A DNA stretch of 64,000 nt from assembly GCA_038233665.1 (NCBI GenBank), contig JBBSVJ010000001.1, positions 13,781 through 77,780 on the forward strand, given 5' to 3'. The stretch is from Lysobacterales bacterium. Its GTDB lineage: Bacteria > Pseudomonadota > Gammaproteobacteria > Xanthomonadales > Rhodanobacteraceae. Within the stretch, counting starts at the first letter, position 1, and every line of letters begins with the position of its first letter. The notes under the pieces are model-generated. The model did not search any database, had not been told where the DNA came from, and saw nothing but the letters and a program-made list of their open reading frames with translations. Positions 1 to 64,000 of the stretch are shown piece after piece. Both the position numbers and the translations under genes were made by a program.

Positions 1-496
1 GCAGGCGCTCGATATGCGCCGTGATGCCGTCGAGGGCATCTCGAGTATGCCGTTGCGTATCGCGCGAACCTGCGCCGATCGCCGGCTTGACAACCAACTC
101 GGCGCATTCAGAATGCTCGTCGAGGAATGATTGCAGCGCGGCCGTAGCGTCGGCATCCGGCTCGATGAAGCGGCTTGGCACGATTGCGATGCCCAGACCT
201 TGCAACGCCGCCAAATAGTGCTTGTCCGTATTCCAGCGGATCATCTCGAATGGATTGATCAGTCGGGTCACACGGCTAACGCGTTCCGCCCAGATCAGAA
301 ACTCGACGTAGCGTTCAGTGTAGTCCCAGCATGATCGCAGAACGATCAAGTCGAACTGCGACCAATCGATCGCAGCGTCGTCCCAGTCAATTATCGAAAC
401 CCTTGCACCGGAATTGAGCAGGGCGAATTCAAGCGGCGCCAGATCCTCGTCTTTCGAACGAGCAACCTGGGCAGTGACGAGTGCAATGTTCGGCAT
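1..496 (-). CDS. ATP-grasp domain protein (RimK/glutathione synthetase-like), 3' end runs off the window
   Basis: Manual translation, absent from the ORF track: MPNIALVTAQ...DWDDAAIDWSQFDLIVLRSCWDYTERY...LINPFEMIRWNTDKHYL...ELVVKPAIGAGSRD. An alternative in-frame ATG lies at 523. Confidence 0.8.
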   Translation of the reverse strand, partial: MPNIALVTAQVARSKDEDLAPLEFALLNSGARVSIIDWDDAAIDWSQFDLIVLRSCWDYTERYVEFLIWAERVSRVTRLINPFEMIRWNTDKHYLAALQGLGIAIVPSRFIEPDADATAALQSFLDEHSECAELVVKPAIGAGSRDTQRHTRDALDGITAHIERL

Positions 497-753
497 CTGG
501 GCAACCCTTAAAAAAATTGTCATCGTGCCCGCGTGGCGCGCGTTGCTCAACTCCTTGATGCCTCAGCGAAGGCCTGTCAATCGACTCAATTAAGTCGGTC
601 AATCTTATGTGGTGTTGTAATAAACAGCATCTTCTTGAACTGGATGGCTATCAATAGCCCGTGGACAGTAATAGGGTTGACGTGCGCGGATTTCGCTGCA
701 ACAAATTAGCGTTTGCGGATGTTGAGACAATGCTGTGTGCGAGCATTCCACCA

Positions 754-1947
754 CTACGCGTGTGATGCGTGGTTCACGCATGCTTGAACCCTGTTTCGAC
801 CTTTATTCTTGGCGACATAAAGCGCCTTGTCGGCGCGCACAAGCGTCTCTTCGAATGTCATCCCGGTTTGCTTCTCGCAGACGCCTGCGCTGATCGTGAA
901 ATGAATTGGCCTGCCTTCGGCCGAAAGAACGTCGGCTTCACTGCAGGACAAGCGAATTTCCTCAGCCATTGCAATGGCGATCTGCTGATCGCTCGACGGC
1001 AGGAGAATGCAGAATTCCTCTCCGCCTGTGCGCGCAACCAGGTGCTGCACGTCAGTCAGCGCTCGCAACTTGACCGCCAGATTTTCAAGTACGCGATCAC
1101 CACCGGCATGACCGAAGTGGTCATTGATCGCCTTGAAGTGATCGACATCGATAACGATGACGCTCGAATTCTGTGTTCGCTGATCTTGCTTTTTTTCCAG
1201 TGAGCGGTTTGCGCGAAAAAAGCCACGACGATTGAGTAGCCCGGTTTGCCAGTCGATCAACGCGAGATCGCCGCTGCGCGCCGCCAGCCAACCAAATTGC
1301 AAGGCCAGACAACCGACGGCAAGCGAGAGCATGAATAGAAGCGAAGTCACGCTGAACAAAGTTCGGTGATAGCCGATGTCAAGGCGTGCAGTCGTTGGCA
1401 ATACGCCTGCGACGCTTGCGTACGACCAGACAAGCACAACCAAATAGATCACCGCTGCAATTCTCAGCAAGTGATAAATACTTGCGAGCTCCACACGCGG
1501 CGCAAGTCGCAAACTCCGTTCAAGTGCAATTAGAAACAAAGCCTGTCCGGTCGCCGTAAAAAGAATGCGCATGCGGGTATTCGGCCAGATGATTTCCCAT
1601 GCCAGCAGGCTGATCAGCGGAATCGCAAAGAGCAATATAAGTATCCAGCGTCGATTGGGTTGCTGTCCAAACCTCCAGAATCCGAGCAGCAAAAAAATGC
1701 TCGATGCGCCCAGCGCCAAGTGATTGACCACAGTGAAAAACTGCACCCAAGAGTCCGCTGCCCGAATAGTGAAAGCAAAAAGCGAAATGCCGTTGAGCAG
1801 GAAACCGATTGCCCATAGCCGCGTGCCCCGTGCCTCGCTTTCCCGGCTTCCGATGTAGAGGAGCAGCCCGCCGAGCAACAGTTGTACAAATCCGCGGGAC
1901 AGCGCGAGCGTCGGAATATCAATGGGCAAGATGAAGGGATCGCTCAT
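754..1947 (-). CDS. Membrane-anchored diguanylate cyclase (GGDEF domain)
   Basis: Multiple hydrophobic helices, then DWQTGLLNRRGF, IDVDHFKAINDHFGHAGGD and ARTGGEEF. No RxxD I-site is evident. Confidence 0.92.
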   Translation of the reverse strand: MSDPFILPIDIPTLALSRGFVQLLLGGLLLYIGSRESEARGTRLWAIGFLLNGISLFAFTIRAADSWVQFFTVVNHLALGASSIFLLLGFWRFGQQPNRRWILILLFAIPLISLLAWEIIWPNTRMRILFTATGQALFLIALERSLRLAPRVELASIYHLLRIAAVIYLVVLVWSYASVAGVLPTTARLDIGYHRTLFSVTSLLFMLSLAVGCLALQFGWLAARSGDLALIDWQTGLLNRRGFFRANRSLEKKQDQRTQNSSVIVIDVDHFKAINDHFGHAGGDRVLENLAVKLRALTDVQHLVARTGGEEFCILLPSSDQQIAIAMAEEIRLSCSEADVLSAEGRPIHFTISAGVCEKQTGMTFEETLVRADKALYVAKNKGRNRVQACVNHASHA

Positions 1948-2201
1948 GGCAGAAAACGATTCGAGTGCGGGAAGTAACCTGAAAACGGGGTGTTCAGAAT
2001 TAGGAAAGAATCAGATTACCGCATCTCATTCTGGCATAACGTCAGACGCTTAACGTTGTTTCCTGGCCCGAATTTCGATGCACACAGGGGCAATCAGCTT
2101 CTTGCTGCAAGAGTATGCGGACGAGCCAGGGAAGGTGAGTCGATTAAGTCGCGCGCCCTGAGCACGGCCAGCCTGGAATCGAACCCGCGCCCGGACCCGA
2201 G

Positions 2202-2215
2202 TTGATCTAAATCAA
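2202..2215 (+). promoter_or_regulatory. FNR/Anr-type binding site
   Basis: TTGAT-CTAA-ATCAA is a perfect match to TTGAT-N4-ATCAA, 68 bp upstream of the haemoglobin start codon. Confidence 0.75.
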
Positions 2216-2282
2216 GCCGTGCGACGACCAATTGCGGCATGATCGACGGGTAGAGTCATGCCTTCATATTCTTGAGTTTTCC

Positions 2283-2756
2283 ATGTCCCAGCCGCCGTTG
2301 CTCGACGAAACCCGTATCGCTCATCTGGTTGATTGTTTCTACGCCAAGGTCAGTGCTGATCCTCTACTTGGCGCGGTGTTCAACCCGGTTGTCGATGATT
2401 GGGATGCTCACAAGCGCCTGCTGACCTCGTTCTGGTGCTCCGTCGCGCTGCGAGCGGGCACGTATCGCGGCAATCCGATGGCCATGCATCGCCCCCAGCC
2501 GATCCACAGAGAGCACTTCGATCGCTGGCTGGCCTTGTGGCGCGAAACCACCGAAGAAGTGCTCGATGCTGATTCGGCCGCCGTGATGATCGAATACGCT
2601 GGGCGCATTGGCCAAGGATTGCAGTTGGGCCTCGGCCTGCTTCCTCATCCCAAGGGTGTTCGCTCTCTCGGCATTCCGCTTGTCGCAGCAACCAGTGAGC
2701 CATCGAATGGATGGACACCTCAGTCACCCTCTCCGAAGTCCGAGAAACGGGACTGA
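2283..2756 (+). CDS. Group III truncated haemoglobin
   Basis: LVDCFYAKVSADPLLGAVF, DWDAHKRLLTSFW, YRGNPMAMH and HFDRWLALW. The start at MSQPP (2283) is preferred over the ORF-track start. Confidence 0.88.
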   Translation: MSQPPLLDETRIAHLVDCFYAKVSADPLLGAVFNPVVDDWDAHKRLLTSFWCSVALRAGTYRGNPMAMHRPQPIHREHFDRWLALWRETTEEVLDADSAAVMIEYAGRIGQGLQLGLGLLPHPKGVRSLGIPLVAATSEPSNGWTPQSPSPKSEKRD

Positions 2757-3415
2757 TGCGCGCAGAATTCTGGTTGCAGCGCTGGCAGAAAGGCCAAATC
2801 GGATTTCACCGTGACGAGGTCATGCCGTTGTTGAAAACGCATTGGCCGATGCTGTCGCTAGCGCCAGGCAGTCGCGTATTTGTTCCGCTCGCCGGCAAAT
2901 CCAAGGACATGCTGTGGCTGGCCAGTCAAGGATTTCGCGTCCTCGGTGTCGAACTGTCGCCGCTTGCCATCGAGCAGTTTTTCGATGAGAACAATCTTGA
3001 GCCGGTGATCCATGTGTCAGCCCTTGGGCAGCACTTTGTTGCCGGTGATATCGAGCTGATTTGCGCTGATGTATTGATACTCGAAGCCGAGGATCTCTCC
3101 AGTTGCGTTGCGCTATACGATCGCGCCGCACTCATCGCACTGCCTGCGCACCTGCGTCGACGCTATGCGACCCACCTGACGCAAGTGTTGCCCGCGCAAT
3201 GCCAGATGTTGTTGATTACGGTGGACTACGCGCAACCCGTGATGGACGGCCCGCCATTTTCGGTTGATGCCGAGGAAGTGCGATCGCTATACGCGGATGA
3301 CTGGGAAATTACGGCGCTCGAGCGAGATGACATTCTGTCAAGCGAGCCCAGATTTATTGCGCGAGGCTTGAGGGATCTTCATACGACCGTATTTCGGCTT
3401 TGCCGAGCTGCTTGA
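2756..3415 (+). CDS. tpm: Thiopurine S-methyltransferase
   Basis: FWLQRWQKGQIGFH, RVFVPLAGKSKDM, GVELSPLAIEQFF, YDRAALIALP and GPPFSV. The ATG overlaps the haemoglobin stop (TGATG). Confidence 0.92.
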   Translation: MRAEFWLQRWQKGQIGFHRDEVMPLLKTHWPMLSLAPGSRVFVPLAGKSKDMLWLASQGFRVLGVELSPLAIEQFFDENNLEPVIHVSALGQHFVAGDIELICADVLILEAEDLSSCVALYDRAALIALPAHLRRRYATHLTQVLPAQCQMLLITVDYAQPVMDGPPFSVDAEEVRSLYADDWEITALERDDILSSEPRFIARGLRDLHTTVFRLCRAA

Positions 3416-3458
3416 TACGCCATGGCACAGCGCACCCGGCTGGGGTCAGGAAGATCAA

Positions 3459-5282
3459 TTGTCAGACCACATTGATGGGTCGTCAGGTCGGCCTGACTGT
3501 CTTGAAGGGCGCCGTGTCGGCTCACGAAGACTGACTCTTTTTGTTCATTCGCATAGAATGAACTTTGGATTTTTCTGGTTACCCCTCATGTCGATGCGCA
3601 ACGGGCTGGCGCTCTTGCTTGCCTTGCTGATGTTCGCCTATACCGCTATCAACGCGGCGTTTCTTCAATTGACCACTATTGAATGCTGGTTTGTTCTGAG
3701 CATGATGGCGGCAAGTGCGCTTGCATTGAGCCTGTTGACGCTGCGCCCGGCAACCTCAATTGCCTTGGTCGCAGCGCTTTTCATGGGCGTGCAATATGCT
3801 GCGGTGGCGAAGTACGAACAATTGCATGAGCCGTTGCTGATTACCGATTTCCTGTATTTTTCAAGCTTCGGAATTTTCGATACGTTACGTCAGTATCCTG
3901 ATATTTCCTTGGTCGGAAAATACGTCGTTCCCTCAGTTCTCCTTACATTCTGCCTACTCTACCTCGCCGATTATCGGCTGTGGCAGAGTCGATCAGTGCC
4001 AACCCGCAGGCTCTTGCAGATCGTTGGATTTGGGCTTTCAGCCTTGCTTGTCGTGGTACTTGATTCAAGTCGGGGTCCGTTTGTCGGTGTGATCCAGAAA
4101 GATCTGTGGAGTTCGCTCAGCGACGGTAGTCATCTGTCGAATTTTCTCGTATCAATTCCGAATTCCGGCGTCGAGTTGCCGACGTTCGCGGGGTCTGCGA
4201 ATGCTGCCGACTCGTGGACTGGGGCACCAAGCAGCGTGGTGGCTCCTGAACACAAGCCGGATATTTTCATGGTGCTGGAAGAAAGTACGTTCGATCCACG
4301 AACCATGGATTTGTGTAACAAACCGGTTTGCAATCTGCCGGAGTTCTTTGATCCCGACCAGCGTACGGTAGCCTCCGGATCGTTGCTTGTGCATACCTTT
4401 GGTGGAGCGACCTATACCAGCGAATTTGCCTCACTGACCGGCTTGCCGCACACGCTGTTCGGCGCGGCGGGTCGTTACGCGCCGTACAAGCTGGCGCCAC
4501 TGATGCAGCATACGTTGCCCGATCGGCTGCGCGAACTCGGCTATCGATCCGTTGCGATCTATCCGATCTACGGAGACTTTCTCAACGCGCGCAACGCTTA
4601 TATCAACTACGGTTTCGATGGTTTCCACGATGCCGTCGAGCTCGGTCTCGACTGGGGCAGTGACGATAGTGATGTATTTGCGGCGATGGATCGCGTGCTC
4701 GTTGAAGAGCGCAAATATGGCAAGCCACTGTTCGTCTCTGTCCTCACTCTCTATCAGCACGGCCCGCACAATCATCCTTTGTCTGCGCTCGAGCCGCCGT
4801 GGAGCGCCGGGCTCTTTCCGCAGGAGCCCGATGCGCTCAATACAGCAATGACCAATTATCTGTATCGCCTGCATCGCAGTGCCAAGGCGATGCGTGCGCT
4901 TGAACCGCGCCTGCTCGATCGTCCAGAGCCCACGGTGCTGCTGCATTTTGGTGATCATGAGCCGTCCTTCGATGGCTTGCTGATGCCTCTCCCGCGCGTA
5001 CGCGTCGAGAGCGGACCACCACAATGGTCACGGACCTACTATGTGATGAAATCCAATTTGAAAGCTGCCTCGCGCCTGATCGACGTACCCGTGCTCGATA
5101 TCGCTTTCCTGCCAGGCTTGCTGCTGCAAGCGGCCGACCTTCCGCCAGGGCCGTATTTCGATGCGCAGATAGCGTTACGCAATGCCTGCTCAGGTGTATT
5201 CACGGATTGCCCCAACCAAGCGTTGCTGGACCGTTACTACGATCATGTCTTCAATCACTTGGACGTGATGCGCTCGCATTGA
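3459..5282 (+). CDS. LTA synthase family / sulfatase-fold membrane phosphotransferase
   Basis: N-terminal TM helices, then PDIFMVLEEST, FGGATYTSEF (Thr nucleophile), HGPH and HFGDHEP. The true start is probably later, around 3557-3594. Confidence 0.8.
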   Translation: MSDHIDGSSGRPDCLEGRRVGSRRLTLFVHSHRMNFGFFWLPLMSMRNGLALLLALLMFAYTAINAAFLQLTTIECWFVLSMMAASALALSLLTLRPATSIALVAALFMGVQYAAVAKYEQLHEPLLITDFLYFSSFGIFDTLRQYPDISLVGKYVVPSVLLTFCLLYLADYRLWQSRSVPTRRLLQIVGFGLSALLVVVLDSSRGPFVGVIQKDLWSSLSDGSHLSNFLVSIPNSGVELPTFAGSANAADSWTGAPSSVVAPEHKPDIFMVLEESTFDPRTMDLCNKPVCNLPEFFDPDQRTVASGSLLVHTFGGATYTSEFASLTGLPHTLFGAAGRYAPYKLAPLMQHTLPDRLRELGYRSVAIYPIYGDFLNARNAYINYGFDGFHDAVELGLDWGSDDSDVFAAMDRVLVEERKYGKPLFVSVLTLYQHGPHNHPLSALEPPWSAGLFPQEPDALNTAMTNYLYRLHRSAKAMRALEPRLLDRPEPTVLLHFGDHEPSFDGLLMPLPRVRVESGPPQWSRTYYVMKSNLKAASRLIDVPVLDIAFLPGLLLQAADLPPGPYFDAQIALRNACSGVFTDCPNQALLDRYYDHVFNHLDVMRSH

Positions 5283-5351
5283 GAATGCGTCGTTCGTTGA
5301 CGCAATGGTCTAGCGTGAAGAAGCGTCCTCGGACGATGCCTGGGTTTCTAT

Positions 5352-6008
5352 TCAGTTCATGGCGGTGCTGGGCTGATCTCTTTTCGCGAGATGCAGGAGG
5401 GATTGGGCGAGCCGAACAATCTTTGTGCCGTCATCCTCGTCGAAGTAGGTGTCGGAGTTGCGTACGAAGAAGTGGTAACGCTGATTTCGGCAGGTTTCAA
5501 TCGTTACTCGGGGTGCATCGACGAAACGGTCATTGATCCGTGGTCTTGCGTCGGCTTGCAGGATATCGGTCAATTGGCTGCTGATAATGTCGAAGCGGGA
5601 CGCGGGAACTTGCCGGGAACTTAGCGGATTCCAGCCGTAGGAGCGCCCCTCCATGGCCACCGGCAATGGGCCGAATTCGCGAACGTCGAGTGATCCGCGC
5701 AAACCCTCAATCTGCGCTTCGACAATGACCATGTCACCTCCCATGAGGCCTGGCTCGTTGAATAGCCGGTAGGATTCGCGTCCTTGATGACATTGCAGTG
5801 AATCAAGACCCCAGCTGCGCAGGAAGCGTTCGTGCTCAAGCAGTGTCCGACGTGAATCGAGGTCTGCAAAATCGAGGGTACGTTTGTCGAAACCTCGATC
5901 GACGCCGATCGGTACCAACGACTTGTATGCCGGCACACCACCGAGAAACATGCCAAGAGCAATGGCGCTTAACACGCCACAGATTTTCCCTATGCGCAGC
6001 CAGTTCAC
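5352..6008 (-). CDS. Hypothetical protein with N-terminal TM/signal segment
   Basis: GTG start at 6008, 16 bp after the ETF-QO stop. Hydrophobic N-terminus ICGVLSAIALGMFLGGV, 218 aa open frame. Confidence 0.6.
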   Translation of the reverse strand: MNWLRIGKICGVLSAIALGMFLGGVPAYKSLVPIGVDRGFDKRTLDFADLDSRRTLLEHERFLRSWGLDSLQCHQGRESYRLFNEPGLMGGDMVIVEAQIEGLRGSLDVREFGPLPVAMEGRSYGWNPLSSRQVPASRFDIISSQLTDILQADARPRINDRFVDAPRVTIETCRNQRYHFFVRNSDTYFDEDDGTKIVRLAQSLLHLAKRDQPSTAMN

Positions 6009-6024
6009 GCCCGCGTTGCGGTGT

Positions 6025-7629
6025 TCAGAGATTCTGGTAATTCGGCCCGCTGCCGCCTTCCGGTGTCGTCCAGGTGATGATTTGATAAGGATCCTTGATA
6101 TCGCAGGTTTTGCAATGAACGCAGTTGGCGGCATTGATCTGCAGACGTTTGCCGGCATCGTCCTCGACGATTTCATAAACGCCGGCCGGGCAGAAGCGTG
6201 TGCAAGGATTGTTGTATTCCACCGTGCATCGCGTCACGCAGATATCGGGGTCGGAGACTTTCAAATGAATCGGCTGGTCTTCGTCGTGCTCGGTGGCCGA
6301 GAAATAAACGCTGGCGAGACGATCACGGGGCGGCAGCGTGCGATCGGTCCAATCGCGATTCGGTGATTCGTACTCGCTGATTTTTTTCAGCGCTGAATGA
6401 TCGGCGTGATTCTTCAATGTCCAAGGCGACAGGCCTGCCGTGGCGGTTTCCCAGCCGGCATTGGCGAGGCCGAACCACAAACCCTTGTTGAATCCCGGGC
6501 GAATATTGCGCACCTTGCGCAGTTCTTGCATGACCACCGATCCACGCAGCTTCGCGTCCCAACCCTCAGCTTTGCCGGTGGCGACGATATGCTCGGCTGC
6601 AAGCATCCCTGAGCGCATGGCCTGATGGCTGCCCTTGATCTTTGGTACGTTGACCAGACCAGCCGAATCACCGATCAGCATGGCACCGGGCATCTCGACC
6701 TTGGGCATGGATTGATAGCCACCCTCGACGATGGCTCGTGAGCCAGCGGAAAGAATTTCGCCGCCTTCGAGAAGGGGTTTGATCACAGGATGATTCTTGA
6801 GTTGCTGGAACGCCTCGAAGGGCTTGAATTCGGGATCGATGTAATCGAGTCCAGCAACAAAACCAATCGCCACGCGATCCTTGTCGAGATGATAGAGAAA
6901 GCTGCCGCCATAGGTCGCCGGATCCAGGGGCCAGCCGAGCGTGTGCACGATTTTGCCGGGTTCACCGCGGCCTTCGGGGAGTTGCCATAGCTCCTTGAGG
7001 CCGATGCCGTAGGTTTGCGGATCACTGTCCGCATCAAGCTTGTAGCGCGCGATCAGTTGCTTGCTGATGCTGCCACGACAGCCCTCGCCGAGAACCGTTA
7101 TCGGGGCGAGGATATCGATACCCTCGGCATAGCTCGGTTTGTGCGAGCCATCACGTGCGACACCCATGTCGCCGATGCGAACGCCCTTGACCGCGCCCGC
7201 ATCGTCGAAGATGGCCTCACTGGCGGCGAAACCGGGAAACACATCCACGCCGAGGGCTTCGGCTTGCGGCGCCATCCAGGCACAAAGCGCGCCGAGTGAG
7301 ACAATGAAATTGCCATGGTTGTGCATCTGCGGCGGCGTGATCGGCGATTTGAACGCGCGCTCGTGATCGCGCAACCACCAGAATTCGTCCTTGGTTGCCG
7401 GTATGCAGATGGGTGGCGGATTGGCGCCCCACTCGGGCAGCAGCTCGTTGAGCGGCTCGGGTTCGATCACCGCGCCGGAAAGAATTTGTGCGCCAATCGT
7501 GGACGCTTTTTCAATCACGCAGATGTTCAAATCGGGCTTGAGCTGCTTGAGGCGGATCGCAAACGCGAGCCCGGCCGGACCGGCTCCAACGGTGATGACG
7601 TCGTATTCCATCGTTTCGCGTTCGCTCAT
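6025..7629 (-). CDS. etfD: Electron transfer flavoprotein-ubiquinone oxidoreductase
   Basis: DVITVGAGPAGL FAD motif, ILSGAVIEP, and a C-terminal 4Fe-4S region (CPAGVYE, NCVHCKTCDIKDP). Confidence 0.95.
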   Translation of the reverse strand: MSERETMEYDVITVGAGPAGLAFAIRLKQLKPDLNICVIEKASTIGAQILSGAVIEPEPLNELLPEWGANPPPICIPATKDEFWWLRDHERAFKSPITPPQMHNHGNFIVSLGALCAWMAPQAEALGVDVFPGFAASEAIFDDAGAVKGVRIGDMGVARDGSHKPSYAEGIDILAPITVLGEGCRGSISKQLIARYKLDADSDPQTYGIGLKELWQLPEGRGEPGKIVHTLGWPLDPATYGGSFLYHLDKDRVAIGFVAGLDYIDPEFKPFEAFQQLKNHPVIKPLLEGGEILSAGSRAIVEGGYQSMPKVEMPGAMLIGDSAGLVNVPKIKGSHQAMRSGMLAAEHIVATGKAEGWDAKLRGSVVMQELRKVRNIRPGFNKGLWFGLANAGWETATAGLSPWTLKNHADHSALKKISEYESPNRDWTDRTLPPRDRLASVYFSATEHDEDQPIHLKVSDPDICVTRCTVEYNNPCTRFCPAGVYEIVEDDAGKRLQINAANCVHCKTCDIKDPYQIITWTTPEGGSGPNYQNL

Positions 7630-7731
7630 GATGCTTCCCGTGTCTTCAGTTCAATGGCCATTGTCGGGGTTACCGGCGCAGGCAGCAATTGCGGAATTTG
7701 CCATAATCGGATCTCAGCCAAGAGATCAAGC

Positions 7732-9141
7732 ATGAGCACAAGCCAAGAACCCGACCTTTCCGAAGCCCGCCTGCGTGGCGCGAGCGCATTTCAACTGCTG
7801 CATTGGATGGCCGCCGGGCGGATTACCGCCGGACAGCTTCAGGCCGTTTATGCCGATGCCATCGCCGCTGAAAACAGCGCGCTGGGTGCCTATGTCTGCA
7901 TTGATGATTCTGCGCCTGAGGCCGCCCGCGAATGTGACGCGCGACGCACCGCAAAAACCGCGATCGGTCGTCTTGATGGCTTGGCCGTGGCGATCAAGGA
8001 CAATATCGATGTGGCGGGGCTGCCCACGGGGCTCGGCCTGGGCGGCCGTAAAAACCGTGTTGCAACCAGTGATGCCAGTGTGGTCGACCGTTTGCGTGCG
8101 GCGGGCGCCGTGATTCTCGGCAAGACGGCAGTCGATGAGGCGGCTCTCGGAACGACCGGCACCACCGCGGATTCGGGGCCGACCCACAATCCGCATCGTC
8201 ATGAGTTCATCGCTGGAGGATCATCTGCCGGATCAGCAGCGGCCGTTGCGGCGGGTTTGTGCAGCTTCGCCATCGGCACTGATACGCTCGGTTCGGTGCG
8301 TATTCCCGCGAGTCATTGCGGCGTTTTCGGATTGCGCCCGACGCTCGGCGAACTGTCGACAAGCGGCGTGGTGCCTGCGGCACGTCGACTCGACAGCGTC
8401 GGTATTCTCGCCCGCTCGGTGCAGGATTTGGCCATCGTGCTGCAAGTGCTCGCTGCCTATGATCTTGAGGATGTGCGATCGCGCCGGCGGCGCGTCGCGT
8501 TGTCGCCGCCGGATTGGGAGCCAGGAAAGTTGCGCAGCGGATTCATCGCCAACCTGCCAGCCCTTGGGGTTAGCCCGGATGTCTGCGCCGTATTCGCCGG
8601 CGCGATCGATTTGCTTGCGCTGGAGCTTGGCGAGCGTAGTGATGCCGATTTGCGTGATTATGATTTCACGCGCATGCGTCGGGCCGCCTTGTTGATCATG
8701 GAAAGCGAGCTTGCCTGCGAGTTGGAAGCCGATATTGACAACGGCGCGCATCCGCTTTCACCGCGATTGCGCGACATGCTCGGCTTTGCGCGCAGCAAAT
8801 CCGCAATTGCCTACGCCGCCGCCGATCGCATGCTCGATCAGGCTGTCCTCACCGCTCGTCATGTGTTCGAGCAGATTGATGTACTGGTTTTGCCAACGGT
8901 TTCGCACGGACCCTATCGGATTGGCGAAACCGAGCGCGCCGGCGATGCCGATCTGTGTAGCTTCGCCAGCCTGGCGGGCTGTCCGGCGATCAGCTTGCCG
9001 ATGGGTATTCTGGAGAACGGCATGCCAATCGGCATGCAACTGGTGGGTGCGCCGGGATCGGATCTGCGGCTGCTCGAACTGGCTGAGGTGTGTGCATCGC
9101 GGCTCGATGCGACGCCGAACTATCCGGTGTTACCGCGCTGA
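7732..9141 (+). CDS. Amidase signature family protein
   Basis: AIKDNID (Lys), GGSSAGSAAAV and GTDTLGSVRIPA give an intact Ser-cisSer-Lys triad. The start at MSTSQEP avoids overlap with etfD. Confidence 0.88.
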   Translation: MSTSQEPDLSEARLRGASAFQLLHWMAAGRITAGQLQAVYADAIAAENSALGAYVCIDDSAPEAARECDARRTAKTAIGRLDGLAVAIKDNIDVAGLPTGLGLGGRKNRVATSDASVVDRLRAAGAVILGKTAVDEAALGTTGTTADSGPTHNPHRHEFIAGGSSAGSAAAVAAGLCSFAIGTDTLGSVRIPASHCGVFGLRPTLGELSTSGVVPAARRLDSVGILARSVQDLAIVLQVLAAYDLEDVRSRRRRVALSPPDWEPGKLRSGFIANLPALGVSPDVCAVFAGAIDLLALELGERSDADLRDYDFTRMRRAALLIMESELACELEADIDNGAHPLSPRLRDMLGFARSKSAIAYAAADRMLDQAVLTARHVFEQIDVLVLPTVSHGPYRIGETERAGDADLCSFASLAGCPAISLPMGILENGMPIGMQLVGAPGSDLRLLELAEVCASRLDATPNYPVLPR

Positions 9142-9228
9142 TCTGATTTCTCCCGTTGATCCAATGGCTTGCTGAATGGCTCGCAATTCAAATACGTTGT
9201 AATACATCGCATTCGTTTGTTGGAAGCA

Positions 9229-9505
9229 ATGGCGATGAGCGTGACCACCTTAAGACTCCAGCCGGACGTTGAAATTGGGCGAAGATTTCGCTGAAAAGCT
9301 GCAGCGGAGCAAAAGCTGGATCATCAATCAGGCGCTGAAAGCGTTCGTCGAGAGACAGAGTCTCGAGCAAAGCCGCTGGCAGGAAACCCTGATCGCGATT
9401 GAGTCTGTCGCCCGGGGCAAATTGATTCCAGGTGACGATGTGCATAGTTGGCTGCGAAGTTGGGGCAGCAGCGACGAAATTCCGCCGCCCGCCAACAAAC
9501 AGTGA
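9229..9505 (+). pseudogene. CopG/RHH antitoxin, frameshifted
   Basis: MAMSVTTLRLQPDVEIG continues after a frameshift at about 9280 as EDFAEKLQRSKSWIINQALKAFVERQ...VHSWLRSWGS. The first frame stops at 9292-9294. Confidence 0.75.
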
Positions 9506-9788
9506 AACTTGGCTACTCGCAGGAGGCGGTGGTTGATCTCCTCCGCTTGGGTGAGTTGATCGCGGAGAAAAATCCTTCAGCGGCTACCTGCATTGCCAAT
9601 GAGTTGATCGCTCGCGTCGAAAATCTCTGCCTGTTTCCGAAAACTGTGTCGAAGTTCCAAATGCTCTGATAGCCGGCGCGATTCGCGACATCATTTTTGG
9701 TAGCTACGATGTTCGCTACGCGGCACACAAAGAAGCGATCGTCATCCTGCGACTCTGGCATCATCCAGAAAATCGAATGCAAAGCTGA
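9502..9788 (+). pseudogene. RelE/ParE family toxin, frameshifted
   Basis: The GTG overlaps the antitoxin stop. MKLGYSQEAVVDLLRL...ENLCLFPKT continues after a frameshift at about 9645 as VEVPNA...IRDIIFGSYDVRY...IVILRLWHH. Confidence 0.75.
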
Positions 9789-9851
9789 TCGCCACCATAC
9801 ACTGGTGGCCGCGTGAATTCGGCTCACGACAACCCACGCCAAGGAATCGAC

Positions 9852-11723
9852 ATGCTGCGAGCCGCCATAGGATTCGTCTTTTTCTTCATCCTGCTTGGTT
9901 TCAGCGGCAGGGCCGAGGCGGGTTGCCTGTCGCCACCACCGAGTTGTCCGGCAGGTACGGTATGCCAGTACGCTTTCGAGTGCCGCAATGACTGGCCGGA
10001 TCCGCGCATTCCTTTCCGCATCTACGTGCCAGAGGCTTGCCAGTTTGGCGGGCGTTGTCCGCTCATCGTTTTCCTGCACGGCCAAGGCGAAATCGGCACT
10101 GACAATCAGGCCCAGCTCGGCAACAACGCCAATGGTGCGATGAAACTCGTGCAGCCGGCGAGGCAGTCCATCGAGCCGATGATCCTGGTCGCGCCTCAGT
10201 GCTGCCATGAGGAAAATGGTCAGTGGAACGGTCAGCAGGATCGACTGATCAACATGCTTGAACAAATTCAGAAAGATTATTCTTACGATCCTCAGCGGAT
10301 CTATCTGACCGGTTTGTCCATGGGCGGAGGCGGCTTGCTGAGTTGGATGAGCACCTACAACAAGGTTTTTGCGGCCGTGGTGCCGCTTGCCCCGCATCAG
10401 GGTTACACAGCGGGCGATGCGGCTTGGGCGCAGACGCCTGCCTGGTTTTTCCACGCCGCCAACGACGGCACTGCGCCAGTTGGTAACTCGCGCAACCATG
10501 TCGCCGCACTGCGCGACGGTGGCGGTGATCCGATCTATACCGAATACGCGAGCGGCGGCCATGGGATCTGGACGCAAAGCTATTCGAGCGACCATCTATT
10601 CAACTGGATGATTGCCCAACGGCTGGGCCGCGAGATGATGCCGGTCGTTCCCGCGTTGCGCATCTTGAGCCCGAGTGCGGGTCCGCTGTGGACAACCTCG
10701 GCGAGCGCAATTGATTTGAACGGAAGCGCGTCAGCCGGCGTAGGCGCGATCAGTTGGTCGAGTCCAACAAACGGCGGCAACGTCAGTGGAACCAACGCAT
10801 GGTCGGTGAACGATTTGCCGCTCGTGACCGGCGACCAGCGCATCCGCGTCACGGGTCGCGGTGCCAGCGAATACCCCAGTCTTGGGGGCTGGACCGATGT
10901 TTCCGACAGCTTGCTCGTGCGCACGCCCGTGCAGAGCAACGCTGCGCCGCGCGTTTTTATTCTCGCTCCGACGCGTGTCCAATCCAGCGAACGGATTGAT
11001 CTTTACGCGCATGTTCTTGACGATGGTTTGCCCGCGCCCTCGGCGCTGTCGGTGAGCTGGTCGTTTGAGAGCGGACCCGCAGCGGCCCAGCTAAGCGTCG
11101 ATCAGGCGGATGATCGTCACGTCTGGATTCCGAATGCGCCGAATGGCAACTACCGCATTCGCGCAGTGGTCAGCGATGGGTCGTTACAGAGCGAATTTGC
11201 CGCGACACTGTTGGTCAGTGATGCCGCCTCGTTGGCTATAGCGATCAATGCCGGCGGCAGCGCGCTAACCGCGGCGGATGGCACGCAGTTCGAGGCCGAC
11301 CAGTATTTTACCAGCGGATCAACATCTTCCAGCGCATCGGGTGCGGCGGCGATTTACGACACGCCGGATGATGCGCTGTACCAGAGCTACCGCCAGGGCT
11401 ACAACAGTTGGGGCTACGATATTCCGGTCGCAAATGGCGACTATCTGGTTATCCTGCATTTTGCGGAAACCTATAACCCAGCCAGCGTTGAAGGCGGCCG
11501 CGTGGCTGATATCCAATTGCAGGATCAGCTGGTTCTAAGCCAATTCAGCGCCTATTCGCTGGTCGGTCAGCGCGCTGCGCTGAGCTTTGCCTTCAACGCC
11601 AACGTCAGCAATGGCCTCCTCAAGATTCGAGCCAATCGCAGCGGCACAACGGGTGAACGAGCACGAATCGACGCGATCGAGGTGTTGCGTCTGGATGAAA
11701 TTTTCAGCGACGGATTTGAGTAG
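9852..11723 (+). CDS. Secreted modular protein: alpha/beta-hydrolase (esterase-like) + Ig/PKD-like + malectin domain
   Basis: Signal peptide after the AAGGA SD. PLIVFLHGQGE, GLSMGG, HAANDG and GHGIW catalytic elements. Malectin-type AINAGG...FEADQYF...LYQSYR...VILHFAE. Ends in DEIFSDGFE. Confidence 0.82.
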   Translation: MLRAAIGFVFFFILLGFSGRAEAGCLSPPPSCPAGTVCQYAFECRNDWPDPRIPFRIYVPEACQFGGRCPLIVFLHGQGEIGTDNQAQLGNNANGAMKLVQPARQSIEPMILVAPQCCHEENGQWNGQQDRLINMLEQIQKDYSYDPQRIYLTGLSMGGGGLLSWMSTYNKVFAAVVPLAPHQGYTAGDAAWAQTPAWFFHAANDGTAPVGNSRNHVAALRDGGGDPIYTEYASGGHGIWTQSYSSDHLFNWMIAQRLGREMMPVVPALRILSPSAGPLWTTSASAIDLNGSASAGVGAISWSSPTNGGNVSGTNAWSVNDLPLVTGDQRIRVTGRGASEYPSLGGWTDVSDSLLVRTPVQSNAAPRVFILAPTRVQSSERIDLYAHVLDDGLPAPSALSVSWSFESGPAAAQLSVDQADDRHVWIPNAPNGNYRIRAVVSDGSLQSEFAATLLVSDAASLAIAINAGGSALTAADGTQFEADQYFTSGSTSSSASGAAAIYDTPDDALYQSYRQGYNSWGYDIPVANGDYLVILHFAETYNPASVEGGRVADIQLQDQLVLSQFSAYSLVGQRAALSFAFNANVSNGLLKIRANRSGTTGERARIDAIEVLRLDEIFSDGFE

Positions 11724-11822
11724 TAGTCGGCACTGGGCTCTTTGTGGCCGCATCGCCGCGCGCTGACGCTTTTCTTCCAACCCGACCAAAAGCGTTCGAT
11801 CACAGATCGAACGCATCAAGAG

Positions 11823-12488
11823 CTATTCGCCTCTTGGCGGGTCACTGCCGGGCGACGTTACGACCGCGGATTGATTCGCCTGGCCTTGCTCAATGGTCCA
11901 GGTGACTACCTTGGGCATCAGTTGGTCGAGCGCTCTGGTGAATGCATCGGCCGCGCTGGCGACCTCATTGCCGGCAGCGGGCGACTCCTCGCTGAACGAG
12001 TGGCTGGCGACGATGCGGTTGCTGCGCCGCTCGAACAATTTGGCGGTGAAGCGGATCGCTGCACGCGGGGAGCCGTCGATGAGTTCTATCTGGAAATCAC
12101 GCAAATCGATGGATAGGGAAAAGTCACCGTTGAGTCCCGCATCCACCGGACTGACGCCGCGGATTCGGCCATCCTGGTCGAAAGCCTGGACAATCAGGCT
12201 GCGCAGCATGGCTGGCGCCGGATCGCGCCAGCGCGCGTTCGGGTAAACCTCCAGCACTCCGGGACGCGTCATGATCGCGATTCGCCGCGTATCCAGCGCA
12301 TCACTCGCATGCGGCGTATCAATCAGCAGCTGCCAATCGATTCGAGTGGTCGAATCGGCTTGTGCCACTGCGCTGACATGCAATTGCGGCGCATATACGA
12401 CATACGCATCGTGCTTGCCACTGAGTGCGGCACAGGCGCCGAGCAGCAGGCTCGTACCGAGAATCAAGAGTCGAGAACTGCGATTCAT
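11823..12488 (-). CDS. ABC-type transport auxiliary lipoprotein (PqiC-like)
   Basis: Lipobox LLGAC, P..S..LDTRRIA and ARWRDPAPAML. Last gene of the MCE operon. Confidence 0.85.
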   Translation of the reverse strand: MNRSSRLLILGTSLLLGACAALSGKHDAYVVYAPQLHVSAVAQADSTTRIDWQLLIDTPHASDALDTRRIAIMTRPGVLEVYPNARWRDPAPAMLRSLIVQAFDQDGRIRGVSPVDAGLNGDFSLSIDLRDFQIELIDGSPRAAIRFTAKLFERRSNRIVASHSFSEESPAAGNEVASAADAFTRALDQLMPKVVTWTIEQGQANQSAVVTSPGSDPPRGE

Positions 12489-13429
12489 TTCGGTTGGTAC
12501 TCCTTGGGTTGATCGCCTCCAAGCAGCAAGGTGTTCGAGCTGCCGAGCTTGTCACTGAGTTGCTTGAATGAGCGCAGTGTCTCGCGCAGATCGAGCAGAG
12601 TCGGGCCAATCTGGCGCAAGCCCTGGTCACTGAAGTTGGCAATCGCCGCCTGGTTCTCATCGAGCATGCGATCGGCGGATCCTGCGACACGTTCGATCGA
12701 GGTGATTGCCTTGTCGGTCGAAGCCATGACCTTGCGCACATCGTTATTGATCAGCTCATTGGTCGTGCTGGCCATCGTATGCAGGGTCGACAGCGTCGAT
12801 TTCAGTTCGCCGCTGGCATCGGCGAGTTGGGTCAAGGCCTTGGCCATATCGCCACGCTGATCGGCGATGGTCGATGCAATGGTGTCGAAATGTTCAAGCG
12901 TGGCCGAAACGTGGTCGACATTCTCCTTGGACAATAACTGACCGATGCGCAGCAGCGATTGGTTGACGCTGGTAACAATGTCATCCCCGGAGGACAGCAA
13001 CTTCGACAGCGCCGACTCCTTGGCCAGGATGATCGGAATGCGATGTTCATCGCTAGGCAGCAATCTTTTGCTTTTTGGTGATCCGCCGCTGAGCTGGATA
13101 AAGGCGGATCCGGTCACGCCGAGCAGGCCGAGCTTTGCCTCGGTGTCGATCTTGACCGGCGTGTCACCATCGAGACGAATACGTGCGATGACCTTGCGCG
13201 GATCATCAGGGGCGAGCTTCAGTTGGGTCACTTCGCCGACCTTGATGCCGTTGTATTGCACCAGTCCGCCCTTGGAAAGGCCGGTGACGGCTTCGGTGAA
13301 AATAACGTCGTAGTAGCCAAACTCTCGATCGGCACTGGTTTTCGATAGCCAGAGCACGAAACCGAGACCGAGCAAAAATGCAAGGATGGCAAAGGTGCCG
13401 ATGAGTACATGATGGGCGCGGGTTTCCAT
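12485..13429 (-). CDS. MlaD/MCE family protein
   Basis: METRAHHVLIG, one TM helix, GLSKGGLVQYNGIKVGEV and a long helical C-terminus. Confidence 0.9.
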   Translation of the reverse strand: METRAHHVLIGTFAILAFLLGLGFVLWLSKTSADREFGYYDVIFTEAVTGLSKGGLVQYNGIKVGEVTQLKLAPDDPRKVIARIRLDGDTPVKIDTEAKLGLLGVTGSAFIQLSGGSPKSKRLLPSDEHRIPIILAKESALSKLLSSGDDIVTSVNQSLLRIGQLLSKENVDHVSATLEHFDTIASTIADQRGDMAKALTQLADASGELKSTLSTLHTMASTTNELINNDVRKVMASTDKAITSIERVAGSADRMLDENQAAIANFSDQGLRQIGPTLLDLRETLRSFKQLSDKLGSSNTLLLGGDQPKEYQPK

Positions 13430-13433
13430 AAGA

Positions 13434-14237
13434 TCAGGTGCCTGCGTTGGGGTGTTTGGGATGATTGCTGACCGCGCGTTGTGCGGCGCGGCCGCGCGGA
13501 CCCTGGAAGTATTCCTGGATCCAGGGCTCGTCGACTTTTTCAACCACTTCGAGTGTGTCGGCGACAAGAATGTGTTTTTTCGCGAGCACGGCCACGCGAT
13601 CGCAAATGGTGTACAGGGTATCGAGATCGTGGGTGATCAGAAAAACCGTCAGGCCGAGACTGTCGCGCAAGGTCAGGATAAGTTGATCGAACGCGGCCGC
13701 TCCAATGGGGTCAAGCCCGGCGGTGGGTTCATCAAGGAAGAGGATGTCCGGATCGAGGGCCAGCGATCGTGCCAGCGCAGCGCGCTTGACCATGCCGCCC
13801 GAAAGCTGGGAAGGATATTTATCCGCTGAATCAAGTGGCAGACCAGCCAGCGCAATTTTGAGCAGCGCCAGGCGATGAACGATGGCCGGATCGAGATGAT
13901 GATGTTCGGTCAGCGCGACTGAAACGTTTTCTGCGACCGTCAGCGATGAGAACAACGCGCCGTTTTGGAACAGCACACCGCAGCGGCGGTCGATCAACGC
14001 GCGTTTTTCATCGGACATCGTGGCAACCTCTTCACCAAACAGGCGAATGCTGCCGGCGGCCGGGTGGCCGAGGCCGATGATCGAACGCAACAACACGGAT
14101 TTCCCCGAGCCCGAACCACCGACGACGCCGATGATTTCGCCGCGCTGTACATCAAGATCGAGATTTTCGTGGACCACCTGCTCGCCAAACTGATTGCGCA
14201 GTCCGCGAATGCGGATGATCGGCTCGGGCGCGCTCAC
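13434..14237 (-). CDS. ABC transporter ATP-binding protein (MlaF-like)
   Basis: Walker A GGSGSGKS, signature LSGGM and Walker B LFLDEP. Confidence 0.93.
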   Translation of the reverse strand: MSAPEPIIRIRGLRNQFGEQVVHENLDLDVQRGEIIGVVGGSGSGKSVLLRSIIGLGHPAAGSIRLFGEEVATMSDEKRALIDRRCGVLFQNGALFSSLTVAENVSVALTEHHHLDPAIVHRLALLKIALAGLPLDSADKYPSQLSGGMVKRAALARSLALDPDILFLDEPTAGLDPIGAAAFDQLILTLRDSLGLTVFLITHDLDTLYTICDRVAVLAKKHILVADTLEVVEKVDEPWIQEYFQGPRGRAAQRAVSNHPKHPNAGT

Positions 14238-15346
14238 AGATTGATCTCCATGAAGAAGATAGCGGCAATCGCATCGATCAGAATGACCACGAAAATCGAT
14301 TGCACGACACTCGATGTGGTGTGCGAACCAACCGATTCAGCGCTGCCGGACACCTTGAAACCTTCCAGACAACCGATCGCGGCGATCAGAAACGCAAAGA
14401 TCGGCGCCTTGCTCATGCCGACCCAGAAATGACGAACGGTGGTCGTCTCGTGCAGGCGCGTGAGAAACATCAGCGGCGAGATATCGAGCGCAAGCACGCA
14501 AACTGCCGCTCCGCCGATGATTCCGGCGAGCATGCCGACCAGGGTCAGGATCGGCATCGACACGAGCATGGCCAGCACGCGCGGCATGACCAGCACATCA
14601 ACCGGTTCGAGGCCAAGAGTGCGGATCGCATCGACTTCCTCGCGCGCTTTCATCGAGCCAATCTGTGCGGTAAACGCGCTGCCGGAGCGGCCGGCGACCA
14701 TGATCGCGGTCAGCAGGACGCCGAATTCGCGCAGAAACGAGTAGCCGACCAGCTCGACCGTATAAATGCTTGCGCCGAACTCCTTGAGAACGGTGGCGCC
14801 GAGAAAAGCCACTACGGCGCCGACCAGAAAACACAACAGAGCAACGATCGGCAGCGCATTCAAGCCGGTCTGCTCGATATGCGAGATGGTTGACGTCGTG
14901 CGCCAGCGACGCGGCACCAGCACGCTGCGACCGAATGCGGAAAGAATCAGGCCAATGAAGCCGATCAGATCGATCGCATTGGCCCAGAAGTTCTCCAGCG
15001 CCACGCCGATATTGGCGATGCTGGCGATAAAGCCTCGTTCCTTGCGCCTTGGCTTGGCGGGTGGCGCGTTTTCGGCCTTGGAAACCGCCGCGATCAGCTT
15101 GCGCGTCGCCTCGCTGGCGACCTCGATGCGCTGCGGATCTTCTCCTGCCAGATCAAGCAGATAGCTTGCTCCTGCCGTATCCACGCGTCCGATAGAGCGC
15201 GCATCAACACGAACGTCGGCCGCCGCTTCACGTTGCAGGCTCGCGCAAAGGCGCGACAAGCCCGCGATGTGTTCAAGCGTCCAGTCACCGCTGATGGTGA
15301 TGTGGCTGCCCTCTGGGCCCAGTTTTGCGTGACCTTGTTCACTCAT
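14234..15346 (-). CDS. MlaE family ABC permease with N-terminal STAS-like domain
   Basis: GRVDTAGA STAS-like motif, REFGVLLTAIMVAGRSGSAFTAQIGSMK and EEVDAIRTLG. Start at MSEQG. Confidence 0.92.
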   Translation of the reverse strand: MSEQGHAKLGPEGSHITISGDWTLEHIAGLSRLCASLQREAAADVRVDARSIGRVDTAGASYLLDLAGEDPQRIEVASEATRKLIAAVSKAENAPPAKPRRKERGFIASIANIGVALENFWANAIDLIGFIGLILSAFGRSVLVPRRWRTTSTISHIEQTGLNALPIVALLCFLVGAVVAFLGATVLKEFGASIYTVELVGYSFLREFGVLLTAIMVAGRSGSAFTAQIGSMKAREEVDAIRTLGLEPVDVLVMPRVLAMLVSMPILTLVGMLAGIIGGAAVCVLALDISPLMFLTRLHETTTVRHFWVGMSKAPIFAFLIAAIGCLEGFKVSGSAESVGSHTTSSVVQSIFVVILIDAIAAIFFMEINL

Positions 15347-15480
15347 GCGCGAAAGGTTATCAGCAAATTTCCCGATCCCCTTGAACCGGCGCCGAACAAG
15401 CCCTTCGCGTCGCTTCAAATGAAATGTTCAGGCTTGCGCCAAACCTTCATAATGTCGACGCGCCTGTCTGGATTGCCCGA

Positions 15481-16716
15481 ATGACCACCGCTCCACTGAC
15501 CACCCGCGTCGAATTCGTCGTCGAACTCGCGCGACGCCTGCACGAGTACGGAACCGCCGCACCGCGGCTTGAGGCGGCGATCATTCTCGTTTCTCAGCGG
15601 TTCGGCTTGAGCTGCGATCCGTTGTCGACGCCGACTTCGATCATCATGTCGTTCTCGCAGCTCAATGACGAGGGCAGCGGTGTCGCCGAGTTGACCCAGG
15701 TGCTGCGTTTGCCGCCCGGTGAGGTCAATCTCAAGAGTTTGTGCCTGGTTGATGAGATTGCAGACCAGGTCTTCAATGGCAGCCTCGATCTGGCCGAAGG
15801 GCGCCGCCGCCTGCGGGCTGTCGGTGCGCAGAAACCCGGTCGGTTTTCAACCTTGATCACCTTGGCCGCCTACGCAATTGCCTCGGCCTGCGTCGCGGCG
15901 ATCCTGCTGACTGGGTGGGCCGGTGTCATGACTGCGGGCTCGATTGGTTTGGTCACCGGCGTGACGGCGATCAGCGCGCGCAAGCGACCGAACATCGCCG
16001 CCGCGTTCGAAGCCATTTCTGCGTTGATGGCGACCATCATCGCCACCGTGGTCGCTGTGTATTGGGTACCGATCCAGGTGCGCTCGGTGGTCGTCGCGAG
16101 TTTGATTATTCTGCGTCCCGGCATGAGTTTGACCGCCGCGGTGCGCGAACTGTCGAGTCAGGATCTGGTATCCGGCACCGCGCGTATGGCCGGAGCCATG
16201 GCGGTCCTGTTGAAACTGGCTTTCGGCACGGTCGCGGCAACCCAGGTTTGTGCGCTATTTGGCCTGGTGCCACCGCCAGTGCCTTTGCTGGCGATTCCGC
16301 CGTGGACCGAATGGGTGGCGGTGCCACTTGCAGCGCTCACGTTTGCGATCACGTTTCGCAGCCCAAGGCGCTATTTCCCCGTCGTGATGGGTGCGGTCAT
16401 TGCCGGTTACATCTGCACTCGAGTCGGCGGCGCTTATGTGTCGGCGGCGTTCGGTGTGTTTGCAGGCGGATTGTTGCTTGGTGCCGCGAGCAACGTTTTT
16501 GCGCGCTATTTCAATCGCCCCGGTGCACTGATTCGCGAGCCCGGCATCATTTTGCTGGTGCCCGGTAGTGTGGGCTTTCGAACCTTGAATTTTGTCTTCG
16601 AGCGCGACGTGATGCTGGGTCTGGATACCGGCATGACCTTGGTTACCTTGCTGGTCGCCCTCGTTGCTGGCCTGCTGTTCGGCGATCTGCTGGTGCCGCC
16701 GCGGCGCAAGCTGTGA
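15481..16716 (+). CDS. Threonine/serine exporter family protein (ThrE-like)
   Basis: LARRLHEYGTAAPRLE, PGMSLTAAVREL and PGIILLVPGS, with about 10 TM helices. Confidence 0.88.
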   Translation: MTTAPLTTRVEFVVELARRLHEYGTAAPRLEAAIILVSQRFGLSCDPLSTPTSIIMSFSQLNDEGSGVAELTQVLRLPPGEVNLKSLCLVDEIADQVFNGSLDLAEGRRRLRAVGAQKPGRFSTLITLAAYAIASACVAAILLTGWAGVMTAGSIGLVTGVTAISARKRPNIAAAFEAISALMATIIATVVAVYWVPIQVRSVVVASLIILRPGMSLTAAVRELSSQDLVSGTARMAGAMAVLLKLAFGTVAATQVCALFGLVPPPVPLLAIPPWTEWVAVPLAALTFAITFRSPRRYFPVVMGAVIAGYICTRVGGAYVSAAFGVFAGGLLLGAASNVFARYFNRPGALIREPGIILLVPGSVGFRTLNFVFERDVMLGLDTGMTLVTLLVALVAGLLFGDLLVPPRRKL

Positions 16717-17390
16717 CCCTGTTTGCGCGTCTGCCGCGCTGGGTATTCGCCGGGGGTGCCTTGCTCGCATTCATCGCCGGCATCATCAATGCGACTGGCT
16801 TTCTTGGTGTTCAGCATCAAGGAATTACCCATCTGACCGGCACGACGACCCTGCTCGGCATCGCAATCGGTCAGCACGATATGCCCATGGCAATCCACTT
16901 TGCCATGATGATCGGGGCTTTCATGGCCGGCTGCGTGATCAGCGGACTGATCATTCAGGATTCGACCCTTCGCCTCGGCCGTCGCTATGGCGTTGTGTTG
17001 GTGCTGGAATCCCTGCTGCTGGTGGCGGCCGTCCCGTTGCTTGTGCATGCCAACGTCAGCGGGGACTATCTCGCGTCGGTCGCTTGTGGTTTGCAGAACG
17101 CGATGGTCAGCACCTACAGCGGGGCGGTGCTGCGCACGACGCACTTCTCGGGCACCTTGACCGATCTCGGTATCTTTCTCGGCCATCGTTTGCGCGGGCT
17201 GCCGGTCGATGGGCGGCGCATCCGTCTGCTGCTTGCCCTGGTCCTGGCATTCCTCATTGGAGCGGTCGCTGGTACATGGCTATTCACCGCATTCACTTAC
17301 CATGCGCTATACGTACCGGCTGCGTTGACCGGAGCCGGCGGCGCAGCCTACGGACTTTACCGGCACTTCGAAATGCGCCGTAAAGGCTGA
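16713..17390 (+). CDS. YoaK/DUF1275 family membrane protein
   Basis: LAFIAGIINA, THLTGTTT, GLQNA and RTTHFSGTLTDLG. Overlaps the upstream stop by 4 bp. Confidence 0.88.
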   Translation: MTLFARLPRWVFAGGALLAFIAGIINATGFLGVQHQGITHLTGTTTLLGIAIGQHDMPMAIHFAMMIGAFMAGCVISGLIIQDSTLRLGRRYGVVLVLESLLLVAAVPLLVHANVSGDYLASVACGLQNAMVSTYSGAVLRTTHFSGTLTDLGIFLGHRLRGLPVDGRRIRLLLALVLAFLIGAVAGTWLFTAFTYHALYVPAALTGAGGAAYGLYRHFEMRRKG

Positions 17391-17578
17391 GCGACCTACT
17401 TGAATCGGGTGGCAAACAGCGTAACCGCGTTGAGTGTTGTTGATATGCGCGCATCAGAGGCTCGCAGATGGAGAAGTATTGAAGCGGTTCGCCGTATCCG
17501 CGCAACCCTCACGCGCGCCTCAGGCTGGTTGCTGGCTTTGCTACAACCGATCCCCCATTTCTCATTTCCAATTCCCGC

Positions 17579-20500
17579 ATGAGTGATCTGTCAAAACTCA
17601 AATCCGCACTCACCGGCGTATCGACGCGTGATCGCGGCCGTCTGATCGGGCGCTGGCGACGACTGGAGAAAGAAGGCGAGGCGGTCAACACCGAGCAGGT
17701 CGCGAAGTTGGCGGCTGAAATCGAGGCATCGACGGCGAACGTTGCAGCTCGGGCAGCGCGGATGCCGGTGATTCGTATCGATGAGTCGCTACCGATCGCT
17801 GCGCGTAGCGCAGAAATCATCAAACTGATCCGTGAGCATCAAGTCATCGTGCTGGCGGGCGAGACCGGTTCGGGCAAAACCACACAATTGCCCAAACTTT
17901 GTCTGGCAGCCGGTCGCGGAACGGCAGGTTTGATCGGTTGCACGCAGCCGCGTCGGATCGCTGCGCGAACGGTTGCGCGACGCGTGGCCGACGAGTTGGC
18001 CAGCACCGTTGGCGACTTGGTGGGTTTCCAGGTGCGCTTTACCGAACAGGTCGGCGACGCGGCCCTGATCAAATTCATGACCGATGGCATCCTGCTCGCC
18101 GAAACTCAAGGTGATGCCTGGCTCAGCCGTTATGACACGATCATTCTCGACGAGGCGCACGAGCGCAGCCTGAATATTGATTTTCTGCTGGGTTACCTCA
18201 AACGACTGCTGGCGAAGCGCCGCGATCTCAAACTGATCGTGACCTCGGCGACCATCGATACCGCACGCTTCGCTGCGCATTTCGACAACGCGCCGGTGGT
18301 CGAAGTCGAAGGCCGCACCTATCCGGTCGAGGTGCGCTGGCGACCGCCACCCGAGCGCGGCGAAACCAGTTCGGTTGAGCAGATTGTTTCAGCTATCGAC
18401 GAAATTACCGCTGAGGATCCTCGCGGCGATGTATTGATTTTTCTCCCCGGCGAGCGCGAAATTCGCGATGCGCATCTGGCGCTGGATCGGCGCAACTATC
18501 GCGAAACCGAGGTGCTCGCGCTTTACGCGCGACTTTCGGCAGCCGAACAGGATCGCGTGTTCAAGCCCGGATCAAAACGGCGCATCGTGCTGGCGACGAA
18601 TGTCGCCGAGACGTCGCTGACCGTGCCGCGCATCCGCTTTGTCGTCGATACCGGCAATGCGCGGGTAAAGCGCTACAGCCAGCGCGGCCAACTTGAGCGT
18701 CTGCACATCGAGCCGATTTCCCAAGCCGCCGCCGACCAGCGCAAGGGACGCTGCGGACGTGTCGCCGCCGGTATCTGTTATCGCCTGTATGCCGAGGATG
18801 ACTACACCGAGCGCCAGCGCTACACCGATCCGGAAATCATGCGCACGTCGCTGGCCGGGGTGATCTTGCGCATGCTCAGTCTCAAGCTCGGTGATGTGGC
18901 AGATTTTCCCTTCGTCGAAGCGCCGCCCGAGCGTGCGATTGGCGACGGCTATCGTCGCCTGATCGAGATCGGCGCGATCGACGAGCAGCATCGCCTGACG
19001 AAAATCGGTTCGACCATTGCCAGCCTGCCGGTGGATGTCGCCTTGGCGCGCATGCTGATCGAAGCGCAGCGACTCGGTGTCTCGCGCGAACTGATGATTC
19101 TGGTTTCGTTCCTGAGCATTCAGGATCCGCGCGAACGACCGGCTGACGCGCGCCAGCAGGCCGACGCCGCGCATGCGCAATTCACCGACCCGAAATCCGA
19201 CTTCATCGGCGTACTCAATCTCTGGGCTGCTTACGCGACCGCCCACGAAGAATTCACCCAATCTAAATTGCGCGACTGGTGCCGCGCGCATTTCCTCTCG
19301 TTCATGCGCATGCGCGAGTGGCGTGAGTTGCATCGGCAGTTGCTTGTGGGGCCGGGCGTCGGGAGTCGCGATGCGCTGGTAGAAAGGCCTCGATTGGAGA
19401 ATCGGGAGTCGAGAGTCGGAAGGAGCCGACGCAAAGGCCAGTTGAACAACCAGGTCGACGCCATTGAGAGCAAGGCTGGCCTGCCTGGAGCCGCTCTAAC
19501 CGTTTCCCATTCCCCTTTCCCGAATCCCGACAACGGCGAAGCTATCCACCGTTGTCTGCTCTCAGGCTGGCCGACCCAAGTGGCGCGCAAGGATGAGCGC
19601 AATCAATTTCGTGGCACACGTGAACGCAAGTTCGCGATCTTTCCAGGCTCGGCTCTGGCAAAATCTCCGCCGCAATGGGTGCTGGCCGGTCAGATCATTG
19701 ATATCGGCAAGGTCTACGCGATGCAGTGCGCACGCATCGAGCCATTGTGGATCGAGCAGCAGGCCGCGCACCTGATTCGGCGCAGTTGGAACGATGCTCA
19801 CTGGTCGCGCAAGCGAGGTGCGGTCGTCGCTTACGAGCAGATCAGTCTGTTCGGGCTGATTCTGGTCGAGAAACGCGCCGTGCAATTCGGCAAGCAGGAT
19901 CCAGTGCTTGCGCACCAGATTTTCGTCCGCGAGGGACTGGCAACGGGCGAGATCGATGCGCGCGCCGATTTCATTCGTGCCAATCAGCGAACGCTCGCCC
20001 AAGCGCTGGAGATCGAAGCCAAGCAGCGGCGCTCGGGTCTGCTCAAGTCGCCTGACGAGCTGGTCGCGCTGTTCGATGGGAGATTGCCAGCCGACATCCA
20101 CACCAGCGCGGCACTCGATGCCTGGTATCGAAAGGCCAGTCCGGCTGAGCAGGCAGCTTTGCGGTGGTCGCTGGCCGATGTCCTGTCCTCGACACCGGGG
20201 CTGGCCGCAGAAGATTTTCCGACTTCTCTGACCGTGGCCAGCCAGGATCTTCGCCTGGATTATCGTTTCGTACCCGGTGATTCGGCAGATGGCGTCAGCA
20301 TCCATTTGCCGTTGGCCTTGGTCAATGCCTTGTCGGCATCCGCCTGCGAATGGCTGGTGCCCGGCTTGCTGATCGAAAAAGTCAGCGAACTGATTCGTGG
20401 ACTGCCAAAAGCATTGCGCCGCAATTTCGTGCCGGCTCCGGATTTTGCGCGCGCCTTTGTCGAGTCGCTGGGGCCAACGAAATCGACCCGCGAACGACCG

Positions 20501-21568
20501 TTGGCCGACGTCTTGGTGAGCTATCTGAAAAAGGTGACTGGCGTGGATATCACGCCCGCTGATTTTTCTGCTGTCGACTTGCCCACCCATTTATTGATGC
20601 GATTCCGCGTCCACGATGAACAAGGCAAGGTCATCGCGGAAGGGCGCGATCTGGCTGCGATCCAGCGCGACTGGGCCGATGCTGCGCGCGAGGCCTTTTC
20701 ACAGCGCGCCGATGCCGAGCTGACCCGCGAAGATCTTGCCGATTTTGATATCGAGGACATTCCCGAATCGATCCGTTCGCCGGAGGGCCTGGTGGCGTAT
20801 CCGGCCTTGGTTGATCTCGGTGACAGCGTCGCCTTGCGCGTGTTCGAGAACGCCGATGATGCACGCGAGGAGCACAGACGGGGTATTGAGCGGCTATTGC
20901 GCAGAGCGTTGTCGGACAAGATCAAACAGGCCTGTCGGCAATTGCCGCTGGCTAATATGACTGCGCTGAAATGGGCGTCCCTCGGTAGCGCGGAAACCCT
21001 GCGCGCCGATATCGTCGAGGCGGCAGTGGCTGAGTGCCTGCAGGCGCGCGACCTGGATTCGCGAACGCGAAGCGATTTCGAAAATCTGAAGACAACGTTG
21101 GCCAAAGCAGTTTTCCCGGCTGCGGTGGAGCGGCTCAAACTCGCCGAGACGATCATTGAGGCGCATGCCGAGTTGATGCCGTGGCTGGAGCCGCCGTTGC
21201 TCGGATTCGCCAGTGCCAACTACGAAGATCTACTGGAACAACGTGACGAGTTGCTAGCGCCCGGCTTTTTGCGCGAGACCGATCCGCGTCGACTCGGACA
21301 CTTTCCGCGCTATCTGCGCGGCATGCGTCTTCGTGGCGAGCGCTTGCGTCAGGATCCGGCGCGTGATCAGGCGCGAATGATCAACGTTCACACCTATTGG
21401 CGCGAATACCTCAAGCGACGCAGCGGCGCCGATGCGGATGCAGAGGCGCTCAACGAGTTGCGCTGGTTGATCGAGGAGTTGCGTGTGTCGGTGTTTGCGC
21501 AGGAGTTGCGCACAGCAGAACCGGTTTCAACGAAACGTTTGGCCAAGGCGGTCGCGGCCCTTGGCTGA
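17579..21568 (+). CDS. hrpA: ATP-dependent RNA helicase HrpA
   Basis: GETGSGKTT, DEAH, SAT, QRKGRCGR and a DUF3418-type C-terminus (RWLIEELRVSVFAQEL). Confidence 0.96.
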   Translation: MSDLSKLKSALTGVSTRDRGRLIGRWRRLEKEGEAVNTEQVAKLAAEIEASTANVAARAARMPVIRIDESLPIAARSAEIIKLIREHQVIVLAGETGSGKTTQLPKLCLAAGRGTAGLIGCTQPRRIAARTVARRVADELASTVGDLVGFQVRFTEQVGDAALIKFMTDGILLAETQGDAWLSRYDTIILDEAHERSLNIDFLLGYLKRLLAKRRDLKLIVTSATIDTARFAAHFDNAPVVEVEGRTYPVEVRWRPPPERGETSSVEQIVSAIDEITAEDPRGDVLIFLPGEREIRDAHLALDRRNYRETEVLALYARLSAAEQDRVFKPGSKRRIVLATNVAETSLTVPRIRFVVDTGNARVKRYSQRGQLERLHIEPISQAAADQRKGRCGRVAAGICYRLYAEDDYTERQRYTDPEIMRTSLAGVILRMLSLKLGDVADFPFVEAPPERAIGDGYRRLIEIGAIDEQHRLTKIGSTIASLPVDVALARMLIEAQRLGVSRELMILVSFLSIQDPRERPADARQQADAAHAQFTDPKSDFIGVLNLWAAYATAHEEFTQSKLRDWCRAHFLSFMRMREWRELHRQLLVGPGVGSRDALVERPRLENRESRVGRSRRKGQLNNQVDAIESKAGLPGAALTVSHSPFPNPDNGEAIHRCLLSGWPTQVARKDERNQFRGTRERKFAIFPGSALAKSPPQWVLAGQIIDIGKVYAMQCARIEPLWIEQQAAHLIRRSWNDAHWSRKRGAVVAYEQISLFGLILVEKRAVQFGKQDPVLAHQIFVREGLATGEIDARADFIRANQRTLAQALEIEAKQRRSGLLKSPDELVALFDGRLPADIHTSAALDAWYRKASPAEQAALRWSLADVLSSTPGLAAEDFPTSLTVASQDLRLDYRFVPGDSADGVSIHLPLALVNALSASACEWLVPGLLIEKVSELIRGLPKALRRNFVPAPDFARAFVESLGPTKSTRERPLADVLVSYLKKVTGVDITPADFSAVDLPTHLLMRFRVHDEQGKVIAEGRDLAAIQRDWADAAREAFSQRADAELTREDLADFDIEDIPESIRSPEGLVAYPALVDLGDSVALRVFENADDAREEHRRGIERLLRRALSDKIKQACRQLPLANMTALKWASLGSAETLRADIVEAAVAECLQARDLDSRTRSDFENLKTTLAKAVFPAAVERLKLAETIIEAHAELMPWLEPPLLGFASANYEDLLEQRDELLAPGFLRETDPRRLGHFPRYLRGMRLRGERLRQDPARDQARMINVHTYWREYLKRRSGADADAEALNELRWLIEELRVSVFAQELRTAEPVSTKRLAKAVAALG
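19358..19531. repeat. Degenerate GGGA(A/G)TC-type inverted-repeat element inside hrpA
   Basis: GTCGGGAGTCG (19358-19368) and CGAATCCCGAC (19521-19531) are inverted with 1 mismatch. Further degenerate heptamers occur inside. Length is 174 bp. Confidence 0.55.
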
Positions 21569-21693
21569 ACACGAATCGGCAACCGACTGTCGTTTCAGCG
21601 GACTCGAAAGAGCCCGGCCAAACGGCGAATCTATTCGTCAAATTGAATTAGAAGCTCTCCCGTGTAAGGGCGCCAACCTTTGAATCGCAATGG

Positions 21694-21765
21694 GTAGGAG
21701 CCCCACCAGGGGCGAGATTTTCTGGACTGGTCGGGGCGCGAGTTCGCCCCTGGCGGGGCTCGTAC
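21694..21765. repeat. GTAG-family REP doublet (REPIN-like)
   Basis: GTAGGAGCCCCACCAGGGGCGA ... TCGCCCCTGGCGGGGCTCGTAC form an inverted pair between convergent genes. Confidence 0.85.
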
Positions 21766-21802
21766 AGGAGCCTAGGGACGGTAGCCGGGGCCGGTCTGTT
21801 GG

Positions 21803-22276
21803 TTACTTGACGCGCTTGACGCGGATATCGCAACCGCAACCATCCACATACATCAACCAACTGCCGAGGCTCATCGGTTTGATGATGACTTTCGGCGAGC
21901 TCATGCTGTAGCCGCTTCTTCCGCCTTCGGCTTGCTCCCATACCTGGCCGTTCTCAAGGGTGACCCGCGTTTTCCCGCGCCAACCGGTGAATTCGCCAAC
22001 AATGCTGGAGTCAATCCGATCGCGATCGCTGTCGGCATAAAATTCGGTGCTGCCGTCGCGGCGCTTGAGCGGTGCGCCCATGACGCTGACACCCTTGGAC
22101 TGGATCCACTGATTGAGAAACTTCAGTTGCTCCGGACTTAACTTTTCGAGCCCGGCGGATGAGAACTCATCCTGCGACATGCGCTCTTCCAGGGTCGGCG
22201 CCTGGGACTGGGCCAAGGCAACGCTGGCGAACGGAAGAGCGAAAAACAGGACAAAAAACAGGGCTCTGGGATGCAT
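21803..22276 (-). CDS. Secreted hypothetical protein
   Basis: Signal peptide ending in ALA-Q, then MSQDEFSSAGLEKLSPEQL and IVGEFTGWRGKTRVTLENGQVWEQ. Confidence 0.78.
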   Translation of the reverse strand: MHPRALFFVLFFALPFASVALAQSQAPTLEERMSQDEFSSAGLEKLSPEQLKFLNQWIQSKGVSVMGAPLKRRDGSTEFYADSDRDRIDSSIVGEFTGWRGKTRVTLENGQVWEQAEGGRSGYSMSSPKVIIKPMSLGSWLMYVDGCGCDIRVKRVK

Positions 22277-22509
22277 GGAATGGACTCTTGGCGAGGGTCA
22301 AATTGTGACCCGTTGGGCGAAAACTCGTTCACTAACGGGAGGTTAACAGGTGCACTTTGCGAATTCAGGCGTTAGAATCGTGGCTTGCGCAGTCTAGCAT
22401 CGGCCATCGGCCCTGTGCCTGACCCGACGGTTTGCTCGAGATATACCCGATCGCTGCTGTCGCTGTTGTTTTGATTCTGCTGTGTTTTCTTTGTGGATTG
22501 ACTGAACTG

Positions 22510-23514
22510 ATGATCAAGTGTCTTGCTGGCAGCCTCAAGGCTGCGCTCTCCATGGTCCTGCTCGCAGGCGCCAGTTCCGCTTTGGCGACTGACCAAGTGG
22601 CCACCTTGATCGGTGGCGATACGACCTCTGGCGACCAGGCAACCGTTGCACTCGACAGCAGCGTACCGGACGCTTTCACCTACCAGCGCCCATCAAGTGG
22701 TCCGGCGACCGCGACCGCCTACCTCAATTCGCACGTTTTCTGTGCCGAAACTCCGCGCTCGCCGGAGCAGGTCTCACTGCGTCCGCGATTCCAGCAGTCG
22801 ATCGCCCAGGGCAACGATGTTTGGCAGTTCCCCGATGTCTATGCGCACAGTCTGGTGTATCAGGGCAGCGGTTTCGGCAAGGCCGGAGCGCCAGCGTTGT
22901 TCATCGGCCAGGGAACCAGCCTGGTCGACAAGCAGTTCCGTTGCCTGACCTCGTTTCCTGGCAGCAGCCTGGATTTTCCGAATGTCAGCCAAGGTCTTTT
23001 CGACAGCGGCTTTGGCGGCAACATCACACCGACGGCGCCGACGGGCACACACCAGAATGTAACCGTTCAAGCGGATACGTTCACCGGTTTCAGTGGTCTT
23101 GCGGTCAGTGTGGTCAAAGTCGATACCCAGTTTGATTTCGTCAATGGTGCGGGCGTGGTCTGGACCCTGGTCGATGGCTTCAATACCAGCGCATTGTCGC
23201 CGGTGGCTGATGCAACCTGGTGCGGTCTTGGCACGCTGTGGGTTGAAGGCGCCACGCCGCCGCCGCAACTTTGCGACGATGCGTTGCTTGTCGGCGTGGT
23301 CAAGCAGAACGGCCCGTTCGTTCGACAGTTGATTACCGCGCCGTTGGGTTCAACGCCCTATTACGTGCTGGTTTATCGGCCGATAGTCGGTGTCGCCACT
23401 GCGGGTTCACCGAAGCAGGGTTTCGCCGCATTGCGAACCGGTGGCGGAATCGTCGGCTTGGCCGAGGAATCCCAGGATTGGTATACCGACGACAGCGTCT
23501 GGTACAACTACTAA
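22510..23514 (+). CDS. Secreted hypothetical protein, beta-rich
   Basis: Signal peptide MIKCLAGSLKAALSMVLLAGASSALA. Thr/Ser/Gly-rich with several Cys, followed by a hairpin. Confidence 0.72.
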   Translation: MIKCLAGSLKAALSMVLLAGASSALATDQVATLIGGDTTSGDQATVALDSSVPDAFTYQRPSSGPATATAYLNSHVFCAETPRSPEQVSLRPRFQQSIAQGNDVWQFPDVYAHSLVYQGSGFGKAGAPALFIGQGTSLVDKQFRCLTSFPGSSLDFPNVSQGLFDSGFGGNITPTAPTGTHQNVTVQADTFTGFSGLAVSVVKVDTQFDFVNGAGVVWTLVDGFNTSALSPVADATWCGLGTLWVEGATPPPQLCDDALLVGVVKQNGPFVRQLITAPLGSTPYYVLVYRPIVGVATAGSPKQGFAALRTGGGIVGLAEESQDWYTDDSVWYNY

Positions 23515-23522
23515 TCCTGATC

Positions 23523-23547
23523 AAGCGACCGGCAAGGCCGGTCGCTT
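23523..23547. terminator. Stem-loop, possible terminator
   Basis: AAGCGACCGGC-AAG-GCCGGTCGCTT has an 11-bp stem and lies 8 bp after the stop codon. It has only a short T tract. Confidence 0.55.
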
Positions 23548-23652
23548 CAATGGAATATACGCAGAGCAAGCGGTAGTTGCCCGTCCGCCGGTGACTGAAC
23601 GGACATTTCGCAGCAGCGTCTGTTGAGTCGATGCTGATTCGCTGACATCCTC

Positions 23653-25782
23653 GTGCAACCCACGATTCCGGAAGCCACCGTGCCGCACTCGAATATCGAT
23701 GCGATGCAGCGAATTGAAGACAAACTGGTGTCTTCGCCTGCTGCGCGCGAGCAATGGAGCGCAACGGCGGCTATCCGCAATGCCGTGCTTGCCGAGCTGG
23801 AGATTTTGCAGACCGGGCCGGTTGCGCGCGACGCCTTGCTGCTGTTCGAAGCACAATTGGCCGGCTGCCTATTCAGCGAAGCAGAGCTTCAGGCTTTCGG
23901 TAACGAAGTGGCCGATCTGGTCGAAGGTCAGCGCGCCGCCGAGAAGGTCTGGTCACTCTACGCCGCGCGCAGTGGCGCAGGTGCAGCTGAGGGGCTTCGT
24001 CGACTATTGCTCGCGATCATCCGCGACTTGCGCGTGGTTTTTATCCTGCTCGCCCGACAATTGGTGTTGATGCGTCGGGCGGCCGAAATCGGCGACGTCG
24101 AGCGCCAGTCGTTGGCCCAGTTGACCGCAGACATCCACGCGCCGCTGGCCAATCGACTTGGCATCTGGCAACTCAAGTGGGAACTCGAAGATCTGGCGTT
24201 CCGCTATCTGCAGCCGGATACCTATCGAAAAATCGCAAGGCTGCTCGACGAGCGACGCGGTGACCGTGAAGCCTGGATCGCGAACGCGACCGATCTGCTG
24301 CGCAGCGCATTGGCCACGGCCGAAATCGAGGCGGATGTCGCTGGACGGCCCAAGCACATCAGCTCGATCTGGCGAAAAATGCAGAAAAAAGGGCTAGATT
24401 TTTCCGACCTCTACGATATTCGCGCACTGCGCGTGCTCGTTCGCGACGTGCCTTCCTGCTACGCCGCGTTGGGCGTTGTGCATTCGCAATGGCCATTCAT
24501 CGCCGGTGAGTTCGACGACTATATCGCCAGTCCGAAAGGCAATAATTACCAATCACTGCATACCGCGGTGATCGGCCCGGAAGGTCGAACTCTGGAAGTA
24601 CAAATTCGATCGCACGACATGCATGCCTATGCCGAGCTCGGTTTCGCCGCGCATTGGCGCTACAAGGAGGGCAGCGGTGGAGATGCGAGCTTCGAGCGCA
24701 AGATCGCCTGGATGCGCCAGCTGCTCGAAGGTCGCGAAGAACACGACGACGACGCCAGTCTGCTTGCCGGGTTCCGCACCGATGTCATTGAGGATCGGGT
24801 CTATCTGCTGACCCCGAAAGGCCAGGTACTGGATTTGCCGAAGGGCGCTACCGTGCTCGATTTCGCCTACATCGTGCACACCGACGTGGGTCACCGTTGC
24901 CGTGGTGCCAAGGTCAACGGACGCATCGTGCCGTTGACTTTTCAGCCGAACAGCGGCGATCGCATCGAGATTCTCACCGGCAAGAGCGCCGAGCCGCGAC
25001 GTGACTGGTTGTCGACGCATCACGGATTTTTGCAGACCGCGCGAAGTCGCAACAAGGTTCGCAACTGGTTTCGCCAAGCTGATCGCGAGATCAACGTCGC
25101 CGCCGGTCGTAGTGTGCTTGATCGCGAACTCAAGCGGCTCGCGTTGCACAATGTCGATCTCGACAGCTTGCCGATACGCTTCCATTTGCGAGCTGTTGAA
25201 GATCTTTACGAAGCGATTGCGCTGGGTGACGTGACGCCTACCCAGATCGCGCGCACCTTGCACGAGGGCGAGCGCCGCGAGGACGCTGTCAGCGCCCGGG
25301 TTTTGCCGGTTTCCAAGCCGATCGTCCCGGCCAAAGATGCCTTGGTCATCGAAGGCGTTGGCAACCTGCTATCGGTGCTGGCGCGTTGCTGCCAACCGGT
25401 GCCCGGAGATGCGGTTGCCGGCTTCATCACGCGGGGGCGTGGGGTCAGTGTTCATCGGACTGACTGCCGACAGCTGCAGCGGCTGCGTTTGCGTGATGCC
25501 GATCGCATCATTGATGTCGAGTGGGGCGGCGCCAAACAACGCGCCTACGAGGTTGATGTGCTGGTGCGCGGCTACGACCGCAAAGGCCTGCACAAGGATG
25601 TCAGCAACGTGATTGCTGCCGCCAACATCCACATTCTCGCGATCGAGGCGCGCAGCGACCCGGCCAGCAACGAGGTCAGCATGAGTCTGGCTTTGCGGGT
25701 AGCCGATTTTGGACAACTTTCGACCCTGCTCAGCCAATTGCATGCGGTGCCCAACGTGATCGAGGCGCGGCGGCGAGCCTGA
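23653..25782 (+). CDS. relA: (p)ppGpp synthetase RelA
   Basis: APLANRLGIWQLKWELED, GRPKHISSIWRKM, DIRALR and EFDDYIASPKGNNYQSLHT, then TGS, CCQPVPGD and ACT domains. The hydrolase region is degenerate. Confidence 0.95.
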   Translation: MQPTIPEATVPHSNIDAMQRIEDKLVSSPAAREQWSATAAIRNAVLAELEILQTGPVARDALLLFEAQLAGCLFSEAELQAFGNEVADLVEGQRAAEKVWSLYAARSGAGAAEGLRRLLLAIIRDLRVVFILLARQLVLMRRAAEIGDVERQSLAQLTADIHAPLANRLGIWQLKWELEDLAFRYLQPDTYRKIARLLDERRGDREAWIANATDLLRSALATAEIEADVAGRPKHISSIWRKMQKKGLDFSDLYDIRALRVLVRDVPSCYAALGVVHSQWPFIAGEFDDYIASPKGNNYQSLHTAVIGPEGRTLEVQIRSHDMHAYAELGFAAHWRYKEGSGGDASFERKIAWMRQLLEGREEHDDDASLLAGFRTDVIEDRVYLLTPKGQVLDLPKGATVLDFAYIVHTDVGHRCRGAKVNGRIVPLTFQPNSGDRIEILTGKSAEPRRDWLSTHHGFLQTARSRNKVRNWFRQADREINVAAGRSVLDRELKRLALHNVDLDSLPIRFHLRAVEDLYEAIALGDVTPTQIARTLHEGERREDAVSARVLPVSKPIVPAKDALVIEGVGNLLSVLARCCQPVPGDAVAGFITRGRGVSVHRTDCRQLQRLRLRDADRIIDVEWGGAKQRAYEVDVLVRGYDRKGLHKDVSNVIAAANIHILAIEARSDPASNEVSMSLALRVADFGQLSTLLSQLHAVPNVIEARRRA

Positions 25783-25877
25783 TTTTGCAGCACATTCGTA
25801 GCGGCCATCCGAGGGTTTGGGCTGATATGCTATCGCCCTCGCTGCAGTGCCGCCTTGGGCATGGAAAGAACTCGCCT

Positions 25878-28424
25878 GTGATCGAAATTCCTGGATACCG
25901 ATTGTTGCGGCAACTTGGCCGCGGCGGCATGGCTACCGTGTATCTGGCGGTCCAGGAATCCGTTGACCGCGAAGTTGCGCTCAAGATCATGTCACCCGCC
26001 TTGCTGGCCGACCCGAATTTCGGTGAACGGTTTCTGCGCGAGGCCAAGATCGCCGCGCGGTTGCATCACCGTCACGTCGTCGGCATCCATGATGTCAGTC
26101 GCGTTGGCGACTATCACTACATGGCGATGGAGTATCTCGCCGGCGGTCCGGTGCTGAGCAAGCAAGGCCCGGCCCGGCCTGTTTCATTTGCCTTGCGCGT
26201 GACCCGCGAGATTGCCGGCGCGATCAACTACGCGCAGCAAAAAGGTTTCATTCACCGCGACATCAAGCCCGACAATATCCTGTTGCGCGATGATGATTCC
26301 GCCGCACTGACCGATTTCGGTATTGCGCGAGCCAATGATTCGGCAACGCGCATGACGCGCACGGGCGCGGTCGTCGGTACGCCGCACTACATGAGCCCCG
26401 AGCAGGCCCGCGGCAAGCCGCTTGACGGGCGTGCCGATCTCTACAGCCTCGGCGTCGTGCTTTACGAAATGCTGGTCGGTCGCGTGCCCTATCACGCCGA
26501 GGATTCACTCGCCGTCGGTATCATGCATATCACCCAGCCGGTGCCCAAACTGCCGGAATCGCTGGCCGTGCTGCAACCGCTCGTTGATGGCCTGCTCGCC
26601 AAGGAGCCGCACGACCGATTCCAGACGGGCAACGATGCAGCGATGGCGATTGCACGCTACGAAAAGGCCATTGCCAACGGAGAACTTCCCGATCTGGCGG
26701 ATGATGCGATGCAGGCAGCGCGCATGGTTCGCTCGATGGACACCAGTGTCTCACCCCGGCCTGAAACTTTGATCTCGCCGCGGCCGAACTCCTCCGATCA
26801 AAGTTCGCGTAATCGCTCTGATCCGAGCATGGGTCGGCTGGAGGAAATTCTTGCTGCGACCGACGATCACATCATGCGCGCGAGTCGCGTATCAAACCGT
26901 CGGGCCAAGGCGAAGCGTCGGGTCAATGGAATCTGGATTGTTCTGATTGTGTTGCTCATCGGCGTCGGCGCCGGTGGCTTCATGTTGTGGAAACATCAGG
27001 ATTGGTTGCGCGCTTTTCTGCCCAATACCGAGATGAACGACATGCTTGCGCGAGCGCAAAAAGCACTCGAAGCGGGTAATCTCGATGGCAATCAGGGAGA
27101 TAGCGCGCGTGAGTTGTTTCAGACTGCCCGCGCACAGGATCAGGATAACGATATTGCTCGCCGCGGGTTGCGTGCGGTTGGTGAAAAGTTGATTGAACGA
27201 GCACGCGACGCGTTGAAGCGTAACGATGCCGGCCTCGCTCGCCAAGCGGTGGCGGCAGCCCGCGAGTTGCTTGGTGGCGGCGCTGACGTGGAAGATGTGG
27301 AAAAATCAATCGCGGCAATCGATGCGCACGGTACCGAGGCGGAAACCGAGCTGAGCAAGGCGCAAGCGGCATTCGACGCTGGCCATCTGCTGGGCGATGA
27401 CGGTGCCGTGGCGATCTACCAACGTGCCTTGCTCAGTGAAACCGGCAGCGCGCTGGCCCGCGCCGGAATCAATCGCTGCGTTGATCAACTCGCCGTGCAG
27501 GCGCGCGCGGCGTTCGAGGCAAACGATCTCGCCAATGCATCATCGCGGATCGAGGATATCGCGCGCATCCTGCCAGCGTTTCCGGAATTGCCCGAGTTGC
27601 GCGCGCAACTGGGCCAGCATCGCGACGCGGCAGCAGCCGATCTAGAAAAGGATCTGACACGCGCCGAGGCGCAGTTGCGCGCAGGACGGATCAGCGGTAA
27701 TGCGGATTCGGCGCAAACCTTGTTCGAATCCGTGATCACGCGCGAGAGCAACAACGCCCGCGCGAAAGCGGGTCTGCGCAGAGTCGCCCAAGCACTCGTT
27801 GTGCAGGCGCGCGCGGCGCTCGAAAACAGCAATCCCGGGGCCGCAGATCGGCTGCTCAAGCAAGCGGAGGCACTCGCAGGAGATCTACCTGATTTGCGTG
27901 CAGCGCGCGTCGATCTGCGTGAAATGCGGGAACGTCTGGCGATTGCCGCCGAACGACCCGTGGCCACTGCCTCCGACCTTGATCGGATGCGCAACCTGAT
28001 CGCCGAGGCGGACCAGGCGGCCAGCGCAGGGCGACTGATCAATCCGCCGGGCAACAGCGCCTATGATAAATACCGAGCCGCGCTCGCGATCGATGGCGAC
28101 AACACCGCGGCGCAGCAGGGCTTGGAGAAGATTCCAGGCCTCGCTCGCGCATTGTTCGACAAGGAACTTGCGGCGGGTGCCTTGAATCGAGCACTCGGTA
28201 TGCTTGAGGTTGTGCGTCAAACTGCACCATCGGATTCGTCGCTGCTGCCAATGTCTGAGCGCTTGGCCAATGCTTACCTGGATCTGAGCGAAAAACTGAT
28301 TGGTGAAAAACAGTCCGCCGCCGCCGAGCGTTCGTTGCAAACCGCACGTAAACTGAGCCCGACCAACCCGCGCCTGACAGCGGTGGAAGGATTGCTGCGC
28401 GGCCTGCCTGCGACCCAAGGCTGA
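25878..28424 (+). CDS. Transmembrane Hanks-type Ser/Thr protein kinase with repetitive helical extracytoplasmic domain
   Basis: GRGGMATVYLA, VALKIM, HRDIKPDN, DFGIA and GTPHYMSPE. One TM helix and four TPR-like repeats. A GTG start is inferred. Confidence 0.92.
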   Translation: MIEIPGYRLLRQLGRGGMATVYLAVQESVDREVALKIMSPALLADPNFGERFLREAKIAARLHHRHVVGIHDVSRVGDYHYMAMEYLAGGPVLSKQGPARPVSFALRVTREIAGAINYAQQKGFIHRDIKPDNILLRDDDSAALTDFGIARANDSATRMTRTGAVVGTPHYMSPEQARGKPLDGRADLYSLGVVLYEMLVGRVPYHAEDSLAVGIMHITQPVPKLPESLAVLQPLVDGLLAKEPHDRFQTGNDAAMAIARYEKAIANGELPDLADDAMQAARMVRSMDTSVSPRPETLISPRPNSSDQSSRNRSDPSMGRLEEILAATDDHIMRASRVSNRRAKAKRRVNGIWIVLIVLLIGVGAGGFMLWKHQDWLRAFLPNTEMNDMLARAQKALEAGNLDGNQGDSARELFQTARAQDQDNDIARRGLRAVGEKLIERARDALKRNDAGLARQAVAAARELLGGGADVEDVEKSIAAIDAHGTEAETELSKAQAAFDAGHLLGDDGAVAIYQRALLSETGSALARAGINRCVDQLAVQARAAFEANDLANASSRIEDIARILPAFPELPELRAQLGQHRDAAAADLEKDLTRAEAQLRAGRISGNADSAQTLFESVITRESNNARAKAGLRRVAQALVVQARAALENSNPGAADRLLKQAEALAGDLPDLRAARVDLREMRERLAIAAERPVATASDLDRMRNLIAEADQAASAGRLINPPGNSAYDKYRAALAIDGDNTAAQQGLEKIPGLARALFDKELAAGALNRALGMLEVVRQTAPSDSSLLPMSERLANAYLDLSEKLIGEKQSAAAERSLQTARKLSPTNPRLTAVEGLLRGLPATQG

Positions 28425-28475
28425 GTTTTCCAAGCCGTCCCTTGCTGAGGTTTGATTCAACCGGAGCCCGTGTGC

Positions 28476-29264
28476 ATGTGCATCCTGCTGATCGCGATTG
28501 ACGCCATGCCCGACTGGCCTTTGCTGCTGCTCGGCAATCGGGATGAATATTACCTGCGCCCGACGGCGTCGGCAGCACCTTGGCGAGGCGCGGCGGATTG
28601 CCTGGGCGGGCTGGATTTGCAAGCCGGCGGCAGTTGGCTTGCGCAACGCAATGATGGGCGTTTCGCCTCGGTGACCAATCTTCGCAATGGCACGCCCGTG
28701 CAGGCGCCACGCTCACGCGGCGCACTGGTGCATGACTTTGTCACCGGCAACCAGGCCCCCGCAGAATTTGCGCAGCGCGTGCTTAGTGAACTCGACGAGT
28801 ACGGCCCATTCAATCTGGTCTTTGGCGACCGCGACGGCGTCTATTTGATCGACGGGCTCGGCGCGAGCCTGCAGCGCTTGGAACCCGGTGTCCATGTTCT
28901 CGCCAATGGCCCGTTCGACAGCCATTGGCCGAAGATTGAACGACTGCGCCAGCGCTTCACGACAGCCGTGCGCAATGGGGATCGTGACGACAACACCTTC
29001 ATGTCGCTACTCTTCGATACGACGCAACCCGAGGATGCCGATCTGCCGGACACGGGCGTCGGCATCGATATCGAACGAATGCTCGCGCCGATTTTCATTC
29101 GTGGCGAAGCGTACGGAACGCGCGCCAGCAGCCTGGTCATGCGGCATGAAGATGGCAGTGTATTTTTCCGCGAGCGCAGCTTTGCGCCGCTTGGCGCGCA
29201 GACCGACGAGGTCTATTGGGAATGCCTGAAAGTGGACAATGAGTGGCGACTCGCAGACGAGTAA
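28476..29264 (+). CDS. NRDE/TANGO2 family protein
   Basis: N-terminal MC (Ntn-fold Cys), GNRDEYY, GGLDLQAGGSW, SRGALV and YGTRASS. Confidence 0.92.
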   Translation: MCILLIAIDAMPDWPLLLLGNRDEYYLRPTASAAPWRGAADCLGGLDLQAGGSWLAQRNDGRFASVTNLRNGTPVQAPRSRGALVHDFVTGNQAPAEFAQRVLSELDEYGPFNLVFGDRDGVYLIDGLGASLQRLEPGVHVLANGPFDSHWPKIERLRQRFTTAVRNGDRDDNTFMSLLFDTTQPEDADLPDTGVGIDIERMLAPIFIRGEAYGTRASSLVMRHEDGSVFFRERSFAPLGAQTDEVYWECLKVDNEWRLADE

Positions 29265-29381
29265 GTGTCGCGCGCGACCTGATCACTCGGCTCCTTTCCC
29301 AGGAGTCGGTTTTCGGGTCAGCTTTTCGAGCGGATTCACAGAAATGTCCACCTTGAAGCAAGCAGCGCTTGCAGCTCTCGG

Positions 29382-32300
29382 TCAAAATCTAAAAATACGC
29401 TCTATCGCCTTTTCGGCGGCCTCAAACGAGAAATGCTCGCGAACGTTTTCGAGTCCCTTGGCGGATAGCTTATTCCACAAAAATTCATCGTGGTAGAGCG
29501 CAACAATCGCGTCCGCGTAGGATTCCGCTGTCTCGGCAATCAGCACTTCCTCGCCGGATTTCACGTGCATGCCTTCGACCGCCATCGGCGTGGCGACCAC
29601 GGGTAAGCCATAGCTCATCGCCATGTTGACCTTGCCTTTTACTCCGGCGCCGTAGCGCAGCGGCGCAATCGAGATGCGCGCATCGTCCATGGCCGGGGCA
29701 ATATCCTCGACAAAGCCGTGGACGATGACATGGTCACTGGCCAGGGCATGGATCGCATCAGTGACTTTGCTGCCGATGACATGCAGACGCACATCGGGAA
29801 TCGCGCTCAACACCCGGGGCAGAATTTTGCCGACGAACCAGGTTACGGCATCGCTGTTAGGGGGATGCTGGAAGCCACCAACAAAAAGCAGGTCTCGACG
29901 CGCGGAAAACGGCTTGCGACAGCCGTAGATTTCGTGGACGTTGGACAAAACATCGACAGCCACGCCCGGCGCGTCACGGCTGAGGATCTCCTTCTCGACC
30001 GGACTGACCACAAGGGTCACATCGCATTCGCGCATGATGCCGATTTCCTGAACACGTGTTTTGGCGGAGATGCGCGTCAGATCATCACGCCCTTCAAGTT
30101 CGGCGGCGCGCAATTCGCGCAGATAGTGCAAATCGACCGTGTCGAAAATCAAGCGTGCTTTGCTTGCATAGAGGCGGGCCAGGCCGATGATCTCGGCGGC
30201 GACGTAGTGTCGAGAAAGAACGATGGCATCGAACTCCGAGCCGCGTTCGCGAAACAAGGTCGCCGGATGGTTGTATGGATGATGTAGAACCTCGATACCT
30301 AGTTCCTGCAGAGCGTTTGTATAGCGGTCGACCCGTGCCAGATTGCTCGGCATGAATGCAACGTGGCTGCCATTGCGGCGCAGGATGCGCATCAAATTGA
30401 CCATGCGCAACGAGCCTGAATCCTGATCAGGCATCGGTGTGACCGCATCAATTATCAAGATGCGATGGCGAGCACGGTGTGTGGCCGCAATGTGGATCGG
30501 GGTGCCGGGTGCCGGTTGCTTGCGCAATGCGTCCGACCACTTGTCGAGAAATTTCTGCTGGTTGATAACCTGGAAGCGCTTCATCCCGCTGGCGGTGTCG
30601 GTACCTGCGGTAATGCCTTCGAAATGGACAACGCGTGAGCGCGGTTCGTAGAAGACCTTGAAGCCGGCCGCGCGCACGCCAAAGGCAAGATCGGTGTCCT
30701 CGTAATACGCCGGTGCATAGCGCTGGTCGAAACGCCCAAGTCGCTCGAAAAACTCGCGACGCAACATGATCGCCGCGCCCGAGCAATAGTCGGCTTCGCG
30801 GCGGAACGCGAAACGGGTATCGTCGGGATCCTCAAAGCGGCCGTAGTTCCAGCCAGATCCATCGTTGAAAATAATCCCGCCTGCTTCCTGCAGTCGGCCA
30901 TCCGGATAGACCAGACGTGAGCCGACCAGCCCGGCATCGGGTTCTTCCTCGAAGCAGCGCAACAGTGCTTCGAGCCAGTCTTCGGTGACCACGGTATCGT
31001 TGTTGAGGAACAGAACGAACTCGCCTCGCGCGATTTCGGCGCCGGCATTGCAGGAGCCAACGAAGCCAATGTTTTCTGTATTGCGAATCGAGCGGATGCC
31101 GCCGATTTCGGCCAGCCGCGATGGCGTCGAATCGGTCGATAGATCATCGACGACGATGATTTCAAATGTGCTTGCCGCAGCATGCTCGGCGATCGAGCGC
31201 AGACAGGCGGCGGTGTAGGCGAATTTGTTGTGCACCGGGATGACGATCGACACACGTGGCTGCTCGCTGCCCGGCACGGAAAACGGTGAAAAATCCTCGC
31301 TCGGTGCGGCGAACGTTTCGCGCGTACGGATCGGCTTTACGCCGCGCAGTTCCCGCAGCAGCCGCGTCCAGGTTCCGCCGAGACCATGCTGGACCAGACT
31401 CCCGCGCACACGCCTGAACTGGGCAAGCAGGCGCGATTTGCGAAAGGCGAGTGAGGCGCGTAGATCGCGCAGTGTTGTGGCGATATTTCGCATCGGTTCG
31501 GTGAGCCGCCAGGATCGGCTGGCCATCATGGTTTCATAAGCGGGTTGGAACGGTCGCAAGGCTTCGACTTCGCTATCGAGACGTTGCGCCCACGTGGTGC
31601 GCGTTTCGAGCTCGGTCTTGGTTGCAGCCAACTCGCGATCAAGGCCGTGACCCCAATCGCCGCGACGCTGACTCTCCTCCCGCAGCAACGCCAACTCGAT
31701 CTGCAACTCCCCAAGCCGTTCCTCGCTGCGAGCAAGTTTCTGGCTGCGTGCGGCAAGCAGTTGTGACTCGACGTCGGCTGATCGAAGCGGGTAGCGCAGC
31801 TCGGCCACCGGTGCCAAGCGGAGTGCTTTCGCATAGGCGCGGGCCATCTCGGCAAGATCCGGCTCACGTCGGCTGGCGAGATGATCGCGCACGATTTGCA
31901 GGCGTTCTCGCTGATCGGCCAAGGCGCGGATCTTGGCAATCACATCCTCTGCGATGGCTTCGACATGGAAGCCATCGACGCCGTCTTCGATGCGCTCGAC
32001 AAAAGCGCCAAGTCGCGTCGCGATCACCGGCACGCCAAGGTCGCGCAATTCCGACAAGGTGTAGCCGAAGGTTTCCGCCACAGTCGGCAGCAACACCGCG
32101 GCATCCGCGTTCAATCCGGCGAGCAGTTCGGGCAGATTCTCTCGGGAATAGTCGAGCACGATGTGCACGCCATCCATGCCGAAGAACGAGCGGCCGTCGG
32201 CACCTGCGCCGAGCAGAAATACATCGGCGAATTCGCGCAACGAGGGCAATACTTGTTCGAGCAACTCGGCGCCTTTGCCGCGTCTCACGCGACCGGGAAA

Positions 32301-33896
32301 AACCAGACGCATACGTTCGCGCGCTGGCGGTGTGGTCGCGCGCGCGGACACATTCGGCCACGCCGACAGGCCATGCGCGATAATGGTTGACGGCAAGTCG
32401 GAAAGTTCAGGTGCGAGGCGAAAATCATTGTCGAGTGCCGACTGGCTCGGTGCGATCAATCTCACATTGGCATCGAGCAGGTGCTGAACCGTTGCATCGC
32501 GCAGGGCTTTCCAATGACCGGCATCGGTATTGGCAAACTCAGGGTCGCGACCGAGCCCGGCGAGATCGGTTGCGCGTTGGGCATCGTCGAATCGCAGCGT
32601 GTCGTCGCTGAAGTTCCGATGCAGCAGCGGCCATAGCGGGTAGTGATCGTGCACGACACGAGTTGTCGGCAATCCGGTTTGCAGTACATCGAGACTGTGC
32701 CCGATCAACGAGGAAACGATGATTTCATCGACGCTGTGTTCGAAGAGCAGTTCGCTTAGCAGGCGACGATAGCCCGCGTTGGAAACATCGGTATCGGCAA
32801 TCGCGCAAGGCAACGCGATACGGCGCAGCGGTGCTCCGATCAAGCTTCCATCATGCAAGTCCAACCACTCACCGTGACGACTGCGCTGGTGGCTGCCGCC
32901 GGATTTCAGGATCAGATGGTCGGCGTCGGCAAATGCGCTGCAGAAATCACGCACCCAGCGCTCGGCACCACCGCCCCAGCCGTGCAATACATGCAGGATG
33001 ACCGGCCGCGCAGCGAGACCTGTCTTGCACGGTGTGAGTGGCGTAGCGATGGCTTCGGCGACTTGCTCGCGCAACGTCGCTAGTGGCGAAGGTGGCAGAG
33101 GATCGCGCGGATCAACGCTTTCGTTGGCGCCTTGAAGCAGGCAGCCATGCGCGCCGACATAGCAGTGATCGAGCAAAACCATGCGCAAACCCGTTCCGCC
33201 ATCGCGTAAGCGTTGACCATGCCAAGCCGATGCCAGCGGCGACAGCGCAGTGACATCAATCAGTTGGCGTCGTGAATACGCAAAGCAAAGTGCATCGATG
33301 CGCTCGACGCTAGCGTCACTTGTCACGCCGCCAGGGAGGGGAGAACGGGCAGAATCCAGATTGTCGAGTGGCCCGGCACCCAGCGTGTCAGCTTGTTCGA
33401 TGGCGAGCAGCAGGCGTGGCAGGGCCATTGAGGGCAATTCAGCGTCACTGCGTACGATCAGCAGATCGCGGCCGGGCAGGTGCCTGGACAGCGCCACTGC
33501 CAGTGCAGAGGTCGACTCCTCGCTGACTTCAGCGAGACGAAGTGCGTCGGCATATCCATGTAGCGATACCGACGCGCCAATCAAGATGAGATCTGTCGCA
33601 TCAGAAAGTTGCGCCATGACCTCGGCCAGCCACGACTCAGTGCAAGCCTCCGCGCCGTGCACGCAAAGGCAGATGGATGGCGACAAGGTTTTCTGCACGA
33701 CGGTCCTGAACTCAAACGGACGCGGATTATCGGCGATGCTGGCCGCTACTGCCACGGCGAGGGTCTGCGCGTGATTTGCAGCTTCTATTGGTCGAGGTAG
33801 AAAAATCAGTGGAGTGAAGTCGGATTTTTGATGGATCACACGTTCATGGAGGATCGATCGACCAAAAGAAACTGTGCGGTAAAGGCTGGTTTGCAA
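29382..33896 (-). CDS. Large multidomain glycosyltransferase (GT4-like + coiled coil + GT2 + GT4-like)
   Basis: LHVLHGWGGGAERW, ETFGYTLSE, VSIVIPVHNK/VVDD/FLNNDT and GAGVKGKVNMAMSYG. The true start is uncertain and may be up to about 70 codons later. Confidence 0.88.
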   Translation of the reverse strand: MQTSLYRTVSFGRSILHERVIHQKSDFTPLIFLPRPIEAANHAQTLAVAVAASIADNPRPFEFRTVVQKTLSPSICLCVHGAEACTESWLAEVMAQLSDATDLILIGASVSLHGYADALRLAEVSEESTSALAVALSRHLPGRDLLIVRSDAELPSMALPRLLLAIEQADTLGAGPLDNLDSARSPLPGGVTSDASVERIDALCFAYSRRQLIDVTALSPLASAWHGQRLRDGGTGLRMVLLDHCYVGAHGCLLQGANESVDPRDPLPPSPLATLREQVAEAIATPLTPCKTGLAARPVILHVLHGWGGGAERWVRDFCSAFADADHLILKSGGSHQRSRHGEWLDLHDGSLIGAPLRRIALPCAIADTDVSNAGYRRLLSELLFEHSVDEIIVSSLIGHSLDVLQTGLPTTRVVHDHYPLWPLLHRNFSDDTLRFDDAQRATDLAGLGRDPEFANTDAGHWKALRDATVQHLLDANVRLIAPSQSALDNDFRLAPELSDLPSTIIAHGLSAWPNVSARATTPPARERMRLVFPGRVRRGKGAELLEQVLPSLREFADVFLLGAGADGRSFFGMDGVHIVLDYSRENLPELLAGLNADAAVLLPTVAETFGYTLSELRDLGVPVIATRLGAFVERIEDGVDGFHVEAIAEDVIAKIRALADQRERLQIVRDHLASRREPDLAEMARAYAKALRLAPVAELRYPLRSADVESQLLAARSQKLARSEERLGELQIELALLREESQRRGDWGHGLDRELAATKTELETRTTWAQRLDSEVEALRPFQPAYETMMASRSWRLTEPMRNIATTLRDLRASLAFRKSRLLAQFRRVRGSLVQHGLGGTWTRLLRELRGVKPIRTRETFAAPSEDFSPFSVPGSEQPRVSIVIPVHNKFAYTAACLRSIAEHAAASTFEIIVVDDLSTDSTPSRLAEIGGIRSIRNTENIGFVGSCNAGAEIARGEFVLFLNNDTVVTEDWLEALLRCFEEEPDAGLVGSRLVYPDGRLQEAGGIIFNDGSGWNYGRFEDPDDTRFAFRREADYCSGAAIMLRREFFERLGRFDQRYAPAYYEDTDLAFGVRAAGFKVFYEPRSRVVHFEGITAGTDTASGMKRFQVINQQKFLDKWSDALRKQPAPGTPIHIAATHRARHRILIIDAVTPMPDQDSGSLRMVNLMRILRRNGSHVAFMPSNLARVDRYTNALQELGIEVLHHPYNHPATLFRERGSEFDAIVLSRHYVAAEIIGLARLYASKARLIFDTVDLHYLRELRAAELEGRDDLTRISAKTRVQEIGIMRECDVTLVVSPVEKEILSRDAPGVAVDVLSNVHEIYGCRKPFSARRDLLFVGGFQHPPNSDAVTWFVGKILPRVLSAIPDVRLHVIGSKVTDAIHALASDHVIVHGFVEDIAPAMDDARISIAPLRYGAGVKGKVNMAMSYGLPVVATPMAVEGMHVKSGEEVLIAETAESYADAIVALYHDEFLWNKLSAKGLENVREHFSFEAAEKAIERIFRF

Positions 33897-33948
33897 GCCG
33901 ACCGAGCGAACGTCGGCAGACTGCTAAACTGGCGATCACTCCAGCCGT

Positions 33949-36255
33949 GTGCGATTTGCCTTGCTACGACGTTTGATTGCCTTCCTCGCCTTGCTCTGGC
34001 GTTTGCTGCGTGCTCCGATCCTGTTGGGCTTCGGCGCGCTGCTCGGGTTTCTTATCCCCTATACGATCACCCTAGATCACCAGGTGCGTGAACGTTTCGA
34101 TGATCTGAGCTGGCAGGTTCCGAGTCGAGTTTTCGCGCGGCCGCTGGATCTGGCTCCGGGTCGGCCGCTGAATGTCGATACCTTGTTGCTAGAGCTGGAA
34201 GCCTCACGCTATCGCCCGGCGCCATCGGCGCTTGCGCCCGGAAGCTTTGCACGCAATGGCAATCACTTCGAGATCGCCCGGCGTGCCTTTGCCGGCATCG
34301 ATGGCCGCTATCCGGCACAGCTTCTGGCGCTCGATCTGAACGACGGGCGCGTGGCCAATCTCATCGATGGCAAAACCGGCAAAGCCTTGCATCAGGCTGA
34401 ACTCGATCCCGCTCGCATTGCCACATTGTATGGATCGCAGCAGGAAGAGCGACGCCTGGTACAGCTCGAACAGTTGCCCGCGCTGCTGGTGAGCGGCCTG
34501 CAAGCGGTCGAGGATCGCGACTTCAAGCATCACTTCGGCATTGATCCGGTGGCGATCCTGCGCGCGTCGTGGGCCAACCTGAGCGCCGGTCGCGTTGTCC
34601 AGGGTGGCTCGACGCTGACCCAGCAACTGGTCAAGAACCTTTTTCTGGATCGTGGACGCAGCTACATGCGCAAGATCAACGAGGCGTTGATCGCCTTGCT
34701 GATCGAGTTTCGCTACGACAAACGACGCATTCTCGAGGCCTACGTCAACGAAATCTTCCTCGGGCAACAAGGTGGACAGGCGGTGCACGGTTTCGCGGCT
34801 GCGTCGGAATTCTATTTCGGTCGCGAGGTCGAGGCGCTCGGACCGGCTGATATCGCCTTGCTGGTGGGTCTGGTGCAGGGGCCCAGCTACTACGATCCTC
34901 GACGCGCACCGAAACGCGCGCTGGCACGGCGCAATCTGGTTCTCGATCAATTCCACGATACTGGCCTGATCAACGCCAAGGTGCTCGCCAGTGCCGACAA
35001 GGAACCGCTCGGCATCCGCGCCAATGGCGCCTTGCCACGCAACCGTTTTCCGGCGTTCCTCGAACTTGTGCGTCAGCAATTGCGTCGTGATTTTGCCGAT
35101 CATGAGCTGGATGCCGCGGGTCTGACCATTCACACCACGTTGGCACCCTCGGCCCAGCTCCAGGCCGAGGCGGCACTCGATGTGACCCTCAAGAATCTCG
35201 GCAAGCGTGATGCGGGTGTGGAGTCGGCGGTTGTTGTCACCTCGGTGCCGAATGGCGAGGTTGAGGCGCTGATCGGTAGTCGCAATGCTGATTCGCCAGG
35301 CTTCAACCGCGCGCTTGATGCGCGCCGGCCGATTGGTTCGCTGGTCAAGCCTTTCGTTTATCTGGTCGCACTGGCGCAGCCGCAGCGCTATTCGCTGGCC
35401 AGCCTGATCGATGATGCGCCGGTCGATATGCCACAACCCGACGGAACGCGCTGGATTCCAAAGAACGACGATGGTGACGTGCATGGCAAGGTCTTGCTGA
35501 TCGATGCGTTGAAAAACAGCTGGAATCTGGCCACGGTGCATCTCGGTTTGCGGCTCGGCGTCGACAAGGTGCGCGGTCTGCTCGAATCCTTCGGTCTTGG
35601 TCGCACCATCAATCCGAACCCGTCGTTGTTGCTCGGCGCGGTTGATCTGAGTCCGTTCGATGTTGCCCAGCTCTACCAGTATTTCGCTGCCGATGGCCAT
35701 GCCGTGCCCTTGCGCGCTGTGCGGGGTGTCATTGATGGCAAGGGTCACACCTTGTCGCGGTTCGGGGTCAGTCCCGGAACCGGGGATTACGTGACCGCCT
35801 CGCGTCTGGTTACCTGGGCCATGCAGCAAGTTGTCGAATCGGGAACAGCGCGTTCGATCGGTGCGGCCGGTCTCGGCAATCTGCATGCCGCCGGCAAGAC
35901 CGGCACCAGTGATACTCAGCGCGATTCGTGGTTCGCCGGATTCACCGGCAGCCAGCTCGGCGTGGTTTGGGTCGGTCGTGATGACAATCGCCCAACCGGT
36001 TTGTATGGATCAACCGGTGCACTCAAGGTCTGGATTGATCTGTTCAAGCGGCTACCCGCGCAAGCCTTGAACCCGCCCGAGGAGGGCATCGAGCGTGTCT
36101 GGATAGATCCCGAGAATGGCCGCCTCAGTGATTCGGTTTGCTCAGGAGCGCGTGAACTTCCTTTTATCGCGGGCTATGCTCCGACCAATCGTGAAGGCTG
36201 CGCGATGGATCGTATTCGCGAGTGGTTCGGTGGCAAAGACGCCAGCCAACCCTGA
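33949..36255 (+). CDS. mrcB: Penicillin-binding protein 1B
   Basis: TM helix, UB2H-like region, EDRDF..H.G and GGSTLTQQLVKN (transglycosylase), then SLVK, SWN and KTG (transpeptidase). Confidence 0.95.
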   Translation: MRFALLRRLIAFLALLWRLLRAPILLGFGALLGFLIPYTITLDHQVRERFDDLSWQVPSRVFARPLDLAPGRPLNVDTLLLELEASRYRPAPSALAPGSFARNGNHFEIARRAFAGIDGRYPAQLLALDLNDGRVANLIDGKTGKALHQAELDPARIATLYGSQQEERRLVQLEQLPALLVSGLQAVEDRDFKHHFGIDPVAILRASWANLSAGRVVQGGSTLTQQLVKNLFLDRGRSYMRKINEALIALLIEFRYDKRRILEAYVNEIFLGQQGGQAVHGFAAASEFYFGREVEALGPADIALLVGLVQGPSYYDPRRAPKRALARRNLVLDQFHDTGLINAKVLASADKEPLGIRANGALPRNRFPAFLELVRQQLRRDFADHELDAAGLTIHTTLAPSAQLQAEAALDVTLKNLGKRDAGVESAVVVTSVPNGEVEALIGSRNADSPGFNRALDARRPIGSLVKPFVYLVALAQPQRYSLASLIDDAPVDMPQPDGTRWIPKNDDGDVHGKVLLIDALKNSWNLATVHLGLRLGVDKVRGLLESFGLGRTINPNPSLLLGAVDLSPFDVAQLYQYFAADGHAVPLRAVRGVIDGKGHTLSRFGVSPGTGDYVTASRLVTWAMQQVVESGTARSIGAAGLGNLHAAGKTGTSDTQRDSWFAGFTGSQLGVVWVGRDDNRPTGLYGSTGALKVWIDLFKRLPAQALNPPEEGIERVWIDPENGRLSDSVCSGARELPFIAGYAPTNREGCAMDRIREWFGGKDASQP

Positions 36256-36337
36256 TCACGGAACAAACGCGATGGGATTCAGAAGGTTTGCAATTGACGT
36301 TATGCTTGGGCGCTTCAGCACAACGTATAGACCTGCC

Positions 36338-36874
36338 ATGAGAGTTGTTCTCCGCAAGCTCCGTCCCCTGGTTCTTTTCACTCTGTCTAGCGCGCTGATG
36401 GCGTGCACAAGTTCCAATCCCGCGCAGAAGACCAGTCTGGTCCGGCCCGAGACGGATTTGGTCGGGGCGGTCAAACGAATTCGCGCGGCCAATGCGGGCA
36501 ATGACTCGGCCTTGCAGGTCAATCCTTTGCGCGATCCGGCGCTGCAAGGCTTTTTACTCAAGGCCGAGCAGGCCGAGCAATTGCAGCGACTCGATGATGC
36601 CCGCAGCGCGATCCTCAAAGCACGAGAGCTTGCTCCGGACGCGCCGGATATCCTGCAGAAGGAGGCCGAGATCGAGTTTCTGCGCGGCGATGTTGTCGAT
36701 GCCGAAAAGCTGGCGTATGAGAGTTTCAAGAGCGGACCTCAGGTCGGCACCCTTTGCGTGCAGAACTGGCAGACCATCATCGAGGCGCGTAAAAGCTTCG
36801 GCGATACCGATTATCTGGCATACGCCGAGAGTCGGCAGGAGCAATGCAAGGTCAAGCGGCCGGTGCGGCTTTGA
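36338..36874 (+). CDS. TPR-like lipoprotein
   Basis: Lipobox-like LMAC followed by helical TPR-like repeats. Directly after mrcB. Confidence 0.75.
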   Translation: MRVVLRKLRPLVLFTLSSALMACTSSNPAQKTSLVRPETDLVGAVKRIRAANAGNDSALQVNPLRDPALQGFLLKAEQAEQLQRLDDARSAILKARELAPDAPDILQKEAEIEFLRGDVVDAEKLAYESFKSGPQVGTLCVQNWQTIIEARKSFGDTDYLAYAESRQEQCKVKRPVRL

Positions 36875-36945
36875 TCGCGACTCATGGCCGCGCTGCTGCG
36901 CGTTGCAGCAACGCTTTGGCGCCACGCTGAGTAGCCGAAACGAGC

Positions 36946-38880
36946 ATGCATGAATCGGTCGAGGAGTTGCTTGGAAGCAACGGTCCGTTTGCCCGCGAAG
37001 TGCCGGGCTTCGTGCCGCGTGAAGTGCAGCAGCTCATGGCTCGCGCCGTGGCCGACGCCATTGATGATCGGCACGCGCTGATCGCCGAGGCCGGCACCGG
37101 CACCGGCAAGACCTTCGCCTATCTCGTACCCGCAATGATGTCGGGCAAGCGCGTGATCATCTCGACCGGCACCAAGGCCTTGCAGGATCAGTTGTTCCAT
37201 CGCGATCTGCCGCGCGTGCGCAGCGTGCTCGGTGCGCGCTTGTCGGCGGCCCTGCTCAAGGGTAGGGCGAACTATCTTTGTCTGCATCGGCTTGATCAAG
37301 CGCGCAGTGAAGGGCGCTTCGTCAATCGCGAACAGATCAGTCAGTTGCAATCGATCCAAGCTTGGTCGACAGCCACAAAAAGTGGTGATCGGGCCGAACT
37401 TGCCGAATTGCCTGAGGATTCGCCATTGTGGCCGCGGGTCACCTCGACCACCGAGAACTGCCTCGGCAGCGATTGCCCGTTCTTCAGCGATTGCTTCGTG
37501 GTCAAGGCGCGTCGTGCCGCGCAGGAAGCCGACATTGTTGTCGTCAATCATCATTTGCTGTTTGCCGATCTGGCGATCAAGCAGGAGGGTTTCGGCGAGA
37601 TCCTGCCTGGCGCACATGCGTTCATTCTTGACGAGGCGCATCAGGTTCCCGAGTTGGCGGGGCAGTTTTTTTCGATCACCTTGACCGCGCGCCAGTTGAC
37701 CGAACTGGCCAGCGACACCCTGGCTGAGTGCGCAGCGGCGAGTGGCGCGCTGGCGACCTTGCAGCCGCTGATTGAAGCGATTACGCCGTCGGTGCGGCGC
37801 CTGCGCCTGGTTCTCGATCGATTCCCAGCGAAGGCGGCCTTTGTTGTCATCGAGCGCGACGCCGAGGTCGAGCGAGAGCTTGACGGCCTGCGCAGTGCCC
37901 TTGACGAACTCGCCAGCGGACTTGATGCCCATGCCGAACGCAGTCGCGGGCTCGCCGCCGTTCACGAGCGCGCCATGGCGATGAGTGCGCGGCTCACCCA
38001 GCTCTGTGATTCCGGTGCGCGTGATTCGGTGCATTGGTATGAATTGACGGCGCATGGGTTCGCTCTGCACGCGACTCCGCTGGATCTGTCGCAAGCGCTC
38101 AGCGAGTTGCGCGAGCAAAGTCATGCGGCCTGGATTTTCACCTCGGCGACCTTGTCGATTGCCGGGCGCTTTGATCATTTTGCTCGCCAGCTCGGTCTGC
38201 AGGATCCCGCTTCGCTGTGTCTCGACAGTCCATTTGACTATGCCCACCAGGCGCTGGCGTATCTTCCGAAAGGTCTGCCTGAGCCGAGCGCACGCGACTA
38301 CACGGATAAAGTGATCGAGGCTGTGCTGCCCGTGCTCGAAGCCTCCGCCGGGCGTGCGTTTCTGCTATTCACTTCGCATCGCGCCTTGCGCCGTGCTGCA
38401 GAGTTGCTCGAAGGTCGCGTGCCGTATCCCTTGTTCGTGCAAGGTTCGGCACCACGCCATCAATTGCTCAAGGGGTTTCGCGAATCCGGCAATGGCGTGC
38501 TGCTCGGCGCGGCAAGTTTCTGGGAGGGCGTCGATGTCGCCGGTGAAGCGCTCAGCGTGGTCGTCATCGACAAGCTGCCGTTCGCCGCTCCTGATGATCC
38601 GGTGCTCGTTGCGCGACTGGAGGTGTTAAGAGAATCGGGGCTCAATCCGTTTGTGGAGTGGCAGATTCCCAACGCCGTGATCGCGCTCAAGCAGGGCACA
38701 GGGCGCTTGATTCGCGACATCAACGATCGCGGTGTCCTTGTCCTCTGTGATCCGCGTCTGACCAGCAAGGGCTACGGGCGGATTTTTCTCGCCAGCTTGC
38801 CGGCGATGCCAAGAACGAAAGAGTTTGCTGCAGTCGCAACATTTTTTTCGGTCGACAGTGAGTCTCCGTCGCAGGGTTGA
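36946..38880 (+). CDS. yoaA: ATP-dependent DNA helicase, DinG/YoaA family
   Basis: EAGTGTGKT, Fe-S Cys residues (NYLC, C..SDCP...DC), DEAH, FWEGVD and QGTGRLIR. Confidence 0.92.
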   Translation: MHESVEELLGSNGPFAREVPGFVPREVQQLMARAVADAIDDRHALIAEAGTGTGKTFAYLVPAMMSGKRVIISTGTKALQDQLFHRDLPRVRSVLGARLSAALLKGRANYLCLHRLDQARSEGRFVNREQISQLQSIQAWSTATKSGDRAELAELPEDSPLWPRVTSTTENCLGSDCPFFSDCFVVKARRAAQEADIVVVNHHLLFADLAIKQEGFGEILPGAHAFILDEAHQVPELAGQFFSITLTARQLTELASDTLAECAAASGALATLQPLIEAITPSVRRLRLVLDRFPAKAAFVVIERDAEVERELDGLRSALDELASGLDAHAERSRGLAAVHERAMAMSARLTQLCDSGARDSVHWYELTAHGFALHATPLDLSQALSELREQSHAAWIFTSATLSIAGRFDHFARQLGLQDPASLCLDSPFDYAHQALAYLPKGLPEPSARDYTDKVIEAVLPVLEASAGRAFLLFTSHRALRRAAELLEGRVPYPLFVQGSAPRHQLLKGFRESGNGVLLGAASFWEGVDVAGEALSVVVIDKLPFAAPDDPVLVARLEVLRESGLNPFVEWQIPNAVIALKQGTGRLIRDINDRGVLVLCDPRLTSKGYGRIFLASLPAMPRTKEFAAVATFFSVDSESPSQG

Positions 38881-39106
38881 GGGTGGTCAGCGCCTTCAGG
38901 TGGAGTGCGTGAATATCGTGCGTCTTCAGTCCACTCATGCTGAACAAACTGAATACGCTGAACCAAGCCTTGTGCATTTGCCCGAGTAAGAGTCCGATGC
39001 TATAAAACAAGGTCTGTCGATCCGGACTTCAGCAATGAAGCGTCGACGGCGAGTGCAAGTACCTCCCTATTTTATACCTTTTAGATTTTCCAACTGGAGT
39101 CTGGTA

Positions 39107-41458
39107 ATGGCAATGGCAACATCATTTCGAGTGACGGCTCTCGCGGCCGTGATCGGCGCGTGTCTTGGTGGCAATGCGTTGATTAACAATGCGGATGCCG
39201 CCAGCCCCAGCAAACAAACGGCAGCGTCAATCAACACCTACATCATCAAGTTCACCGATGCCGGTGCGCTTCACTACCAGGGTGGCGTTGCCAGCCTGCG
39301 TGCAACGGCACCGGATCCGACGGCCCGCGCGCGAAAGTTTGACGCAACCAGTGCTGATTCAAAAAACTATCGCGCCTACTTGCGTCAGCGCCAGCAAGAT
39401 TCCATCGCGACCATGTCCTCTTTGATTGGTCATCCGCTGGAAGTGACTCACACCTATGAGGTTACTGCTAGCGGCATTGCCGCCAAATTGACCTCCGCAG
39501 AAGCGGCAGCAATTGCCAGCGCGCCGGGTGTTGAATCGGTTAGTCAGGAAGAGATCCAGCATCTTGATACCTATCGTGGTCCGACCTTCATCGGTGCTGA
39601 CACGGTCTGGAAGTCACCGACGACAGGTTCCATTACCGGTCGCGGCAAGGGTGTGGTGGTCGGTGTACTCGATAGTGGTGTGAATTCGACACATCCCTCG
39701 TTCGCCGATGATGCGATGTGCGGATTTGGCCCTGGCGACCACAAGCTGCTCAGCGCACGAGATTGCGACACATCAACCGCAGGCGTCTGCAACGGTCCGG
39801 ATCCAGAGGCCGGCAGCTCCGGCCATGGTGTGCATACAGCCAGCACTGCAGCCGGAAACTCGGTTACCAACGCCGCATCGCCATCGCCAAACTTGCCTGC
39901 GCCGTATACGCAGATGTCCGGCGTAGCGCCATGCGCTTCCGTGCGCACTTACAAGGTTTGCCCGGGTGATACCTGCGGTGGAGCGGCGATTCAGGCCGGT
40001 ATCGAGAACGCGATCATCGACGGTGTGGACGTCATCAACTACTCGATTTCAGGTGGTACCACTCCATGGGGTGATGCCGATCGAACCTTCCTCGATGCGG
40101 TGAATGCCGATATCGTCGTTGCCGCTTCGGCAGGCAATACCCGCGCGGAAACTCCCAGCCCCATTGGCAATGTCAATCATCGTGGCCCTTGGATGATGAC
40201 GGTCGCCGCTTCGACCCAGGATGTGAATCTGGGTTCGGGTCTGTCAGCAACCGGTCCCGGTACGCCGCCGGCCAACACGCAGAACCTTCTGGCAGCTCTC
40301 GGCAGCAATATCACCGCACCAGTTCCGTTCACGGATCTTCCCATCCGTGTTTCTTCCACCAACTTGATTGGTTGCACGGCAGGCGGCGCGTTTCCGGCTG
40401 GATTCTTCAGCGGTGCGGTTGCCCTGATTCAACGCGGAACTTGTCCGTTTACAGAGAAGGTCGGCAACGCAGCGGCTGCCGGTGCGGTACAGGTGATCAT
40501 CTACAACAACACCTTCGGCACCATCAACATGAACACCGACGGTGCGACTATCCCGGCTTACAGCATTACCCAGCCCGCGGGTGTCGCGATGAACGCTTTC
40601 ATCACGGCTAACGGAGCGACTCCGACCACGGCCAGTTTGAGTGCGCGAATTGCCGGACCGGTGCAGGGTGATGTGTTGGCAGACTTCAGCTTCCGCGGCC
40701 CGATTGCGGGCAACTTGGCCGACTTGACCAAACCGGATATCACCGGACCTGGCGTCAATATCTACGCGGCTGGGCGTGCCGCCGACGGCAACTACTTCAC
40801 GATTAGCGGTACCTCGATGTCGAGCCCACATCTGGCGGGATCGGCGGCCCTGGTGCGTGCGGTCAATCCGGACTGGACACCAACCGAAGTCAAATCCGCG
40901 CTGTTGCTGACGGCCAAGCTGACCGGAACGCAAGAAAACCAAAGCACACCCTGGAACGTGGATGATATCGGCAGCGGTCGTGTGGATCTGACAGCTGCGC
41001 CGCATGCGGGCTTCGTGATGGATGAGACATTCGCCAACTTCCTGGCGGCCAATCCATCGGGTGGTTCGATCAACGTCAAGGAATTGAACCTTCCTTCCGT
41101 TCGCGTCACCGGACTTTCGGCCGTCTCACCGGTCTACACGTGGGTGCGTACCCTGCGTAACACGGCTTCCGGTCCGACCACCTGGAATGTCAGCGTGGAT
41201 CAGCCGCCTGGCGTGGTGGTAACGGTCAGCCCGAGCACGTTCGCGTTTACCGGTGCCGGTGTTCAAGACCCCGAGCATATCTTTACCGGTAATTTCGAAA
41301 GCACGGCAGCACCAGGTGCGGCAGAGACGCAGACGATCTTGATTACTGCGACAACGACTGCAGCGACAACGGGTATTGCGTTCGGTGAGGTCAAGTTCAC
41401 CGAGAGCAATAATGACGCTCCGCCGGCACATATCACCGTAGCGGTGAAGCGCCAGTAA
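39107..41458 (+). CDS. Secreted S8 subtilase with I9 propeptide, PA domain and C-terminal FN3-like domain
   Basis: VGVLDSG (Asp), HGVHTAST (His) and SGTSMSSPH (Ser). PA motif ALIQRGTCPF..K. Confidence 0.93.
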   Translation: MAMATSFRVTALAAVIGACLGGNALINNADAASPSKQTAASINTYIIKFTDAGALHYQGGVASLRATAPDPTARARKFDATSADSKNYRAYLRQRQQDSIATMSSLIGHPLEVTHTYEVTASGIAAKLTSAEAAAIASAPGVESVSQEEIQHLDTYRGPTFIGADTVWKSPTTGSITGRGKGVVVGVLDSGVNSTHPSFADDAMCGFGPGDHKLLSARDCDTSTAGVCNGPDPEAGSSGHGVHTASTAAGNSVTNAASPSPNLPAPYTQMSGVAPCASVRTYKVCPGDTCGGAAIQAGIENAIIDGVDVINYSISGGTTPWGDADRTFLDAVNADIVVAASAGNTRAETPSPIGNVNHRGPWMMTVAASTQDVNLGSGLSATGPGTPPANTQNLLAALGSNITAPVPFTDLPIRVSSTNLIGCTAGGAFPAGFFSGAVALIQRGTCPFTEKVGNAAAAGAVQVIIYNNTFGTINMNTDGATIPAYSITQPAGVAMNAFITANGATPTTASLSARIAGPVQGDVLADFSFRGPIAGNLADLTKPDITGPGVNIYAAGRAADGNYFTISGTSMSSPHLAGSAALVRAVNPDWTPTEVKSALLLTAKLTGTQENQSTPWNVDDIGSGRVDLTAAPHAGFVMDETFANFLAANPSGGSINVKELNLPSVRVTGLSAVSPVYTWVRTLRNTASGPTTWNVSVDQPPGVVVTVSPSTFAFTGAGVQDPEHIFTGNFESTAAPGAAETQTILITATTTAATTGIAFGEVKFTESNNDAPPAHITVAVKRQ

Positions 41459-41483
41459 TCGTCACAACCAAAGCGTGAAACTT

Positions 41484-41512
41484 GAAGCCCGGGCATGCCC
41501 GGGCTTCTTTTT
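41484..41512 (+). terminator. Rho-independent terminator
   Basis: The perfect palindrome GAAGCCCGGGCATGCCCGGGCTTC is followed by TTTTT. Confidence 0.88.
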
Positions 41513-41775
41513 GTCTGCAGATCGGATTTTCTGAAGAAGAACTACCGCGATTAACTGCATTTCTAACGAATAAGCGGGTTGGGCCATTGCGCTTAGTTGC
41601 TGCTTGAAGCAACGATCCCATCGGGTTTGCAGTCGGCTAATCCAGATTTGAGCTGAAGATTCGGCTCGACGAAAGCCTGGATTGTCTGGGTCGCCACAGG
41701 CGAACTGGCCAACAGCGCAAGGGCGATCTGATCGATGTGCTAGTTTGCCCGGATGATTATTCAGGGAATTTGCGC

Positions 41776-44223
41776 ATGACTGCAGGATCAAGAGTTGCCT
41801 TTGCCTTTCTCATCGTGTTGCTTAGCCTGAATGGGCACGCTGCTACCCGCCATGCTGGCGAGTGCATCGATGGTGTTGCCGAGGGTTATGCCTGCAGCCA
41901 TGTTGACCTGCTTGGCCATCTCGACCTGCTCCAACTCGGCACGACGGTCTCGGGCAATGGCAACGATATGTGGGGCTGGACCGATCCCGATTCCGGCAAG
42001 GAATATGCGCTGATCGGCCTCAACAACGGCACGGCTTTCGTTGATATTTCTGATCCGCAAAATCCCCTGCGCCTGGGCAACCTTCCAACCCACAGCGTCA
42101 ACTCACTCTGGCGTGACATCAAGACCTTTGGTCATTACGCGCTGATCGTTTCCGAAGCGCAGAACCACGGCATGCAGATTTTCGACCTGCACCATCTGCG
42201 TGATGTGATCACGCCGCCAATCACCTTTTCCGAGGATGCGTGGTATGGCAACTTCGGGCGTGCGCATGACATTGTCGTCAACGAGTCCTCCGGTTTCGTC
42301 TACGCAGTCGGATCGCGTCAGGGTACGCAACAGTGCAATGCAGGCCTGCACATGATCAACATGCAGAATCCGCTGGTTCCGGCATTTGTCGGATGTTTCA
42401 GCGCGGATGGCTACACCCATGATGCCCAGTGCATCAACTACGACGGCCCCGATGCCGATTATCTCGGCCATGAAGTCTGTTTCGCCGCAAACGAGGACAC
42501 GTTGACGATTGTCGATGTGAGCAACAAGGCAAGTCCGGTACAGATTTCACGCACCGGTTATAGCGGCTCCGGTTACGCGCACCAAGGCTGGCTCAGTGAC
42601 GATCGACGCTACATGCTGTTCGATGACGAGCTCGACGAACAGAACGACGGACACAACACGCGAACTTATGTCTGGGATGTGCAGGATCTCGACGCTCCTC
42701 ACGTCGATTTCACCTATGACGGCCCAACCAAAGCCATTGACCACAACCTCTATATCCATGAAGGCTACGCTTACGAATCGAATTACCAAGCCGGTTTGCG
42801 CATTCTCGATCTGTCCAAGATCGACAGTGACGTTTTGACTGAAGCTGCGTTTTTCGATACCCATCCGGAGAGTGACAGTGCCGATTTCGAAGGCGCATGG
42901 AGCAACTATCCGTTCTATGCGAGTGGTGTGGTCGGCGTCAGTGATATCAACCGCGGATTGTTTTTGTTGCAGCCTGAGTTGTGTCGAGCGCCGCTACCGG
43001 CAAGTGGCCTGAGCGCGGTTGGCAACGGCGACCATCGGATCGATCTCAGCTGGAGCCCGACGACAACGCCAGGCGCCAGCTACTCGATTGATCGGATTGT
43101 TGGCGGATGCAGCGGCAGCGCGGTCGAGACCATCACCAGCGGATTGAGTGGTACGAGTTTCAGCGATACCTCGGCCTCGGGAACGGTGACTTACGGCTAT
43201 CGTGTTCGCAGTGTGGCCGCATCGGGTGAATGCTCGGCGGCAGCCAGTGCTTGCGTCGAAGCAAGCACGACGGGAACCTGTACCGCAGCGCCGGCGTTCG
43301 ATGGGATTTTCAGCCTGCAGTCTGCCGCAACTTCATCGTGTGCTCTCGATCTGAGCTGGCAATCCGCGAGCTCGTATTGCGGTGCCGGTGCGAGCTTCAG
43401 CGTTTACCGATCGCAGGATGCGGGATTTACGCCGGCTCCGGCCGATCAGGTGAGTTCGTCGGTTTCCGGCCTTTCATGGACGGATACAGCGATCGCCGCC
43501 GGTGTCGACTACACCTATGTCGTTCGCGCTACCGATACCGGCAATGGCAGCATGGATGGCAACAGCGTGCGCTTGAGCGCTCGTGCGACGGGTCCGATCA
43601 GTGATGGTGATTATTTCAGCGGCGCGGAAACCGGAACGGCCATGCTTTCTGGCGTCGGAGAAACCCCGCTTGTGAGGCAACCGACGGCACCGGCGCACGT
43701 GGCTTGGGAAATTGTCGACAGCCAGGCGCACAGCGGAGCACGCAGCTATTTCTCCGGCTACAACAACTCTGAATGTCTGTCGATCGGGAGTGGGCCAATC
43801 TCGCTGAGCGCGGGACAAAACTCGATGATGGAATTCTGGACCCGCTACGGCATCGAAGCCGGTTACGACGGCGGCGTCGTGCAGATATCGAGCAATGGTG
43901 GACAGGATTGGTCGACGATTGCGCCGATTGGTGGCTATCCGGCGAGCTTCAACGGCAACAACACGAACGCCTGTGGTCTACCGACCAACAGCGGTAATTA
44001 TTCCGGCACCAACGCTGCGAACCTGGATTGGTCTGCACAGCAATTTGATCTATCCGCCTATGCCGGACAAACGATTCAGTTGCGCTGGCGCTTCAGCACC
44101 GATGGCGGAGTGACCGCAGACGGTTGGTGGATCGACGATATCCGTATCACCCACGCCCAAGTGCCCGGCATGTGCATGTCGAGCAATGATGTGATCTTTG
44201 TTGATGGATTCGAGATGTTGTGA
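41776..44223 (+). CDS. Choice-of-anchor B family secreted protein with FN3-like and C-terminal beta-sandwich domains
   Basis: Signal peptide, GNDMWGWTDPDSGKEYALIG, WRDIK, YTHDAQC, HQGW, HNLY and WSNYPFY. Ends in NDVIFVDGFEML. Confidence 0.85.
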   Translation: MTAGSRVAFAFLIVLLSLNGHAATRHAGECIDGVAEGYACSHVDLLGHLDLLQLGTTVSGNGNDMWGWTDPDSGKEYALIGLNNGTAFVDISDPQNPLRLGNLPTHSVNSLWRDIKTFGHYALIVSEAQNHGMQIFDLHHLRDVITPPITFSEDAWYGNFGRAHDIVVNESSGFVYAVGSRQGTQQCNAGLHMINMQNPLVPAFVGCFSADGYTHDAQCINYDGPDADYLGHEVCFAANEDTLTIVDVSNKASPVQISRTGYSGSGYAHQGWLSDDRRYMLFDDELDEQNDGHNTRTYVWDVQDLDAPHVDFTYDGPTKAIDHNLYIHEGYAYESNYQAGLRILDLSKIDSDVLTEAAFFDTHPESDSADFEGAWSNYPFYASGVVGVSDINRGLFLLQPELCRAPLPASGLSAVGNGDHRIDLSWSPTTTPGASYSIDRIVGGCSGSAVETITSGLSGTSFSDTSASGTVTYGYRVRSVAASGECSAAASACVEASTTGTCTAAPAFDGIFSLQSAATSSCALDLSWQSASSYCGAGASFSVYRSQDAGFTPAPADQVSSSVSGLSWTDTAIAAGVDYTYVVRATDTGNGSMDGNSVRLSARATGPISDGDYFSGAETGTAMLSGVGETPLVRQPTAPAHVAWEIVDSQAHSGARSYFSGYNNSECLSIGSGPISLSAGQNSMMEFWTRYGIEAGYDGGVVQISSNGGQDWSTIAPIGGYPASFNGNNTNACGLPTNSGNYSGTNAANLDWSAQQFDLSAYAGQTIQLRWRFSTDGGVTADGWWIDDIRITHAQVPGMCMSSNDVIFVDGFEML

Positions 44224-44288
44224 GATCGATCGCGGTCGACAAGCTTGGCTGAGGTTTGGTTTGATGCGGAGCAAGTTCATGGCGACGC

Positions 44289-44532
44289 GTGCAATTGCAA
44301 TTGCACTTGCGATTGAGGGGTCGATGCGATCGTTCGCAACGCCTTAATTTGATCCTGCATTTAGGGTCGATGCGATCCTTAGCAACGCCTGCAATTTGCT
44401 TTTGCAATTGAGGGGTCGATGCGATCCTCCGCAACACCTGAATTTGCTCCTGCAATTCAGGTGTACTTGCCATCCATGGCAATCGCCTGAAACTGCTCCT
44501 GCTTTTCAGGCATACATGCCATCCATGGCAAT
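44289..44532 (-). ncRNA. Candidate CsrB/RsmY/RsmZ-like GGA-loop small RNA (tandem hairpin array)
   Basis: Five 46-49 nt units, each with two hairpins. 7 loops carry GGA and the stems show compensatory changes. RNA function is inferred. Confidence 0.6.
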
Positions 44533-44560
44533 AAAAAACCCCGGGTGTTTCCACCCGGGG
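44533..44560 (-). terminator. Rho-independent terminator of cspA
   Basis: Minus strand: CCCCGGGTG-GAAA-CACCCGGGG followed by TTTTTT. Confidence 0.9.
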
Positions 44561-44585
44561 TCTTGGTCAAACAATGGCGCGAGGT

Positions 44586-44795
44586 TCAGGCAACCTGAAC
44601 TTCGTCAGCCTGCATGCCCTTCTGACCCTGCACGGCGACAAACGTCACGCGCTGGCCTTCCTGCAGTGACTTGAAGCCGCTGCCCTGGATCGAGCGAAAA
44701 TGCACGAACAGGTCGGGGCCGCTTTCCGGCGTGATGAAGCCGAAGCCTTTGGCATCGTTGAACCACTTGACGGTACCGTTTTGGCGATTGGACAT
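44586..44795 (-). CDS. cspA: Cold-shock protein
   Basis: [15 protein letters not shown] (RNP1) and LFVHF (RNP2), with an AGGAG SD. Confidence 0.97.
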
Positions 44796-45186
44796 ATCTA
44801 ACTCCTAACAACTCAAATGAAATGGTATTCACGCTCCCGGGAACTCCCTGGGGACGAGACTGAGGTTGCTAAGGAGCGCGCAATCGGAACGATGGAATCG
44901 TGAAATTCGACGACATCGGGCCACGATTCACAGTGACCCTGGCAAACACAGTTCGCGTACTGTACAGAGGATTGTTCTACAAAGCGACTGGGCTCGGTGA
45001 AAATTCCATGATGCCAGCTTGCAATGGCTCAAGCTTTGTGCGCGTCGCGCCACTGGTTGGTGAAAAAACGTTTTCATAACAAAGGCTTGCGTGTTCGAAT
45101 CCTCTAATGATCGTTTTGGAGCTGATCCAGCTGAGTGCGTCTGCTGTTATGAATAGCCAGATGACGCGCCGAGGAAGTCCTGATTT

Positions 45187-46515
45187 TCACGTTTCAAGGC
45201 TGCCTCTCGCGAAGTCTCTGCTTGTCAGCAGCTGCCGCAGGGCGACGTAGCTAGCTGCCATCGGCGCGGCTGATGCCGGACGCGAGAGCAATCTGGCGAG
45301 CGCCTCGGGAGGCTCGATCTGACGACCGATCAGCGGCTCTACGATCTGCTCGAACTTGGCGGGATGCGCGGTCGCGACTATTGCCCAGTGGCCGGCGACA
45401 CCTTGGCGGCGGAGATGTTCGAGAACGCTCGCGGCGCATGCGCTGTGCGGACAAAGCACCTCGCCATAGGCAAATGCCGCTGATCTGATTGTTGCTCGAA
45501 TGGAGTCGTCTTCAACGGCGTCCACCGTGAATGCCGTGCGTAGCAAAGGCGCATCCGGATAGAGCCAGCACAAGCGTTCGAAATTGCTCGGTGCGCCGAC
45601 ATCCATCGCGTTGGCCAGGGTCGCCACGCTCTCTTCTGGCACATAGTCAGCGCCGGCAAAGAATTTGGGTAACGCGCGATTGGCATTGGTAGCGAGGGCG
45701 ATCTCACCGATCGGCAAGCCGCAAGCGCGGGCCAGAATAGCGGCCATCGCATTGCCGAGATTACCCGTTGGAATAACGAAATTCAGACACTCCCCGGTGC
45801 CACGCCAATGTGCCAAAGCGGCGCATGCGTAGTACGACATCTGCGGCATCAAGCGGCCGAGACTGATGCTGTTCGCAGAACTCAAAGGGATCTGCGCTTG
45901 TAACTCGCGATCGGCCAATGCTTTCTTGACCAGACGCTGGCAATCATCGAATGAGCCGGCAACCCGAAGCGTGGTGATGTTGTCGCCGAAGCAGCCAAGT
46001 TGATGAGCCTGACGCGGTGACACGCGTCCATCCGGATACAGCACGACCACGCGCAAGTTGGCCAGTCCATGAAAGGCGGCGGCGACTGCAGCACCGGTAT
46101 CCCCCGAGGTCGCTACAAGTATCGTCAGCGTCGCTTGCTCGGGTGTGCGAAGGCGCTGCATGCACTGGGCCAGAAAACGCGCGCCGAAATCCTTGAATGC
46201 AGCCGTCGGGCCATGGAACAACTCGAGGATGCTGGTTTGATCGAGGCCAAGCGGTTTCAGCGGCGCCGGGAAATCCAACGCCTCGGTACAGATCGCTGGG
46301 AGTTCGCTGGCCAATGGATCGTCGGCAAAGAAAGGCTGCAGCAGTCGTGAGGCAATGCCGGCGATGGATTCCAGCCCATCAAAGTCATCGGTTGAAAACT
46401 GAGGCAACCGTTGCGGAACATACAAGCCGCCATCGGTGGCCAATCCGGCGAGCAGCGCGCTACTCAAGTTGACGCCATCGGCGGCGTTGCGATCGCGCGT
46501 GCTGACGTATTTCAT
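45187..46515 (-). CDS. thrC: Threonine synthase
   Basis: [14 protein letters not shown] (PLP Lys), ATSGDTG, NSISLGR and PTGNLGN. Confidence 0.96.
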
Positions 46516-47432
46516 GCCAGCACCGCAGCGGCCGGCCCATTGATCGGTGATAGAAACGCGCTGCAGTTGAAGCCAGCCTGTTCAAACGCGGCGCACATCG
46601 ATGGTGCGGCAATCTCGGCCTGTGCGCGGTTCTCGAACCAGGCAAACACGCTCGGCCCGGCGCCCGATATGGATGCGCCCATGGCATCGTGTTCCAGCGC
46701 GGCATCCTTGACCGCATGGAAGCCGCGGATCAACGGCGCACGGCGTGGCTCGACCAGCACGTCGGCAAGGCCCGCACGAACAAGGTGGGTATCACCGCGA
46801 TGGCAGCCGCTGAGAACGAGTGCGAGATTGGTGCTTTGCTCGACAAATTCTGCAAGCGCATAAGTGCCGTGCAAGGCGTCGCGCGACTGCCGCGTTTCAA
46901 GTACGACGTCGGGATGCACAATGACGCTAAACCATTCGTTTGGCACCTCGATTCGCAGCAGGTGTCCGTGGGCGGCCAGCACGAGACCGCCGAGCAGCAT
47001 CGGCCCGACGTTGTCGCCGTGTCGGCTGCCACTCGATACCGCCTCGCCATCGAGGGCAAAAGGATAAAGTTGTTCCGGCGCGAGCGGCCGATCCAACAAG
47101 GCATTCGCGGCGACCAAGGCCGCGACACACGAAGCCGCGGAGCCACCCATGCCCGAACCCAGGGCGATGCCCTTGTCGAGTTCAATGGCAAAGCCGAACG
47201 GAAGGTTCAGCGCTTCGCGCATGGCGATCAAGCCACGGCCCGCGGTGTTGTGCATAGCATCGGTCGGCAGATTGCGCACGCAACCTCTGATCGCGTCGAT
47301 ACGCACATCAAGCTCGTCGGTGCGCCGCACCGTGGCGCGATCGCCAATACCGGCAATGCTCTGACCCAGAATGTCGAAACCGACTGCAACATTGCCAATG
47401 CTGGCCGGGGCGAAGGCGGTTACCGAACTCAC
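46512..47432 (-). CDS. thrB: Homoserine kinase
   Basis: [28 protein letters not shown] and ISGAGPS. Confidence 0.96.
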
Positions 47433-49969
47433 AAGCGTGCTCCGAGTGCCGAACCAAGACGCAACAGGTCGGCGAAGATTCCGGCTGCCGTGACCTCGCG
47501 TCCTGCGCCCGGCCCCTGAACGATCAACGGGTTTTCAGCGTATCGATGCGTTGTGAACTGAACGCTGTTGTCGGTCAGGCGCAGATTGGCAAACGCATGC
47601 GTATCCGGCAATTCAACCAGGCCGACGCTGGCCTTGCCTTCGCCGTCGAGGCGAGCGACATAGCGCAGTACACAATTTCTTGACTGCGCCGCTTCGAGTT
47701 TTTCAGCCATCGCGCTGTCGAGTGAATCGAGTGCTGCGATGGCGGCGTCCTTGTCCAGCGCAAGCAACTCCGGCGGCACCAGGCCTTGTACGTCAACATC
47801 GCTCAGTTCAATGGATTGACCCGCCTCTCGCGCAAGAATTACCAGCTTTCGCGCCACGTCGAGGCCAGACAAATCATCGCGTGGATCCGGCTCGGTATAG
47901 CCCAGTTTGAGCGCTTCGCGAACCAGCGCGGAAAACGGTTGACTGCCATCGAAGCGATTGAACAACCACGCCAGGGTGCCCGAGAGGATTCCCTCGATCA
48001 CCCGCAACGAATCGCCCGTGTCTATCAAATCGCGCAGGGTCGAGATCACCGGTAAACCGGCACCAACGGTCGCCTCATAACGCCAGCGCCCACCGCCCGA
48101 GAGGCGCGCATCGCGAATCGCCTGCCAACGCGCGAGTGGGCCGGAGCCGGCCTGTTTGTTCGGCGTAATCACATGAATGCCTGCGCCAAGCCAGGCCGGA
48201 TAATGCGAAGCGACGTCATCGCTGGCACTGCAGTCGATGATGACGGCATGCGGCAAATGAGCGGCATGGACGTGATCGGTGAATCGGCTTAAATCCGACA
48301 ACAGTTCACTTGATGCGAGCTGTGTCGACCAATCGGCGGAAAGATCGCCACGTTCGCTGATCAACAGCTTGCGGCTTGAGGTGATCGCACGAACGCGCAA
48401 GTCGAGATTGGCTTCGCGGCGAAGCCGCGGAATCGCTTCGCGCAACTGATCGAGCAAGGCGCGACCAACATTGCCGGGGCCGATCACGCCTACTGACAAG
48501 GTCTGTGGCGACAGCCAAAATCCGGCGTGCGCCGCACGCAGGGCGCGCGCGGCATCGGCACTGGCCAGTGCGACCGAGATGTTGCGTTCCGAGGCACCCT
48601 GGGCAATCGCGCGGATGTTGACCTGGGCGCGGCCCAAGGTGGCAAACAGACGTGCTGCGACGCCGGGCGATCCAGCCATGCCATCACCCACCGCGGCGAG
48701 CACGCTGATGTCGCGCGTGACCGTGATCGCCTGAATCTGGCCCGAGCTCAGTTCGCGTCCGAACACGGCATCCAGAGCGACCTCGGCACGCGCACAATCG
48801 GCGCCTCGAACGACCAGGCAGATCGAATGTTCCGACGAGCCCTGGGAAATCATCACCACGGACACTTTCGCATCGCGTAGAGCCGCGAACACGCGTTCGG
48901 CGGTGCCGGGAACACCGATCATGCCGGCGCCTTCGACATTGATGATGGCCAACTGATCGGCCAGTGAAAGGCCGCGCACGGGACCCTCGCCCGATTCACC
49001 CCGGCGTGAGATACACGTTCCGGGATGCGACGGCTTGAACGTATTGCGGATATGGATAGGCAGTCCGAGCGCCATGGCCGGCAACATCGTCTGCGGATGA
49101 ATTACCTTGGCGCCGAAGTAGGCGAGTTCACAGGCTTCCTCGTAGGACAAGGCACCCAGCGAAATGGCTTCCGGAACGAGACGTGGATCGGCTGAAAGCA
49201 CGCCATCGACATCGGTCCAGATATGCAGCTCGCAGGCATCGAACAATGCCGCAAAAATCGCTGCCGAAAAATCACTGCCGTTGCGACCCAGCGTCGTTGG
49301 CCTGCCGTCGCCATTACCGGCGACAAAGCCGGTAATGATGATCCGGCGTTGCGGATGACGGCTGCGCCACTCTGCGAGTCGCGCGGCGCTGACCTGCCAA
49401 TCCACCGCGACACCGAGCTCAACGTGACTGACAACCAGAATCTCGCGCGCATCGAGTAGAGCGCAATCTTCCCCCAGTGATTCGATATGCGCACGCAACA
49501 ACGTGGCCGCCCAGACTTCGCCCAGACCCTGGATGGCATCGAGTGCCTCGCGCGCGGGAATGCCGAGGATGGCCAGCGCCTTGAGCTGATCGGCGAGATC
49601 CGCGCAGCGAGCTTCCAGCCAAACTCGAACCGCGCCCGAAGACTCGCCAAGCAAGTCAACTGCGGTCTGCAAATGGCGCTCGCGCAATTCGCTCCATTGC
49701 GTCTGCCAAGCTGGATCTTTGCAGGCGGCCAAGTGGCTGATCGAAATCAGCTGGTTGGTCACCCCTTGCATGGCCGAAACCACGGTGATCTGGGTGAGAT
49801 CGTCGCAGTCAAGAAGAATCGAGGAAACCCGCCGAAAGCAGTCCGCATTGGCTAGCGAAGAGCCACCGAACTTGTGCGCAACGACCGGTTGAGAGCTGCG
49901 CTCAGAAGGCTTGGCAATGTTGTGACGCGTAGCAGCAAGCGTGGCTGACAATGTTGCAAACGGGCTCAT
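47429..49969 (-). CDS. thrA: Bifunctional aspartate kinase/homoserine dehydrogenase
   Basis: [14 protein letters not shown] and WTDVDG, two ACT domains, then [20 protein letters not shown] and [12 protein letters not shown]. Confidence 0.96.
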
Positions 49970-50021
49970 CGGGCCTCCGGTGGGTGGCTCCGCGCTTTCC
50001 AGGGCTTGCGGGGATCAAACA

Positions 50022-50047
50022 CCCCTCAGCCTTGTCGGGCTGCGGGG
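50022..50047 (-). terminator. Attenuator terminator hairpin of the thr operon
   Basis: Minus strand: CCCCgCAGCC-CGACAA-GGCTGaGGGG then TGTTT, between the leader and thrA. The 5' arm (CCGCA) is complementary to TGCGG in the leader. Confidence 0.6.
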
Positions 50048-50060
50048 TCAGTGCGAAAAA

Positions 50061-50129
50061 CTAGCAGCGCACGACGGACCGCACCCGAATGGGCGTAGTC
50101 ATCGTCGTCATCATAATAATTGTGCGCAT
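50061..50129 (-). CDS. thrL: thr operon leader peptide MRTIIMMTTMTTPIRVRSVVRC
   Basis: 22-aa ORF 92 bp upstream of thrA. Codons 3-12 are exclusively Thr, Ile or Met. Confidence 0.82.
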   Translation of the reverse strand: MRTIIMMTTMTTPIRVRSVVRC

Positions 50130-50373
50130 GCAGCAAGTTGAGCTGATCGATAGCGTTGTTGTCAAGCGACTGTGCCGGCCAACTTCGGGCGTCGCCGCGC
50201 AGCAAGCCATTGCTTCAGAGCTCAGAATTTGAAAAGTGATTGGGTAAAAAAATGATTGCGATACGTCATGAATGCGTACTGCTGACTGGCGTTCTACTAT
50301 TTTTTACCTAGGCATCAACAGGTTGCAACAAGCCAGCAGCTGGGGCGAACGCCGCGACGCCCATGCTATCCGC

Positions 50374-52182
50374 CTATTGCTGCTTTGGACGATGCGCTGG
50401 TTTATTAACCATAAGCTGCCGAAGTTCGTCGCGCTCCGCGCCGGATAATTCGCCATTGACCTGGCGGGCAATCAGATCATCGAGACGCTGTTGGGACGTC
50501 TGGACGTCCAATTGCGCAAGCGCACCGAGGAAGTTGGTGCGCGCCTGAGCAGGATCGACAAGCAGATCCATGGTCGCCAGTTTGTTCAAAGCCCCCGCTT
50601 CTTCACGTTCGGCAAAGTGTTCAAGCAGAGAGCCGGTAGTCACTGAAGGTCGATCGCGGCAGAACCCGATCAACTCGATCAACAACGGGATGCCCGGCTG
50701 TCGCAGTTCGGAAAACGCCCAAGGCGGCTCGATATCGGCAGACAGGCTCGGCGATTGAACGAGCAGGGCGACGGCAGTGCGCACGAGTGAGCGCTGCGCC
50801 GGACGGCCGCCGCTGGCGCGCGTCGGAGCTTGAGAGCCCACGTTCCCCGTGCCGCCCGGTTGCATAGTCTTCGTGCCGCTCAAGCGCTCAAGTTCGCCAA
50901 ACATCAGGTCGCGAAAGGCGCCATCCGGGATCTGACCGATCATCGGCCGCGCGCGCTCTGCGAGTCGCGCCTTGCCATCGAGGCTCGACAGGTTCACATC
51001 CTTGGACGTTTCGGAGAAGAAGAATTCGCTGAGCGGTGTCGCCAGCTTGAGCCGCTGCTCGAAGCCATCGAGTCCTTCGCCACGGATCAGCGAATCGGGA
51101 TCTTCGCCATCCGGTACAAACAAGAACCAAGCCTGGCGACCATCACGCATCCGCGGCAGCACCGATTCGACCGCGCGCCAAGCCGCTTGTCGGCCAGCGC
51201 GGTCACCATCGAAACAGAAGTAAACATCCGCAGAATTGCGGAAAAGAATTTCGGCGTGGTCGCTGGTGGTTGCCGTGCCGAGCGTGGCAACCGCTTGAGT
51301 AATGCCGTATTGGTGCAGGGCGATCACATCCATATAACCTTCGACCACGAGCAAGCGCGAAATTTTCTGGTTTGCATCGCGGACTTGCCACAAGCCGAAC
51401 AACTCGCGGCCTTTGTGGAAAAGCGGGGTCTCAGGAGAATTCAGATATTTCGGGCCGAGACCTTTGTCAGACGTGCGGGCAGAAATGTCCGCTTCTTGTT
51501 CTTCGCCATCAGCACGATCGCTGGGAATAATCCTGCCGCCAAATGCAATCGTGCGTCCACGTCGATCGAGAATCGGAAACATCACGCGATCGCGGAATCG
51601 GTCGTATTGGTTGCCGCGATCGCCCCTGGAAAGAATGCCGGCCTTGTCGAGCAGGGCGAGGCGCTGCGGATTTGTGCCGAGCGCGCTCTTCAACGCATCC
51701 CACTGATTCGGTGCAAAGCCAAGATTGAAGCGCTTGAGCGTGTCGTCGTCGAGTCCGCGCCCGCTGAAGTATTCGCGTGCCGCTGGATTTCGTTCGAGTT
51801 GCTCGCGATAGAACGTTGCCGCCGCATCGAGCAGCGTGTAGAGATCGCTGACATCTTCACGCGGGGCTTGGCGCTGTCTTCCCTCGTACTCGACCTTGAG
51901 ACCGGCACGCGCGGCGAGTTCTTCGATCGCGTCGGGGAATTCGAGGCGGTCGTAATCCATCAGGAAGCGAATCGCGCTACCGTGCGCGCCACAACCGAAG
52001 CAGTGGTAGAACTGCTTGGCTGGGCTGACCGTGAAGGAAGGCGAGCGCTCGTCGTGAAAAGGACACCGCGCTGACCAGTCGCGCCCGGCTTTTTTTAACG
52101 TCACCCGCTCCTGGATCACATCGACAATATCGATGCGAGTTAGCAGGTCGTCAATGAAGTGTTCGGGAATTCGGCCGGCCAT
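50374..52182 (-). CDS. dnaG: DNA primase
   Basis: Zn finger CPFH...CFGC, FRDRVMFPI, KYLNSPET, VEGYMD and FDGDRAG (Toprim). Confidence 0.97.
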   Translation of the reverse strand: MAGRIPEHFIDDLLTRIDIVDVIQERVTLKKAGRDWSARCPFHDERSPSFTVSPAKQFYHCFGCGAHGSAIRFLMDYDRLEFPDAIEELAARAGLKVEYEGRQRQAPREDVSDLYTLLDAAATFYREQLERNPAAREYFSGRGLDDDTLKRFNLGFAPNQWDALKSALGTNPQRLALLDKAGILSRGDRGNQYDRFRDRVMFPILDRRGRTIAFGGRIIPSDRADGEEQEADISARTSDKGLGPKYLNSPETPLFHKGRELFGLWQVRDANQKISRLLVVEGYMDVIALHQYGITQAVATLGTATTSDHAEILFRNSADVYFCFDGDRAGRQAAWRAVESVLPRMRDGRQAWFLFVPDGEDPDSLIRGEGLDGFEQRLKLATPLSEFFFSETSKDVNLSSLDGKARLAERARPMIGQIPDGAFRDLMFGELERLSGTKTMQPGGTGNVGSQAPTRASGGRPAQRSLVRTAVALLVQSPSLSADIEPPWAFSELRQPGIPLLIELIGFCRDRPSVTTGSLLEHFAEREEAGALNKLATMDLLVDPAQARTNFLGALAQLDVQTSQQRLDDLIARQVNGELSGAERDELRQLMVNKPAHRPKQQ

Positions 52183-52243
52183 TCTTCAAGCTCAAACGGG
52201 GGCGGGAAGGGCGGTTCCTCCTACCAAGAGGAGAAGGAAGCCA

Positions 52244-52690
52244 TCAGCCCGCCAGCTTTGCCTTTATCAGCTCCGAAATCTGACCCATGTCGGCGCGGCC
52301 GGTGACCTGGGGTTTGACCAGACCAATCACCTTGCCCATTTCGCGGGCGCTGGTCGCGCCGGAATCAGTGATGGCCTTGGTCACGATCGCATCGAGTTCT
52401 TCGCTGGAAAGCGGCGCCGGCAGATAGGTCTGGATGACCTCGACTTCAGCGCGCTCGATGGCGGCCAGATCTTCGCGCTCGGCTGCGCTGAACTGATCGA
52501 TGGAATCGCGGCGCTGCTTGAGCATTTTTTCGAGGATGGCGAGCACCTGGTCATCATCAAGCTCGATACGCTCGTCGACTTCGCGTTGCTTGATTGCGGC
52601 CAGGATCAGGCGGATGACGCCGAGGCGATCCTTCTCGCCTGCGCGCATCGCGGCCTTCATGTCATCGGTAACGCGAAGCTTGAGTGACAT
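52244..52690 (-). CDS. yqeY: GatB/YqeY domain protein
   Basis: DMKAAMRAGEK, KQRRDSI..F and MGKVIG. Lies between rpsU and dnaG. Confidence 0.93.
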   Translation of the reverse strand: MSLKLRVTDDMKAAMRAGEKDRLGVIRLILAAIKQREVDERIELDDDQVLAILEKMLKQRRDSIDQFSAAEREDLAAIERAEVEVIQTYLPAPLSSEELDAIVTKAITDSGATSAREMGKVIGLVKPQVTGRADMGQISELIKAKLAG

Positions 52691-52909
52691 CATGCACCTC
52701 GTTTGCTGTTGATCGATCCAGGTAACGTCTGATTACCCTCAGCCGTTCACTCTGAGCCGATCGAAAGGGTGTGTCCAAATGGTTGATCTGCCGAGACAAA
52801 AATAATCTGAACGGATTTTGAGCCATTCAGAAAAGACTGCGCTCGTCACGATCGGAAGTTTGCTGCGAGCTGGTTTCCGCATCGTAGCCCCGCTCAGCAC
52901 AAACACAAA

Positions 52910-52939
52910 CGGCCGGCGCTGCGTGGGCAGAGCCGGCCG
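52910..52939 (-). terminator. Possible terminator after rpsU
   Basis: CGGCCGGC...GCCGGCCG stem followed by TTTGTGTTT on the minus strand. Confidence 0.55.
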
Positions 52940-53033
52940 AAAGTTTCAGCCCGGATGTTGCGCAATCAGCGTAAGGCTGATTGCGCGATCAATCGGTTGT
53001 GCGGATCACCGAGGTGATCACGCAACCGATTGA

Positions 53034-53249
53034 TCAATACATGCGCTGACGCTTGGTCACATCGCGACCGACGCGACGCAGGTGACGCTTGACCGCAGCC
53101 GCGCGCTTGCGCTTGCGTTCCTGGGTCGGCTTTTCGTAGAACTCGCGCTTGCGCACTTCAGCCAGCACGCCGGCTTTTTCACAGGTGCGCTTGAAGCGGC
53201 GCAGGGCAAATTCAAAAGGTTCGTTCTCGCGAACTTTGACGCTTGGCAT
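53034..53249 (-). CDS. rpsU: 30S ribosomal protein S21
   Basis: [21 protein letters not shown]...REFYEKP. Confidence 0.98.
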
Positions 53250-53308
53250 AGTCTCTCCGCTGTTAAACTTGACACCCGGGCTCTCGGGCTAGCCGCGCAT
53301 TCTATTTC

Positions 53309-54349
53309 ATGCAAACCAGCAATGCAAAACCTGTTCCGGTGCTCGGCATCGAAAGTTCCTGCGACGAAACCGGGGTTGCGGTGTATGACGCCAAGCGTGG
53401 CCTGCTCGCGCACGCGTTGTACAGCCAGATCCAATTGCACGCCGATTATGGCGGCGTGGTGCCGGAACTGGCCTCGCGCGACCACGTGCGCAAGCTGCTG
53501 CCGCTGATTCGCCAGACATTGGCTGAGGCCAATTTGCGCATCAAAGACCTCGGCGGCATTGCCTACACGGCTGGTCCCGGCTTGGTTGGCGCGCTGCTCG
53601 TGGGTGCCGCTGCTGCCCGCGCGATGGCTTGGGCGCTGGAAATTCCGGCGATCGGTGTGCATCACATGGAAGGTCACCTGCTCGCGCCGATGCTTGAAGA
53701 CGATGCGCCCGAGCCGCCTTTTGTGGCCTTGCTGGTCTCCGGTGGGCATTCAATGTTGATTGAAGTCGAGGCGATTGGGCGTTATCGGCTGCTCGGCGAC
53801 ACGCTTGATGATGCCGCTGGCGAAGCTTTCGACAAAACCGCGAAAATGATGGGTTTGCCCTATCCCGGCGGCCCAACCCTGGCCAAACTGGCCGAAACCT
53901 CCGAGCCGGGAACGTTTCGATTCACTCGGCCGATGACTGATCGTCCCGGTCTCGATTTCAGCTTTTCGGGTCTCAAGACCCAGGTTTTGCTGGCTTGGCA
54001 GCGCAGCGATCAGAGCGATTCAACGCGCGCCTCGATCGCCCGCGATTTCGAGGAAGCCATTGTTGAAACGCTGGTCATCAAATGCCGACGTGCCATGCAG
54101 GCGACTGGCGCCAAGCGGTTGGTCATCGCCGGCGGCGTCGGCGCGAACCGACGATTGCGCGCGCAGCTGGCCATTGCAGCGGCCAAAGATGGCTTCAAGA
54201 GCTATTTCCCGCGCCTCGAATTCTGCACCGACAACGGTGCGATGATCGCCTTGGCTGGGTCGATCCGACTCAATGCCGGCCAGCACAATGATCCTCAGAT
54301 CAAGGTATTTCCGCGCTGGGATCTGGAAACCCTGCCGCCACTGGCTTGA
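53309..54349 (+). CDS. tsaD: tRNA N6-threonylcarbamoyltransferase
   Basis: [31 protein letters not shown] and CTDNGAMIA. Confidence 0.97.
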
Positions 54350-54395
54350 TCAAGCCGCACACATATTCCGCCGTCAACCGAGTCGAATCTTAGCC

Positions 54396-54749
54396 ATGGA
54401 CATCGTTTTCATCGAAGATCTGCGTATCGAAACCGTTATCGGCATCTATGACTGGGAGCGGCGCATTCGCCAGATCGTTGCGCTGGATATCGAGATGCGT
54501 TTCGACAATACGCGTCCAGCGGCGAGCGATGTCATTGACGACACGCTCGACTACAAGGCCGTTTCAAAACGCTTGATCGCTTTTGTCGAGGCGGCCGATT
54601 GCCAGCTTGTCGAAACCCTCGCCGAGCGTTGCGCGGCGATCATTCTCGACGAGTTCGCTGTGCAGCACGTGCGCTTGCGCCTGGCCAAGCCGGGTGCGGT
54701 AACTGGGGCCAAGTCGGTCGGCGTGCAGATTGAGCGTGAGCGGGCTTGA
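54396..54749 (+). CDS. folB: Dihydroneopterin aldolase
   Basis: MDIVFIEDL, IGIYDWE, LDY, LVETLAE and KPGA. Confidence 0.95.
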   Translation: MDIVFIEDLRIETVIGIYDWERRIRQIVALDIEMRFDNTRPAASDVIDDTLDYKAVSKRLIAFVEAADCQLVETLAERCAAIILDEFAVQHVRLRLAKPGAVTGAKSVGVQIERERA

Positions 54750-54834
54750 GAGACCAGCCTGCGGTATCAATCCGACGTCAGCTGATCAGGAAAGCCGGGC
54801 ACATATCAGGATTTTACCTGGGCGATAAAGCGTT

Positions 54835-55575
54835 TCAGGAAGTCGTTTCCCACGGAAACGCCGGCAGCGTGTAAACCGCTTCGGTGAGTTTTTGTGCCCA
54901 AGCCTGACGAATGTCGATGTAGAACTGCGTGTCCTCATCGATGCGAACTTGCCGGCCGACGCGAAATTCACCGTCGCGGATGATGACGAGATCGATAGGC
55001 AGGCCGACCGAAACATTCGAGCGGATGGTTGAATCGATCGAGACCAAGGCACAACGCGCCGCATTTTCGAGTGAAGTGTCGCGATCAATGATGCGTTCGA
55101 GAATCGGCTTGCCATATTTGGCTTCGCCAATCTGCAGATACGGGGTTTCGGGCGAATCGTTGATCCAGTTGCCCAACGGATAAATCAGGCGCAACGCCGC
55201 TTCACCGCCTGCGATCTGGCCACCGAGAATCAGGCTCGCTTCGAGGCTTACGCCGCTCTGCTGAGCCTTGTCGCCGACCTGGGTCTGATTGTCGACCAAC
55301 ACCTTGCCGATATAGTCGGCTACTTCATACATTCGCGCGGCCTTGAACAGGCTGAACTCCGAATCAGGGTTCTCGATATCGCGGCGCAGGGTGGCGATGA
55401 CGGCCTGGGTCGTGGCAAGGTTGCCGGCTGACATGAGTACGAATACGCATTCGCCCGGCTTTTCAAACACGTGCATCTTGCCGTGCGTGCGCACATCGTC
55501 GAATGAGGAGCTGGTGCGCGTGTCGGAGGCCAGCACGAGGCCGCCATCGACATGGATTCCCACACAATAAGTCAT
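54835..55575 (-). CDS. Proteasome-type Ntn protease (Anbu family)
   Basis: MTYCVG (Thr1 after Met removal), SDTRT, AGNLATTQ, LIYPLGNWI, QIGEAKYGKPIL and STIRSNVSVGLP. Confidence 0.9.
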   Translation of the reverse strand: MTYCVGIHVDGGLVLASDTRTSSSFDDVRTHGKMHVFEKPGECVFVLMSAGNLATTQAVIATLRRDIENPDSEFSLFKAARMYEVADYIGKVLVDNQTQVGDKAQQSGVSLEASLILGGQIAGGEAALRLIYPLGNWINDSPETPYLQIGEAKYGKPILERIIDRDTSLENAARCALVSIDSTIRSNVSVGLPIDLVIIRDGEFRVGRQVRIDEDTQFYIDIRQAWAQKLTEAVYTLPAFPWETTS

Positions 55576-55678
55576 CGTTGAAGCTGCAATCGAACCGGGG
55601 CCGCATTGTAGACACGGCTTGCGCTCGCGGCGATAGTCAATTTCTGAACCAATGGTCCACATCATAGAGAGGTAGGGC

Positions 55679-56935
55679 GTGCAAGCAATCATGCAATGGC
55701 TGATGCAGCCTCAGGCACAAATGATCGGCGGACTCTCCGCTTTGCTACTGCTGGCGTGGTTGGCGGCAACCGTGGCCCGGCGCTTGCTGGTTCGCGGATT
55801 TCGAGCATTGGCGGCGCACACGGCGTGGACCTGGGACGACATCTGGGTGGAACACGGCGCGTTGCGGCGCCTTTCGCACATCGTACCGACGCTTGTGATC
55901 CAATTCGGTATCGGCTTTGTTCCGAATCTCCCCGATGAGCTTGATGCACTGATCCGCAGCGTCGCTCTCGCCGGAACGATCCTGTTTCTGATTCTGGCGA
56001 TCTCGGCAACGCTGAATGCGCTGGAAGTTATCTACAAGCGCGCCAGCAACGGCACGCGTTCGATCAAAACCTATATCCAGTTTCTCAAGATCGCGATTTT
56101 CATCATCGGTGCGGTGGTGATCATCTCGACTCTGATCAATCGTTCGCCGTTGATCCTGTTGTCCGGACTGGGCGCGCTCTCGGCGATCCTGCTGCTGGTA
56201 TTCAAGGACACCATTCTCGGTCTGGTTGCCGGGGTGCAATTGACCTCCAACGACATGTTGCGGGTCGGTGACTGGATCGAGGTGCCTGGTTCGGGCGCCG
56301 ACGGCGGTGTCATTGATATCGCCCTGCATACGGTCAAGGTGCAGAACTGGGACAAGACCATCACCACCATTCCAACCTGGAAACTGATCACCGATCCGTT
56401 CAAGAATTGGCGCGGCATGTCCGAGGCCGGCGGACGGCGGATCAAGCGATCGGTGTTGATCGATGCGGGCAGCGTGCATTTTCTGGGCGAGGAGGATGTC
56501 TCCCGAATGACCGAATCACTGGTCTTGCGTGATTATCTGGCAAACAAATCGAGCGAGGTTTCACGCTTCAATCTGGATCTTGGCGATGCAGGAAAATTCC
56601 CGCTCAACCAACAGCGTCTGACCAATCTCGGCACCTTGCGCGCTTATACTTTGAACTTCCTCAAGACCCATCCCGGTATCCGTCAGGACATGACCCTGAT
56701 TGTTCGCCAGCTCGATTCCAAGGGCGAAGGCATCCCGATGGAGCTGTATTGTTTTACCAATACCACGGCATGGAGCGACTACGAAGGCATCGTCTCGGAT
56801 ATCTTCGATCACTTGATCGCGATCCTTCCCGAGTTCGGCTTGCGCCTATATCAGAGGCCTGCCGGCGGAGACTTGCGTGAGGCGATGTTGGCCGTCGCCC
56901 GGCGTGATCTGCAAGTCGAGGGGCCGCGTGCATGA
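55679..56935 (+). CDS. Mechanosensitive channel, MscS family (YbdG/MscM-like)
   Basis: GDWIEVP, TVKVQNWDKTITTIP, NWRGM..GGRRIKR and TNLG..RAY. Confidence 0.92.
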   Translation: MQAIMQWLMQPQAQMIGGLSALLLLAWLAATVARRLLVRGFRALAAHTAWTWDDIWVEHGALRRLSHIVPTLVIQFGIGFVPNLPDELDALIRSVALAGTILFLILAISATLNALEVIYKRASNGTRSIKTYIQFLKIAIFIIGAVVIISTLINRSPLILLSGLGALSAILLLVFKDTILGLVAGVQLTSNDMLRVGDWIEVPGSGADGGVIDIALHTVKVQNWDKTITTIPTWKLITDPFKNWRGMSEAGGRRIKRSVLIDAGSVHFLGEEDVSRMTESLVLRDYLANKSSEVSRFNLDLGDAGKFPLNQQRLTNLGTLRAYTLNFLKTHPGIRQDMTLIVRQLDSKGEGIPMELYCFTNTTAWSDYEGIVSDIFDHLIAILPEFGLRLYQRPAGGDLREAMLAVARRDLQVEGPRA

Positions 56936-57417
56936 GGCGTGTCTATCTGAGTCTCGGTTCGAACATCGAGCCGGAGCACTATTTACGCGCGGCGATCGAC
57001 GCCTTGCATGCGCAGTTTGGCAATCTGCTTGTCTCCCGGTTGATTCGCACTGAAGCGGTCGGCTTTGAGGGCCCAGCCTTTCTCAATCTGGCACTTGGTC
57101 TGGATACTGACTGGTCGCCGCAGGAGCTCGATGACTGGCTGCATGCGCTGGAAGATCGCCATGGGCGGCGTCGTGATGTCGAACGCTACTCAAGCCGTAC
57201 GCTCGATATCGACATCATTTTGTTCGGCGATCTGATCGTCGATGGTCCGGGCCACTTGCAGATTCCGCGCGACGAACTCAAACACGTTTTCGTGCTCGCG
57301 CCACTCGCTGAAATCGCACCTGATGCGCGACATCCTCACAGCGGCCGAAGCATGGCCGAGCTTTGGAATGCGCACCCTGAACGCGACCAAGTTCTTGAGC
57401 GGATCGAATGGAGATGA
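56932..57417 (+). CDS. folK: 2-amino-4-hydroxy-6-hydroxymethyldihydropteridine diphosphokinase
   Basis: YLSLGSNI, FLNLA and RTLDIDIILFG. Confidence 0.95.
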   Translation: MRRVYLSLGSNIEPEHYLRAAIDALHAQFGNLLVSRLIRTEAVGFEGPAFLNLALGLDTDWSPQELDDWLHALEDRHGRRRDVERYSSRTLDIDIILFGDLIVDGPGHLQIPRDELKHVFVLAPLAEIAPDARHPHSGRSMAELWNAHPERDQVLERIEWR

Positions 57418-57689
57418 GCGTTTCCGAGCCGAATCGCTGGATTCTCTACCAGCGCGATGATTGCCAACTTTGCGATGAGGCGGTGGCGATTCTGGCCCAG
57501 GCCAATGCGCCTGATTTCGGCAGTGTCTGGATCGATGACAACGCGGAGCTGGAAGCCTGCTATGGGATGCGCGTGCCCGTGCTGCGTGATGTGACAAGTG
57601 AGCGAGAGCTTGATTGGCCTTTTGATGTTGAGCGCGTGGCGGAGTTTTGGGCCTCGTGCATCAGTCAATGTCAAACGCTCGGCGACTAG
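57414..57689 (+). CDS. Glutaredoxin-like protein (DUF836 type)
   Basis: CQLC motif, YGMRVPVL and LDWPFD. ATGA overlap with folK. Confidence 0.85.
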   Translation: MSVSEPNRWILYQRDDCQLCDEAVAILAQANAPDFGSVWIDDNAELEACYGMRVPVLRDVTSERELDWPFDVERVAEFWASCISQCQTLGD

Positions 57690-57704
57690 CGGGAATGGCC
57701 TTTT

Positions 57705-57773
57705 GTAGGAGCCCCGTCAGGGGCGAGCTCTCCAGAAATTCACGAAAAAGCTTGCCCCTGGCGGGACTCCTAC
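57705..57773. repeat. GTAG-family REP doublet (REPIN-like)
   Basis: GTAGGAGCCCCGTCAGGGGCGA ... TTGCCCCTGGCGGGACTCCTAC. Same family as the pair at 21694-21765, again between convergent genes. Confidence 0.85.
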
Positions 57774-57782
57774 GAAGTGCGC

Positions 57783-59162
57783 TTATCGCTCACTCTCTGC
57801 TGTTTCCGAACTGCGCAAACGACGCTGGATCTCGACGCGGGCCTCGCGCAGGATGGAATCGCGATCGAGGCTGGCGACGATGTCGCTGACCACACGCTTG
57901 GCACCTAGTTCGCCCCACGATTTTCCGGCGGCCAGATAACGATCAGCGGCGCGGCCGACGATCTCGGTGGCATACCAGGCCAGCGCTCCCTGGGCGGTCG
58001 CGGTCAGCACGGTCGAGAGACCGGCACTGATGCCCTTGAGTGCCGAGGCAACCAGATGGATACCCCAGATTGCACCCATCAACGCGGCGAGTTGCCCGCA
58101 AATGGTGGCGATCAAGCCGCCCGCCTCGCGCCGCGTGATCGGCAAACCATAGACCCGAGCCAGATGCATGACCAAGGCGGCATCGAGCGCGCCAGCGGCG
58201 AGCAGATCGGCGACTGGAATAGGATTGAGCGCAACCGCGATACTTTTCGCGATGCAGTATTGGCGGATGACCTTGGCACTGAGTTCGCAACGCGCGACGA
58301 CGATGCGCTGGGCAACCACATCGGTCAATCGTCCGGCGAACAAGCTGGCATTGAGTGCCGACAAGGTGCGGCCTTCGCGGGTCAGCACATCAGTCAGTCG
58401 CGTTCGAAGCGCATCGATGTTGGCCGCCTGGCGAATCAGCTCGACCTGCTCGTGACCTTCGGCATCCAGCGAAACACGGCGCAGCGGCGGTGGCTGCGCG
58501 CTGACCGCGACCACATCCTCGGGCTGCACAAGGCCGGCGGCGTGCTCACGCAATCGAGTCAGAAGACGCGTGAGTTCGGCCTCGTCGTAGCGATCGGCCT
58601 TGTTCAGGGCGAGCAGCAACGGCCGCTCGGTTTGCGCGAGCTGCACCAGCGCATCGCGCTCTCGCGTGGTCATGTCGCCATCGACGACGAAGACAACCAG
58701 ATCGCTGATCCCGGCCACCTCGACCGCCAGTTGTTCGCGCGCCTCGCCATCGAGTTCGTCGATGCCGGGTGTGTCAATCAAATGCACCCCGCTGCCCGCC
58801 ACTTGCTGCCAAGGCTTGGGCGTCGCCTCGCGGGTGGTGCCATGCAAAACGCCCACCTCGAATGCATTTTCGCCGAGCAGGGCATTGGCCAGCGCCGACT
58901 TGCCAACGCTGACGCGACCAAACACGGCCAGGTGCAACTCATCGCGCTCGAGTTTTCCGAGCATCGCTTCAAGGCGAGAGAAATCCGCTGCAAGCGAACT
59001 GCGCACGGACGCCGGCACCTGTGGGTCTTCGAGTAGCGCGCGCAGGCTTTCCTCGGCTTGGCCATGATGCGTGTCGGCCTTAGCTGGCACAGCACGGGCG
59101 GCATCTTGCGCTGGCGAGAATTGATCGCGCAGGCGTCGCCACATCGAGTCGAAAGGATTCAC
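57783..59162 (-). CDS. Era-like GTPase fused to a DUF697/YcjF-like domain
   Basis: G1 GRVSVGKS, G2 GTT, G3 DTPG and G4 NKAD. C-terminal ALNPIPVAD...LARVYG. Confidence 0.82.
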   Translation of the reverse strand: MNPFDSMWRRLRDQFSPAQDAARAVPAKADTHHGQAEESLRALLEDPQVPASVRSSLAADFSRLEAMLGKLERDELHLAVFGRVSVGKSALANALLGENAFEVGVLHGTTREATPKPWQQVAGSGVHLIDTPGIDELDGEAREQLAVEVAGISDLVVFVVDGDMTTRERDALVQLAQTERPLLLALNKADRYDEAELTRLLTRLREHAAGLVQPEDVVAVSAQPPPLRRVSLDAEGHEQVELIRQAANIDALRTRLTDVLTREGRTLSALNASLFAGRLTDVVAQRIVVARCELSAKVIRQYCIAKSIAVALNPIPVADLLAAGALDAALVMHLARVYGLPITRREAGGLIATICGQLAALMGAIWGIHLVASALKGISAGLSTVLTATAQGALAWYATEIVGRAADRYLAAGKSWGELGAKRVVSDIVASLDRDSILREARVEIQRRLRSSETAESER

Positions 59163-59177
59163 CTTGGCGTCGTGAGC

Positions 59178-59726
59178 CTAGAGCTTGGCGCCGAGTTCGA
59201 GGTGACCCTTGATTTCGACTTTGTCCGCGATTGTCGAGGTGTCGGCGTAGTCACCGCTGCCGACGTTGAAATCGAGGCGATTGACTTCGGTTGAAATATC
59301 GAGCGTGCCGCCGGCATCCTTTGATTCAAAGCTCACCTTGAGATTCACCGGCTTGTTGATGCCCTTGATCGTCAGCGTGCCTTCGGCAATCACCTGATCG
59401 CCGGAGCGTTTGAATTGACGGGTTACAAAATGCGCATTCGGGAATTTTCCGATATCGAAAAAGTCTGCACCAGACAGCGCTTCGTCGCGATCCTTGTCGC
59501 CGGTGGTGACGCTGGCCAGATCGACAATGACATCGAATTTCGCGCTTTCGATATGCGTCGAGTCGTAGCGGATCTGTGCTTCGAACTTGCGGAAACTACC
59601 GGTAAAATTTTCACCCTGAAAAGTGCCCGAGAAGGTCAGTGTGCTGCCTTTCTCAAGCTGATAGTCGGCGGCCATCGCGTTGCCGCCGATGGCGCACAGG
59701 GCAAGCAGTGCGGATACAAGTTTCAT
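59178..59726 (-). CDS. YceI family periplasmic protein
   Basis: Signal peptide, SVTTG..DRD, FFD..KFP, GTLTIKG and NRLDF. Confidence 0.9.
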   Translation of the reverse strand: MKLVSALLALCAIGGNAMAADYQLEKGSTLTFSGTFQGENFTGSFRKFEAQIRYDSTHIESAKFDVIVDLASVTTGDKDRDEALSGADFFDIGKFPNAHFVTRQFKRSGDQVIAEGTLTIKGINKPVNLKVSFESKDAGGTLDISTEVNRLDFNVGSGDYADTSTIADKVEIKGHLELGAKL

Positions 59727-60298
59727 TGCCGATCTCCGGATTTTTTCGAGCGCAGTCGCGCGAATGGAAGCATACGCAACAAGGTGTTGTCGCGTTCGAA
59801 TACATGATGAACAAGCGCCCCGCCCACATGTACGACGAGCACGGCCGTGAGTACCCAGAACAGGATTTCATGGGTTTCGCCCGCGATGTCGCTGATGGCT
59901 TCGTTTTTTTCCACGAGTGCAGGCAGGTTGAACCACTTGAACCACTGCAGTGGATAGCCATGTGCCGAGTTGTAGACCCAGCCACTCAGCGGAATCGCCA
60001 GCATGAAAAGATAGAGCACGCCGTGCGATGCATGGGCCGCAAGACGTTGCCAACGCGGCATCGGCTCATCAAGGGGTTTGCGATCAAACATGCGCCAGCA
60101 CACGCGCAGGATGAGCAGGCCGAGCACGGTTAGTCCGACCGACTTGTGGATGGCGAAGATATTGAGTTTGCTCATGCCGCGCGACATGTCGACCATGATC
60201 AGGCCAAGCACACCATTGCCGAGAATGGCGAGCGCCATCAACCAATGCAGCCATTGGGCGATGCTGCCCCAGCGCGAGTCGTTACTTTTCAGTGGCAT
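59723..60298 (-). CDS. Cytochrome b561 (YceJ/CybB-like)
   Basis: LHWLMA, IHKSVG, THE and VHVGGALVHH haem-ligand His residues in 4 TM helices. Confidence 0.92.
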   Translation of the reverse strand: MPLKSNDSRWGSIAQWLHWLMALAILGNGVLGLIMVDMSRGMSKLNIFAIHKSVGLTVLGLLILRVCWRMFDRKPLDEPMPRWQRLAAHASHGVLYLFMLAIPLSGWVYNSAHGYPLQWFKWFNLPALVEKNEAISDIAGETHEILFWVLTAVLVVHVGGALVHHVFERDNTLLRMLPFARLRSKKSGDRQ

Positions 60299-60908
60299 CG
60301 GTTGGAATCTCCTGGCGACGACTGCGAATACCTTCGACCTCGATACGCAGGTCGACGGGGCCTGCGACCACCTCGCGAAATGATGTCATGCCGAAATCAA
60401 AGCGGTTGAGTGTCGTGGTGGCGGTGAATCCTGCCTTTGTTTTGAATGCATATGGATCGCGGCCCTCACCGTTGAAGGTGACCTCAAGGTCGATATTCCG
60501 GTGCGAGCCGCGCAGCCAGAGCTCCCCATGCAATATGCCGGAGTGGGCGGATTTCTTTTCCAGCGTGTTGCCGATGAAGTGTGCTGTCGGCGAATCCGAG
60601 GTATCGAGAAAGGCATGACCGCTCACCTTTTCGGTCCAGTCAGTGTTGCCCATGTCGAGTGAGCGCATATCAATGATGATATCGGCCCGCGCGCTCGACC
60701 AGTCATCGGCATCAAACTGGAACCAGCCCTGCTTGATCTTGAGCCGACCGATTCCGTGCGAAAAACCGAGGTGATCAGCAAAGAACACGATTTGCGTATG
60801 CAGCGGATCAAGAATCCAGGTTTGTGGATCGGCCGCGTGCCCCGTTTGGCTGGCGGCCAAGCCGAACAGCGGAGCAAGAGTGAGCAGATGGAAAATTCGC
60901 AGGGGCAT
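60282..60908 (-). CDS. YceI family periplasmic protein
   Basis: Signal peptide MPLRIF...GHAA, WILDPLHT, HLGFS and LNRFDFGM. Confidence 0.88.
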   Translation of the reverse strand: MPLRIFHLLTLAPLFGLAASQTGHAADPQTWILDPLHTQIVFFADHLGFSHGIGRLKIKQGWFQFDADDWSSARADIIIDMRSLDMGNTDWTEKVSGHAFLDTSDSPTAHFIGNTLEKKSAHSGILHGELWLRGSHRNIDLEVTFNGEGRDPYAFKTKAGFTATTTLNRFDFGMTSFREVVAGPVDLRIEVEGIRSRRQEIPTDATEK

Positions 60909-60978
60909 TGGTTGAGCTTGGCAAATTGGCTGCGCGTTAGCCAGCCCATGGGAAAGTCGGTTTGTCATCGCAATTCGC

Positions 60979-62409
60979 TCAATTGTCGTCATCAGGCTTG
61001 GCATCGCGCTTGCGCAAGCTGTCGATGACCACTCGCGCAACGCGTTCCACACGTTCGCGGCTCGGCTCGGTCAATAGCGTTCGCATGGTTTGTTCGGCTT
61101 CGGCCTGATCGAGCCGAGCATGCTCGGCCAAGGTCAGGGCGATGGCACGGCCGAGTGAATCAAAAGCCAGGCCGTAGGCGATCGCATGCAAAACGCCACC
61201 GCCCAGTGTGCCCAGACCCGGGAACGCCTTCAGTGCGTTACCGGCAATCGCGAGCACAATCGCTGTGGTATTGCGCAGGGTCAGGCCGAGTCGGGCGAGC
61301 AGATTTTCAACATCGAGTTCGCGTACTGGAACATCGTGGATGCGAGCGAGTTCACGCACCATCGCGGTGCCGAGCGCGCCCTGGATGATGATGTCGCTGC
61401 CCGGTGCGACCGCCGCCATCGCGCCAACCACCGCACGACGCGTGTAACGGATTACCGTGGCCTCGGATTCGCGCACGGCAACACTTTGTGCGAGCACATG
61501 GCTGCGCTGATCGACACGGCTAAGCACGGCGGCTTCCCGAGCCGGTTCAAGATCTTCTGCGCCGCCTGCGGTGACTTGCGTCAGCGCGCGGGTCAGCGAC
61601 TCGATATCGGCCACTCGATCGCGGGTGATCTGTTCGACCCGACCATCATCGAGATGCCGCTCGAAACGTTCCATTCCACCTGCACTGATGCCAACGATTG
61701 CGCGACATATCGAGTCGTAGCGTTTGGCGAAGGTGCTGAGCAACTCCCCGCGCTCGTTGTCATCAAACCGATCGATCTTGTTCAGCGCGAGGATCAACGG
61801 TTTTCCAAAATCGGCCAGCCAGCGCAATTCCGCATCCTGAGCGCGGGTCAGATCGGAGGAAACCAAGTAGATCACGGCATGCGCGCGCAGGGCTTCGTCG
61901 CGGGCAAGCTGCTCGCGTTGATTGCCCGAAACTTCGCCGGTGCCCGGCATATCCGCCAAGATCAGCTCGCGGCCATCGGGCAGGCTGCCGTGAAAGTGCT
62001 TGATCCAGCGCGTGGTGCCGCCAATCACATCAATCTCTGGCGCAGATTCGCTGGCCAGCACGCGAATGAGGCTCGACTTGCCCGTGCTGATTTCGCCAAA
62101 CAGGGCGACGTGGCATTCGCCACTCAAGCGTCGGCGATCCAGTTCCAGCAACTCCTGCTGCAAACTTGAGGCATCGGCATCACGGGTCTGCAACTCCGCC
62201 ACGCGTGCCTCGACGGATTGTCTATCCGGCAAGCTGTCGACTTTGCGTCTGGCACTGCGCCGCGAGGTCGGGCGCAACAACTTCCAGGCCAGCCAGCAGG
62301 CGGCGCCGAACGCGGCAGCGACGATGATGATCAATGGAACGCGCAGAAGCAGGGGAAGGGCCGCGAGGCGCTCGTAAAACTCGAGCAAGCCATTAACCAT
62401 GCCGATCAT
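60979..62409 (-). CDS. Membrane-anchored Era-like GTPase fused to a DUF697-like domain
   Basis: N-terminal TM helix, G1 GEISTGKS, G2 GTT, G3 DMPG and G4 NKID. The frame extends upstream to an ATG at 62487 but has a TGA at codon 3. Confidence 0.82.
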   Translation of the reverse strand: MIGMVNGLLEFYERLAALPLLLRVPLIIIVAAAFGAACWLAWKLLRPTSRRSARRKVDSLPDRQSVEARVAELQTRDADASSLQQELLELDRRRLSGECHVALFGEISTGKSSLIRVLASESAPEIDVIGGTTRWIKHFHGSLPDGRELILADMPGTGEVSGNQREQLARDEALRAHAVIYLVSSDLTRAQDAELRWLADFGKPLILALNKIDRFDDNERGELLSTFAKRYDSICRAIVGISAGGMERFERHLDDGRVEQITRDRVADIESLTRALTQVTAGGAEDLEPAREAAVLSRVDQRSHVLAQSVAVRESEATVIRYTRRAVVGAMAAVAPGSDIIIQGALGTAMVRELARIHDVPVRELDVENLLARLGLTLRNTTAIVLAIAGNALKAFPGLGTLGGGVLHAIAYGLAFDSLGRAIALTLAEHARLDQAEAEQTMRTLLTEPSRERVERVARVVIDSLRKRDAKPDDDN

Positions 62410-62581
62410 CAGCCAAACAACGACGATGACAGCAATGGCCAGCAGGCCGAGCAGGATGAGGCGGAGCGGAAGACGTGATCAAGACATGCGCTTGATTCTA
62501 TCGTGCCACGAGTACGCCGCATGCTGGTCGATTGCAATGACTGCGTGGCACCATCGACAGGAACCGGAGAAGGGGTGTCAC

Positions 62582-64000
62582 ATGGAACGATTCGTAATCT
62601 TCATCGCAGTGTGGCTGCTTTCGGTTTCGGCAGTGGCCGCACCGCCGCCATCAGAACCCTGGTTCGAGTTGTTGGGCACCGCTGACGGTTTGCCTTCAAG
62701 CGGTGTCTACGGCGTGCGCCAAGGCAACGATGGATTTATCTGGATCGGTACGCGTGATGGCTTGGCCCGCTACGACGGCGTTGACTTCCGCGTCTGGCGA
62801 CACGACCCCGAAGACCGCGCATCGCTGGCCAGCAACGATGTCTCGGCGCTGTTGATCGACAGCAAGGGACGGGTCTGGTGCGGTGGCGAGGCCTCCGGAC
62901 TCAATGAGCAGCTTGCCGATGGTGGATTCCGGCACTACCGGCACGATGCCACGAATCCGCACAGCCTGAGCAGCGACGAGGTCTTCACGATCGCCGAAGA
63001 CAGTTCGGGAACGATCTGGGTCGGCACCTGGCTGGGCGGACTCAATCGCTTGCGTGAAGACGGCAGCTTTGAGCGTATCGAGCACGATGCAGAAAACCCT
63101 CAAAGTTTGAGCTCGACCACCGTGATCAGCTTGGCTGGCGATGCGTCGGGTCGCTTGTGGATTGGCACCGACCATGGATTGGATGTGCGCGAGGCCGATG
63201 GTCGCATCGTGCACGTTGCGTTGCCGCCACTGGAAACCAAGGCGGATAGCCTGTCGATCGGCAGCCTCAGTGCGCAGGACGACGGCAGCATGCTGGTCGG
63301 TACGGATTACGGTGTGGCCAGGGTGGGCAGTGATCTTCAGTTCGCTGGACTCCTGACCGAAACCCCATCACGTATGGCGACCATGGCCATCGTCAGCGAA
63401 TCGGATTCCGAATACTGGGTAGGCACAACGGCCGGACTGATCCATCTGCAGGGCCAGGAGCAGCATCGCTACGGCGGCGGCGATGCCTTGCCGGGCGAGT
63501 TGCCATCGGCGCGGGTGCTGGATGTGATGCGTGATCACGAAGGTGGTTTGTGGATATCGATGTTCGATGCCGGCATCGCGCGCTTGCCGGCACGTTGGCG
63601 GAATTTTTCGGTTTGGCGGCATCGCGTCGGCCAGGAAAACAGCTTGCTGCACAATCAAGCCGAAGGCGTCAGTGTGGATGGCGATGGCGGTATCTGGGTC
63701 AGCAGCGGTCGCGATGGAATCGATCACATCGACGCGATGACCGGTGATGTTGTGCACCATGGTGCGCGCTTGAAGGCTGCCGGAAGCCAGCTTCGATCCT
63801 TGCTTCAGATTGGCAAAGTGCTCTGGGTAGGCCATCAGCGCGGTATTCGCGTGTACTCACTCGATGATGGCCGGATGCTCGAGTTACCGGTGGCCGACAA
63901 TTCTGCGCAGGCCTTGCCGCGCGGTTTCGTCAATCGCCTTTTGCAAGATGCCGAGGGTCGGATCTGGGCGAGTCTGCGTGGCGGTGGTGTGTCTCGCATC
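62582..64000 (+). CDS. Ligand-binding beta-propeller sensor protein (two-component regulator propeller repeats), 3'-truncated
   Basis: Manual translation: MERFVIFIAVWLLSVSAVAA...ADGLPSSGV...DGFIWIGTRDGLARYDG with repeated D..G.(L/I)W.GT..GL units. The output domain is outside the window. Confidence 0.88.
   Translation, partial: MERFVIFIAVWLLSVSAVAAPPPSEPWFELLGTADGLPSSGVYGVRQGNDGFIWIGTRDGLARYDGVDFRVWRHDPEDRASLASNDVSALLIDSKGRVWCGGEASGLNEQLADGGFRHYRHDATNPHSLSSDEVFTIAEDSSGTIWVGTWLGGLNRLREDGSFERIEHDAENPQSLSSTTVISLAGDASGRLWIGTDHGLDVREADGRIVHVALPPLETKADSLSIGSLSAQDDGSMLVGTDYGVARVGSDLQFAGLLTETPSRMATMAIVSESDSEYWVGTTAGLIHLQGQEQHRYGGGDALPGELPSARVLDVMRDHEGGLWISMFDAGIARLPARWRNFSVWRHRVGQENSLLHNQAEGVSVDGDGGIWVSSGRDGIDHIDAMTGDVVHHGARLKAAGSQLRSLLQIGKVLWVGHQRGIRVYSLDDGRMLELPVADNSAQALPRGFVNRLLQDAEGRIWASLRGGGVSRI

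Follow-up and report, generated by a model that had tools for sequence, protein, structure and literature searches.

The window analyzed here, a 64,000-nucleotide stretch of DNA from a soil bacterium of the Lysobacterales, contains two plus-strand genes for signal-peptide proteins, P1 and P2, which on direct reading of both ORFs end in DEIFSDGFE and DVIFVDGFEML, respectively. The P1 gene (9852–11723) codes for a secreted esterase-malectin protein of 623 amino acids when translated from the ATG at 9852, as placed from the ORF list and its start codons; a GTG at 9813 is an alternative start. The gene is also called on a Logan contig. The P1 product begins with a Sec signal peptide, MLRAAIGFVFFFILLGFSGRAEA, followed by G (9852–9920, with approximate cleavage at an A-x-A site recognized by eye). 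An alpha/beta-hydrolase domain of the PHB-depolymerase-like esterase type follows (10005–10490; Pfam Esterase, Peptidase_S9 and PETase; NCBIfam esterase_phb, E = 1e-13), and then a malectin domain (11235–11648; PF11721, E = 7e-28, residues 475–612 of the 636-aa ORF). The protein ends with RIDAIEVLRLDEIFSDGFE, in which the terminal DEIFSDGFE occupies positions 11694–11720 and is directly followed by tandem TAG stop codons.

The P2 gene (41776–44223) encodes a secreted choice-of-anchor B protein of 815 amino acids from the ATG at 41776. Its Sec signal peptide, MTAGSRVAFAFLIVLLSLNGHAA, was delimited approximately and by eye (41776–41844) and precedes an LVIVD beta-propeller of the choice-of-anchor B family (41860–42972; TIGR04312, residues 42–412 of the 828-aa ORF), to which P2 clearly belongs with a score of 497.8 bits against a cutoff of 100 (E = 2.1e-149). 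Fn3-like beta-sandwich domains (42973–43728; NCBIfam CbhB Fn3, region 417–618), modeled by AlphaFold as all-beta with high confidence, are followed by an InhA-like MAM/choice-of-anchor J jelly-roll domain (43729–44166; PF20773, E = 2.8e-17). The protein terminates with SSNDVIFVDGFEML, in which DVIFVDGFE plus ML spans 44188–44220, with a TGA at 44221–44223. In the AlphaFold model of P2 (mean pLDDT of 90.7), the final strand of the jelly roll stops at residue 797 of 815, and the tail itself (residues 805–815) lacks secondary structure, is undocked in cis and has a pLDDT below 50, a low value that may come from the short unaligned end instead of true disorder.

A six-frame scan of the window with the expression [DE]x[ILV]Fx[DN]GF[ED] returned these two matches only, each of which closes a long ORF, and the degenerate DNA pattern ATHTTYNNNGAYGGNTTYGAR was likewise observed twice as compared with 0.00 matches expected from 100 dinucleotide shuffles. 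Of the 27 nucleotides of the motif, the two DNA copies have only 18 in common, with differences at synonymous positions, which indicates that the repeat exists at the protein level. An earlier note, made from the letters of this DNA, had described a terminal motif shared by two non-homologous signal-peptide proteins and lacking a transmembrane (TM) helix or basic tail; all of this holds, since the scan and direct reading recover the motif at both ends, Pfam and NCBIfam assign different domain contents to P1 and P2, both proteins carry Sec-type signal peptides when read from their ATG starts, and the motif is followed by no residue in P1 and by two in P2, with no hydrophobic or basic stretch. 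A looser third match, HIFTGNFES, lies inside the neighboring subtilase (41276–41299); it was judged coincidental because it falls within an Fn3_6 domain and carries N at the otherwise invariant G position.

A degenerate-DNA scan covering 185,579 species genomes revealed, among the matches listed, a concentration in Dokdonella, other Lysobacterales, Marinicella, Wenzhouxiangella and Thermoanaerobaculia, which bears out the earlier note's statement that the motif is common in this lineage. Among these same listed matches, 33 of the 35 that fall in ORFs of Lysobacterales lie no more than 30 residues from the stop codon, as opposed to 0 of 16 in other taxa, which look like chance occurrences. A looser regular expression recovered 18 additional tails in neighboring ORFs at loci of the target lineages and none in 354 ORFs from loci of other taxa. 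The tail is present in isolate genomes of Dokdonella soli, D. fugitiva, D. immobilis, D. ginsengisoli, Marinicella sp. W31 and M. litoralis. Its consensus, [I/L/V]-[F/L]-x-[D/N/S]-G-F-[E/D] typically followed by 0–4 residues, is referred to here as the DGFE tail; 46 of 67 C-terminal instances have at most four residues after the E, and many stop exactly there. The carriers are unrelated proteins, including propellers, GH44 enzymes, subtilases, multihaem cytochromes and esterases, nearly all with signal peptides, and 20 of them belong to unrelated Pfam families or to no family at all. Enrichment among secreted proteins, on which the earlier note had made its reading depend, is evident: signal peptides were found in 35 of 39 tagged ORFs versus 62 of 137 untagged neighbors (p = 3.5e-7).

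Both families have kept the tail over considerable divergence. It persists across P2 homologues of 38–54% identity, including those of the same architecture (P0008, P0009, P0011, P0012, P0016 and P0026), and across 38 homologues of the P1 family of 42–48% identity; the spacers ahead of it vary by 2–7 residues. All 67 C-terminal DNA 27-mers are distinct, with synonymous codons mixed. Taken at the level of sequence comparison, this pattern is that of a peptide under purifying selection. The DGFE tail is a modular C-terminal peptide, conserved at the protein level, that is carried by many unrelated Sec-exported proteins of Lysobacterales-type Gammaproteobacteria. The position that it occupies is filled differently elsewhere: homologues of both families in other lineages have TM anchor tails there, esterase homologues have PEP-CTERM-like tails, and choice-of-anchor B homologues have T9SS-like, TM or dockerin-like tails (the latter in P0094, P0109, P0123 and P0141). 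The earlier note had described this family as named for swapping C-terminal sorting signals.

The motif is also found directly behind signal peptides, at inter-domain linkers and, as IFxDGFESGNLSAW, at the N-terminal boundary of an unannotated domain of approximately 200 amino acids in Chloroflexota and in Acidobacteriota, including Vicinamibacteria; hence it is not necessarily a C-terminal signal as such. AlphaFold models this long-form domain, which is absent from Pfam, NCBIfam and PDB sequences, as a ConA/LamG-like jelly roll. The motif of P1 and P2 is identical to the domain opening in the sequences L011, L019, L025, L069, L070, L103, L105 and P0158–P0161. In P1 and P2 the jelly-roll body of approximately 190 amino acids is absent after the motif, the stop codon coming 0–2 residues later, and none was noticed on reading the in-frame translations past both stops and the ORFs over 9000–13000 and 41000–46000. 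An extended C-terminal form of 21 residues, IFxDGFESGDxSAWSxxxP before the stop codon, occurs in Thermoanaerobaculia and one Deltaproteobacteria MAG (three matches).

The C-terminal sorting signals known from bacteria are of two kinds: tripartite ones, composed of a motif, a TM helix and a basic tail, and ones that are domains with a fold of their own. The tail gave no Pfam or NCBIfam match at E ≤ 10, sorting-domain models included, so that the match to an already characterized domain fragment contemplated by the earlier note was not found in either collection; nor did we find the tail described in the papers searched. PEP-CTERM/exosortase, GlyGly-CTERM/rhombosortase, LPXTG/sortase, IPTL-CTERM and MYXO-CTERM signals resemble it as short C-terminal motifs on many unrelated signal-peptide proteins, restricted to lineages, with many cargo proteins per genome and at the equivalent position on homologues from the choice-of-anchor B and esterase families, but the DGFE tail has neither TM helix nor basic cluster, and P1 and P2 do not show the tripartite arrangement. 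The 0–4 residues after the motif, often none, leave no leaving group for transpeptidation, and tails that end exactly at E rule out sortase-like cleavage C-terminal of the motif; no sortase, exosortase or rhombosortase gene was seen within the window or the flanks of the fetched loci. The CTD of the T9SS is likewise C-terminal, TM-less and found on Sec-exported diderm proteins, at the same position of choice-of-anchor B proteins, yet it is a folded beta-sandwich of approximately 70–100 amino acids in Bacteroidota and relatives, as opposed to a tag of 7–9 (or 21) residues predicted to be disordered; the tails in the window, 9–11 residues long and below a pLDDT of 50, match no Por_Secre_tail or type B model. 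OMP beta-signals and peptides read by PDZ or TPR domains (DegS/OMP YxF, Hop-EEVD, PEX5-PTS1) are also short terminal peptides that are extended when read, but their register to the carboxyl terminus is fixed, whereas the DGFE motif lies 0–4 (or 12) residues from the end; OMPs end in an aromatic residue, whereas the last motif residue is E/D, and N-termini and linkers harbor the motif as well. An OMP beta-signal was rejected given the E/D or variable ends of the tails and carriers that are soluble propellers, sandwiches and hydrolases. Type I secretion signals span approximately 50–60 C-terminal amino acids, often with RTX repeats, on proteins devoid of an N-terminal Sec signal peptide; such a signal was rejected given the Sec-type signal peptides of P1, P2 and 35 of 39 tagged ORFs and the finding of no RTX domains. 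Finally, jelly rolls of the ConA-like, LamG, MAM and choice-of-anchor J types usually open with F-x-(D/E)-G-F-E-x-G...W, a resemblance to the tag that ends with the motif in P1 and P2, where no domain comes after it.

We infer, tentatively and with a confidence that falls just short of even, that the DGFE tail is recognized in trans and serves in retention or docking of exported enzymes, a proposal founded on a tail that is predicted to be flexible and unpacked in cis and on a slot that homologues fill with anchoring signals. After export, a partner in the envelope would bind the tail as an extended peptide or, as the earlier note had suggested, an added beta-strand and would hold the enzyme non-covalently, akin to a minimal dockerin. 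The dockerin-cohesin pair, a non-covalent C-terminal docking device of secreted enzymes, is the closest functional analogy; dockerins, however, are Ca-binding duplicated F-hand modules of approximately 60–70 amino acids, no Dockerin_1 match was obtained in the window proteins or tails, and no cohesin-like partner was identified. A reader anchored on the carboxylate, such as a PDZ domain or a TPR clamp, is not readily reconciled with the variable 0–4 residues between motif and carboxyl end. The earlier note had suggested an undescribed surface-display or secretion-targeting system: its tag is real, common in the lineage, borne by secreted proteins and placed in an anchor slot, but in the window and fetched loci the contexts of tagged genes are dispersed and housekeeping-like, and no conserved neighboring gene, receptor or sorting enzyme was found there. 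We regard as possible, on a more speculative footing, that the tail is the cargo signal of such a TM-less system, in which a peptide derived from the ConA opening would be recognized by a dedicated envelope receptor for surface display of exoenzymes. This system would be common to Lysobacterales-type Gammaproteobacteria, Thermoanaerobaculia and some other diderm lineages, its cargo would amount to tens, perhaps a hundred or more proteins per genome, and the receptor of its 7–21-residue peptide might be an incomplete jelly roll, filled by strand complementation, or a periplasmic TPR domain.

A less likely alternative is that the motif is the leftover N-terminal segment of a ConA-like domain lost repeatedly, which would act as a cap or shield for whatever domain or linker comes before it, guarding it from exoproteolysis or fraying, for instance, without any partner in trans. 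The opening of the long-form domain by the same motif speaks for this history, as do the graded series from full domain to 21-aa tail to 7–9-aa tail on related carriers (P0096, P0011, P0026 and P0009), the frequent extension of tails into Pro-rich linker-like residues (AGPPPG, GSPPPVD, EPTPP) and the analogous strand GDYFSGAE with which the MAM-like domain of P2 begins. A decaying remnant would nevertheless not keep F, G and F invariant behind a variable spacer across dozens of homologues of approximately 45% identity; the many different folds ahead of the tail, together with its lack of cis packing in the AlphaFold model, make a structural cap unlikely, and the motif is of low confidence in the long-form model, so that it may not be an integral strand there.

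Two further proposals give the tail a reader of another kind. That it is an export signal, read by type II secretion or another outer-membrane route moving folded periplasmic proteins out, seems improbable: the carriers, which come from diderm lineages and bear Sec signal peptides, are exoenzymes of a typically degradative kind, and the T9SS CTD, a secretion signal, fills the same slot in Bacteroidota-like homologues, but we know of no linear signal for type II secretion, the same motif starts a domain in Chloroflexota proteins, and no linked secretion genes occur in the window or fetched loci. More doubtful still is a role in sensing or quality control, in which the acidic aromatic tail would be a ligand for the periplasmic TPR region of Ser/Thr kinases in the membrane, or for a tail-specific protease, and would thereby link exported-protein load to signaling or turnover. 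TPR domains do read acidic C-terminal peptides (Hop-EEVD, PEX5-PTS1), and Hanks-type kinases of approximately 900 amino acids, with a kinase domain, one TM helix and a periplasmic TPR region, share an 8-kb block with a tagged gene at 12 of 83 target-lineage loci versus 0 of 29 loci of other taxa. Measured against the background of such kinases in these genomes, the enrichment could shrink to about twofold or less, one of them being present within the window at 13 kb from P2. The kinase adjoins the tagged gene co-directionally in at least four loci; most tagged genes, including P1, P2, L124 and L125, nonetheless have none nearby, and the periplasmic regions are poorly conserved from locus to locus. 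A resemblance by chance, a DNA repeat that happens to be translated or an artifact of assembly or annotation, for which only the shortness of the motif speaks, is effectively refuted by the count in the window against zero expected, by the 67 distinct DNA versions and by the retention of the tail in independent assemblies as well as isolates.

Should the DGFE tail be a sorting tag, a helix-less tail of 7–9 residues on many unrelated exoenzymes would constitute a new class of signal and would hint at new machinery in bacteria that abound in soil, wastewater and marine settings, among them Dokdonella, Marinicella and Thermoanaerobaculia. For protein display, it is also a candidate tag of very small size. 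With a simple regular expression, exported or surface proteins can be flagged in large numbers in carrier genomes, and two unannotated sequence families, the DGFE tail and the ConA-like domain opened by its motif, are worth curating. Even as a mere domain-boundary stub, the tail would account for a recurrent feature of these proteins that automated annotation has overlooked.

Both C-terminal peptides reported in the earlier note were found at exactly the positions it gave when the window DNA was read directly. P1, a secreted esterase-malectin protein encoded at 9852..11723 (+) with an alternative GTG start at 9813, ends in ARIDAIEVLRLDEIFSDGFE (tail DEIFSDGFE) followed by TAG TAG, and P2, a secreted choice-of-anchor B protein encoded at 41776..44223 (+), ends in THAQVPGMCMSSNDVIFVDGFEML (tail DVIFVDGFEML) followed by TGA. 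The real starts of both proteins are ATG codons internal to the longest ORFs. A six-frame regular-expression scan located the strict motif at these two window sites only, each terminating a long ORF, and the degenerate DNA pattern for IFxDGFE matched twice in the window versus 0.00 expected from 100 shuffles. The DNA sequences of the two tails have 18 of 27 nucleotides in common and differ at synonymous sites. Readthrough or frameshifting into a downstream domain is unlikely because a double stop and a convergent gene come after P1, and a non-coding repeat array after P2. This tandem array (44290-44532) lies 70 nt beyond the P2 stop, within the gap of ~960 bp that precedes thrC, and comprises about 4-5 copies of a 48-49-nt unit with 76-85% matches; it has no match in Rfam and is overlapped by a probably spurious 135-aa minus-strand ORF. 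A third window copy, HIFTGNFES (41276-41299), was rejected, being internal, lying within an Fn3_6 domain and having N for the invariant G. It is found 52 residues before the stop of an S8/PA subtilase (39107-41458, +) just upstream of P2, and we judge its resemblance to the tag to be coincidental. Subtilases often carry the real tag or the long-form domain described below (loci L086, L120 and L123).

Searches against Pfam and NCBIfam bore out the view that the two carriers are non-homologous signal-peptide proteins. The signal peptide of P1 precedes an alpha/beta-hydrolase domain of PHB-depolymerase-like type and a malectin domain (PF11721, E=7e-28), and the tail comes after the last malectin strand; the C-terminal third of P1 used as a query returned weak malectin matches only. 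In P2, which is indeed a choice-of-anchor B protein (TIGR04312, E=2e-149), the signal peptide and this domain are followed by Fn3-like domains and an InhA-like MAM/choice-of-anchor J jelly roll, joined to the tail by a 7-residue spacer with a conserved Cys. The chromosomal setting is ordinary: P1 neighbours an Mla operon and an amidase gene, and P2 a subtilase gene and thrABC. Between the amidase gene and P1 (9275-9700), gene calls on locus L002 revealed two small genes of 76 aa (RelB3_C match) and 55 aa that may form a toxin-antitoxin-like pair. The window DNA originates from soil metagenomes; a metagenome scan returned no relatives of P1, and its closest named relatives are Dokdonella sp. 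proteins (44-48% identity), which puts the source organism close to Lysobacterales/Rhodanobacteraceae.

The distribution of the motif was investigated with the pattern GANNNNATHTTYNNNGAYGGNTTYGAR, which encodes [DE]xIFxDGFE, with each of 185,579 species represented by a single genome (596 Gb in all). The scan gave at least 120 matching stretches, for a chance expectation that we calculate at ~200 matches in 596 Gb assuming uniform base composition. The matches listed show a strong lineage bias and agree with the earlier note's statement that the motif is common in this lineage: they come from Dokdonella (D. soli, D. fugitiva, D. immobilis and D. ginsengisoli being isolates), other Lysobacterales, Rhodanobacteraceae and Lysobacteraceae, as well as Aquimonas, Rudaea and Denitratimonas, Marinicella (one complete genome among them), Wenzhouxiangella, unclassified gammaproteobacterial MAGs, Thermoanaerobaculia and other Acidobacteriota, one Deltaproteobacteria MAG, and Chloroflexota. 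Among the 126 matches listed, the motif lies 0-4 residues before the stop in 46, 5-12 residues in 17 and 13-30 residues in 4; it is internal in 29, directly follows a signal peptide in 5, is cut by the locus end in 7 and occurs in short, chance-like ORFs in 18. Also among the matches listed, 33 of 35 in-ORF matches in Lysobacterales and 10 of 11 in Marinicella/Wenzhouxiangella are C-terminal, while the 29 chance-looking matches in other taxa, which serve as an internal control, include none (0/16 in-ORF matches). A looser regular expression uncovered 18 more tails in neighbouring ORFs of target-lineage loci, none of which matches the scan pattern (0/18), and zero tails among 354 ORFs of other taxa.

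Three forms can be distinguished among the matches listed. The short form, [ILV]Fx[DNS]GF[ED] with 0-4 further residues (n=14, 14, 6, 7 and 5 for 0, 1, 2, 3 and 4 residues after E), is found in Lysobacterales and relatives. The extended form, IFxDGFESGDxSAWSxxxP at the stop, has exactly 12 residues after E (n=9) and occurs in Acidobacteriota and the Deltaproteobacteria MAG. In the long form the motif comes after a linker rich in Pro and Thr and opens a domain of ~200 aa, IFxDGFESGNLSAW..GGDLSV..AAAL...RYRARFYFDPN...GTEYFDAFxSTR..IGP; this form is present in Chloroflexota, Vicinamibacteria and some Thermoanaerobaculia. At L056 (6814-6840), L061 and L108 the motif lies right behind the signal-peptide cleavage site, e.g. 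ALATAASG|DSIFVDGFEPTRW, so the module can also occupy the mature N-terminus.

Carriers of the tail belong to unrelated families. A Pfam search with 20 tagged proteins returned FG-GAP, SBBP with DUF7948, lactonase propeller with Calx-beta, GSDH, GH44, MtrC-like multihaem cytochrome with Big_9, BNR, DUF5122 propeller, subtilase S8, beta-helix, SpoIID and HZS_alpha, 6 of the 20 being without any Pfam match. Signal peptides are enriched among tagged ORFs, in line with the sorting tag initially proposed: a crude scan, which looked for a basic N-region and then a hydrophobic stretch, called a signal peptide in 35/39 tagged ORFs versus 62/137 untagged neighbours (Fisher p=3.5e-7).

An exhaustive HMMER search showed that P2 homologues of the same architecture (38-54% identity) keep the tail after a spacer of variable length, as in P0009 (ending PGMCTSSLELIFANGFE), P0008 (ALFADGFE), P0012 (AVFANGFEGSP) and P0016 (AFLRDGFEG); P0011 and P0026 have the 21-residue form, and one homologue, P0017, is without the tail. 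Almost all of 38 P1-family esterase-malectin homologues (42-48% identity) end in D-x-[IL]F-x-x-G-F-[DE] plus 0-2 residues behind a variable 2-7-residue spacer, P0177 and P0230 having the extended form. The 67 C-terminal DNA versions among the matches listed are all distinct and use mixed synonymous codons. This diversity, together with the conservation in homologues, indicates at the sequence level that the tail is under purifying selection as a peptide. A decaying remnant is ruled out by the conservation and the mixed codons, and a translated DNA repeat by the differences between all 67 listed versions. Other homologues end differently in the same slot: choice-of-anchor B proteins with T9SS-CTD-like, transmembrane-anchor or dockerin-like repeat endings or another short tail, x-Y-L-P-L-I-x-R/K, and more distant P1 esterase homologues with PEP-CTERM-like transmembrane tails or a VITITV[LF] ending. 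Thus, the DGFE tail occupies the slot of anchoring or sorting signals in other lineages. The second short tail, roughly [FY]-[LIV]-P-[LIVF]-[IVL]-x-[RK] plus 0-3 residues, has no transmembrane helix and is carried by many choice-of-anchor B homologues (P0021, P0029-P0031, P0039, P0054, P0072, P0073, P0078, P0086, P0135, P0139, P0149 and P0154; e.g. IYLPLITR, FIYLPIILKP and YLPVLLRP); it could represent another tag not yet described, perhaps of Chloroflexota type. Among the esterase homologues, P0216, P0219 and P0221-P0225 (one of them named Lacunisphaera sp.) have a conserved APSHAVITITV[LF] tail, and P0218, P0227 and P0228 have PEP-CTERM-like Cys/Gly-rich transmembrane tails.

We tentatively favour the interpretation that the tail of these exported enzymes is a flexible peptide that would be read in trans and would serve as a minimal tag for docking or retention. 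In an AlphaFold2 model of full-length P2 (51-row alignment, mean pLDDT 90.7), residue 797 is the last of the MAM-like jelly roll, and tail residues 805-815 have pLDDT below 50 without secondary structure, so cis docking is not predicted. Given this disorder, the variable spacers and the diverse preceding folds, we reject the idea that the tail completes the malectin or MAM domain before it as a last strand. The main rival, which we consider rather unlikely, is a conserved domain-boundary stub of a ConA-like module with a cis-protective role. The long-form domain of P0161 (AlphaFold, 14 rows) is predicted to be a jelly roll (pLDDT 85), for which Foldseek ranked ConA/LamG-like structures highest (TtX122, clostridial neurotoxin HCN domain, collagen IX NC4 and calreticulin; E about 1e-7), and the motif, possibly a first strand, forms its first nine residues, at pLDDT below 50 with just five alignment rows there; the MAM-like domain of P2 opens with an analogous strand, GDYFSGAE, placed confidently. 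An outer-membrane export signal seems improbable. The tail fails the defining features of T9SS, type I secretion and OMP beta-signals. Processing by a sortase, exosortase or rhombosortase does not fit either: as noted earlier, both a transmembrane helix and a basic tail are absent, and in many cases the motif is the very end of the protein, leaving no residue that could act as a leaving group. A ligand for periplasmic sensing or quality control is the most doubtful of these readings.

A receptor for the favoured docking tag was sought among neighbouring genes. For this, the 1,477 ORFs of 62 gammaproteobacterial loci, which belong to Lysobacterales, Marinicella/Wenzhouxiangella and unclassified Gamma MAGs, were clustered all against all. 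The sole recurrent untagged family, in 9/62 loci, is a Hanks-type Ser/Thr kinase of ~900 aa with an N-terminal Pkinase domain, one transmembrane helix near residue 380-410 and a periplasmic region of TPR repeats; the clustering returned no other conserved neighbour. By kinase-domain tblastn, 12/83 gammaproteobacterial, Acidobacteriota and Deltaproteobacteria loci have the kinase in the 8-kb block of the tagged gene, against 0/29 loci of other taxa and 0/8 of Chloroflexota. The kinase loci are L015, L017, L028, L038, L042, L051, L064, L083 and L109, and L059, L060, L073 and L108. In at least four loci the kinase is directly adjacent to and co-directional with the tagged gene (gaps of 66-750 bp in four), and none is found beside P1, P2 or two further family members. 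We regard this kinase as no more than a tentative lead to a receptor, of uncertain significance. Elsewhere in the window, 25785-28424 (+) encodes a Hanks-type Ser/Thr kinase of 879 aa, in which one transmembrane helix is predicted near residue 378 and a C-terminal region of ~500 aa has no Pfam match; the ORF directly upstream (23653-25782) looks RelA/SpoT-like by eye only. A candidate receptor, P0165, an apparent stand-alone jelly roll without the opening segment, was discarded. Its locus, L123 (1150-3507 on a 588-kb long-read contig), holds a subtilase, Pro/Thr linker and ConA-like domain gene split by frameshifts, with the motif in another frame, hence the gene caller's 168-aa product beginning inside the ConA-like domain. 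P0163, P0164 and P0166-P0168 (168-176 aa) have the same internal Met start and are probably similar artefacts.

Neither the tails nor the long-form domain matched a Pfam or NCBIfam model, save a weak hit of the domain's first 50 residues to NTTRR-F1 (E=0.012), so that the tails do not correspond to a characterised domain fragment in these databases. No match was found among PDB sequences, every database homologue of the long-form domain is named "hypothetical protein", and a full-text literature search on the motif strings, "choice-of-anchor" and Dokdonella or Xanthomonadales sorting retrieved nothing relevant. Some single loci contain 3-4 tagged genes. Densities of two tagged genes in this 64-kb window, one in the 21.5-kb locus L124 and eight additional tails over some 300 kb of flanking Lysobacterales DNA suggest, by extrapolation from regions chosen for containing the tag, that a genome may encode tens to perhaps a hundred or more tagged proteins.

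Follow-up and report, generated by a model that had tools for sequence, protein, structure and literature searches.

Flexible Fn3 loops of Pel3 are determinants of type II secretion (PMC7949064), and in the protease VesB the Ig-fold contains secretion information that can be transferred and that relies on the PDZ domain of GspC (PMC12369372). The signals of Pel3/PelI and VesB are composite and protein-specific, and no sequence motif is common to them. The tripartite C-terminal signals, i.e., LPXTG/sortase, PEP-CTERM/exosortase, GlyGly-CTERM/rhombosortase, and MYXO-CTERM/myxosortase (10.1101/2023.06.07.544157), place a short signature on many unrelated secreted proteins, and the peptide considered here resembles them in that respect. 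We describe a subtilase gene in a window of 64,000 nucleotides (the whole stretch analyzed, from contig JBBSVJ010000001.1 of a Lysobacterales bacterium) whose C-terminal domain is interrupted by an inserted loop (Table 1). Taken as a whole, the findings make it likely that this loop displays a real, selected copy of a lineage tag, in diverged form, and that the tag is a position-independent handle that is read in trans and left uncut.

Table 1. Features of the window that bear on the loop tag of the subtilase.
Feature	Position	Strand	Basis or remark
Esterase/PHB-depolymerase-like protein with malectin domain	9813..11723	+	ends ...DEIFSDGFE*
Tag of esterase/PHB-depolymerase-like protein	11694-11720	+	terminal
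DinG-like helicase, directly upstream of subtilase	36946..38880	+	synteny anchor
Subtilase ORF	39035..41458	+	longest ORF, 807 aa; database product starts at 39107, 783 aa
Subtilase layout			signal peptide, I9 propeptide, S8 catalytic domain with PA insert, fn3_6 domain
Subtilase Pfam domains	residues: Inhibitor_I9 68-177, Peptidase_S8 204-632, PA 444-518, fn3_6 683-742
fn3_6 (Ig-like) C-terminal domain, broken by insert	41081..41455	+	Pfam; AlphaFold2 (AF2) strands
20-residue loop insertion VQDPEHIFTGNFESTAAPGA	41261..41320	+	homologue gap, Pfam deletion test, AF2
Diverged tag copy E-H-I-F-T-G-N-F-E	41273..41299	+	motif, 8.1 bits, orthologue position
Choice-of-anchor B protein with MAM-like domain, neighbor	41737..44223	+	TIGR04312, 497.8 bits
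Tag of choice-of-anchor B neighbor, canonical	44188-44214	+	ends ...NDVIFVDGFEML*

The window's subtilase has what defines an S8 catalytic domain, i.e., the Asp/His/Ser motifs: the Peptidase_S8 match (PF00082) reached 143 bits in Pfam, and the catalytic residues of DSG, HGxH, and GTSM were invariant across 41 homologues. Its PA domain (PF02225) lies within the catalytic domain and its C-terminal domain is fn3_6 (PF17766), the architecture of cucumisin and SBT3, and the best fold matches found with Foldseek were 7eox, cucumisin, and SBT3. The N-terminus is hydrophobic and resembles a signal peptide. The host of this secreted protease is a Dokdonella-like soil bacterium.

A sequence-only reading of this locus had proposed that ~20 residues containing EHIFTGNFE form a loop insertion in the fn3 domain, and had called for an alignment with homologous subtilases and a structure prediction. 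At this place the ORF reads ...VTVSPSTFAFTGAG VQDPEHIFTGNFESTAAPGA AETQTILITAT.... The Pfam fn3_6 match ends at residue 742 (position 60 of the 99-position profile), immediately ahead of the segment, and the phmmer alignment of the subtilase to cucumisin stops at the same point. When the 20 residues were removed in silico, the match grew from profile positions 1-61 (43.6 bits) to 1-90 (52.1 bits), and in the alignment the insert-less homologues P0046, P0049, P0081, P0119, L016, and L018 show a gap exactly at the insert position. In the AF2 model (783-aa numbering), residues 715-740 form a coil of low confidence (pLDDT about 58-66) between the strands of the fn3 region (664-714 and 741-782), and the strands flanking the coil have pLDDT values of 87-95. 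Pfam, phmmer, and the homologue gaps thus agree on the proposed insertion, and we regard both it and its exposure as established, with the reservation that exposure is modeled only. The fn3-site insert was also considered as the leftover of an old C-terminus, an origin that is excluded since the strands beyond it are homologous to those of the insert-less homologues.

The motif score by itself is not enough to recognize the segment as a tag. The window copy scored 8.1 bits against a matrix made from 59 terminal tags found in its genome, outside the range of the terminal copies (14-32 bits), and at 8 bits or more a shuffled proteome yielded about 30 hits compared with 50 internal hits observed in the genome; the likeness of the window copy alone is therefore not above chance. 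The core I-F ... F-[ED] is present (IFTGNFE, 41279-41299), with an acidic residue two positions before the I, but the copy differs from the canonical form in having E for D at -2 and G-N for N-G, so that the [DN]-G turn is not met. It is the sole tag hit in its protein and lies inside the fold, 52 residues from the protein end. Canonical tags occupy the same loop site in orthologues, including GPDKIFANGFE in P0024 (30.2 bits), NERIFADGFD in P0038 (26.5 bits), and the tags of P0014 (25.7 bits) and P0004 (20.0 bits), and a D. immobilis tag of 18.1 bits falls in the same alignment columns. The orthologue in D. immobilis CGMCC 1.7659 is 74% identical, and its loop reads DADQIFTGDFE. Across 23 close orthologues, 61-83% identical to the window protein, the motif columns hold an acidic residue at -2 in 100%, F in 100%, G in 91%, F in 96%, and E/D in 100%, whereas the flanks of the tag are hypervariable, with up to nine different residues in neighboring columns. 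Since canonical copies in orthologues share its position and its motif columns are conserved within a hypervariable loop, we identify the segment as a tag. The variant proposed from the sequence thus stands by positional homology and conservation, but not as a motif in its own right, being degenerate and, taken alone, without significance. Because it scores only 8.1 bits and its turn dipeptide is reversed, this copy may bind weakly or not at all.

The consensus of the tag in this lineage is D/E-x-[IVL]-F-x-[DN]-G-F-[ED]. At 16 bits or more, the genome holds 56 terminal and 8 internal copies compared with 0.6 expected by chance, and each of the tagged proteins (64/64) has exactly one. This internal versus terminal count had been asked for out of concern that internal matches might arise by chance; for the tag as such that concern is removed, while the window copy itself stays at chance level. 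D and N alternate about equally in the turn dipeptide (DG 25, NG 23), and the terminal copies are followed by 0 to 8 variable residues, so that the carboxylate stands at no fixed distance. The same peptide is found on dozens of unrelated folds, at ends, in linkers, and in loops: in the same genome a paralogue of the subtilase (C5:16775-22039) has a 29.8-bit tag within a PA-like insert, an esterase-GH5 protein has one in the linker joining its two domains, and two proteins have it immediately after the signal peptide. The window subtilase conforms to this usage, as a Sec-exported protein with one copy in a segment that AF2 predicts to be an exposed, flexible coil loop. When tag peptides and tagged proteins were scanned, neither Pfam nor NCBIfam had a model covering the tag, topic searches of the literature found no description of it, and a literature search by its letters returned unrelated words only. 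The peptide is thus undescribed as far as these databases and papers go, and its reader is unproven.

The subtilase family amounts to a natural experiment, in which one tag has moved among two surface loops and the C-terminus while a single copy was kept. Among 113 homologues, a single tag is present in 108, in one of three places, i.e., a loop that follows the PA domain, the loop of fn3, and the end of fn3 (59 in the fn3 loop, 24 in the loop before the catalytic Ser, 21 at the end of fn3 plus further domains, 4 at the true terminus, and 5 with none), and at least 15 changes of site were counted on the tree. Canonical copies (20-31 bits) were found in two different surface loops of the family as well as in interdomain linkers. 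Homologues without the insert bear the tag at the true C-terminus, which was verified on contigs having downstream genes. One such homologue, P0119, from a related metagenome contig, lacks the loop insert and has a C-terminal tag, and the gene upstream of it is 70% identical to the window's DinG-like helicase. Within this family, then, the tag has been repeatedly relocated among three sites, and loop and terminal copies are mutually exclusive. Relocation of this kind speaks against any mechanism that depends on a free end or on cleavage of the chain, and suggests that the reader recognizes the tag on the folded protein.

Two further proposals are supported. That the tag can do without a free C-terminus is seen from the canonical copies in loops and linkers and from those that directly follow a signal peptide. 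A sortase-type transpeptidation signal is argued against by this and by the motif itself, which is followed by neither a hydrophobic helix nor a basic tail; at the loop sites, moreover, a cut would break up the fn3 fold or part the catalytic Ser from the Asp and His. Cleavage or transpeptidation by a dedicated enzyme is unlikely, although this is inferred from the loop positions and not from protein chemistry. Since the tag occurs in a loop of a folded domain here and at the extreme end of about 60 other secreted proteins of the genome, it appears to be a recognition handle that can be moved, not a signal for cutting and attachment. We suggest that such a handle would sit on flexible Pro/Ala/Gly/Thr-rich arms, whether these belong to a protein end, a linker, or a surface loop, and that the single copy of each protein would be read in trans, without cutting, once the Sec-exported protein had folded. 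Of the portable binding peptide envisaged earlier, portability is upheld, but binding is an inference, and recognition by a secretion machine or modification of a side chain is not excluded. Recognition in trans is likewise inferred, no partner having been shown, as is a beta-hairpin shape for the tag, AF2 giving no defined hairpin for the loop copy. DG and NG, as well as GD, GN, and GT, the turn dipeptides of the window's clade, are favored by turn statistics in two-residue hairpin turns. An EF-hand or DxDxDG calcium site was dropped on inspection, as the acidic residues are spaced differently.

A possible reader is encoded nearby. The contig that contains the window also encodes, about 2.5 kb upstream of it, an extra type II secretion system (T2SS) set, gspC(PDZ)-gspD-gspE, with gspD and gspE adjoining gspC. 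Its GspC (C1:6602-7531) matched T2SSC at 92.5 bits, with PDZ-like matches slightly below cut-off, and the GspC orthologue of G095 matched PDZ_2 at 31.6 bits, above the Pfam cut-off. Without phylogenetic correction, 69 of 71 genomes with at least 10 tags have a PDZ-type GspC and 38 of 47 genomes without the tag also lack it; the adjacent GspD is distributed in the same manner. In families f1 and f2 the match between GspC and tag is perfect (7/7 versus 0/29), a same-genus pair included, and among subtilase homologues all are tagged in the tag-rich genome G070 (7/7) and none in the tag-less G079 and G034. Genomes of family f8 have 2-9 genuine tags each, and no orthologue of PDZ-type GspC was detectable in them; no tag was found in family f6 and G085, though both have GspC. 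Genus g18 was set aside as a case of GspC without tags, being an artefact of a strict DNA pattern, and uses the tag variant F-x-D-R-F-E. The extra system is the leading candidate for the reader, one that, standing alone and on correlation only, we put forward tentatively; it would recognize the tag, and the tag would mark its cargo, possibly as an internal PDZ ligand. The same correlation is also expected if tagged proteins are merely cargo that is lost along with the system. That F-x-[DN]-G-F-[ED] is a portable, linear T2SS address label, a 9-residue hairpin read by a dedicated GspC PDZ, is doubtful. Such a PDZ would read folded periplasmic proteins, at an end or in a loop alike, and would direct 40-130 hydrolases per genome to the second T2SS. 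If true, the tag would be the first T2SS signal that is both transferable and defined by sequence. The relocations within the subtilase family and the co-occurrence of tag and T2SS together turn a vague 'sorting tag' into a concrete hypothesis, which touches the old question of how T2SS substrates are chosen.

The T2SS link could also exist only since tagged proteins are T2SS cargo, the tag itself being a docking label that acts after secretion and holds enzymes at the surface through non-covalent attachment to an outer-membrane protein, LPS, or matrix. We consider this possible, if on balance unlikely. Position independence and exposure fit docking no worse, and the site of the tag, where related proteins have surface anchors, is as compatible with targeting as with retention of the secreted protein: among choice-of-anchor B and Q proteins it fills the sorting-signal slot, and in these and the M36/MAM families that slot is the one of PEP-CTERM, GlyGly-CTERM, T9SS, and LPXTG anchors. 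Two tag-less subtilase homologues end in dockerin-like repeats in place of the tag (P0099 has PF00404), and the tags of family f8 occur without PDZ-type GspC. However, no receptor candidate was found, the genes beside gspC-gspD-gspE in two relatives are only housekeeping genes (ftsEX, gspF, a DEAD helicase, and an amino-acid permease) with no conserved neighbor, and nine residues with two Phe would make a small interface for stable anchoring.

It is improbable that the window's loop motif is merely the decaying relic of an ancestral working tag, with a remnant that is non-functional or locally structural. The chance-level score would fit decay, as would the reversed G-N/G-D turn, which is common to the close clade of the window protein, and the relatives P0005, P0020, and P0034, which score below 7 bits. 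Yet conservation of both F and both acidic positions at 96-100% between variable flanks is unlike neutral decay, and in the homologue alignment the window's clade has gained no compensating terminal tag. Less credible is a sequon for modification of the D/N side chain (hydroxylation, glycan or lipid attachment) that is active wherever exposed; the near parity of D and N and the placement in flexible, exposed segments recall bacterial glycosylation sequons, but the window's clade and genus g18 have G, T, or R there, so that no single modifiable residue is kept, and no modifying enzyme was identified. An intrinsic structural element of the carrier (capping strand, metal site) without a partner in trans can practically be dismissed, for although the motif is similar to F-x-E/D-x-F-E, with which MAM-like or choice-of-anchor J domains begin (for example FSENFDSY, eight residues past the tag in P0060), the AF2 loop copy is an undocked coil (pLDDT about 60), dozens of unrelated folds bear the peptide, always once per protein, and its presence or absence is genome-wide.

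In most families of Lysobacterales/Xanthomonadales, dozens of secreted enzymes per genome bear the tag, and a cassette of 9-20 residues that is active in loops and at ends could serve as a tool for export or surface display. Dockerin-cohesin and similar docking modules are also portable on many hydrolases, but a dockerin is a folded, calcium-binding module of about 60 residues and the tag has nine. The T9SS C-terminal domain (TIGR04183 / PF18962), for which no Pfam or NCBIfam match was obtained, is likewise folded and of 70-100 residues. NCBIfam NF053834, 'ultrashort_CTERM', models a very short C-terminal motif (10 positions) and is similar in kind; identity with it was rejected, as the motif is different, NF053834 has no match in the genome at E <= 1, and no NCBIfam hit was found on the tag peptides. 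The tripartite signals are lineage-restricted, as is the tag, and share its slot in choice-of-anchor families. The tag does not meet their definition (motif, hydrophobic helix, and basic cluster at the extreme C-terminus): it has no transmembrane helix or basic tail, only 0-8 residues follow it, and it is also seen in loops and linkers and directly behind signal peptides; cleavage in a loop would break the carrier. In internal beta-finger PDZ ligands such as nNOS-syntrophin, the first strand of a hairpin mimics a C-terminal peptide and a tight turn replaces the carboxylate. A ligand of this type would account for a single reader that takes tags at ends and in loops alike, but there is no evidence that the tag binds a PDZ domain, and nNOS-syntrophin, unlike the tag, is eukaryotic and a single case. 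Compared with Pel3/PelI (Pectobacterium, Dickeya) and VesB (Vibrio cholerae, EpsC PDZ), the tag differs in being one 9-residue linear motif on 40-130 unrelated proteins per genome, also at their ends, and its dependence on a T2SS is only correlative. The likeness to these systems lies in recognition of a folded protein, a link to PDZ-type GspC, and information that can be moved to other proteins. In Pel3/PelI and VesB, as for the window's tag, the site is a flexible loop that lies exposed on the C-terminal Fn3/Ig-like domain of a secreted hydrolase, and VesB is, like the window's subtilase, a serine protease.

The fn3_6 match of the subtilase stopped at profile position 60 of 99, and the cucumisin alignment obtained with phmmer broke off at the same place. 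When 20 residues containing EHIFTGNFE were removed in silico, the match reached profile position 90 and its score rose from 43.6 to 52.1 bits. Homologues without these residues (P0046, P0049, P0081, P0119, L016, and L018) showed a clean gap at the site, and an AlphaFold2 model (41-sequence alignment, mean pLDDT 79.7) placed the segment as coil (pLDDT about 58-66) enclosed by strands 711-714 and 741-750, whose blocks had a pLDDT of 87-95. The sequence-only reading, which had proposed a loop insertion of ~20 residues at this string, is thus confirmed, and the string was found exactly as it had been given. The public database version of the subtilase is 783 aa long and starts at 39107. Its nearest relatives belong to Dokdonella and other Lysobacterales, with cultured Dokdonella immobilis at 74% identity, and the plant subtilases cucumisin and SBT3 were the top structural matches of the model.

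Coordinates of the subtilase, its domains and tag, and associated genes (window positions unless contig C1 of the source assembly or residues are indicated)
Feature	Position	Strand	Remark
GspC gene (T2SSC + PDZ-like domain)	C1:6602-7531		gspD then gspE; cluster about 2.5 kb upstream of window
Secreted protein ending ...DEIFSDGFE(stop)	9813..11723		C-terminal tag
Secreted subtilase ORF	39035..41458	+	Pfam domains
Inhibitor_I9	residues 68-177	+	Pfam
Peptidase_S8	residues 204-632	+	Pfam
PA domain	residues 444-518	+	Pfam; inserted in Peptidase_S8
fn3_6	residues 683-742	+	Pfam
Insertion VQDPEHIFTGNFESTAAPGA	41261-41320	+	20 residues; removal lengthens fn3_6 match
EHIFTGNFE	41273-41299	+	exact string
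IFTGNFE	41279-41299	+	exact string, 52 residues ahead of stop
Choice-of-anchor B protein ending ...NDVIFVDGFEML(stop)	41737..44223		278-bp gap after subtilase

Scored against a position matrix built from 59 terminal tags of the same genome, the subtilase copy reached 8.1 bits, with E replacing D at -2 and G-N replacing N-G. Since shuffled proteomes yielded about 30 matches at this level, the segment, taken alone, is indistinguishable from chance. In orthologues, the same alignment columns hold canonical tags (P0024, GPDKIFANGFE, 30.2 bits; P0038, NERIFADGFD, 26.5; P0014, 25.7; P0004, 20.0; D. immobilis, DADQIFTGDFE, 18.1). In an alignment of 23 close orthologues, conservation was 96-100% for the two Phe and for the acidic residues at -2 and at the motif end, and 91% for Gly; loop columns beside the motif held up to nine different residues. 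As far as sequence comparison with relatives can decide, the segment's identity as a tag is settled; in the window itself the copy is weakened, and its activity is uncertain. Elsewhere in the window, DLLFVGGFQ in a 1504-aa ORF (29382-33896, minus strand) scored 9.5 bits; it was taken for a chance match and illustrates the low specificity of scores <10 bits.

Across all 371 contigs of the assembly (3.68 Mb), D-x-[IVL]-F-x-[DN]-G-F-[ED] lay 0-8 residues from the stop in about 60 ORFs. A matrix scan of a crude, ORF-based gene set gave 56 terminal and 8 internal copies at >=16 bits, vs. 0.6 expected from shuffled proteins, and exactly one copy occurred in each of the 64 tagged proteins, most of which begin with a signal peptide (judged by eye). 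The two tag-ended secreted proteins in the table are unrelated to each other. Other copies lie in the interdomain linker of an esterase-GH5 protein and, in two proteins, directly after the signal peptide. Neither Pfam nor NCBIfam has a model covering the tag; "ultrashort_CTERM" (NF053834) did not match it, and a literature search found no description of it. Eight tag-bearing genes are clustered at C29:1616-22904 of the source assembly. They include those for the esterase-[tag]-GH5 cellulase, for a protein whose C-terminal region is MAM-like, and for at least one choice-of-anchor Q protein, confirmed in the single case scanned; three neighbors ending ...CDVGA[YF]E[YF]G...IFxNGFD are similar to it. 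The tag also resembles F-x-[ED]-x-F-[ED], the first strand of MAM-like/choice-of-anchor J domains (P0060 and relatives; window 43700-44223), and P0060 carries FSENFDSY...GGWKGW eight residues past its tag. This likeness may point to where the tag came from in evolution.

When 113 full-length subtilase homologues were sorted by position of the best tag, 59 proved to be tagged in the fn3 loop, some 157 residues past the catalytic-Ser motif, 24 in an inserted loop just after the PA domain, about 75 residues ahead of that motif, and 21 immediately past the last fn3 strand with further domains behind; in four it formed the true C-terminus past that strand. A second family member in the source genome (C5:16775-22039) has a 29.8-bit tag within a PA-like insert, a fourth site. 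Homologues tagged at one site lacked inserts at the others, a weak second match (7-11 bits) occurred in only three, and on a quick maximum-likelihood tree with the tag masked the site had changed at least 15 times. In P0081 and P0119, the terminal tag is followed by intergenic DNA and more genes on the contig; in L016 and L018, it lies well inside contigs of 0.35 Mb and 1.4 Mb. P0119 occupies the same chromosomal slot as the window's subtilase, since the DinG-like helicases upstream of both are 70% identical. Five homologues had no tag above 7 bits; three of these retain degenerate loop copies, and P0091 and P0099 are the only ones without any trace. P0099 has a dockerin domain (PF00404) and P0091 a similar C-terminal repeat, a pattern that suggests a functional swap between tag and docking module.

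The tag is therefore kept in single copy at any exposed, flexible place, on Pro-, Ala-, Gly-, and Thr-rich arms. Because 0-8 variable residues come after the motif in terminal copies, the signal does not include the free carboxylate; together with the loop, linker, and post-signal-peptide copies, this bears out the earlier inference that no free C-terminus is needed. The preference for a portable peptide over a transpeptidation signal is likewise supported: neither a hydrophobic helix nor a basic tail follows the tag, and cleavage in the loops would break up the fn3 fold or part the catalytic residues. Given also the single, movable copy and variable trailing residues, a sortase-like signal is, on inference from sequence, excluded in practice. 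At the turn, 48/64 genome copies have DG or NG, and the window's clade has GD, GN, or GT, pairs that established beta-turn statistics favor for two-residue type I' and II' hairpin turns. From this we infer a small hairpin that displays Ile and Phe between acidic residues, although none was modeled at the tag by AlphaFold2. Without binding, cleavage, or secretion data, we consider it probable that the tag is a movable recognition handle, which would be displayed at the end, linker, or surface loop of a folded protein and read in trans, one copy per protein. Among possible readers, post-secretion docking at the surface is a tentative candidate, rated about equal to the PDZ-type secretion system described below; it fits the tag's position, which is where surface anchors are found in choice-of-anchor B and Q proteins and in MAM-bearing peptidases. 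A modification sequon, an intrinsic structural role, or a relic in the case of the window's weakened copy are less likely.

For a recognition handle, a PDZ-type type II secretion system (T2SS) is a tentative candidate reader, no binding or secretion data being available. By DNA pattern, which misses variant tags and gives about zero when reversed, canonical tags occurred in 104/151 genomes of the order (up to 133 copies), and full-length orthologues of the source GspC in 103/151. GspC was present in 69/71 genomes with at least 10 tags (both exceptions are incomplete MAGs) and absent from 38/47 tagless genomes (Fisher's exact test, 2e-14, uncorrected for phylogeny). The match was perfect in families f1 and f2; two genomes of one genus (G095 with, G079 without) and the only tag-bearing genome of f2 are among the cases. 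The adjacent GspD was distributed like GspC, and since tagless genomes retain only distant secretins, gspCDE constitutes an additional T2SS, absent from tagless Rhodanobacteraceae and Xanthomonadaceae genomes. All seven subtilase homologues of tag-rich G070 were tagged; those of tagless G079 and G034 were not. There are true exceptions: each genome of family f8 contains 2-9 genuine tags, with no detectable orthologue of the source GspC, and in family f6 and G085 GspC was present and the tag not found. Genus g18 was rejected as an instance of the system without tags, as it carries a variant, F-x-D-R-F-E-x-x-P-stop, with Arg for Gly (G006, G047, G082, G090, and G098; family f7). Its GspC is merely 28-36% identical to the source protein, and co-evolution of tag and reader may be reflected here. 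The gspC(PDZ)-gspD-gspE cluster spans C1:6602-11291 with a DEAD-box helicase ahead, an order kept in relatives G052 and G095.

A PDZ domain accepting both an internal hairpin and a C-terminal peptide would account for the tag's positional indifference. Internal PDZ ligands are exemplified by the nNOS-syntrophin complex, in which the nNOS "beta-finger", E-T-T-F-T-G-D-G, binds the PDZ domain internally. The window's E-H-I-F-T-G-N-F resembles it, a likeness that may be coincidence. Among secreted substrates, flexible Fn3 loops serve as T2SS determinants in Pel3 (PMC7949064), and the Ig-fold of protease VesB holds transferable secretion information dependent on the GspC PDZ domain (PMC12369372).

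Follow-up and report, generated by a model that had tools for sequence, protein, structure and literature searches.

The tandem array behind cspA

The window, which is the whole 64,000-nt stretch of Lysobacterales DNA that was analysed, carries on the minus strand of positions 44289-44532 a tandem array with a period of 48-49 nt. The array is situated between cspA, which is the gene upstream of it, and a convergent gene with LVIVD repeats and an InhA-like MAM domain that forms the far boundary of the intergenic region (Table 1). The original prediction of five tandem minus-strand units starting at 44532, 44483, 44435, 44386 and 44340 is confirmed by direct reading and by Tandem Repeats Finder, which gives a period of 48-49, 4.0-4.3 copies and 76-78% matches for 44296-44502, and 85% matches for units 1 and 2 alone (44437-44532). 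A separate repeat search of the window places the array in the same register. The minus strand of the array (244 nt) contains eight GGA and no TCC triplets, with 4.8 and 2.8 predicted from composition, and both of the predicted CATGGATG loops are found in it. The exact 25-nt sequence of hairpin B occurs once in the 64-kb window and not at all in shuffles.

Table 1. Genes, terminator and repeat units around the array, in window coordinates.
Feature	Position	Strand	Details
Convergent gene, 828 aa, LVIVD repeats and InhA-like MAM domain	41737..44223	+	Pfam PF20773 2.8e-17, PF08309 6.6e-09
Unit 5, decayed	44289..44340	-	hairpin A alone kept, ACGA loop
TGCAAT microrepeat in unit 5	44290-44315	-	takes the position of hairpin B
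Unit 4, decayed	44341..44386	-	GGA triplets kept, stems broken; MFE structure not two-hairpin, z 0.07
Unit 3, partly decayed	44387..44435	-	fold marginal, z -0.6; missed by covariance model R1
Unit 3 hairpins			hairpin A UGCGG-AGGA-UCGCA with a G-U pair; hairpin B loop AAAA, GGA lost
Unit 2, intact	44434..44483	-	R1 66.6 bits, E 2e-24; MFE -23.2 kcal/mol, z -5.1; inverted repeat detected
Unit 2 hairpin B	44434-44464	-	
Unit 2 hairpin A	44467-44482	-	
Unit 1, intact	44484..44532	-	R1 59.4 bits, E 1e-21; MFE -18.6 kcal/mol, z -2.6
Unit 1 hairpin B	44486-44510	-	CCUGAAA..GC-AGGA-GC..UUUCAGG
Unit 1 hairpin A	44517-44530	-	TGCCA-UGGA-UGGCA; both GGA of the unit in tetraloops
cspA intrinsic terminator	44533..44560	-	stem CCCCGGGTG / CACCCGGGG at 44539-44560, loop GAAA; T6 at 44533-44538
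cspA CDS, 69-aa cold-shock protein	44586..44795	-	ORF; Pfam CSD E 6e-28; gene upstream of the array

Two hairpins had been assigned to every unit, and this holds for units 1 and 2, in which all four GGA triplets lie within tetraloops of the minimum free energy structure, but not for units 3-5, which are marginal or decayed. The covariance model R1 does not recover the latter three as units, its sole match among them being a 6.7-bit partial one to unit 4. With the two-hairpin fold present in units 1-2 and marginal or lost in units 3-5, the array can be described as an intact pair of units that has three decaying units behind it. The plus strand is as stable as the minus strand or better, with -20.0 and -24.3 kcal/mol for units 1 and 2, respectively, and -109.5 versus -92.5 kcal/mol for the array as a whole.

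The first unit starts at the base directly after the T-run of the cspA terminator, a strong one, which is detected as an inverted repeat, flagged by a terminator scan and aligned to the terminator helix of the Rfam cspA model. The array therefore lies outside the cspA 3′UTR, and its position leaves no space for a promoter. Consensus scans found no sigma-70-like promoter on either strand between 44100 and 45000 and no GacA/UvrY box (TGTAAG-N6-CTTACA, up to three mismatches) near the array, and no minus-strand terminator was found downstream of it. A terminator-like site for the plus-strand LVIVD/MAM gene is located at 44233-44251, ahead of the array. A search with the Rfam models, suggested earlier as a check for Csr/Rsm families, gave no match over the array, whether at the gathering score or with E values of up to 10 allowed, the only match being a partial cspA thermoregulator over cspA itself. 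No csrA gene is present in the window or in the retrieved loci.

Copy-number turnover at syntenic cspA loci

Ten loci (L001-L010) share the thrA-thrB-thrC-cspA order and encode a 69-aa CspA that is 100% identical, and the LVIVD/MAM gene is likewise syntenic in L002, L004-L008 and L010. Conservation of the array downstream of cspA, which had been suggested as a check, is not what these loci display. Three of the ten (L002, L004 and L010) have the same terminator and no unit at all, and the intergenic DNA of these empty sites is too diverged for insertion boundaries to be placed. The remaining loci range from a single unit together with an insertion (L006, L008), through two units (L009) or two units and remnants (L007), to an array big enough to break the assembly, which appears as an N-gap in L005; in L001 and L003 the units behind cspA are split by other DNA. 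This range from zero to many units, despite identical CspA and conserved synteny, indicates that the array is dispensable and very variable among close relatives. In those cspA loci that do have units, the CAUGGA(U/C)G and GCAGGA motifs are kept in the first unit, and its hairpin A occurs as TGCCA/TGGCA, GGCCA/TGGCC or GACCA/TGGTC, that is, with compensatory changes in the stem.

A dispersed family of two-hairpin repeats

The unit of the family is about 49 nt long and consists of a hairpin A of the form CC-A-NGGA-U-GG and a hairpin B with a stem of 7-9 bp and a GC-AGGA-GC cap, headed by GTAT, GTAG or AGTG. An exact scan with the pattern CCATGGAYGG-N8-CC-N6-GCAGGASS, limited to one genome per species, matched at least 119 genome stretches from many gammaproteobacterial orders. 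The matches listed include Lysobacterales (Dokdonella, Rudaea, Dyella, Arenimonas, Stenotrophomonas and others), Aeromonadales, genera of the Oceanospirillales type, Alteromonadales, Cellvibrionales, Chromatiales and Acidiferrobacterales. Also among the matches listed are Oceanisphaera, Oceanimonas, Zobellella, Marinobacterium, Nitrincola, Saccharospirillum, Halomonas and Endozoicomonas, as well as Marinimicrobium, Cellvibrionaceae, Shewanella, Rheinheimera, Corallincola and Sedimenticola. By label, nearly all of the listed records belong to Gammaproteobacteria, the two exceptions being one MAG of Nitrosomonadales and one of Bathyarchaeota. Several genomes contributed more than one locus (JADJHN01 gave L006, L040 and L095, and MKWR01 gave L041, L077 and L119), and the R1 model recovered extra copies in the matched loci, up to six per 8-kb locus, in both orientations and including inverted pairs. 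The unit is thus a dispersed multi-copy repeat, the very outcome that had been named as telling against a dedicated sponge.

An estimate of copy number is available from three DNA metagenomes that contain the source organism, whose contigs were mapped onto the first two units of the array. The unit core is covered 43-53 times more deeply than the unique flank (199 vs 3.95, ~1070 vs 24.8 and ~350 vs 6.6), and loose ends in these data place the unit directly next to other terminator hairpins, at least three in number. Within the 64-kb window the unit occurs at a single place, and this, together with the depth excess, fits tens of sites per genome and not hundreds. Copies of the unit were absent from the plasmid and viral collections searched. 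Rfam searches of 18 related loci returned tRNAs only, and that of one element of the second subclass described below returned nothing relevant. Literature searches with sequence strings of the unit, and for a link between REPs and CsrA, likewise gave nothing relevant among the top-ranked matches. As a side observation, the family has no Rfam entry and it breaks assemblies, as the N-gap in L005 illustrates.

The covariation of the stems, noticed earlier within the array alone, is well supported across the family. In an alignment of 131 real matches, 129 of them distinct, 91.4% of the cells are paired and double-sided changes number 289, compared with 74 in shuffles. Covariation scores 0.381, as opposed to 0.113 in shuffles and at most 0.10 in slid registers. 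The proposal that G-U pairing favours the minus strand fares less well, as G-U is only modestly more frequent than A-C on the GGA strand (64 vs 44) and the plus strand folds equally well or better. In the window and in most units of subclass I the 5′ head reads GTAT, the other subclass has AGTG or AATG there, and a GTAG head is found in L027 and in a nested GGTAGAGCAAC subfamily. In L006, L009 and L119, a unit of this second subfamily, with a GGTAG head, lies nested in a hairpin B loop.

Two subclasses with different genomic contexts

The family falls into two subclasses. In subclass I, to which the array in the window belongs, an intrinsic terminator comes immediately before the first unit, which has the same orientation and starts right behind the T-run, with a junction that usually reads TTTTAT-NG-CCATGG. 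A sense terminator whose T-run ends within 18 nt of the first unit was flagged at 34 sites, of which about 32 were judged true, L056 and L096 being considered false positives of the terminator scan. An antisense terminator abuts the far end at only three sites, and a sense terminator follows within 75 nt downstream at only three of the 137 family sites. Gene context was taken from a caller trained on codon usage, which recovered the true neighbours in the window. The genes upstream of subclass I are diverse and mostly of highly expressed types, among them cspA, five TonB-dependent receptors, rplS, rpmJ, glnA, gltA and Lpp-like and phasin-like genes, and the upstream gene is co-directional in 22 of 26 cases. 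Where both neighbours were called, they are convergent at 11 of 22 sites, and the downstream gene is co-directional at seven. Among multi-unit subclass I arrays the terminator-proximal unit scores best in 20 of 24 (Spearman -0.58), a trend biased by the way in which sites are defined but suggestive of a decay of units away from the terminator.

Subclass II units follow the scheme GACCG-CCATGGATGGCGG-RARTGCC-stem-GCAGGAGCA-stem and occur singly within long inverted flanks that are lineage-specific. They display no orientation bias with respect to genes, with 13 sense and 17 antisense sites in co-directional contexts, 17 sites between divergent genes and 14 between convergent ones.

Conservation of the GGA loops

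GGA is retained in both loops of homologous copies, and the retention does not depend on the pattern used for the scan. An HMM with masked loops recovered 32 copies that fail the scan pattern, and in these GGA is present in 26 of the 28 A loops that could be recognised and in 29 of the 31 B loops, so that a loss of GGA from homologous copies, which would have spoken against the sponge, is not what is seen. The base preceding GGA in hairpin A may be U, G, A or C; in other words, CANGGAUG is variable at its N, and about 25 nt separate the first GGA of a unit from the second. Published rules for CsrA/RsmE recognition comprise a loop of the form ANGGAN, the consensus RUACARGGAUGU from SELEX and, as the repeat of CsrB, CAGGA(U/A/C)G (PMC7652899). 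Judged by sequence, the conserved loops look exactly like CsrA/RsmA sites, with variation only at the N position.

In metatranscriptome contigs of close cspA relatives the depth is high on cspA and the contigs end in the terminator region, and the depth over the array is zero in three RNA runs. This evidence is weak, since the array may be missing from those relatives and contigs are interrupted by repeats.

A Y1-like transposase gene near one copy

A frameshifted pseudogene resembling Y1 (HUH) transposases is located about 100 nt from a unit in L001 and L003. Its bit scores are 25 against PF01797 (Y1_Tnp) and 33 against the NCBIfam model REP_Tyr_transpos, the cut-off of which is 80. A tblastn search with the L001 gene against all retrieved loci had matches in L001 and L003 only. 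Among 80 metagenome loci that carry relatives of the gene (39-99% identity), units are found only in the L001 contig itself; as the other 79 are devoid of them, the gene was not retained as a demonstrable cognate enzyme.

Relation to known repeats and regulatory RNAs

The closest resemblance is to the SMAG/REP elements of Stenotrophomonas maltophilia (GTAGTGCCGGCCGCTGGCCGGCA), which occur dispersed, either singly or in pairs or in head-to-tail arrays, and at whose tandem loci the palindrome and its flanking DNA are repeated as units of about 50 bp in a number that varies between strains (PMC2613905, PMC2817692). A resemblance to a SMAG REP is seen in hairpin B taken together with its head (GGAAGTGCCGG.. 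or GGTATGCCGG..), and the two families share the bacterial order, the small extragenic palindromes in which a head that may be of the GTAG type precedes TGCCGG...CCGGC(A), the arrangement in singles, pairs and head-to-tail arrays, and the unit length of about 50 bp with varying copy number. In contrast to SMAG, however, the adjoining DNA is here a conserved second hairpin, the GC-AGGA-GC cap is invariant, GTAT, AGTG or AATG mostly forms the head, the core is kept across orders instead of being species-specific, one subclass is strictly terminator-adjacent, and a cognate RAYT was not found. REPIN/RAYT systems and the hairpin MITEs of IS200/IS605 elements are similar in being short, non-autonomous hairpins with compensatory stems and in their strand- and orientation-specific insertion beside a short target, and a Y1 (HUH)-like gene is indeed near a unit in L001. 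The units in this lineage are, however, direct tandem repeats and not inverted doublets, and no units flank the relatives of the L001 gene. Bacterial class C group II introns insert right downstream of the stem-loops of intrinsic terminators and in the orientation of the terminator. The terminator-adjacent placement shared with them is an analogy only, as the 49-nt unit has no ribozyme domains or reverse transcriptase and no Rfam intron match.

With CsrB, CsrC, RsmX, RsmY and RsmZ the array shares repeated GGA triplets in hairpin loops that match the CsrA/RsmE determinants, with several per molecule. It differs from them in having no Rfam match, promoter, activating box or terminator of its own, and in being no conserved single locus but a dispersed repeat found in either orientation to genes. 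In lineages such as Lysobacterales, no canonical Csr/Rsm sRNA is known to have been described. RsmA itself is present in the order, as known from Xanthomonas (PMC7694677), and in X. campestris the RNA RsmU (sRX061), processed from within the 3′UTR of comEA (XC1332) and starting 25 bp after the stop codon, exists as a single-copy fragment of 77 nt and a longer isoform (PMC7694677). RsmU is an RsmA-binding GGA RNA from an mRNA 3′ region in a member of Lysobacterales, and in this respect it is comparable; the array is, however, multi-copy and located beyond the cspA terminator, and RsmU, mentioned earlier as a parallel, is a comEA fragment from a different locus with a different architecture.

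Interpretation of the array

The array probably represents a local cluster of a dispersed REP-like, more precisely SMAG-like, repeat family whose loops serve the trans-acting partner of the family, a reading to which we assign a probability of roughly 0.6. It accounts for the many dispersed copies, the sites abutting terminators, the turnover in copy number, the decayed units and the nested subfamily, and it agrees with the existence of another subclass that has no orientation bias relative to genes and with the array having no promoter-like site, GacA box or Rfam family; the tandem SMAG/REP units of about 50 bp provide a precedent (PMC2613905, PMC2817692). In such a model the units would arrive, or be added, beside a terminator through a strand-specific DNA process that targets the hairpin or the T-tract, and the leading candidate for the mobiliser would be a single-strand transposase of the HUH/RAYT type acting in trans. 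Slippage or unequal recombination would subsequently lengthen and shorten the arrays, and their distal units would decay, as units 3-5 have done. The invariant GGA loops and the covarying stems would be the features recognised by the trans-acting partner, and any RNA of the array would originate from read-through of the cspA terminator, resulting in stable 3′ hairpins that present CsrA/RsmA-type sites as a by-product or a secondary use. Some observations sit less easily with a REP-like family. No cognate transposase was found, the only Y1/RAYT-like gene beside a unit being the frameshifted pseudogene of L001 and L003, whose relatives at 79 other loci have no unit with them; the core hardly differs between orders, unlike classical REPs, which are specific to a lineage, and the plasmid and viral collections searched gave no copies to account for this spread; the most conserved parts are the loops and not a GTAG head, and they fit the CsrA/RsmE consensus precisely; finally, compensatory changes in the stems distinguish copies at different loci of the same genome, suggesting a lasting constraint and not neutral relics.

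A rival explanation, which we regard as rather unlikely, is that the family as a whole binds CsrA/RsmA as RNA, so that 3′ extensions made by read-through of the leaky terminators of highly expressed genes would together titrate RsmA or else bring it, in cis, to the mRNA upstream. Per unit there would be a pair of high-affinity GGA hairpins with a spacing of about 25 nt, which would be enough for one CsrA dimer. Hairpin A, with CAUGGAUG in a short stem, fits both ANGGAN and RUACARGGAUGU, and the CAGGAG of hairpin B is near the CsrB repeat CAGGA(U/A/C)G, while GGA is kept in copies found with the loop-masked HMM as the N position varies. The core is invariant across orders, as is CsrA, all subclass I sites are in the sense orientation to their terminator behind genes of highly expressed types, and the G-U excess on the GGA strand, albeit weak (64 vs 44), is in the expected direction. 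The other subclass is, however, unbiased relative to transcription, a position behind strong terminators implies a low RNA yield, the contigs from the metatranscriptomes of relatives end at the terminator (itself weak evidence), distal units decay and close relatives dispense with the array altogether, and the plus strand has an equally stable fold. The original sponge proposal, taken as a dedicated RsmA sponge sRNA that is specific to cspA, derived from its 3′UTR and built by tandem duplication, appears quite improbable. Seven GGA loops are certainly clustered behind a very highly expressed gene, RsmU is a precedent for an RsmA binder derived from a 3′UTR, and growth in tandem stands; but the array follows the terminator, has no promoter-like site, GacA box or terminator of its own and no match to the Csr/Rsm families of Rfam, contains only two intact units, is missing from three of ten syntenic loci, and is made of a unit that recurs at many unrelated loci. 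A stand-alone sponge gene is therefore unlikely. The strict placement right after terminators, with convergent genes at 11 of 22 subclass I sites, might alternatively point to an accessory of the terminator that benefits the host, as a back-up barrier, as protection of the cspA mRNA 3′ end from exonucleases or as insulation of the convergent cspA and LVIVD/MAM genes against read-through, with the GGA loops being incidental. REPs are known to stabilise upstream mRNA. Work cited in PMC2817692 reports that they facilitate Rho-dependent termination as well. Such a role nonetheless seems improbable, as it leaves the invariant loops and the two-hairpin unit unexplained, the terminators concerned are already strong and the second subclass occurs in promoter regions in either orientation. 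A function of the opposite strand, with anti-Shine-Dalgarno-like UCCU/UCCA loops in the 3′ region of the LVIVD/MAM transcript, would agree with the plus-strand fold being at least as stable and with the array lying 66 nt past the stop codon of that gene. It is extremely improbable, as the orientation of subclass I follows the upstream terminator and the downstream gene is co-directional at seven of 22 sites, the G-U excess favours the GGA strand, and a terminator-like site precedes the array.

The array is thus most reasonably viewed as one site of the REP/SMAG-like family lodged after a terminator, and the sponge interpretation is partly supported, namely in its hairpins, in the retention of GGA and in the tandem amplification. 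RNA made from the array by read-through could possibly bind CsrA/RsmA. In annotation it should not be named an Rsm sponge gene. Several properties are unusual for REP-type repeats, namely the two-hairpin core that is nearly invariant across orders, the coincidence of the loops with the CsrA/RsmE code including its free N position, and the subclass that always starts right after the terminator T-run and seems to decay with distance from it. A broader scenario, with a rather low likelihood, is that of a mobile two-hairpin element that spans orders, has invariant loops that are optimal CsrA/RsmA sites, settles directly after the terminators of highly expressed genes and is amplified in tandem, and whose read-through RNAs might bind CsrA/RsmA; it would then act in lineages such as Lysobacterales as a distributed and evolvable Csr/Rsm antagonist or cis-module, or else exploit CsrA for the stability of its own RNA. 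If CsrA reads the loops, selfish repeats would be linked to global post-transcriptional control, and the family could help to explain RsmA antagonism in Lysobacterales. If they are read by a transposase, the family would provide a clean case of terminator-targeted and orientation-specific insertion of a miniature element.

Contexts of the unit outside and within the array

Besides its position directly after the cspA terminator, the two-hairpin unit recurs in further settings. Units of the second subclass lie at the apex of inverted repeats of 25-40 bp, which are lineage-specific, and are preceded by a CCCTGTAGGCTCGG-type box in which the loop of hairpin A recurs in inverted orientation, along with a GTAG, a layout that resembles that of REPIN/BIME elements. 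The third context has no terminator; here a conserved junction ending in GCGCCCAGGTTATTG is followed by the unit and then by GGTCATGG or GGTCATCG, an arrangement that may mark where a larger repeated element ends.

At three loci (L006, L009 and L119), a unit of another type, composed of CUGCA-GGGA-UGCAG and GGTAGAGCAAC-GCAGGAGC-AGTTGCC, sits within the loop of hairpin B, immediately 3′ of GCAGGA, and brings further GGA motifs to these loci. The nesting suggests that one element has been inserted into the loop of another.

In the syntenic loci L001 and L003 the array is interrupted, and a Y1/HUH transposase-like pseudogene has the array on one side and an IS3-family transposase on the other. 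Relatives of this pseudogene at 79 other metagenome loci are without flanking units. The array of L005 contains a run of N, which shows that the repeat broke the assembly of this locus; in the sister contig L007, the corresponding site carries just two units.

Coordinates of features in the window and in unit-carrying loci
Feature	Position	Strand	Remark
Nested second unit type	L006 3290-3354; L009 3296-3358; L119 ~2590-2700
Y1/HUH transposase-like pseudogene	L001 3728-4317; same in L003		frameshifted; motif YAVMSNHVHVVLH
~17-nt repeat GGCCCACATCAACAGTT, four tandem copies	L001 3411-3480		separates two units of interrupted array
Second-subclass units at inverted-repeat apex	L107 1715-1900; L025; L028; L124; L105; L059
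Third recurrent unit context	L099; L109; L112; L114; L033; L037; L081
N run	L005 3371-3470
Partial RF01766 match	window 44533-44900	minus
ORFs of 846, 306 and 442 aa	window 45187-49969	minus	upstream of cspA
Tandem repeat TGCCGCAAAAATCAC, 14-15 nt, 2.3 copies	window 49247-49280		within putative thrA region
TGCAAT hexamer, 4.3 copies	window 44290-44315

Neighboring genes in the window

The Rfam cspA thermoregulator (RF01766) matches partially across the cspA coding region and terminator, scoring 57.3 bits (E = 9e-14) where the gathering threshold is 78, with the 5′ end of the match truncated by the limit of the searched stretch. The upstream ORFs agree with the thrA-thrB-thrC order called in the syntenic loci, and the 442-aa ORF, the one of the three compared with Pfam, is threonine synthase. 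In the array itself, the last unit is decayed, and the TGCAAT hexamer repeat stands where its hairpin B would be.

What the first reader, a model, noticed from the sequence alone, without database searches (positions are those of the whole stretch)
44500..44600. The array has no room for its own promoter: possible CspA-controlled terminator read-through
Seen: the first unit begins immediately after the U-tract of the strong cspA terminator (9-bp GC stem, GAAA loop, U6). The DNA where a -10 box would lie is the GC hairpin itself. Established: CspA-family proteins are RNA chaperones with antitermination activity. Inference: the GGA array would be made only by read-through and possibly processing. 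That would couple cold-shock or CspA level to RsmA titration, a circuit I do not recognise as described.
Basis: inference. Interest (0 to 1): 0.62.

Follow-up and report, generated by a model that had tools for sequence, protein, structure and literature searches.

The report
Dispersed hairpin repeat behind cspA terminator
The GGA-hairpin array that starts right after the cspA terminator is one copy of a dispersed 49-base double-hairpin repeat that sits flush against the terminators of many unrelated genes in this Dokdonella-like genome, so its position reflects how the repeat spreads rather than a cold-shock-to-RsmA circuit.

Summary
On the minus strand, cspA (44586-44795) ends in a 9-bp hairpin (44539-44560, -20.1 kcal/mol) and a T6 tract (44533-44538). 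The first repeat unit starts at 44532, and no promoter-like site or GacA box is present.

The interpretation does not hold as a cspA-specific circuit.
- The array is two intact and three decayed copies of a 49-nt two-hairpin unit.
- The unit forms 9 arrays in this genome and 10-30 units in about a dozen congeners.
- 45 of 47 arrays examined start flush against the hairpin and T-tract of an unrelated gene's terminator (sucD, phasin, TonB receptor, DUF3011).
- Unit number at cspA varies from 1 to 5. Congeners without the family have a bare cspA terminator. The sucD array is unique to this genome.
- Both stems covary (94% paired, 12 of 15 pairs compensatory). The loops, C-ANGGAN-G and GC-AGGA-GC, are 98-100% conserved.
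- There is no G·U bias toward the GGA strand.
- The unit also occurs in distant gammaproteobacterial MAGs, inside IS91-type transposase genes and MITE-like composites.

In four metatranscriptomes, cspA mRNA contigs of a congener stop before the terminator. At the phasin array, two of four runs show read-through. RsmA binding is untested.

The parts
44586..44795 (-). cspA-family cold-shock protein gene (69 aa, stop included)
   Evidence: ORF list; Pfam CSD PF00313, 97 bits; orthologues at 88-99% DNA identity in congeners.
44796..44943 (-). cspA 5' UTR, about 148 nt, cspA-thermoregulator-like; the transcript start is inferred
   Evidence: Rfam RF01766 aligns to 44533-44888 at 54 bits, below the gathering score of 78. 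In the G004 orthologue, RNA contigs from three metatranscriptomes begin at L013:1945-1950, which is homologous to about window 44943.
44533..44560 (-). cspA intrinsic terminator: hairpin 44539-44560 (CCCCGGGTG GAAA CACCCGGGG) plus T6 at 44533-44538
   Evidence: Sequence; hairpin -20.1 kcal/mol, -25.2 with A/U extension; conserved in congeners with and without the array; aligned as the terminal hairpin of the Rfam cspA model.
44484..44532 (-). Repeat unit A1 (49 nt, intact): hp1 GCC-AUGGAU-GGC, linker GTA, hp2 CCTGAAA..GC-AGGA-GC..TTTCAGG
   Evidence: nhmmer hit at C1:58312-58264, 61.7 bits; fold -18.6 kcal/mol; about 10-fold depth in source DNA run X1.
44435..44483 (-). Repeat unit A2 (49 nt, intact)
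   Evidence: nhmmer hit at C1:58263-58215, 55.1 bits; fold -21.8 kcal/mol.
44386..44434 (-). Unit B1 (decayed): hp1 loop GAGGAT is kept, hp2 loop is now GCAAAAGC (GGA lost)
   Evidence: Sequence and fold, -11.6 kcal/mol; internal 53-nt self-similarity at 89% between B units; no full copies elsewhere in the genome.
44340..44385 (-). Unit B2 (decayed, 46 nt): the predicted hairpins are largely lost
   Evidence: Fold -6.7 kcal/mol.
44287..44339 (-). Unit B3 (decayed, 53 nt): no GGA left
   Evidence: GGA count of 0.
44233..44251 (+). Weak terminator-like hairpin of the convergent gene
   Evidence: Consensus scan. The array therefore lies in a convergent intergenic gap.
41737..44223 (+). Convergent neighbour: LVIVD-repeat / InhA-like MAM-domain protein (828 aa)
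   Evidence: ORF list; Pfam PF20773 and PF08309. In the G004 orthologous locus, the low-depth RNA over the distal array is contiguous with this gene's 3' end.

Best explanation
The array behind cspA is a local cluster of a dispersed, non-coding, REP/MITE-like repeat. The unit is 49 nt and has two hairpins. hp1 has a 4-bp stem closing a C-ANGGAN-G loop. A conserved GTA linker follows. hp2 has an 8-9-bp variable stem, a one-base bulge and a GC-AGGA-GC tip.

In one subclade of this Dokdonella-like genus, the units occur as head-to-tail arrays of 1-6 copies. These arrays begin within 0-2 nt of the T-tract of pre-existing intrinsic terminators, always in the sense orientation of the terminated gene.

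Shown here: dispersal, terminator adjacency, presence/absence and copy-number polymorphism, stem covariation with conserved loops, occurrence in other contexts in distant gammaproteobacteria, and decay of three units at the cspA locus.

Inferred: the unit is, or recently was, mobilised in trans and inserts preferentially at the T-tract next to a terminator hairpin. Arrays then grow and shrink by slippage or unequal exchange.

The lack of room for a promoter therefore follows from where the element lands, not from regulatory design. Sense transcription of an array happens only as far as its terminator leaks. That leak is detectable at the phasin array but not at the strong cspA terminator in the available metatranscriptomes. 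Any effect on RsmA would be a by-product spread over many loci, not a CspA-gated switch.
For: - Dispersal: the first ~100 nt of the array match 8 other contigs of the genome and 10-24 places in several congeners. The nhmmer census gives 17 units in 9 arrays. The 15-mer TTGCCATGGATGGCA (up to 1 mismatch) occurs in 26 of 37 genus genomes, with 0-1 hits for the reversed control. DNA run X1 shows about 10-fold depth over the A units, with contigs joining them to the sucD and TonB-receptor terminators at 44537/8.
- Terminator adjacency: 8 of 8 arrays in the own genome and 37 of 39 in six congeners.
- Unrelated upstream genes: CSD, sucD, phasin, TonB receptor, DUF3011.
- Polymorphism: at cspA there are 5 units (2 intact, 3 decayed) here, 4 in G017, 3 in G003, 1 plus a nested element in G018 and G004, and none in G012, G019, G016, G015, G005, G008 and G014. 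The sucD array exists only in this genome among 30 loci compared.
- Structure: 94.1% of cells paired, 12 of 15 pairs with compensatory change, 0 of 500 shuffles as high, slid controls 31-50%. There are 22 hp1 and 87 hp2 stem versions. Loop GGA is 98-100% conserved in 49 HMM-detected units.
- DNA-like symmetry: G·U 30 versus A·C 44, and the MFE difference between strands is -0.3 ± 2.1 kcal/mol.
- Mobility elsewhere: a 49-nt insert at one codon of Y2_Tnp (IS91-type) genes in at least 12 MAGs, and MITE-like composites with terminal inverted repeats and two inverted units.
- Not an Rsm gene: no Rfam hit, no promoter, no GacA box.
- RNA: cspA contigs stop before the terminator in X33, X47, X48 and X49.
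Against: - No mobilising enzyme was identified. Y1 (RAYT-type) genes occur in 31 of 37 genomes regardless of unit content, and none in this genome is flanked by units.
- Many array loci are shared among species, so most copies are old and stable rather than actively moving.
- The insertion mechanism is unknown. Bare terminators in relatives already carry TTATTGCC-like or AATGCC sequence after the T-tract, which is unexplained.
- The loops match the published CsrA/RsmE hairpin consensus CANGGANG (from my own knowledge) and are the best-conserved part of the unit. The orientation is always the one that would put GGA in a read-through transcript. Both features would also fit an RNA function.
- One contig in RNA-type run X24 bridges cspA into unit 1, and phasin arrays are read through in 2 of 4 runs.
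Confidence: 0.8

Rival explanations
1. The array is a dedicated RsmA/CsrA sponge with no promoter of its own. It is made only when CspA-family antitermination lets RNA polymerase pass the cspA terminator, which would couple cold shock to RsmA titration.
For: - The array is flush with the terminator and no promoter is found.
- GGA sits in hairpin loops on the cspA-sense strand.
- csrA is present in the genome.
- CspA, CspC and CspE reduce intrinsic termination in E. coli (Bae et al. 2000, as cited in PMC9765468).
- One contig in RNA-type run X24 spans 44482-44771.
Against: - The same arrays lie behind at least 8 other terminators in this genome and dozens in congeners.
- The array is absent or variable at orthologous cspA loci.
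- Three of the five local units are decayed.
- No bridging contig was found at the cspA locus of G004 in four metatranscriptomes with cspA depth 12-71.
- The hairpin is the strongest of the array-bearing terminators, at -20.1 kcal/mol.
- There is no terminator after the array on the minus strand, no Rfam match and no G·U strand bias.
Confidence: 0.04
2. Family-wide RNA function. The units are portable CsrA/RsmA-binding modules. Placed after terminators of highly expressed genes, they are transcribed by terminator leak. They either titrate RsmA collectively or recruit it to 3' ends, for example to stabilise read-through transcripts.
For: - hp1 is exactly C-ANGGAN-G and hp2 carries AGGA in a closed tip.
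- Loop GGA is 98-100% conserved while the loop N position (82%) and the stems vary.
- 45 of 47 arrays are in the sense orientation relative to the terminated gene.
- Read-through contigs cross the phasin array (X48, 802 nt, depth 32; X33, 390 nt, depth 49.5).
- Xanthomonas has a precedent for an mRNA-derived RsmA sponge, RsmU (PMC7694677).
Against: - There is no excess of G·U on the GGA strand, and folding energy is equal on both strands.
- In other taxa the unit lies antisense inside transposase genes and in both orientations within MITE-like composites. That fits recognition at the DNA level.
- Arrays decay and are gained or lost.
- Orientation bias can come from a strand-specific insertion mechanism.
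- No binding data exist.
Confidence: 0.1
3. DNA- or transcript-level housekeeping role, as in E. coli REP/BIME. The arrays would act as back-up terminators, as barriers to 3'-exonucleases, or as binding sites for nucleoid proteins or gyrase at the ends of strongly transcribed units.
For: - The arrays are placed at gene ends of probably highly expressed genes (cspA, sucD, phasin).
- The hairpins are stable, at -18 to -22 kcal/mol per intact unit.
- The structure is strand-symmetric.
- At the phasin locus, depth steps down across the array: 127, then 49.5, then 9 in X33.
Against: - Congeners do without the arrays at the same terminators.
- Conserved loop sequence is not needed for a purely structural role.
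- Contig depths are a poor measure of RNA level (tool caveat).
Confidence: 0.06

Closest known systems
REP / BIME / REPIN elements of Enterobacteria and Pseudomonas, mobilised by RAYT (Y1) transposases (PMC3337134; own knowledge)
   Same: Both are short imperfect palindromes, extragenic, in tens of copies, and clustered in arrays of variable copy number. Both have a conserved short motif 5' of the main hairpin (here GTA, in REP GTAG). Both are lineage-specific in distribution. In marine MAGs, two inverted units form a REPIN-like doublet.
   Different: The units here have two hairpins with strictly conserved GGA loops. Dokdonella arrays are head-to-tail rather than alternating. They start flush with terminator T-tracts. 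No RAYT association was found.
Csr/Rsm sponge sRNAs (CsrB, RsmY, RsmZ, RsmX) and Xanthomonas RsmU (PMC7694677)
   Same: Both carry repeated GGA motifs in hairpin loops. csrA is present in this genome. RsmU shows that an RsmA-binding RNA in the same order can be mRNA-derived and lack its own promoter.
   Different: Classical sponges are single-copy genes with their own GacA/UvrY-dependent promoter and terminator. RsmU lies between the stop codon and the terminator of comEA. This array lies beyond the terminator, is multi-copy and variable, matches no Rfam model and has no GacA box.
Bacterial class C (IIC) group II introns (PMC4424553; Robart et al. 2007, cited there)
   Same: The target choice is the same: insertion immediately after intrinsic terminator motifs, in the sense orientation.
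   Different: IIC introns are ribozymes of about 0.7-2 kb with a reverse transcriptase. This unit is 49 nt with no ribozyme and no ORF. The resemblance is in where it lands, not in what it is.
CspA-family transcription antitermination (Bae et al. 2000, cited in PMC9765468)
   Same: A cold-shock-domain protein gene followed by an intrinsic terminator. Csp proteins can lower termination at some hairpins.
   Different: Nothing here shows that CspA acts on its own terminator. The hairpin is very stable, and metatranscriptome contigs stop before it.
MIRU-type minisatellites of mycobacteria (own knowledge)
   Same: Both are 40-100-bp units in tandem at many intergenic loci, with locus-specific variation in copy number.
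   Different: MIRUs are not double hairpins with conserved loops and are not tied to terminators.

Membership tests
Csr/Rsm sponge sRNA (CsrB/RsmY/RsmZ type) | Several GGA motifs exposed in hairpin loops | tested here: met
   A1 and A2 each have two GGA loops; B1 and B2 are partly decayed; B3 has none.
Csr/Rsm sponge sRNA (CsrB/RsmY/RsmZ type) | Own promoter, usually with a GacA/UvrY upstream box | tested here: not met
   No sigma-70-like site in 43900-45300. No TGTAAGN6CTTACA within 3 mismatches near the array.
Csr/Rsm sponge sRNA (CsrB/RsmY/RsmZ type) | Own intrinsic terminator at the 3' end | tested here: not met
   No terminator-like site on the minus strand downstream of 44287.
Csr/Rsm sponge sRNA (CsrB/RsmY/RsmZ type) | Match to a curated RNA family model | tested here: not met
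   No Rfam hit at gathering score in the window. No Csr/Rsm family at E up to 10 in 43900-45300.
Csr/Rsm sponge sRNA (CsrB/RsmY/RsmZ type) | Binding and titration of CsrA/RsmA | not testable with these tools
   csrA is present, but no binding data are available.
3'-UTR-derived RsmA sponge (RsmU type) | Lies between the stop codon and the terminator of the parent mRNA and is processed from it | tested here: not met
   The array starts after the terminator T-tract. RsmU geometry is from PMC7694677.
REP/BIME/REPIN | Short imperfect palindromes, dispersed and extragenic, in many copies | tested here: met
   covariation.
REP/BIME/REPIN | Clusters with variable copy number between strains or species | tested here: met
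   1-6 units per array; the cspA locus carries 0-5 units among congeners.
REP/BIME/REPIN | Conserved GTAG-type tetranucleotide 5' of the hairpin | tested here: inconclusive
   G-T-A at unit positions 18-20 is 100/92/96% conserved and the fourth base varies. A related subfamily reads GGTAGAG.
REP/BIME/REPIN | Cognate RAYT (Y1 transposase) gene flanked by the repeats or co-occurring with them | tested here: not met
   PF01797 is in 31 of 37 genomes irrespective of unit count. The own genome's five hits lie on contigs without units.
MITE | Terminal inverted repeats and target-site duplication | tested here: inconclusive
   The ~300-nt composites in marine MAGs have terminal inverted repeats CTCTAAAAAT... 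The Dokdonella units have none. A 2-nt ambiguity (GG or TT) is seen at junctions.
Terminator-targeting mobile elements (IIC group II introns) | Insertion directly after an intrinsic terminator, in sense orientation | tested here: met
   45 of 47 arrays.
Terminator-targeting mobile elements (IIC group II introns) | Group II ribozyme with intron-encoded reverse transcriptase | tested here: not met
   The unit is 49 nt, and no group II intron hit was found by Rfam.
Csp-dependent antitermination target | Read-through of the terminator that rises with Csp level or cold | not testable with these tools
   Only steady-state metatranscriptome contigs are available. No bridge was found at G004 cspA in 4 runs, and one low-depth bridge in X24.

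The most novel reading that the evidence does not exclude
The 49-nt unit is a mobile CsrA/RsmA-binding module. It would be a small non-autonomous element, widespread in Gammaproteobacteria, whose two loops are kept as ideal CsrA hairpins. In Dokdonella it homes to the 3' side of intrinsic terminators in sense orientation. Terminator leak at highly expressed genes, cspA included, would then produce GGA-rich 3' tails. These tails would collectively buffer free RsmA or recruit it to those transcripts. That would amount to a distributed, read-through-fed Rsm sponge in an order where classical RsmY/Z-type genes are not known.
Probability: 0.08. Interest if true: 0.8.

Novelty: new variant of a known kind. 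Interest (0 to 1): 0.35.

Why it matters
As posed, the finding would have been a new regulatory circuit linking cold shock to RsmA. The evidence instead shows a repeat family, so that circuit should not be pursued at cspA alone.

What remains interesting is the family itself.
- It is a tiny double-hairpin element with strictly conserved GGA loops and covarying stems.
- It lands flush against intrinsic terminators in 45 of 47 cases. This target choice is otherwise known mainly from IIC group II introns.
- It also turns up inside IS91-type transposase genes and MITE-like composites in distant gammaproteobacteria.

It offers a tractable case for asking how a 49-nt element recognises terminators. 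It also allows a test of whether repeats behind terminators shape 3' ends or RsmA availability. For annotation, it warns that GGA-hairpin arrays can be repeats rather than sRNA genes.

Tried and rejected
- Rfam at gathering score on the whole window, and at E up to 10 on 43900-45300: only a sub-threshold cspA thermoregulator hit, and no Csr/Rsm family.
- Promoter scan and GacA-box search: nothing near the array.
- RAYT link: PF01797 is nearly ubiquitous in the genus and not adjacent to units, so this was rejected as evidence.
- Strand-of-function test by G·U versus A·C counts and by MFE on both strands: no asymmetry.
- RNA runs holding the array alone: none listed, but this was a weak test with only 5 sampled words.
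- Absence of the array from some congeners' cspA loci looked at first like proof of recent insertion. Those genomes mostly lack the family altogether, so the sucD locus was used as the cleaner case.
- Replichore bias of array strand in G003 was noticed but is confounded with gene direction, and was not pursued.
- Earlier notes of this scan added only the sibling first-reader note.
- Literature searches combining REP, CsrA and GGA, or MITE and intrinsic terminator, returned nothing.

Full report
**1. The observation**

Read on the minus strand, the window carries a 69-aa cold-shock-domain gene at 44586-44795 (Pfam CSD 97 bits). It is followed by the hairpin CCCCGGGTG-GAAA-CACCCGGGG (44560-44539; -20.1 kcal/mol) and TTTTTT (44538-44533). 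From 44532 runs a series of tandem units rich in GGA.

The Rfam cspA thermoregulator model aligns to 44533-44888, hairpin included, at 54 bits. That is below the family's gathering score of 78. No sigma-70-like promoter is found on either strand between 43900 and 45300, and no GacA-type box lies near.

**2. What the array is**

The first ~100 nt of the array are not unique. They match eight other contigs of the same genome and 10-24 places in several congeners. A profile search finds 17 units in 9 arrays in this genome. The core 15-mer occurs in 26 of 37 genomes of the genus, with ten or more copies in about ten of them, against 0-1 for the reversed control.

In the DNA run that best holds the window, depth rises about ten-fold over units A1 and A2. 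Contigs there join the unit to the sucD and TonB-receptor terminators exactly at 44537/8. Record titles from the genome-collection scan identify the genus as Dokdonella, order Lysobacterales.

The unit is 49 nt: ATTGCC-ATGGAT-GGCA, a GTA-containing linker, then a longer hairpin tipped by GC-AGGA-GC. On 36 diverse units:
- 94.1% of cells pair.
- 12 of 15 pairs show compensatory changes.
- No shuffle out of 500 reaches the observed values.
- Sliding the partners drops pairing to 31-50%.

Across 140 distinct units there are 22 hp1 and 87 hp2 stem versions. In 49 units detected by profile alone, with no GGA requirement, the loop GGA positions are 98-100% conserved. The variable loop position is 82%, and stem positions fall as low as 45%.

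At the cspA locus, only A1 (44484-44532) and A2 (44435-44483) are intact. B1 to B3 (44287-44434) are decayed copies: predicted stability falls, and B3 has no GGA left.

**3. The flush position belongs to the family, not to cspA**

In this genome, all eight arrays whose upstream side lies on a contig begin TTTT(T)ATTGCCATGGATGGCA directly after a different GC-rich hairpin. In six congeners, 37 of 39 arrays do the same. The two exceptions follow another kind of hairpin.

The terminated genes are unrelated: cspA, sucD, a phasin, a TonB-dependent receptor and a DUF3011 protein. The hairpins are the genes' own terminators. Congeners without any array keep the same cspA hairpin and T-tract, followed by unrelated DNA (L015-L019).

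Unit number at cspA is 5 here (2 intact), 4 in G017, 3 in G003, and 1 plus a nested element in G018 and G004. At sucD, only this genome has an array among 30 orthologous loci, which include unit-rich relatives. So insertions behind terminators have happened recently. Many other array loci are shared across species, so most copies are old.

**4. Evidence that it behaves as mobile or repeated DNA**

The same unit occurs far outside the genus.
- In at least twelve unrelated gammaproteobacterial MAGs, a 49-nt copy interrupts a Y2_Tnp (IS91-type) transposase gene at one codon (…ERHASMT|unit|WAQRLKRVF…). It is antisense and breaks the reading frame.
- In marine MAGs it is part of a ~300-nt composite with terminal inverted repeats. 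That composite carries two inverted units whose hp1 stems differ but whose loops are the same.
- In Dokdonella, a second, related element sits inside the GCAGGA|GC loop of some units, with a 9-nt direct repeat.

Mismatches in the stems show no bias toward G·U on the GGA strand (30, against 44 that would be G·U on the complement). Both strands fold equally well. A dedicated structured RNA would normally show such a bias, whereas a DNA palindrome would not.

I found no mobilising enzyme. RAYT-type Y1 transposase genes are in 31 of 37 genomes whatever their unit content, and none here is flanked by units.

**5. Transcription**

No run holds the array by itself, but that was a weak test. For the activated-sludge congener G004, four true metatranscriptomes hold its cspA locus. 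In all four:
- 100%-identical cspA contigs (depth 12-71) run from about L013:1945-1950 and stop at 1582-1621, before the hairpin.
- There is a coverage gap over the terminator and first unit.
- The low-depth RNA further on (2-4) is contiguous with the convergent gene.

At the phasin array of the same genome, two of four runs give a single contig from the CDS through the terminator and the whole array (802 nt at depth 32; 390 nt at depth 49.5). In the other two runs the contigs stop at the gene end.

For a strain close to the window's, one contig of depth 7.4 in an RNA-type library spans 44482-44771. In the same run the neighbouring gene is not covered.

Contigs have no strand and are a poor measure of level. 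The fair reading is that arrays of this family can be transcribed by terminator leak. At cspA the leak is small or undetectable, and nothing ties it to CspA.

**6. How it most likely works**

Shown: a dispersed, variable, two-hairpin repeat with conserved loops that abuts terminators.

Inferred: the unit is moved in trans and inserts at the T-tract beside a terminator hairpin in one orientation, and arrays then expand and contract locally. The promoterless position follows from this.

The main rival is that the units are portable CsrA-binding modules fed by read-through. Three things keep it alive:
- hp1 matches the CANGGANG hairpin consensus (own knowledge).
- The loops are strongly conserved.
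- The orientation is always sense.

The genome has csrA. Xanthomonas RsmU shows that an mRNA-derived RsmA sponge exists in the order, although RsmU lies upstream of its terminator (PMC7694677).

**7. Comparison with known systems and verdict**

The element works like REP/BIME-type repeats in form and distribution, and like IIC group II introns in target choice (PMC4424553). It fails the tested membership features of both: there is no RAYT link, and no ribozyme. It also fails those of Csr/Rsm sRNA genes: no promoter, no terminator of its own, no Rfam match, and it is not single-copy.

CspA-family antitermination is real in E. coli (Bae et al. 2000, via PMC9765468) but is not evidenced here.

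- Observation: confirmed.
- Interpretation: partly supported. Read-through is the only route to sense RNA, but the CspA-to-RsmA circuit is not supported.
- Novelty: a new variant of a known kind of repeat.
- Interest: moderate to low for the finding as posed, with a small chance of something more interesting at the family level.

Noticed in passing
L085:7389-7920 (-), L068:4729-5121 (+); also L040, L042, L057, L059, L066, L073, L084, L087, L088, L105: The same 49-nt unit interrupts a Y2_Tnp (IS91-type) transposase gene at one codon (…ERHASMT|unit|WAQRLKRVFNIDIETC…) in at least 12 unrelated gammaproteobacterial MAGs. It is antisense to the gene and breaks the reading frame. This could be one old insertion spread with the IS, a hot target site, or a recoding signal.
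   Followed up: partly
L039, L058, L069, L094, L111, L115, L116 (about 260 nt upstream to 90 nt downstream of the match): These loci carry ~300-nt MITE-like composites bounded by inverted repeats CTCTAAAAATGCAC… / …ACTATTTTTAGAG. Each contains two inverted units whose hp1 stems differ (GTAC/GTAC versus TGCC/GGCA) while the ATGGAT loop is the same, a REPIN-like doublet.
   Followed up: partly
G000 contigs C24:13640-13830, C154:4300-4600, C65, C17, C340; L012, L013, L076: A second repeat of about 100-190 nt is nested in the GCAGGA|GC loop of some units, flanked by a 9-nt direct repeat AACGCAGGA. It is built from related modules (CTGCAYGGATGCAG-GAGGTAGAG-CAACGCAGGAGCAGTTGCCGAG).
   Followed up: partly
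L016, L017 (cspA), L204 (sucD, G048): Terminators without arrays already read TTTTTTATTGCC|TGCG and TTTTTAATGCC after the hairpin, which resembles the unit's first 8 nt (TTATTGCC). This could be microhomology used for insertion, a footprint of a lost array, or coincidence.
   Followed up: partly
L166, L184, L108: The few arrays not preceded by a terminator follow a different hairpin, …GGCTTCAGCC(G)CGATG…, which looks like a separate REP-type repeat of this lineage.
   Followed up: no
G003 chromosome (loci L156-L166 and L011): The array strand is minus for 6 of 7 loci below 2.05 Mb and plus for 5 of 5 above 2.59 Mb. Orientation therefore tracks gene or replichore direction.
   Followed up: no
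window 44796-44943 (-): cspA has a long 5' UTR of about 148 nt, by homology to RNA contig starts in G004. Its match to the Rfam cspA thermoregulator is sub-threshold (54 versus 78 bits), suggesting a diverged Xanthomonadales version of that leader.
   Followed up: partly
L169:221-1022: In one metatranscriptome (X48), a single 802-nt contig links the phasin gene, its terminator, the array and the start of the next gene. The phasin terminator may therefore act as an attenuator within a longer transcription unit.
   Followed up: no
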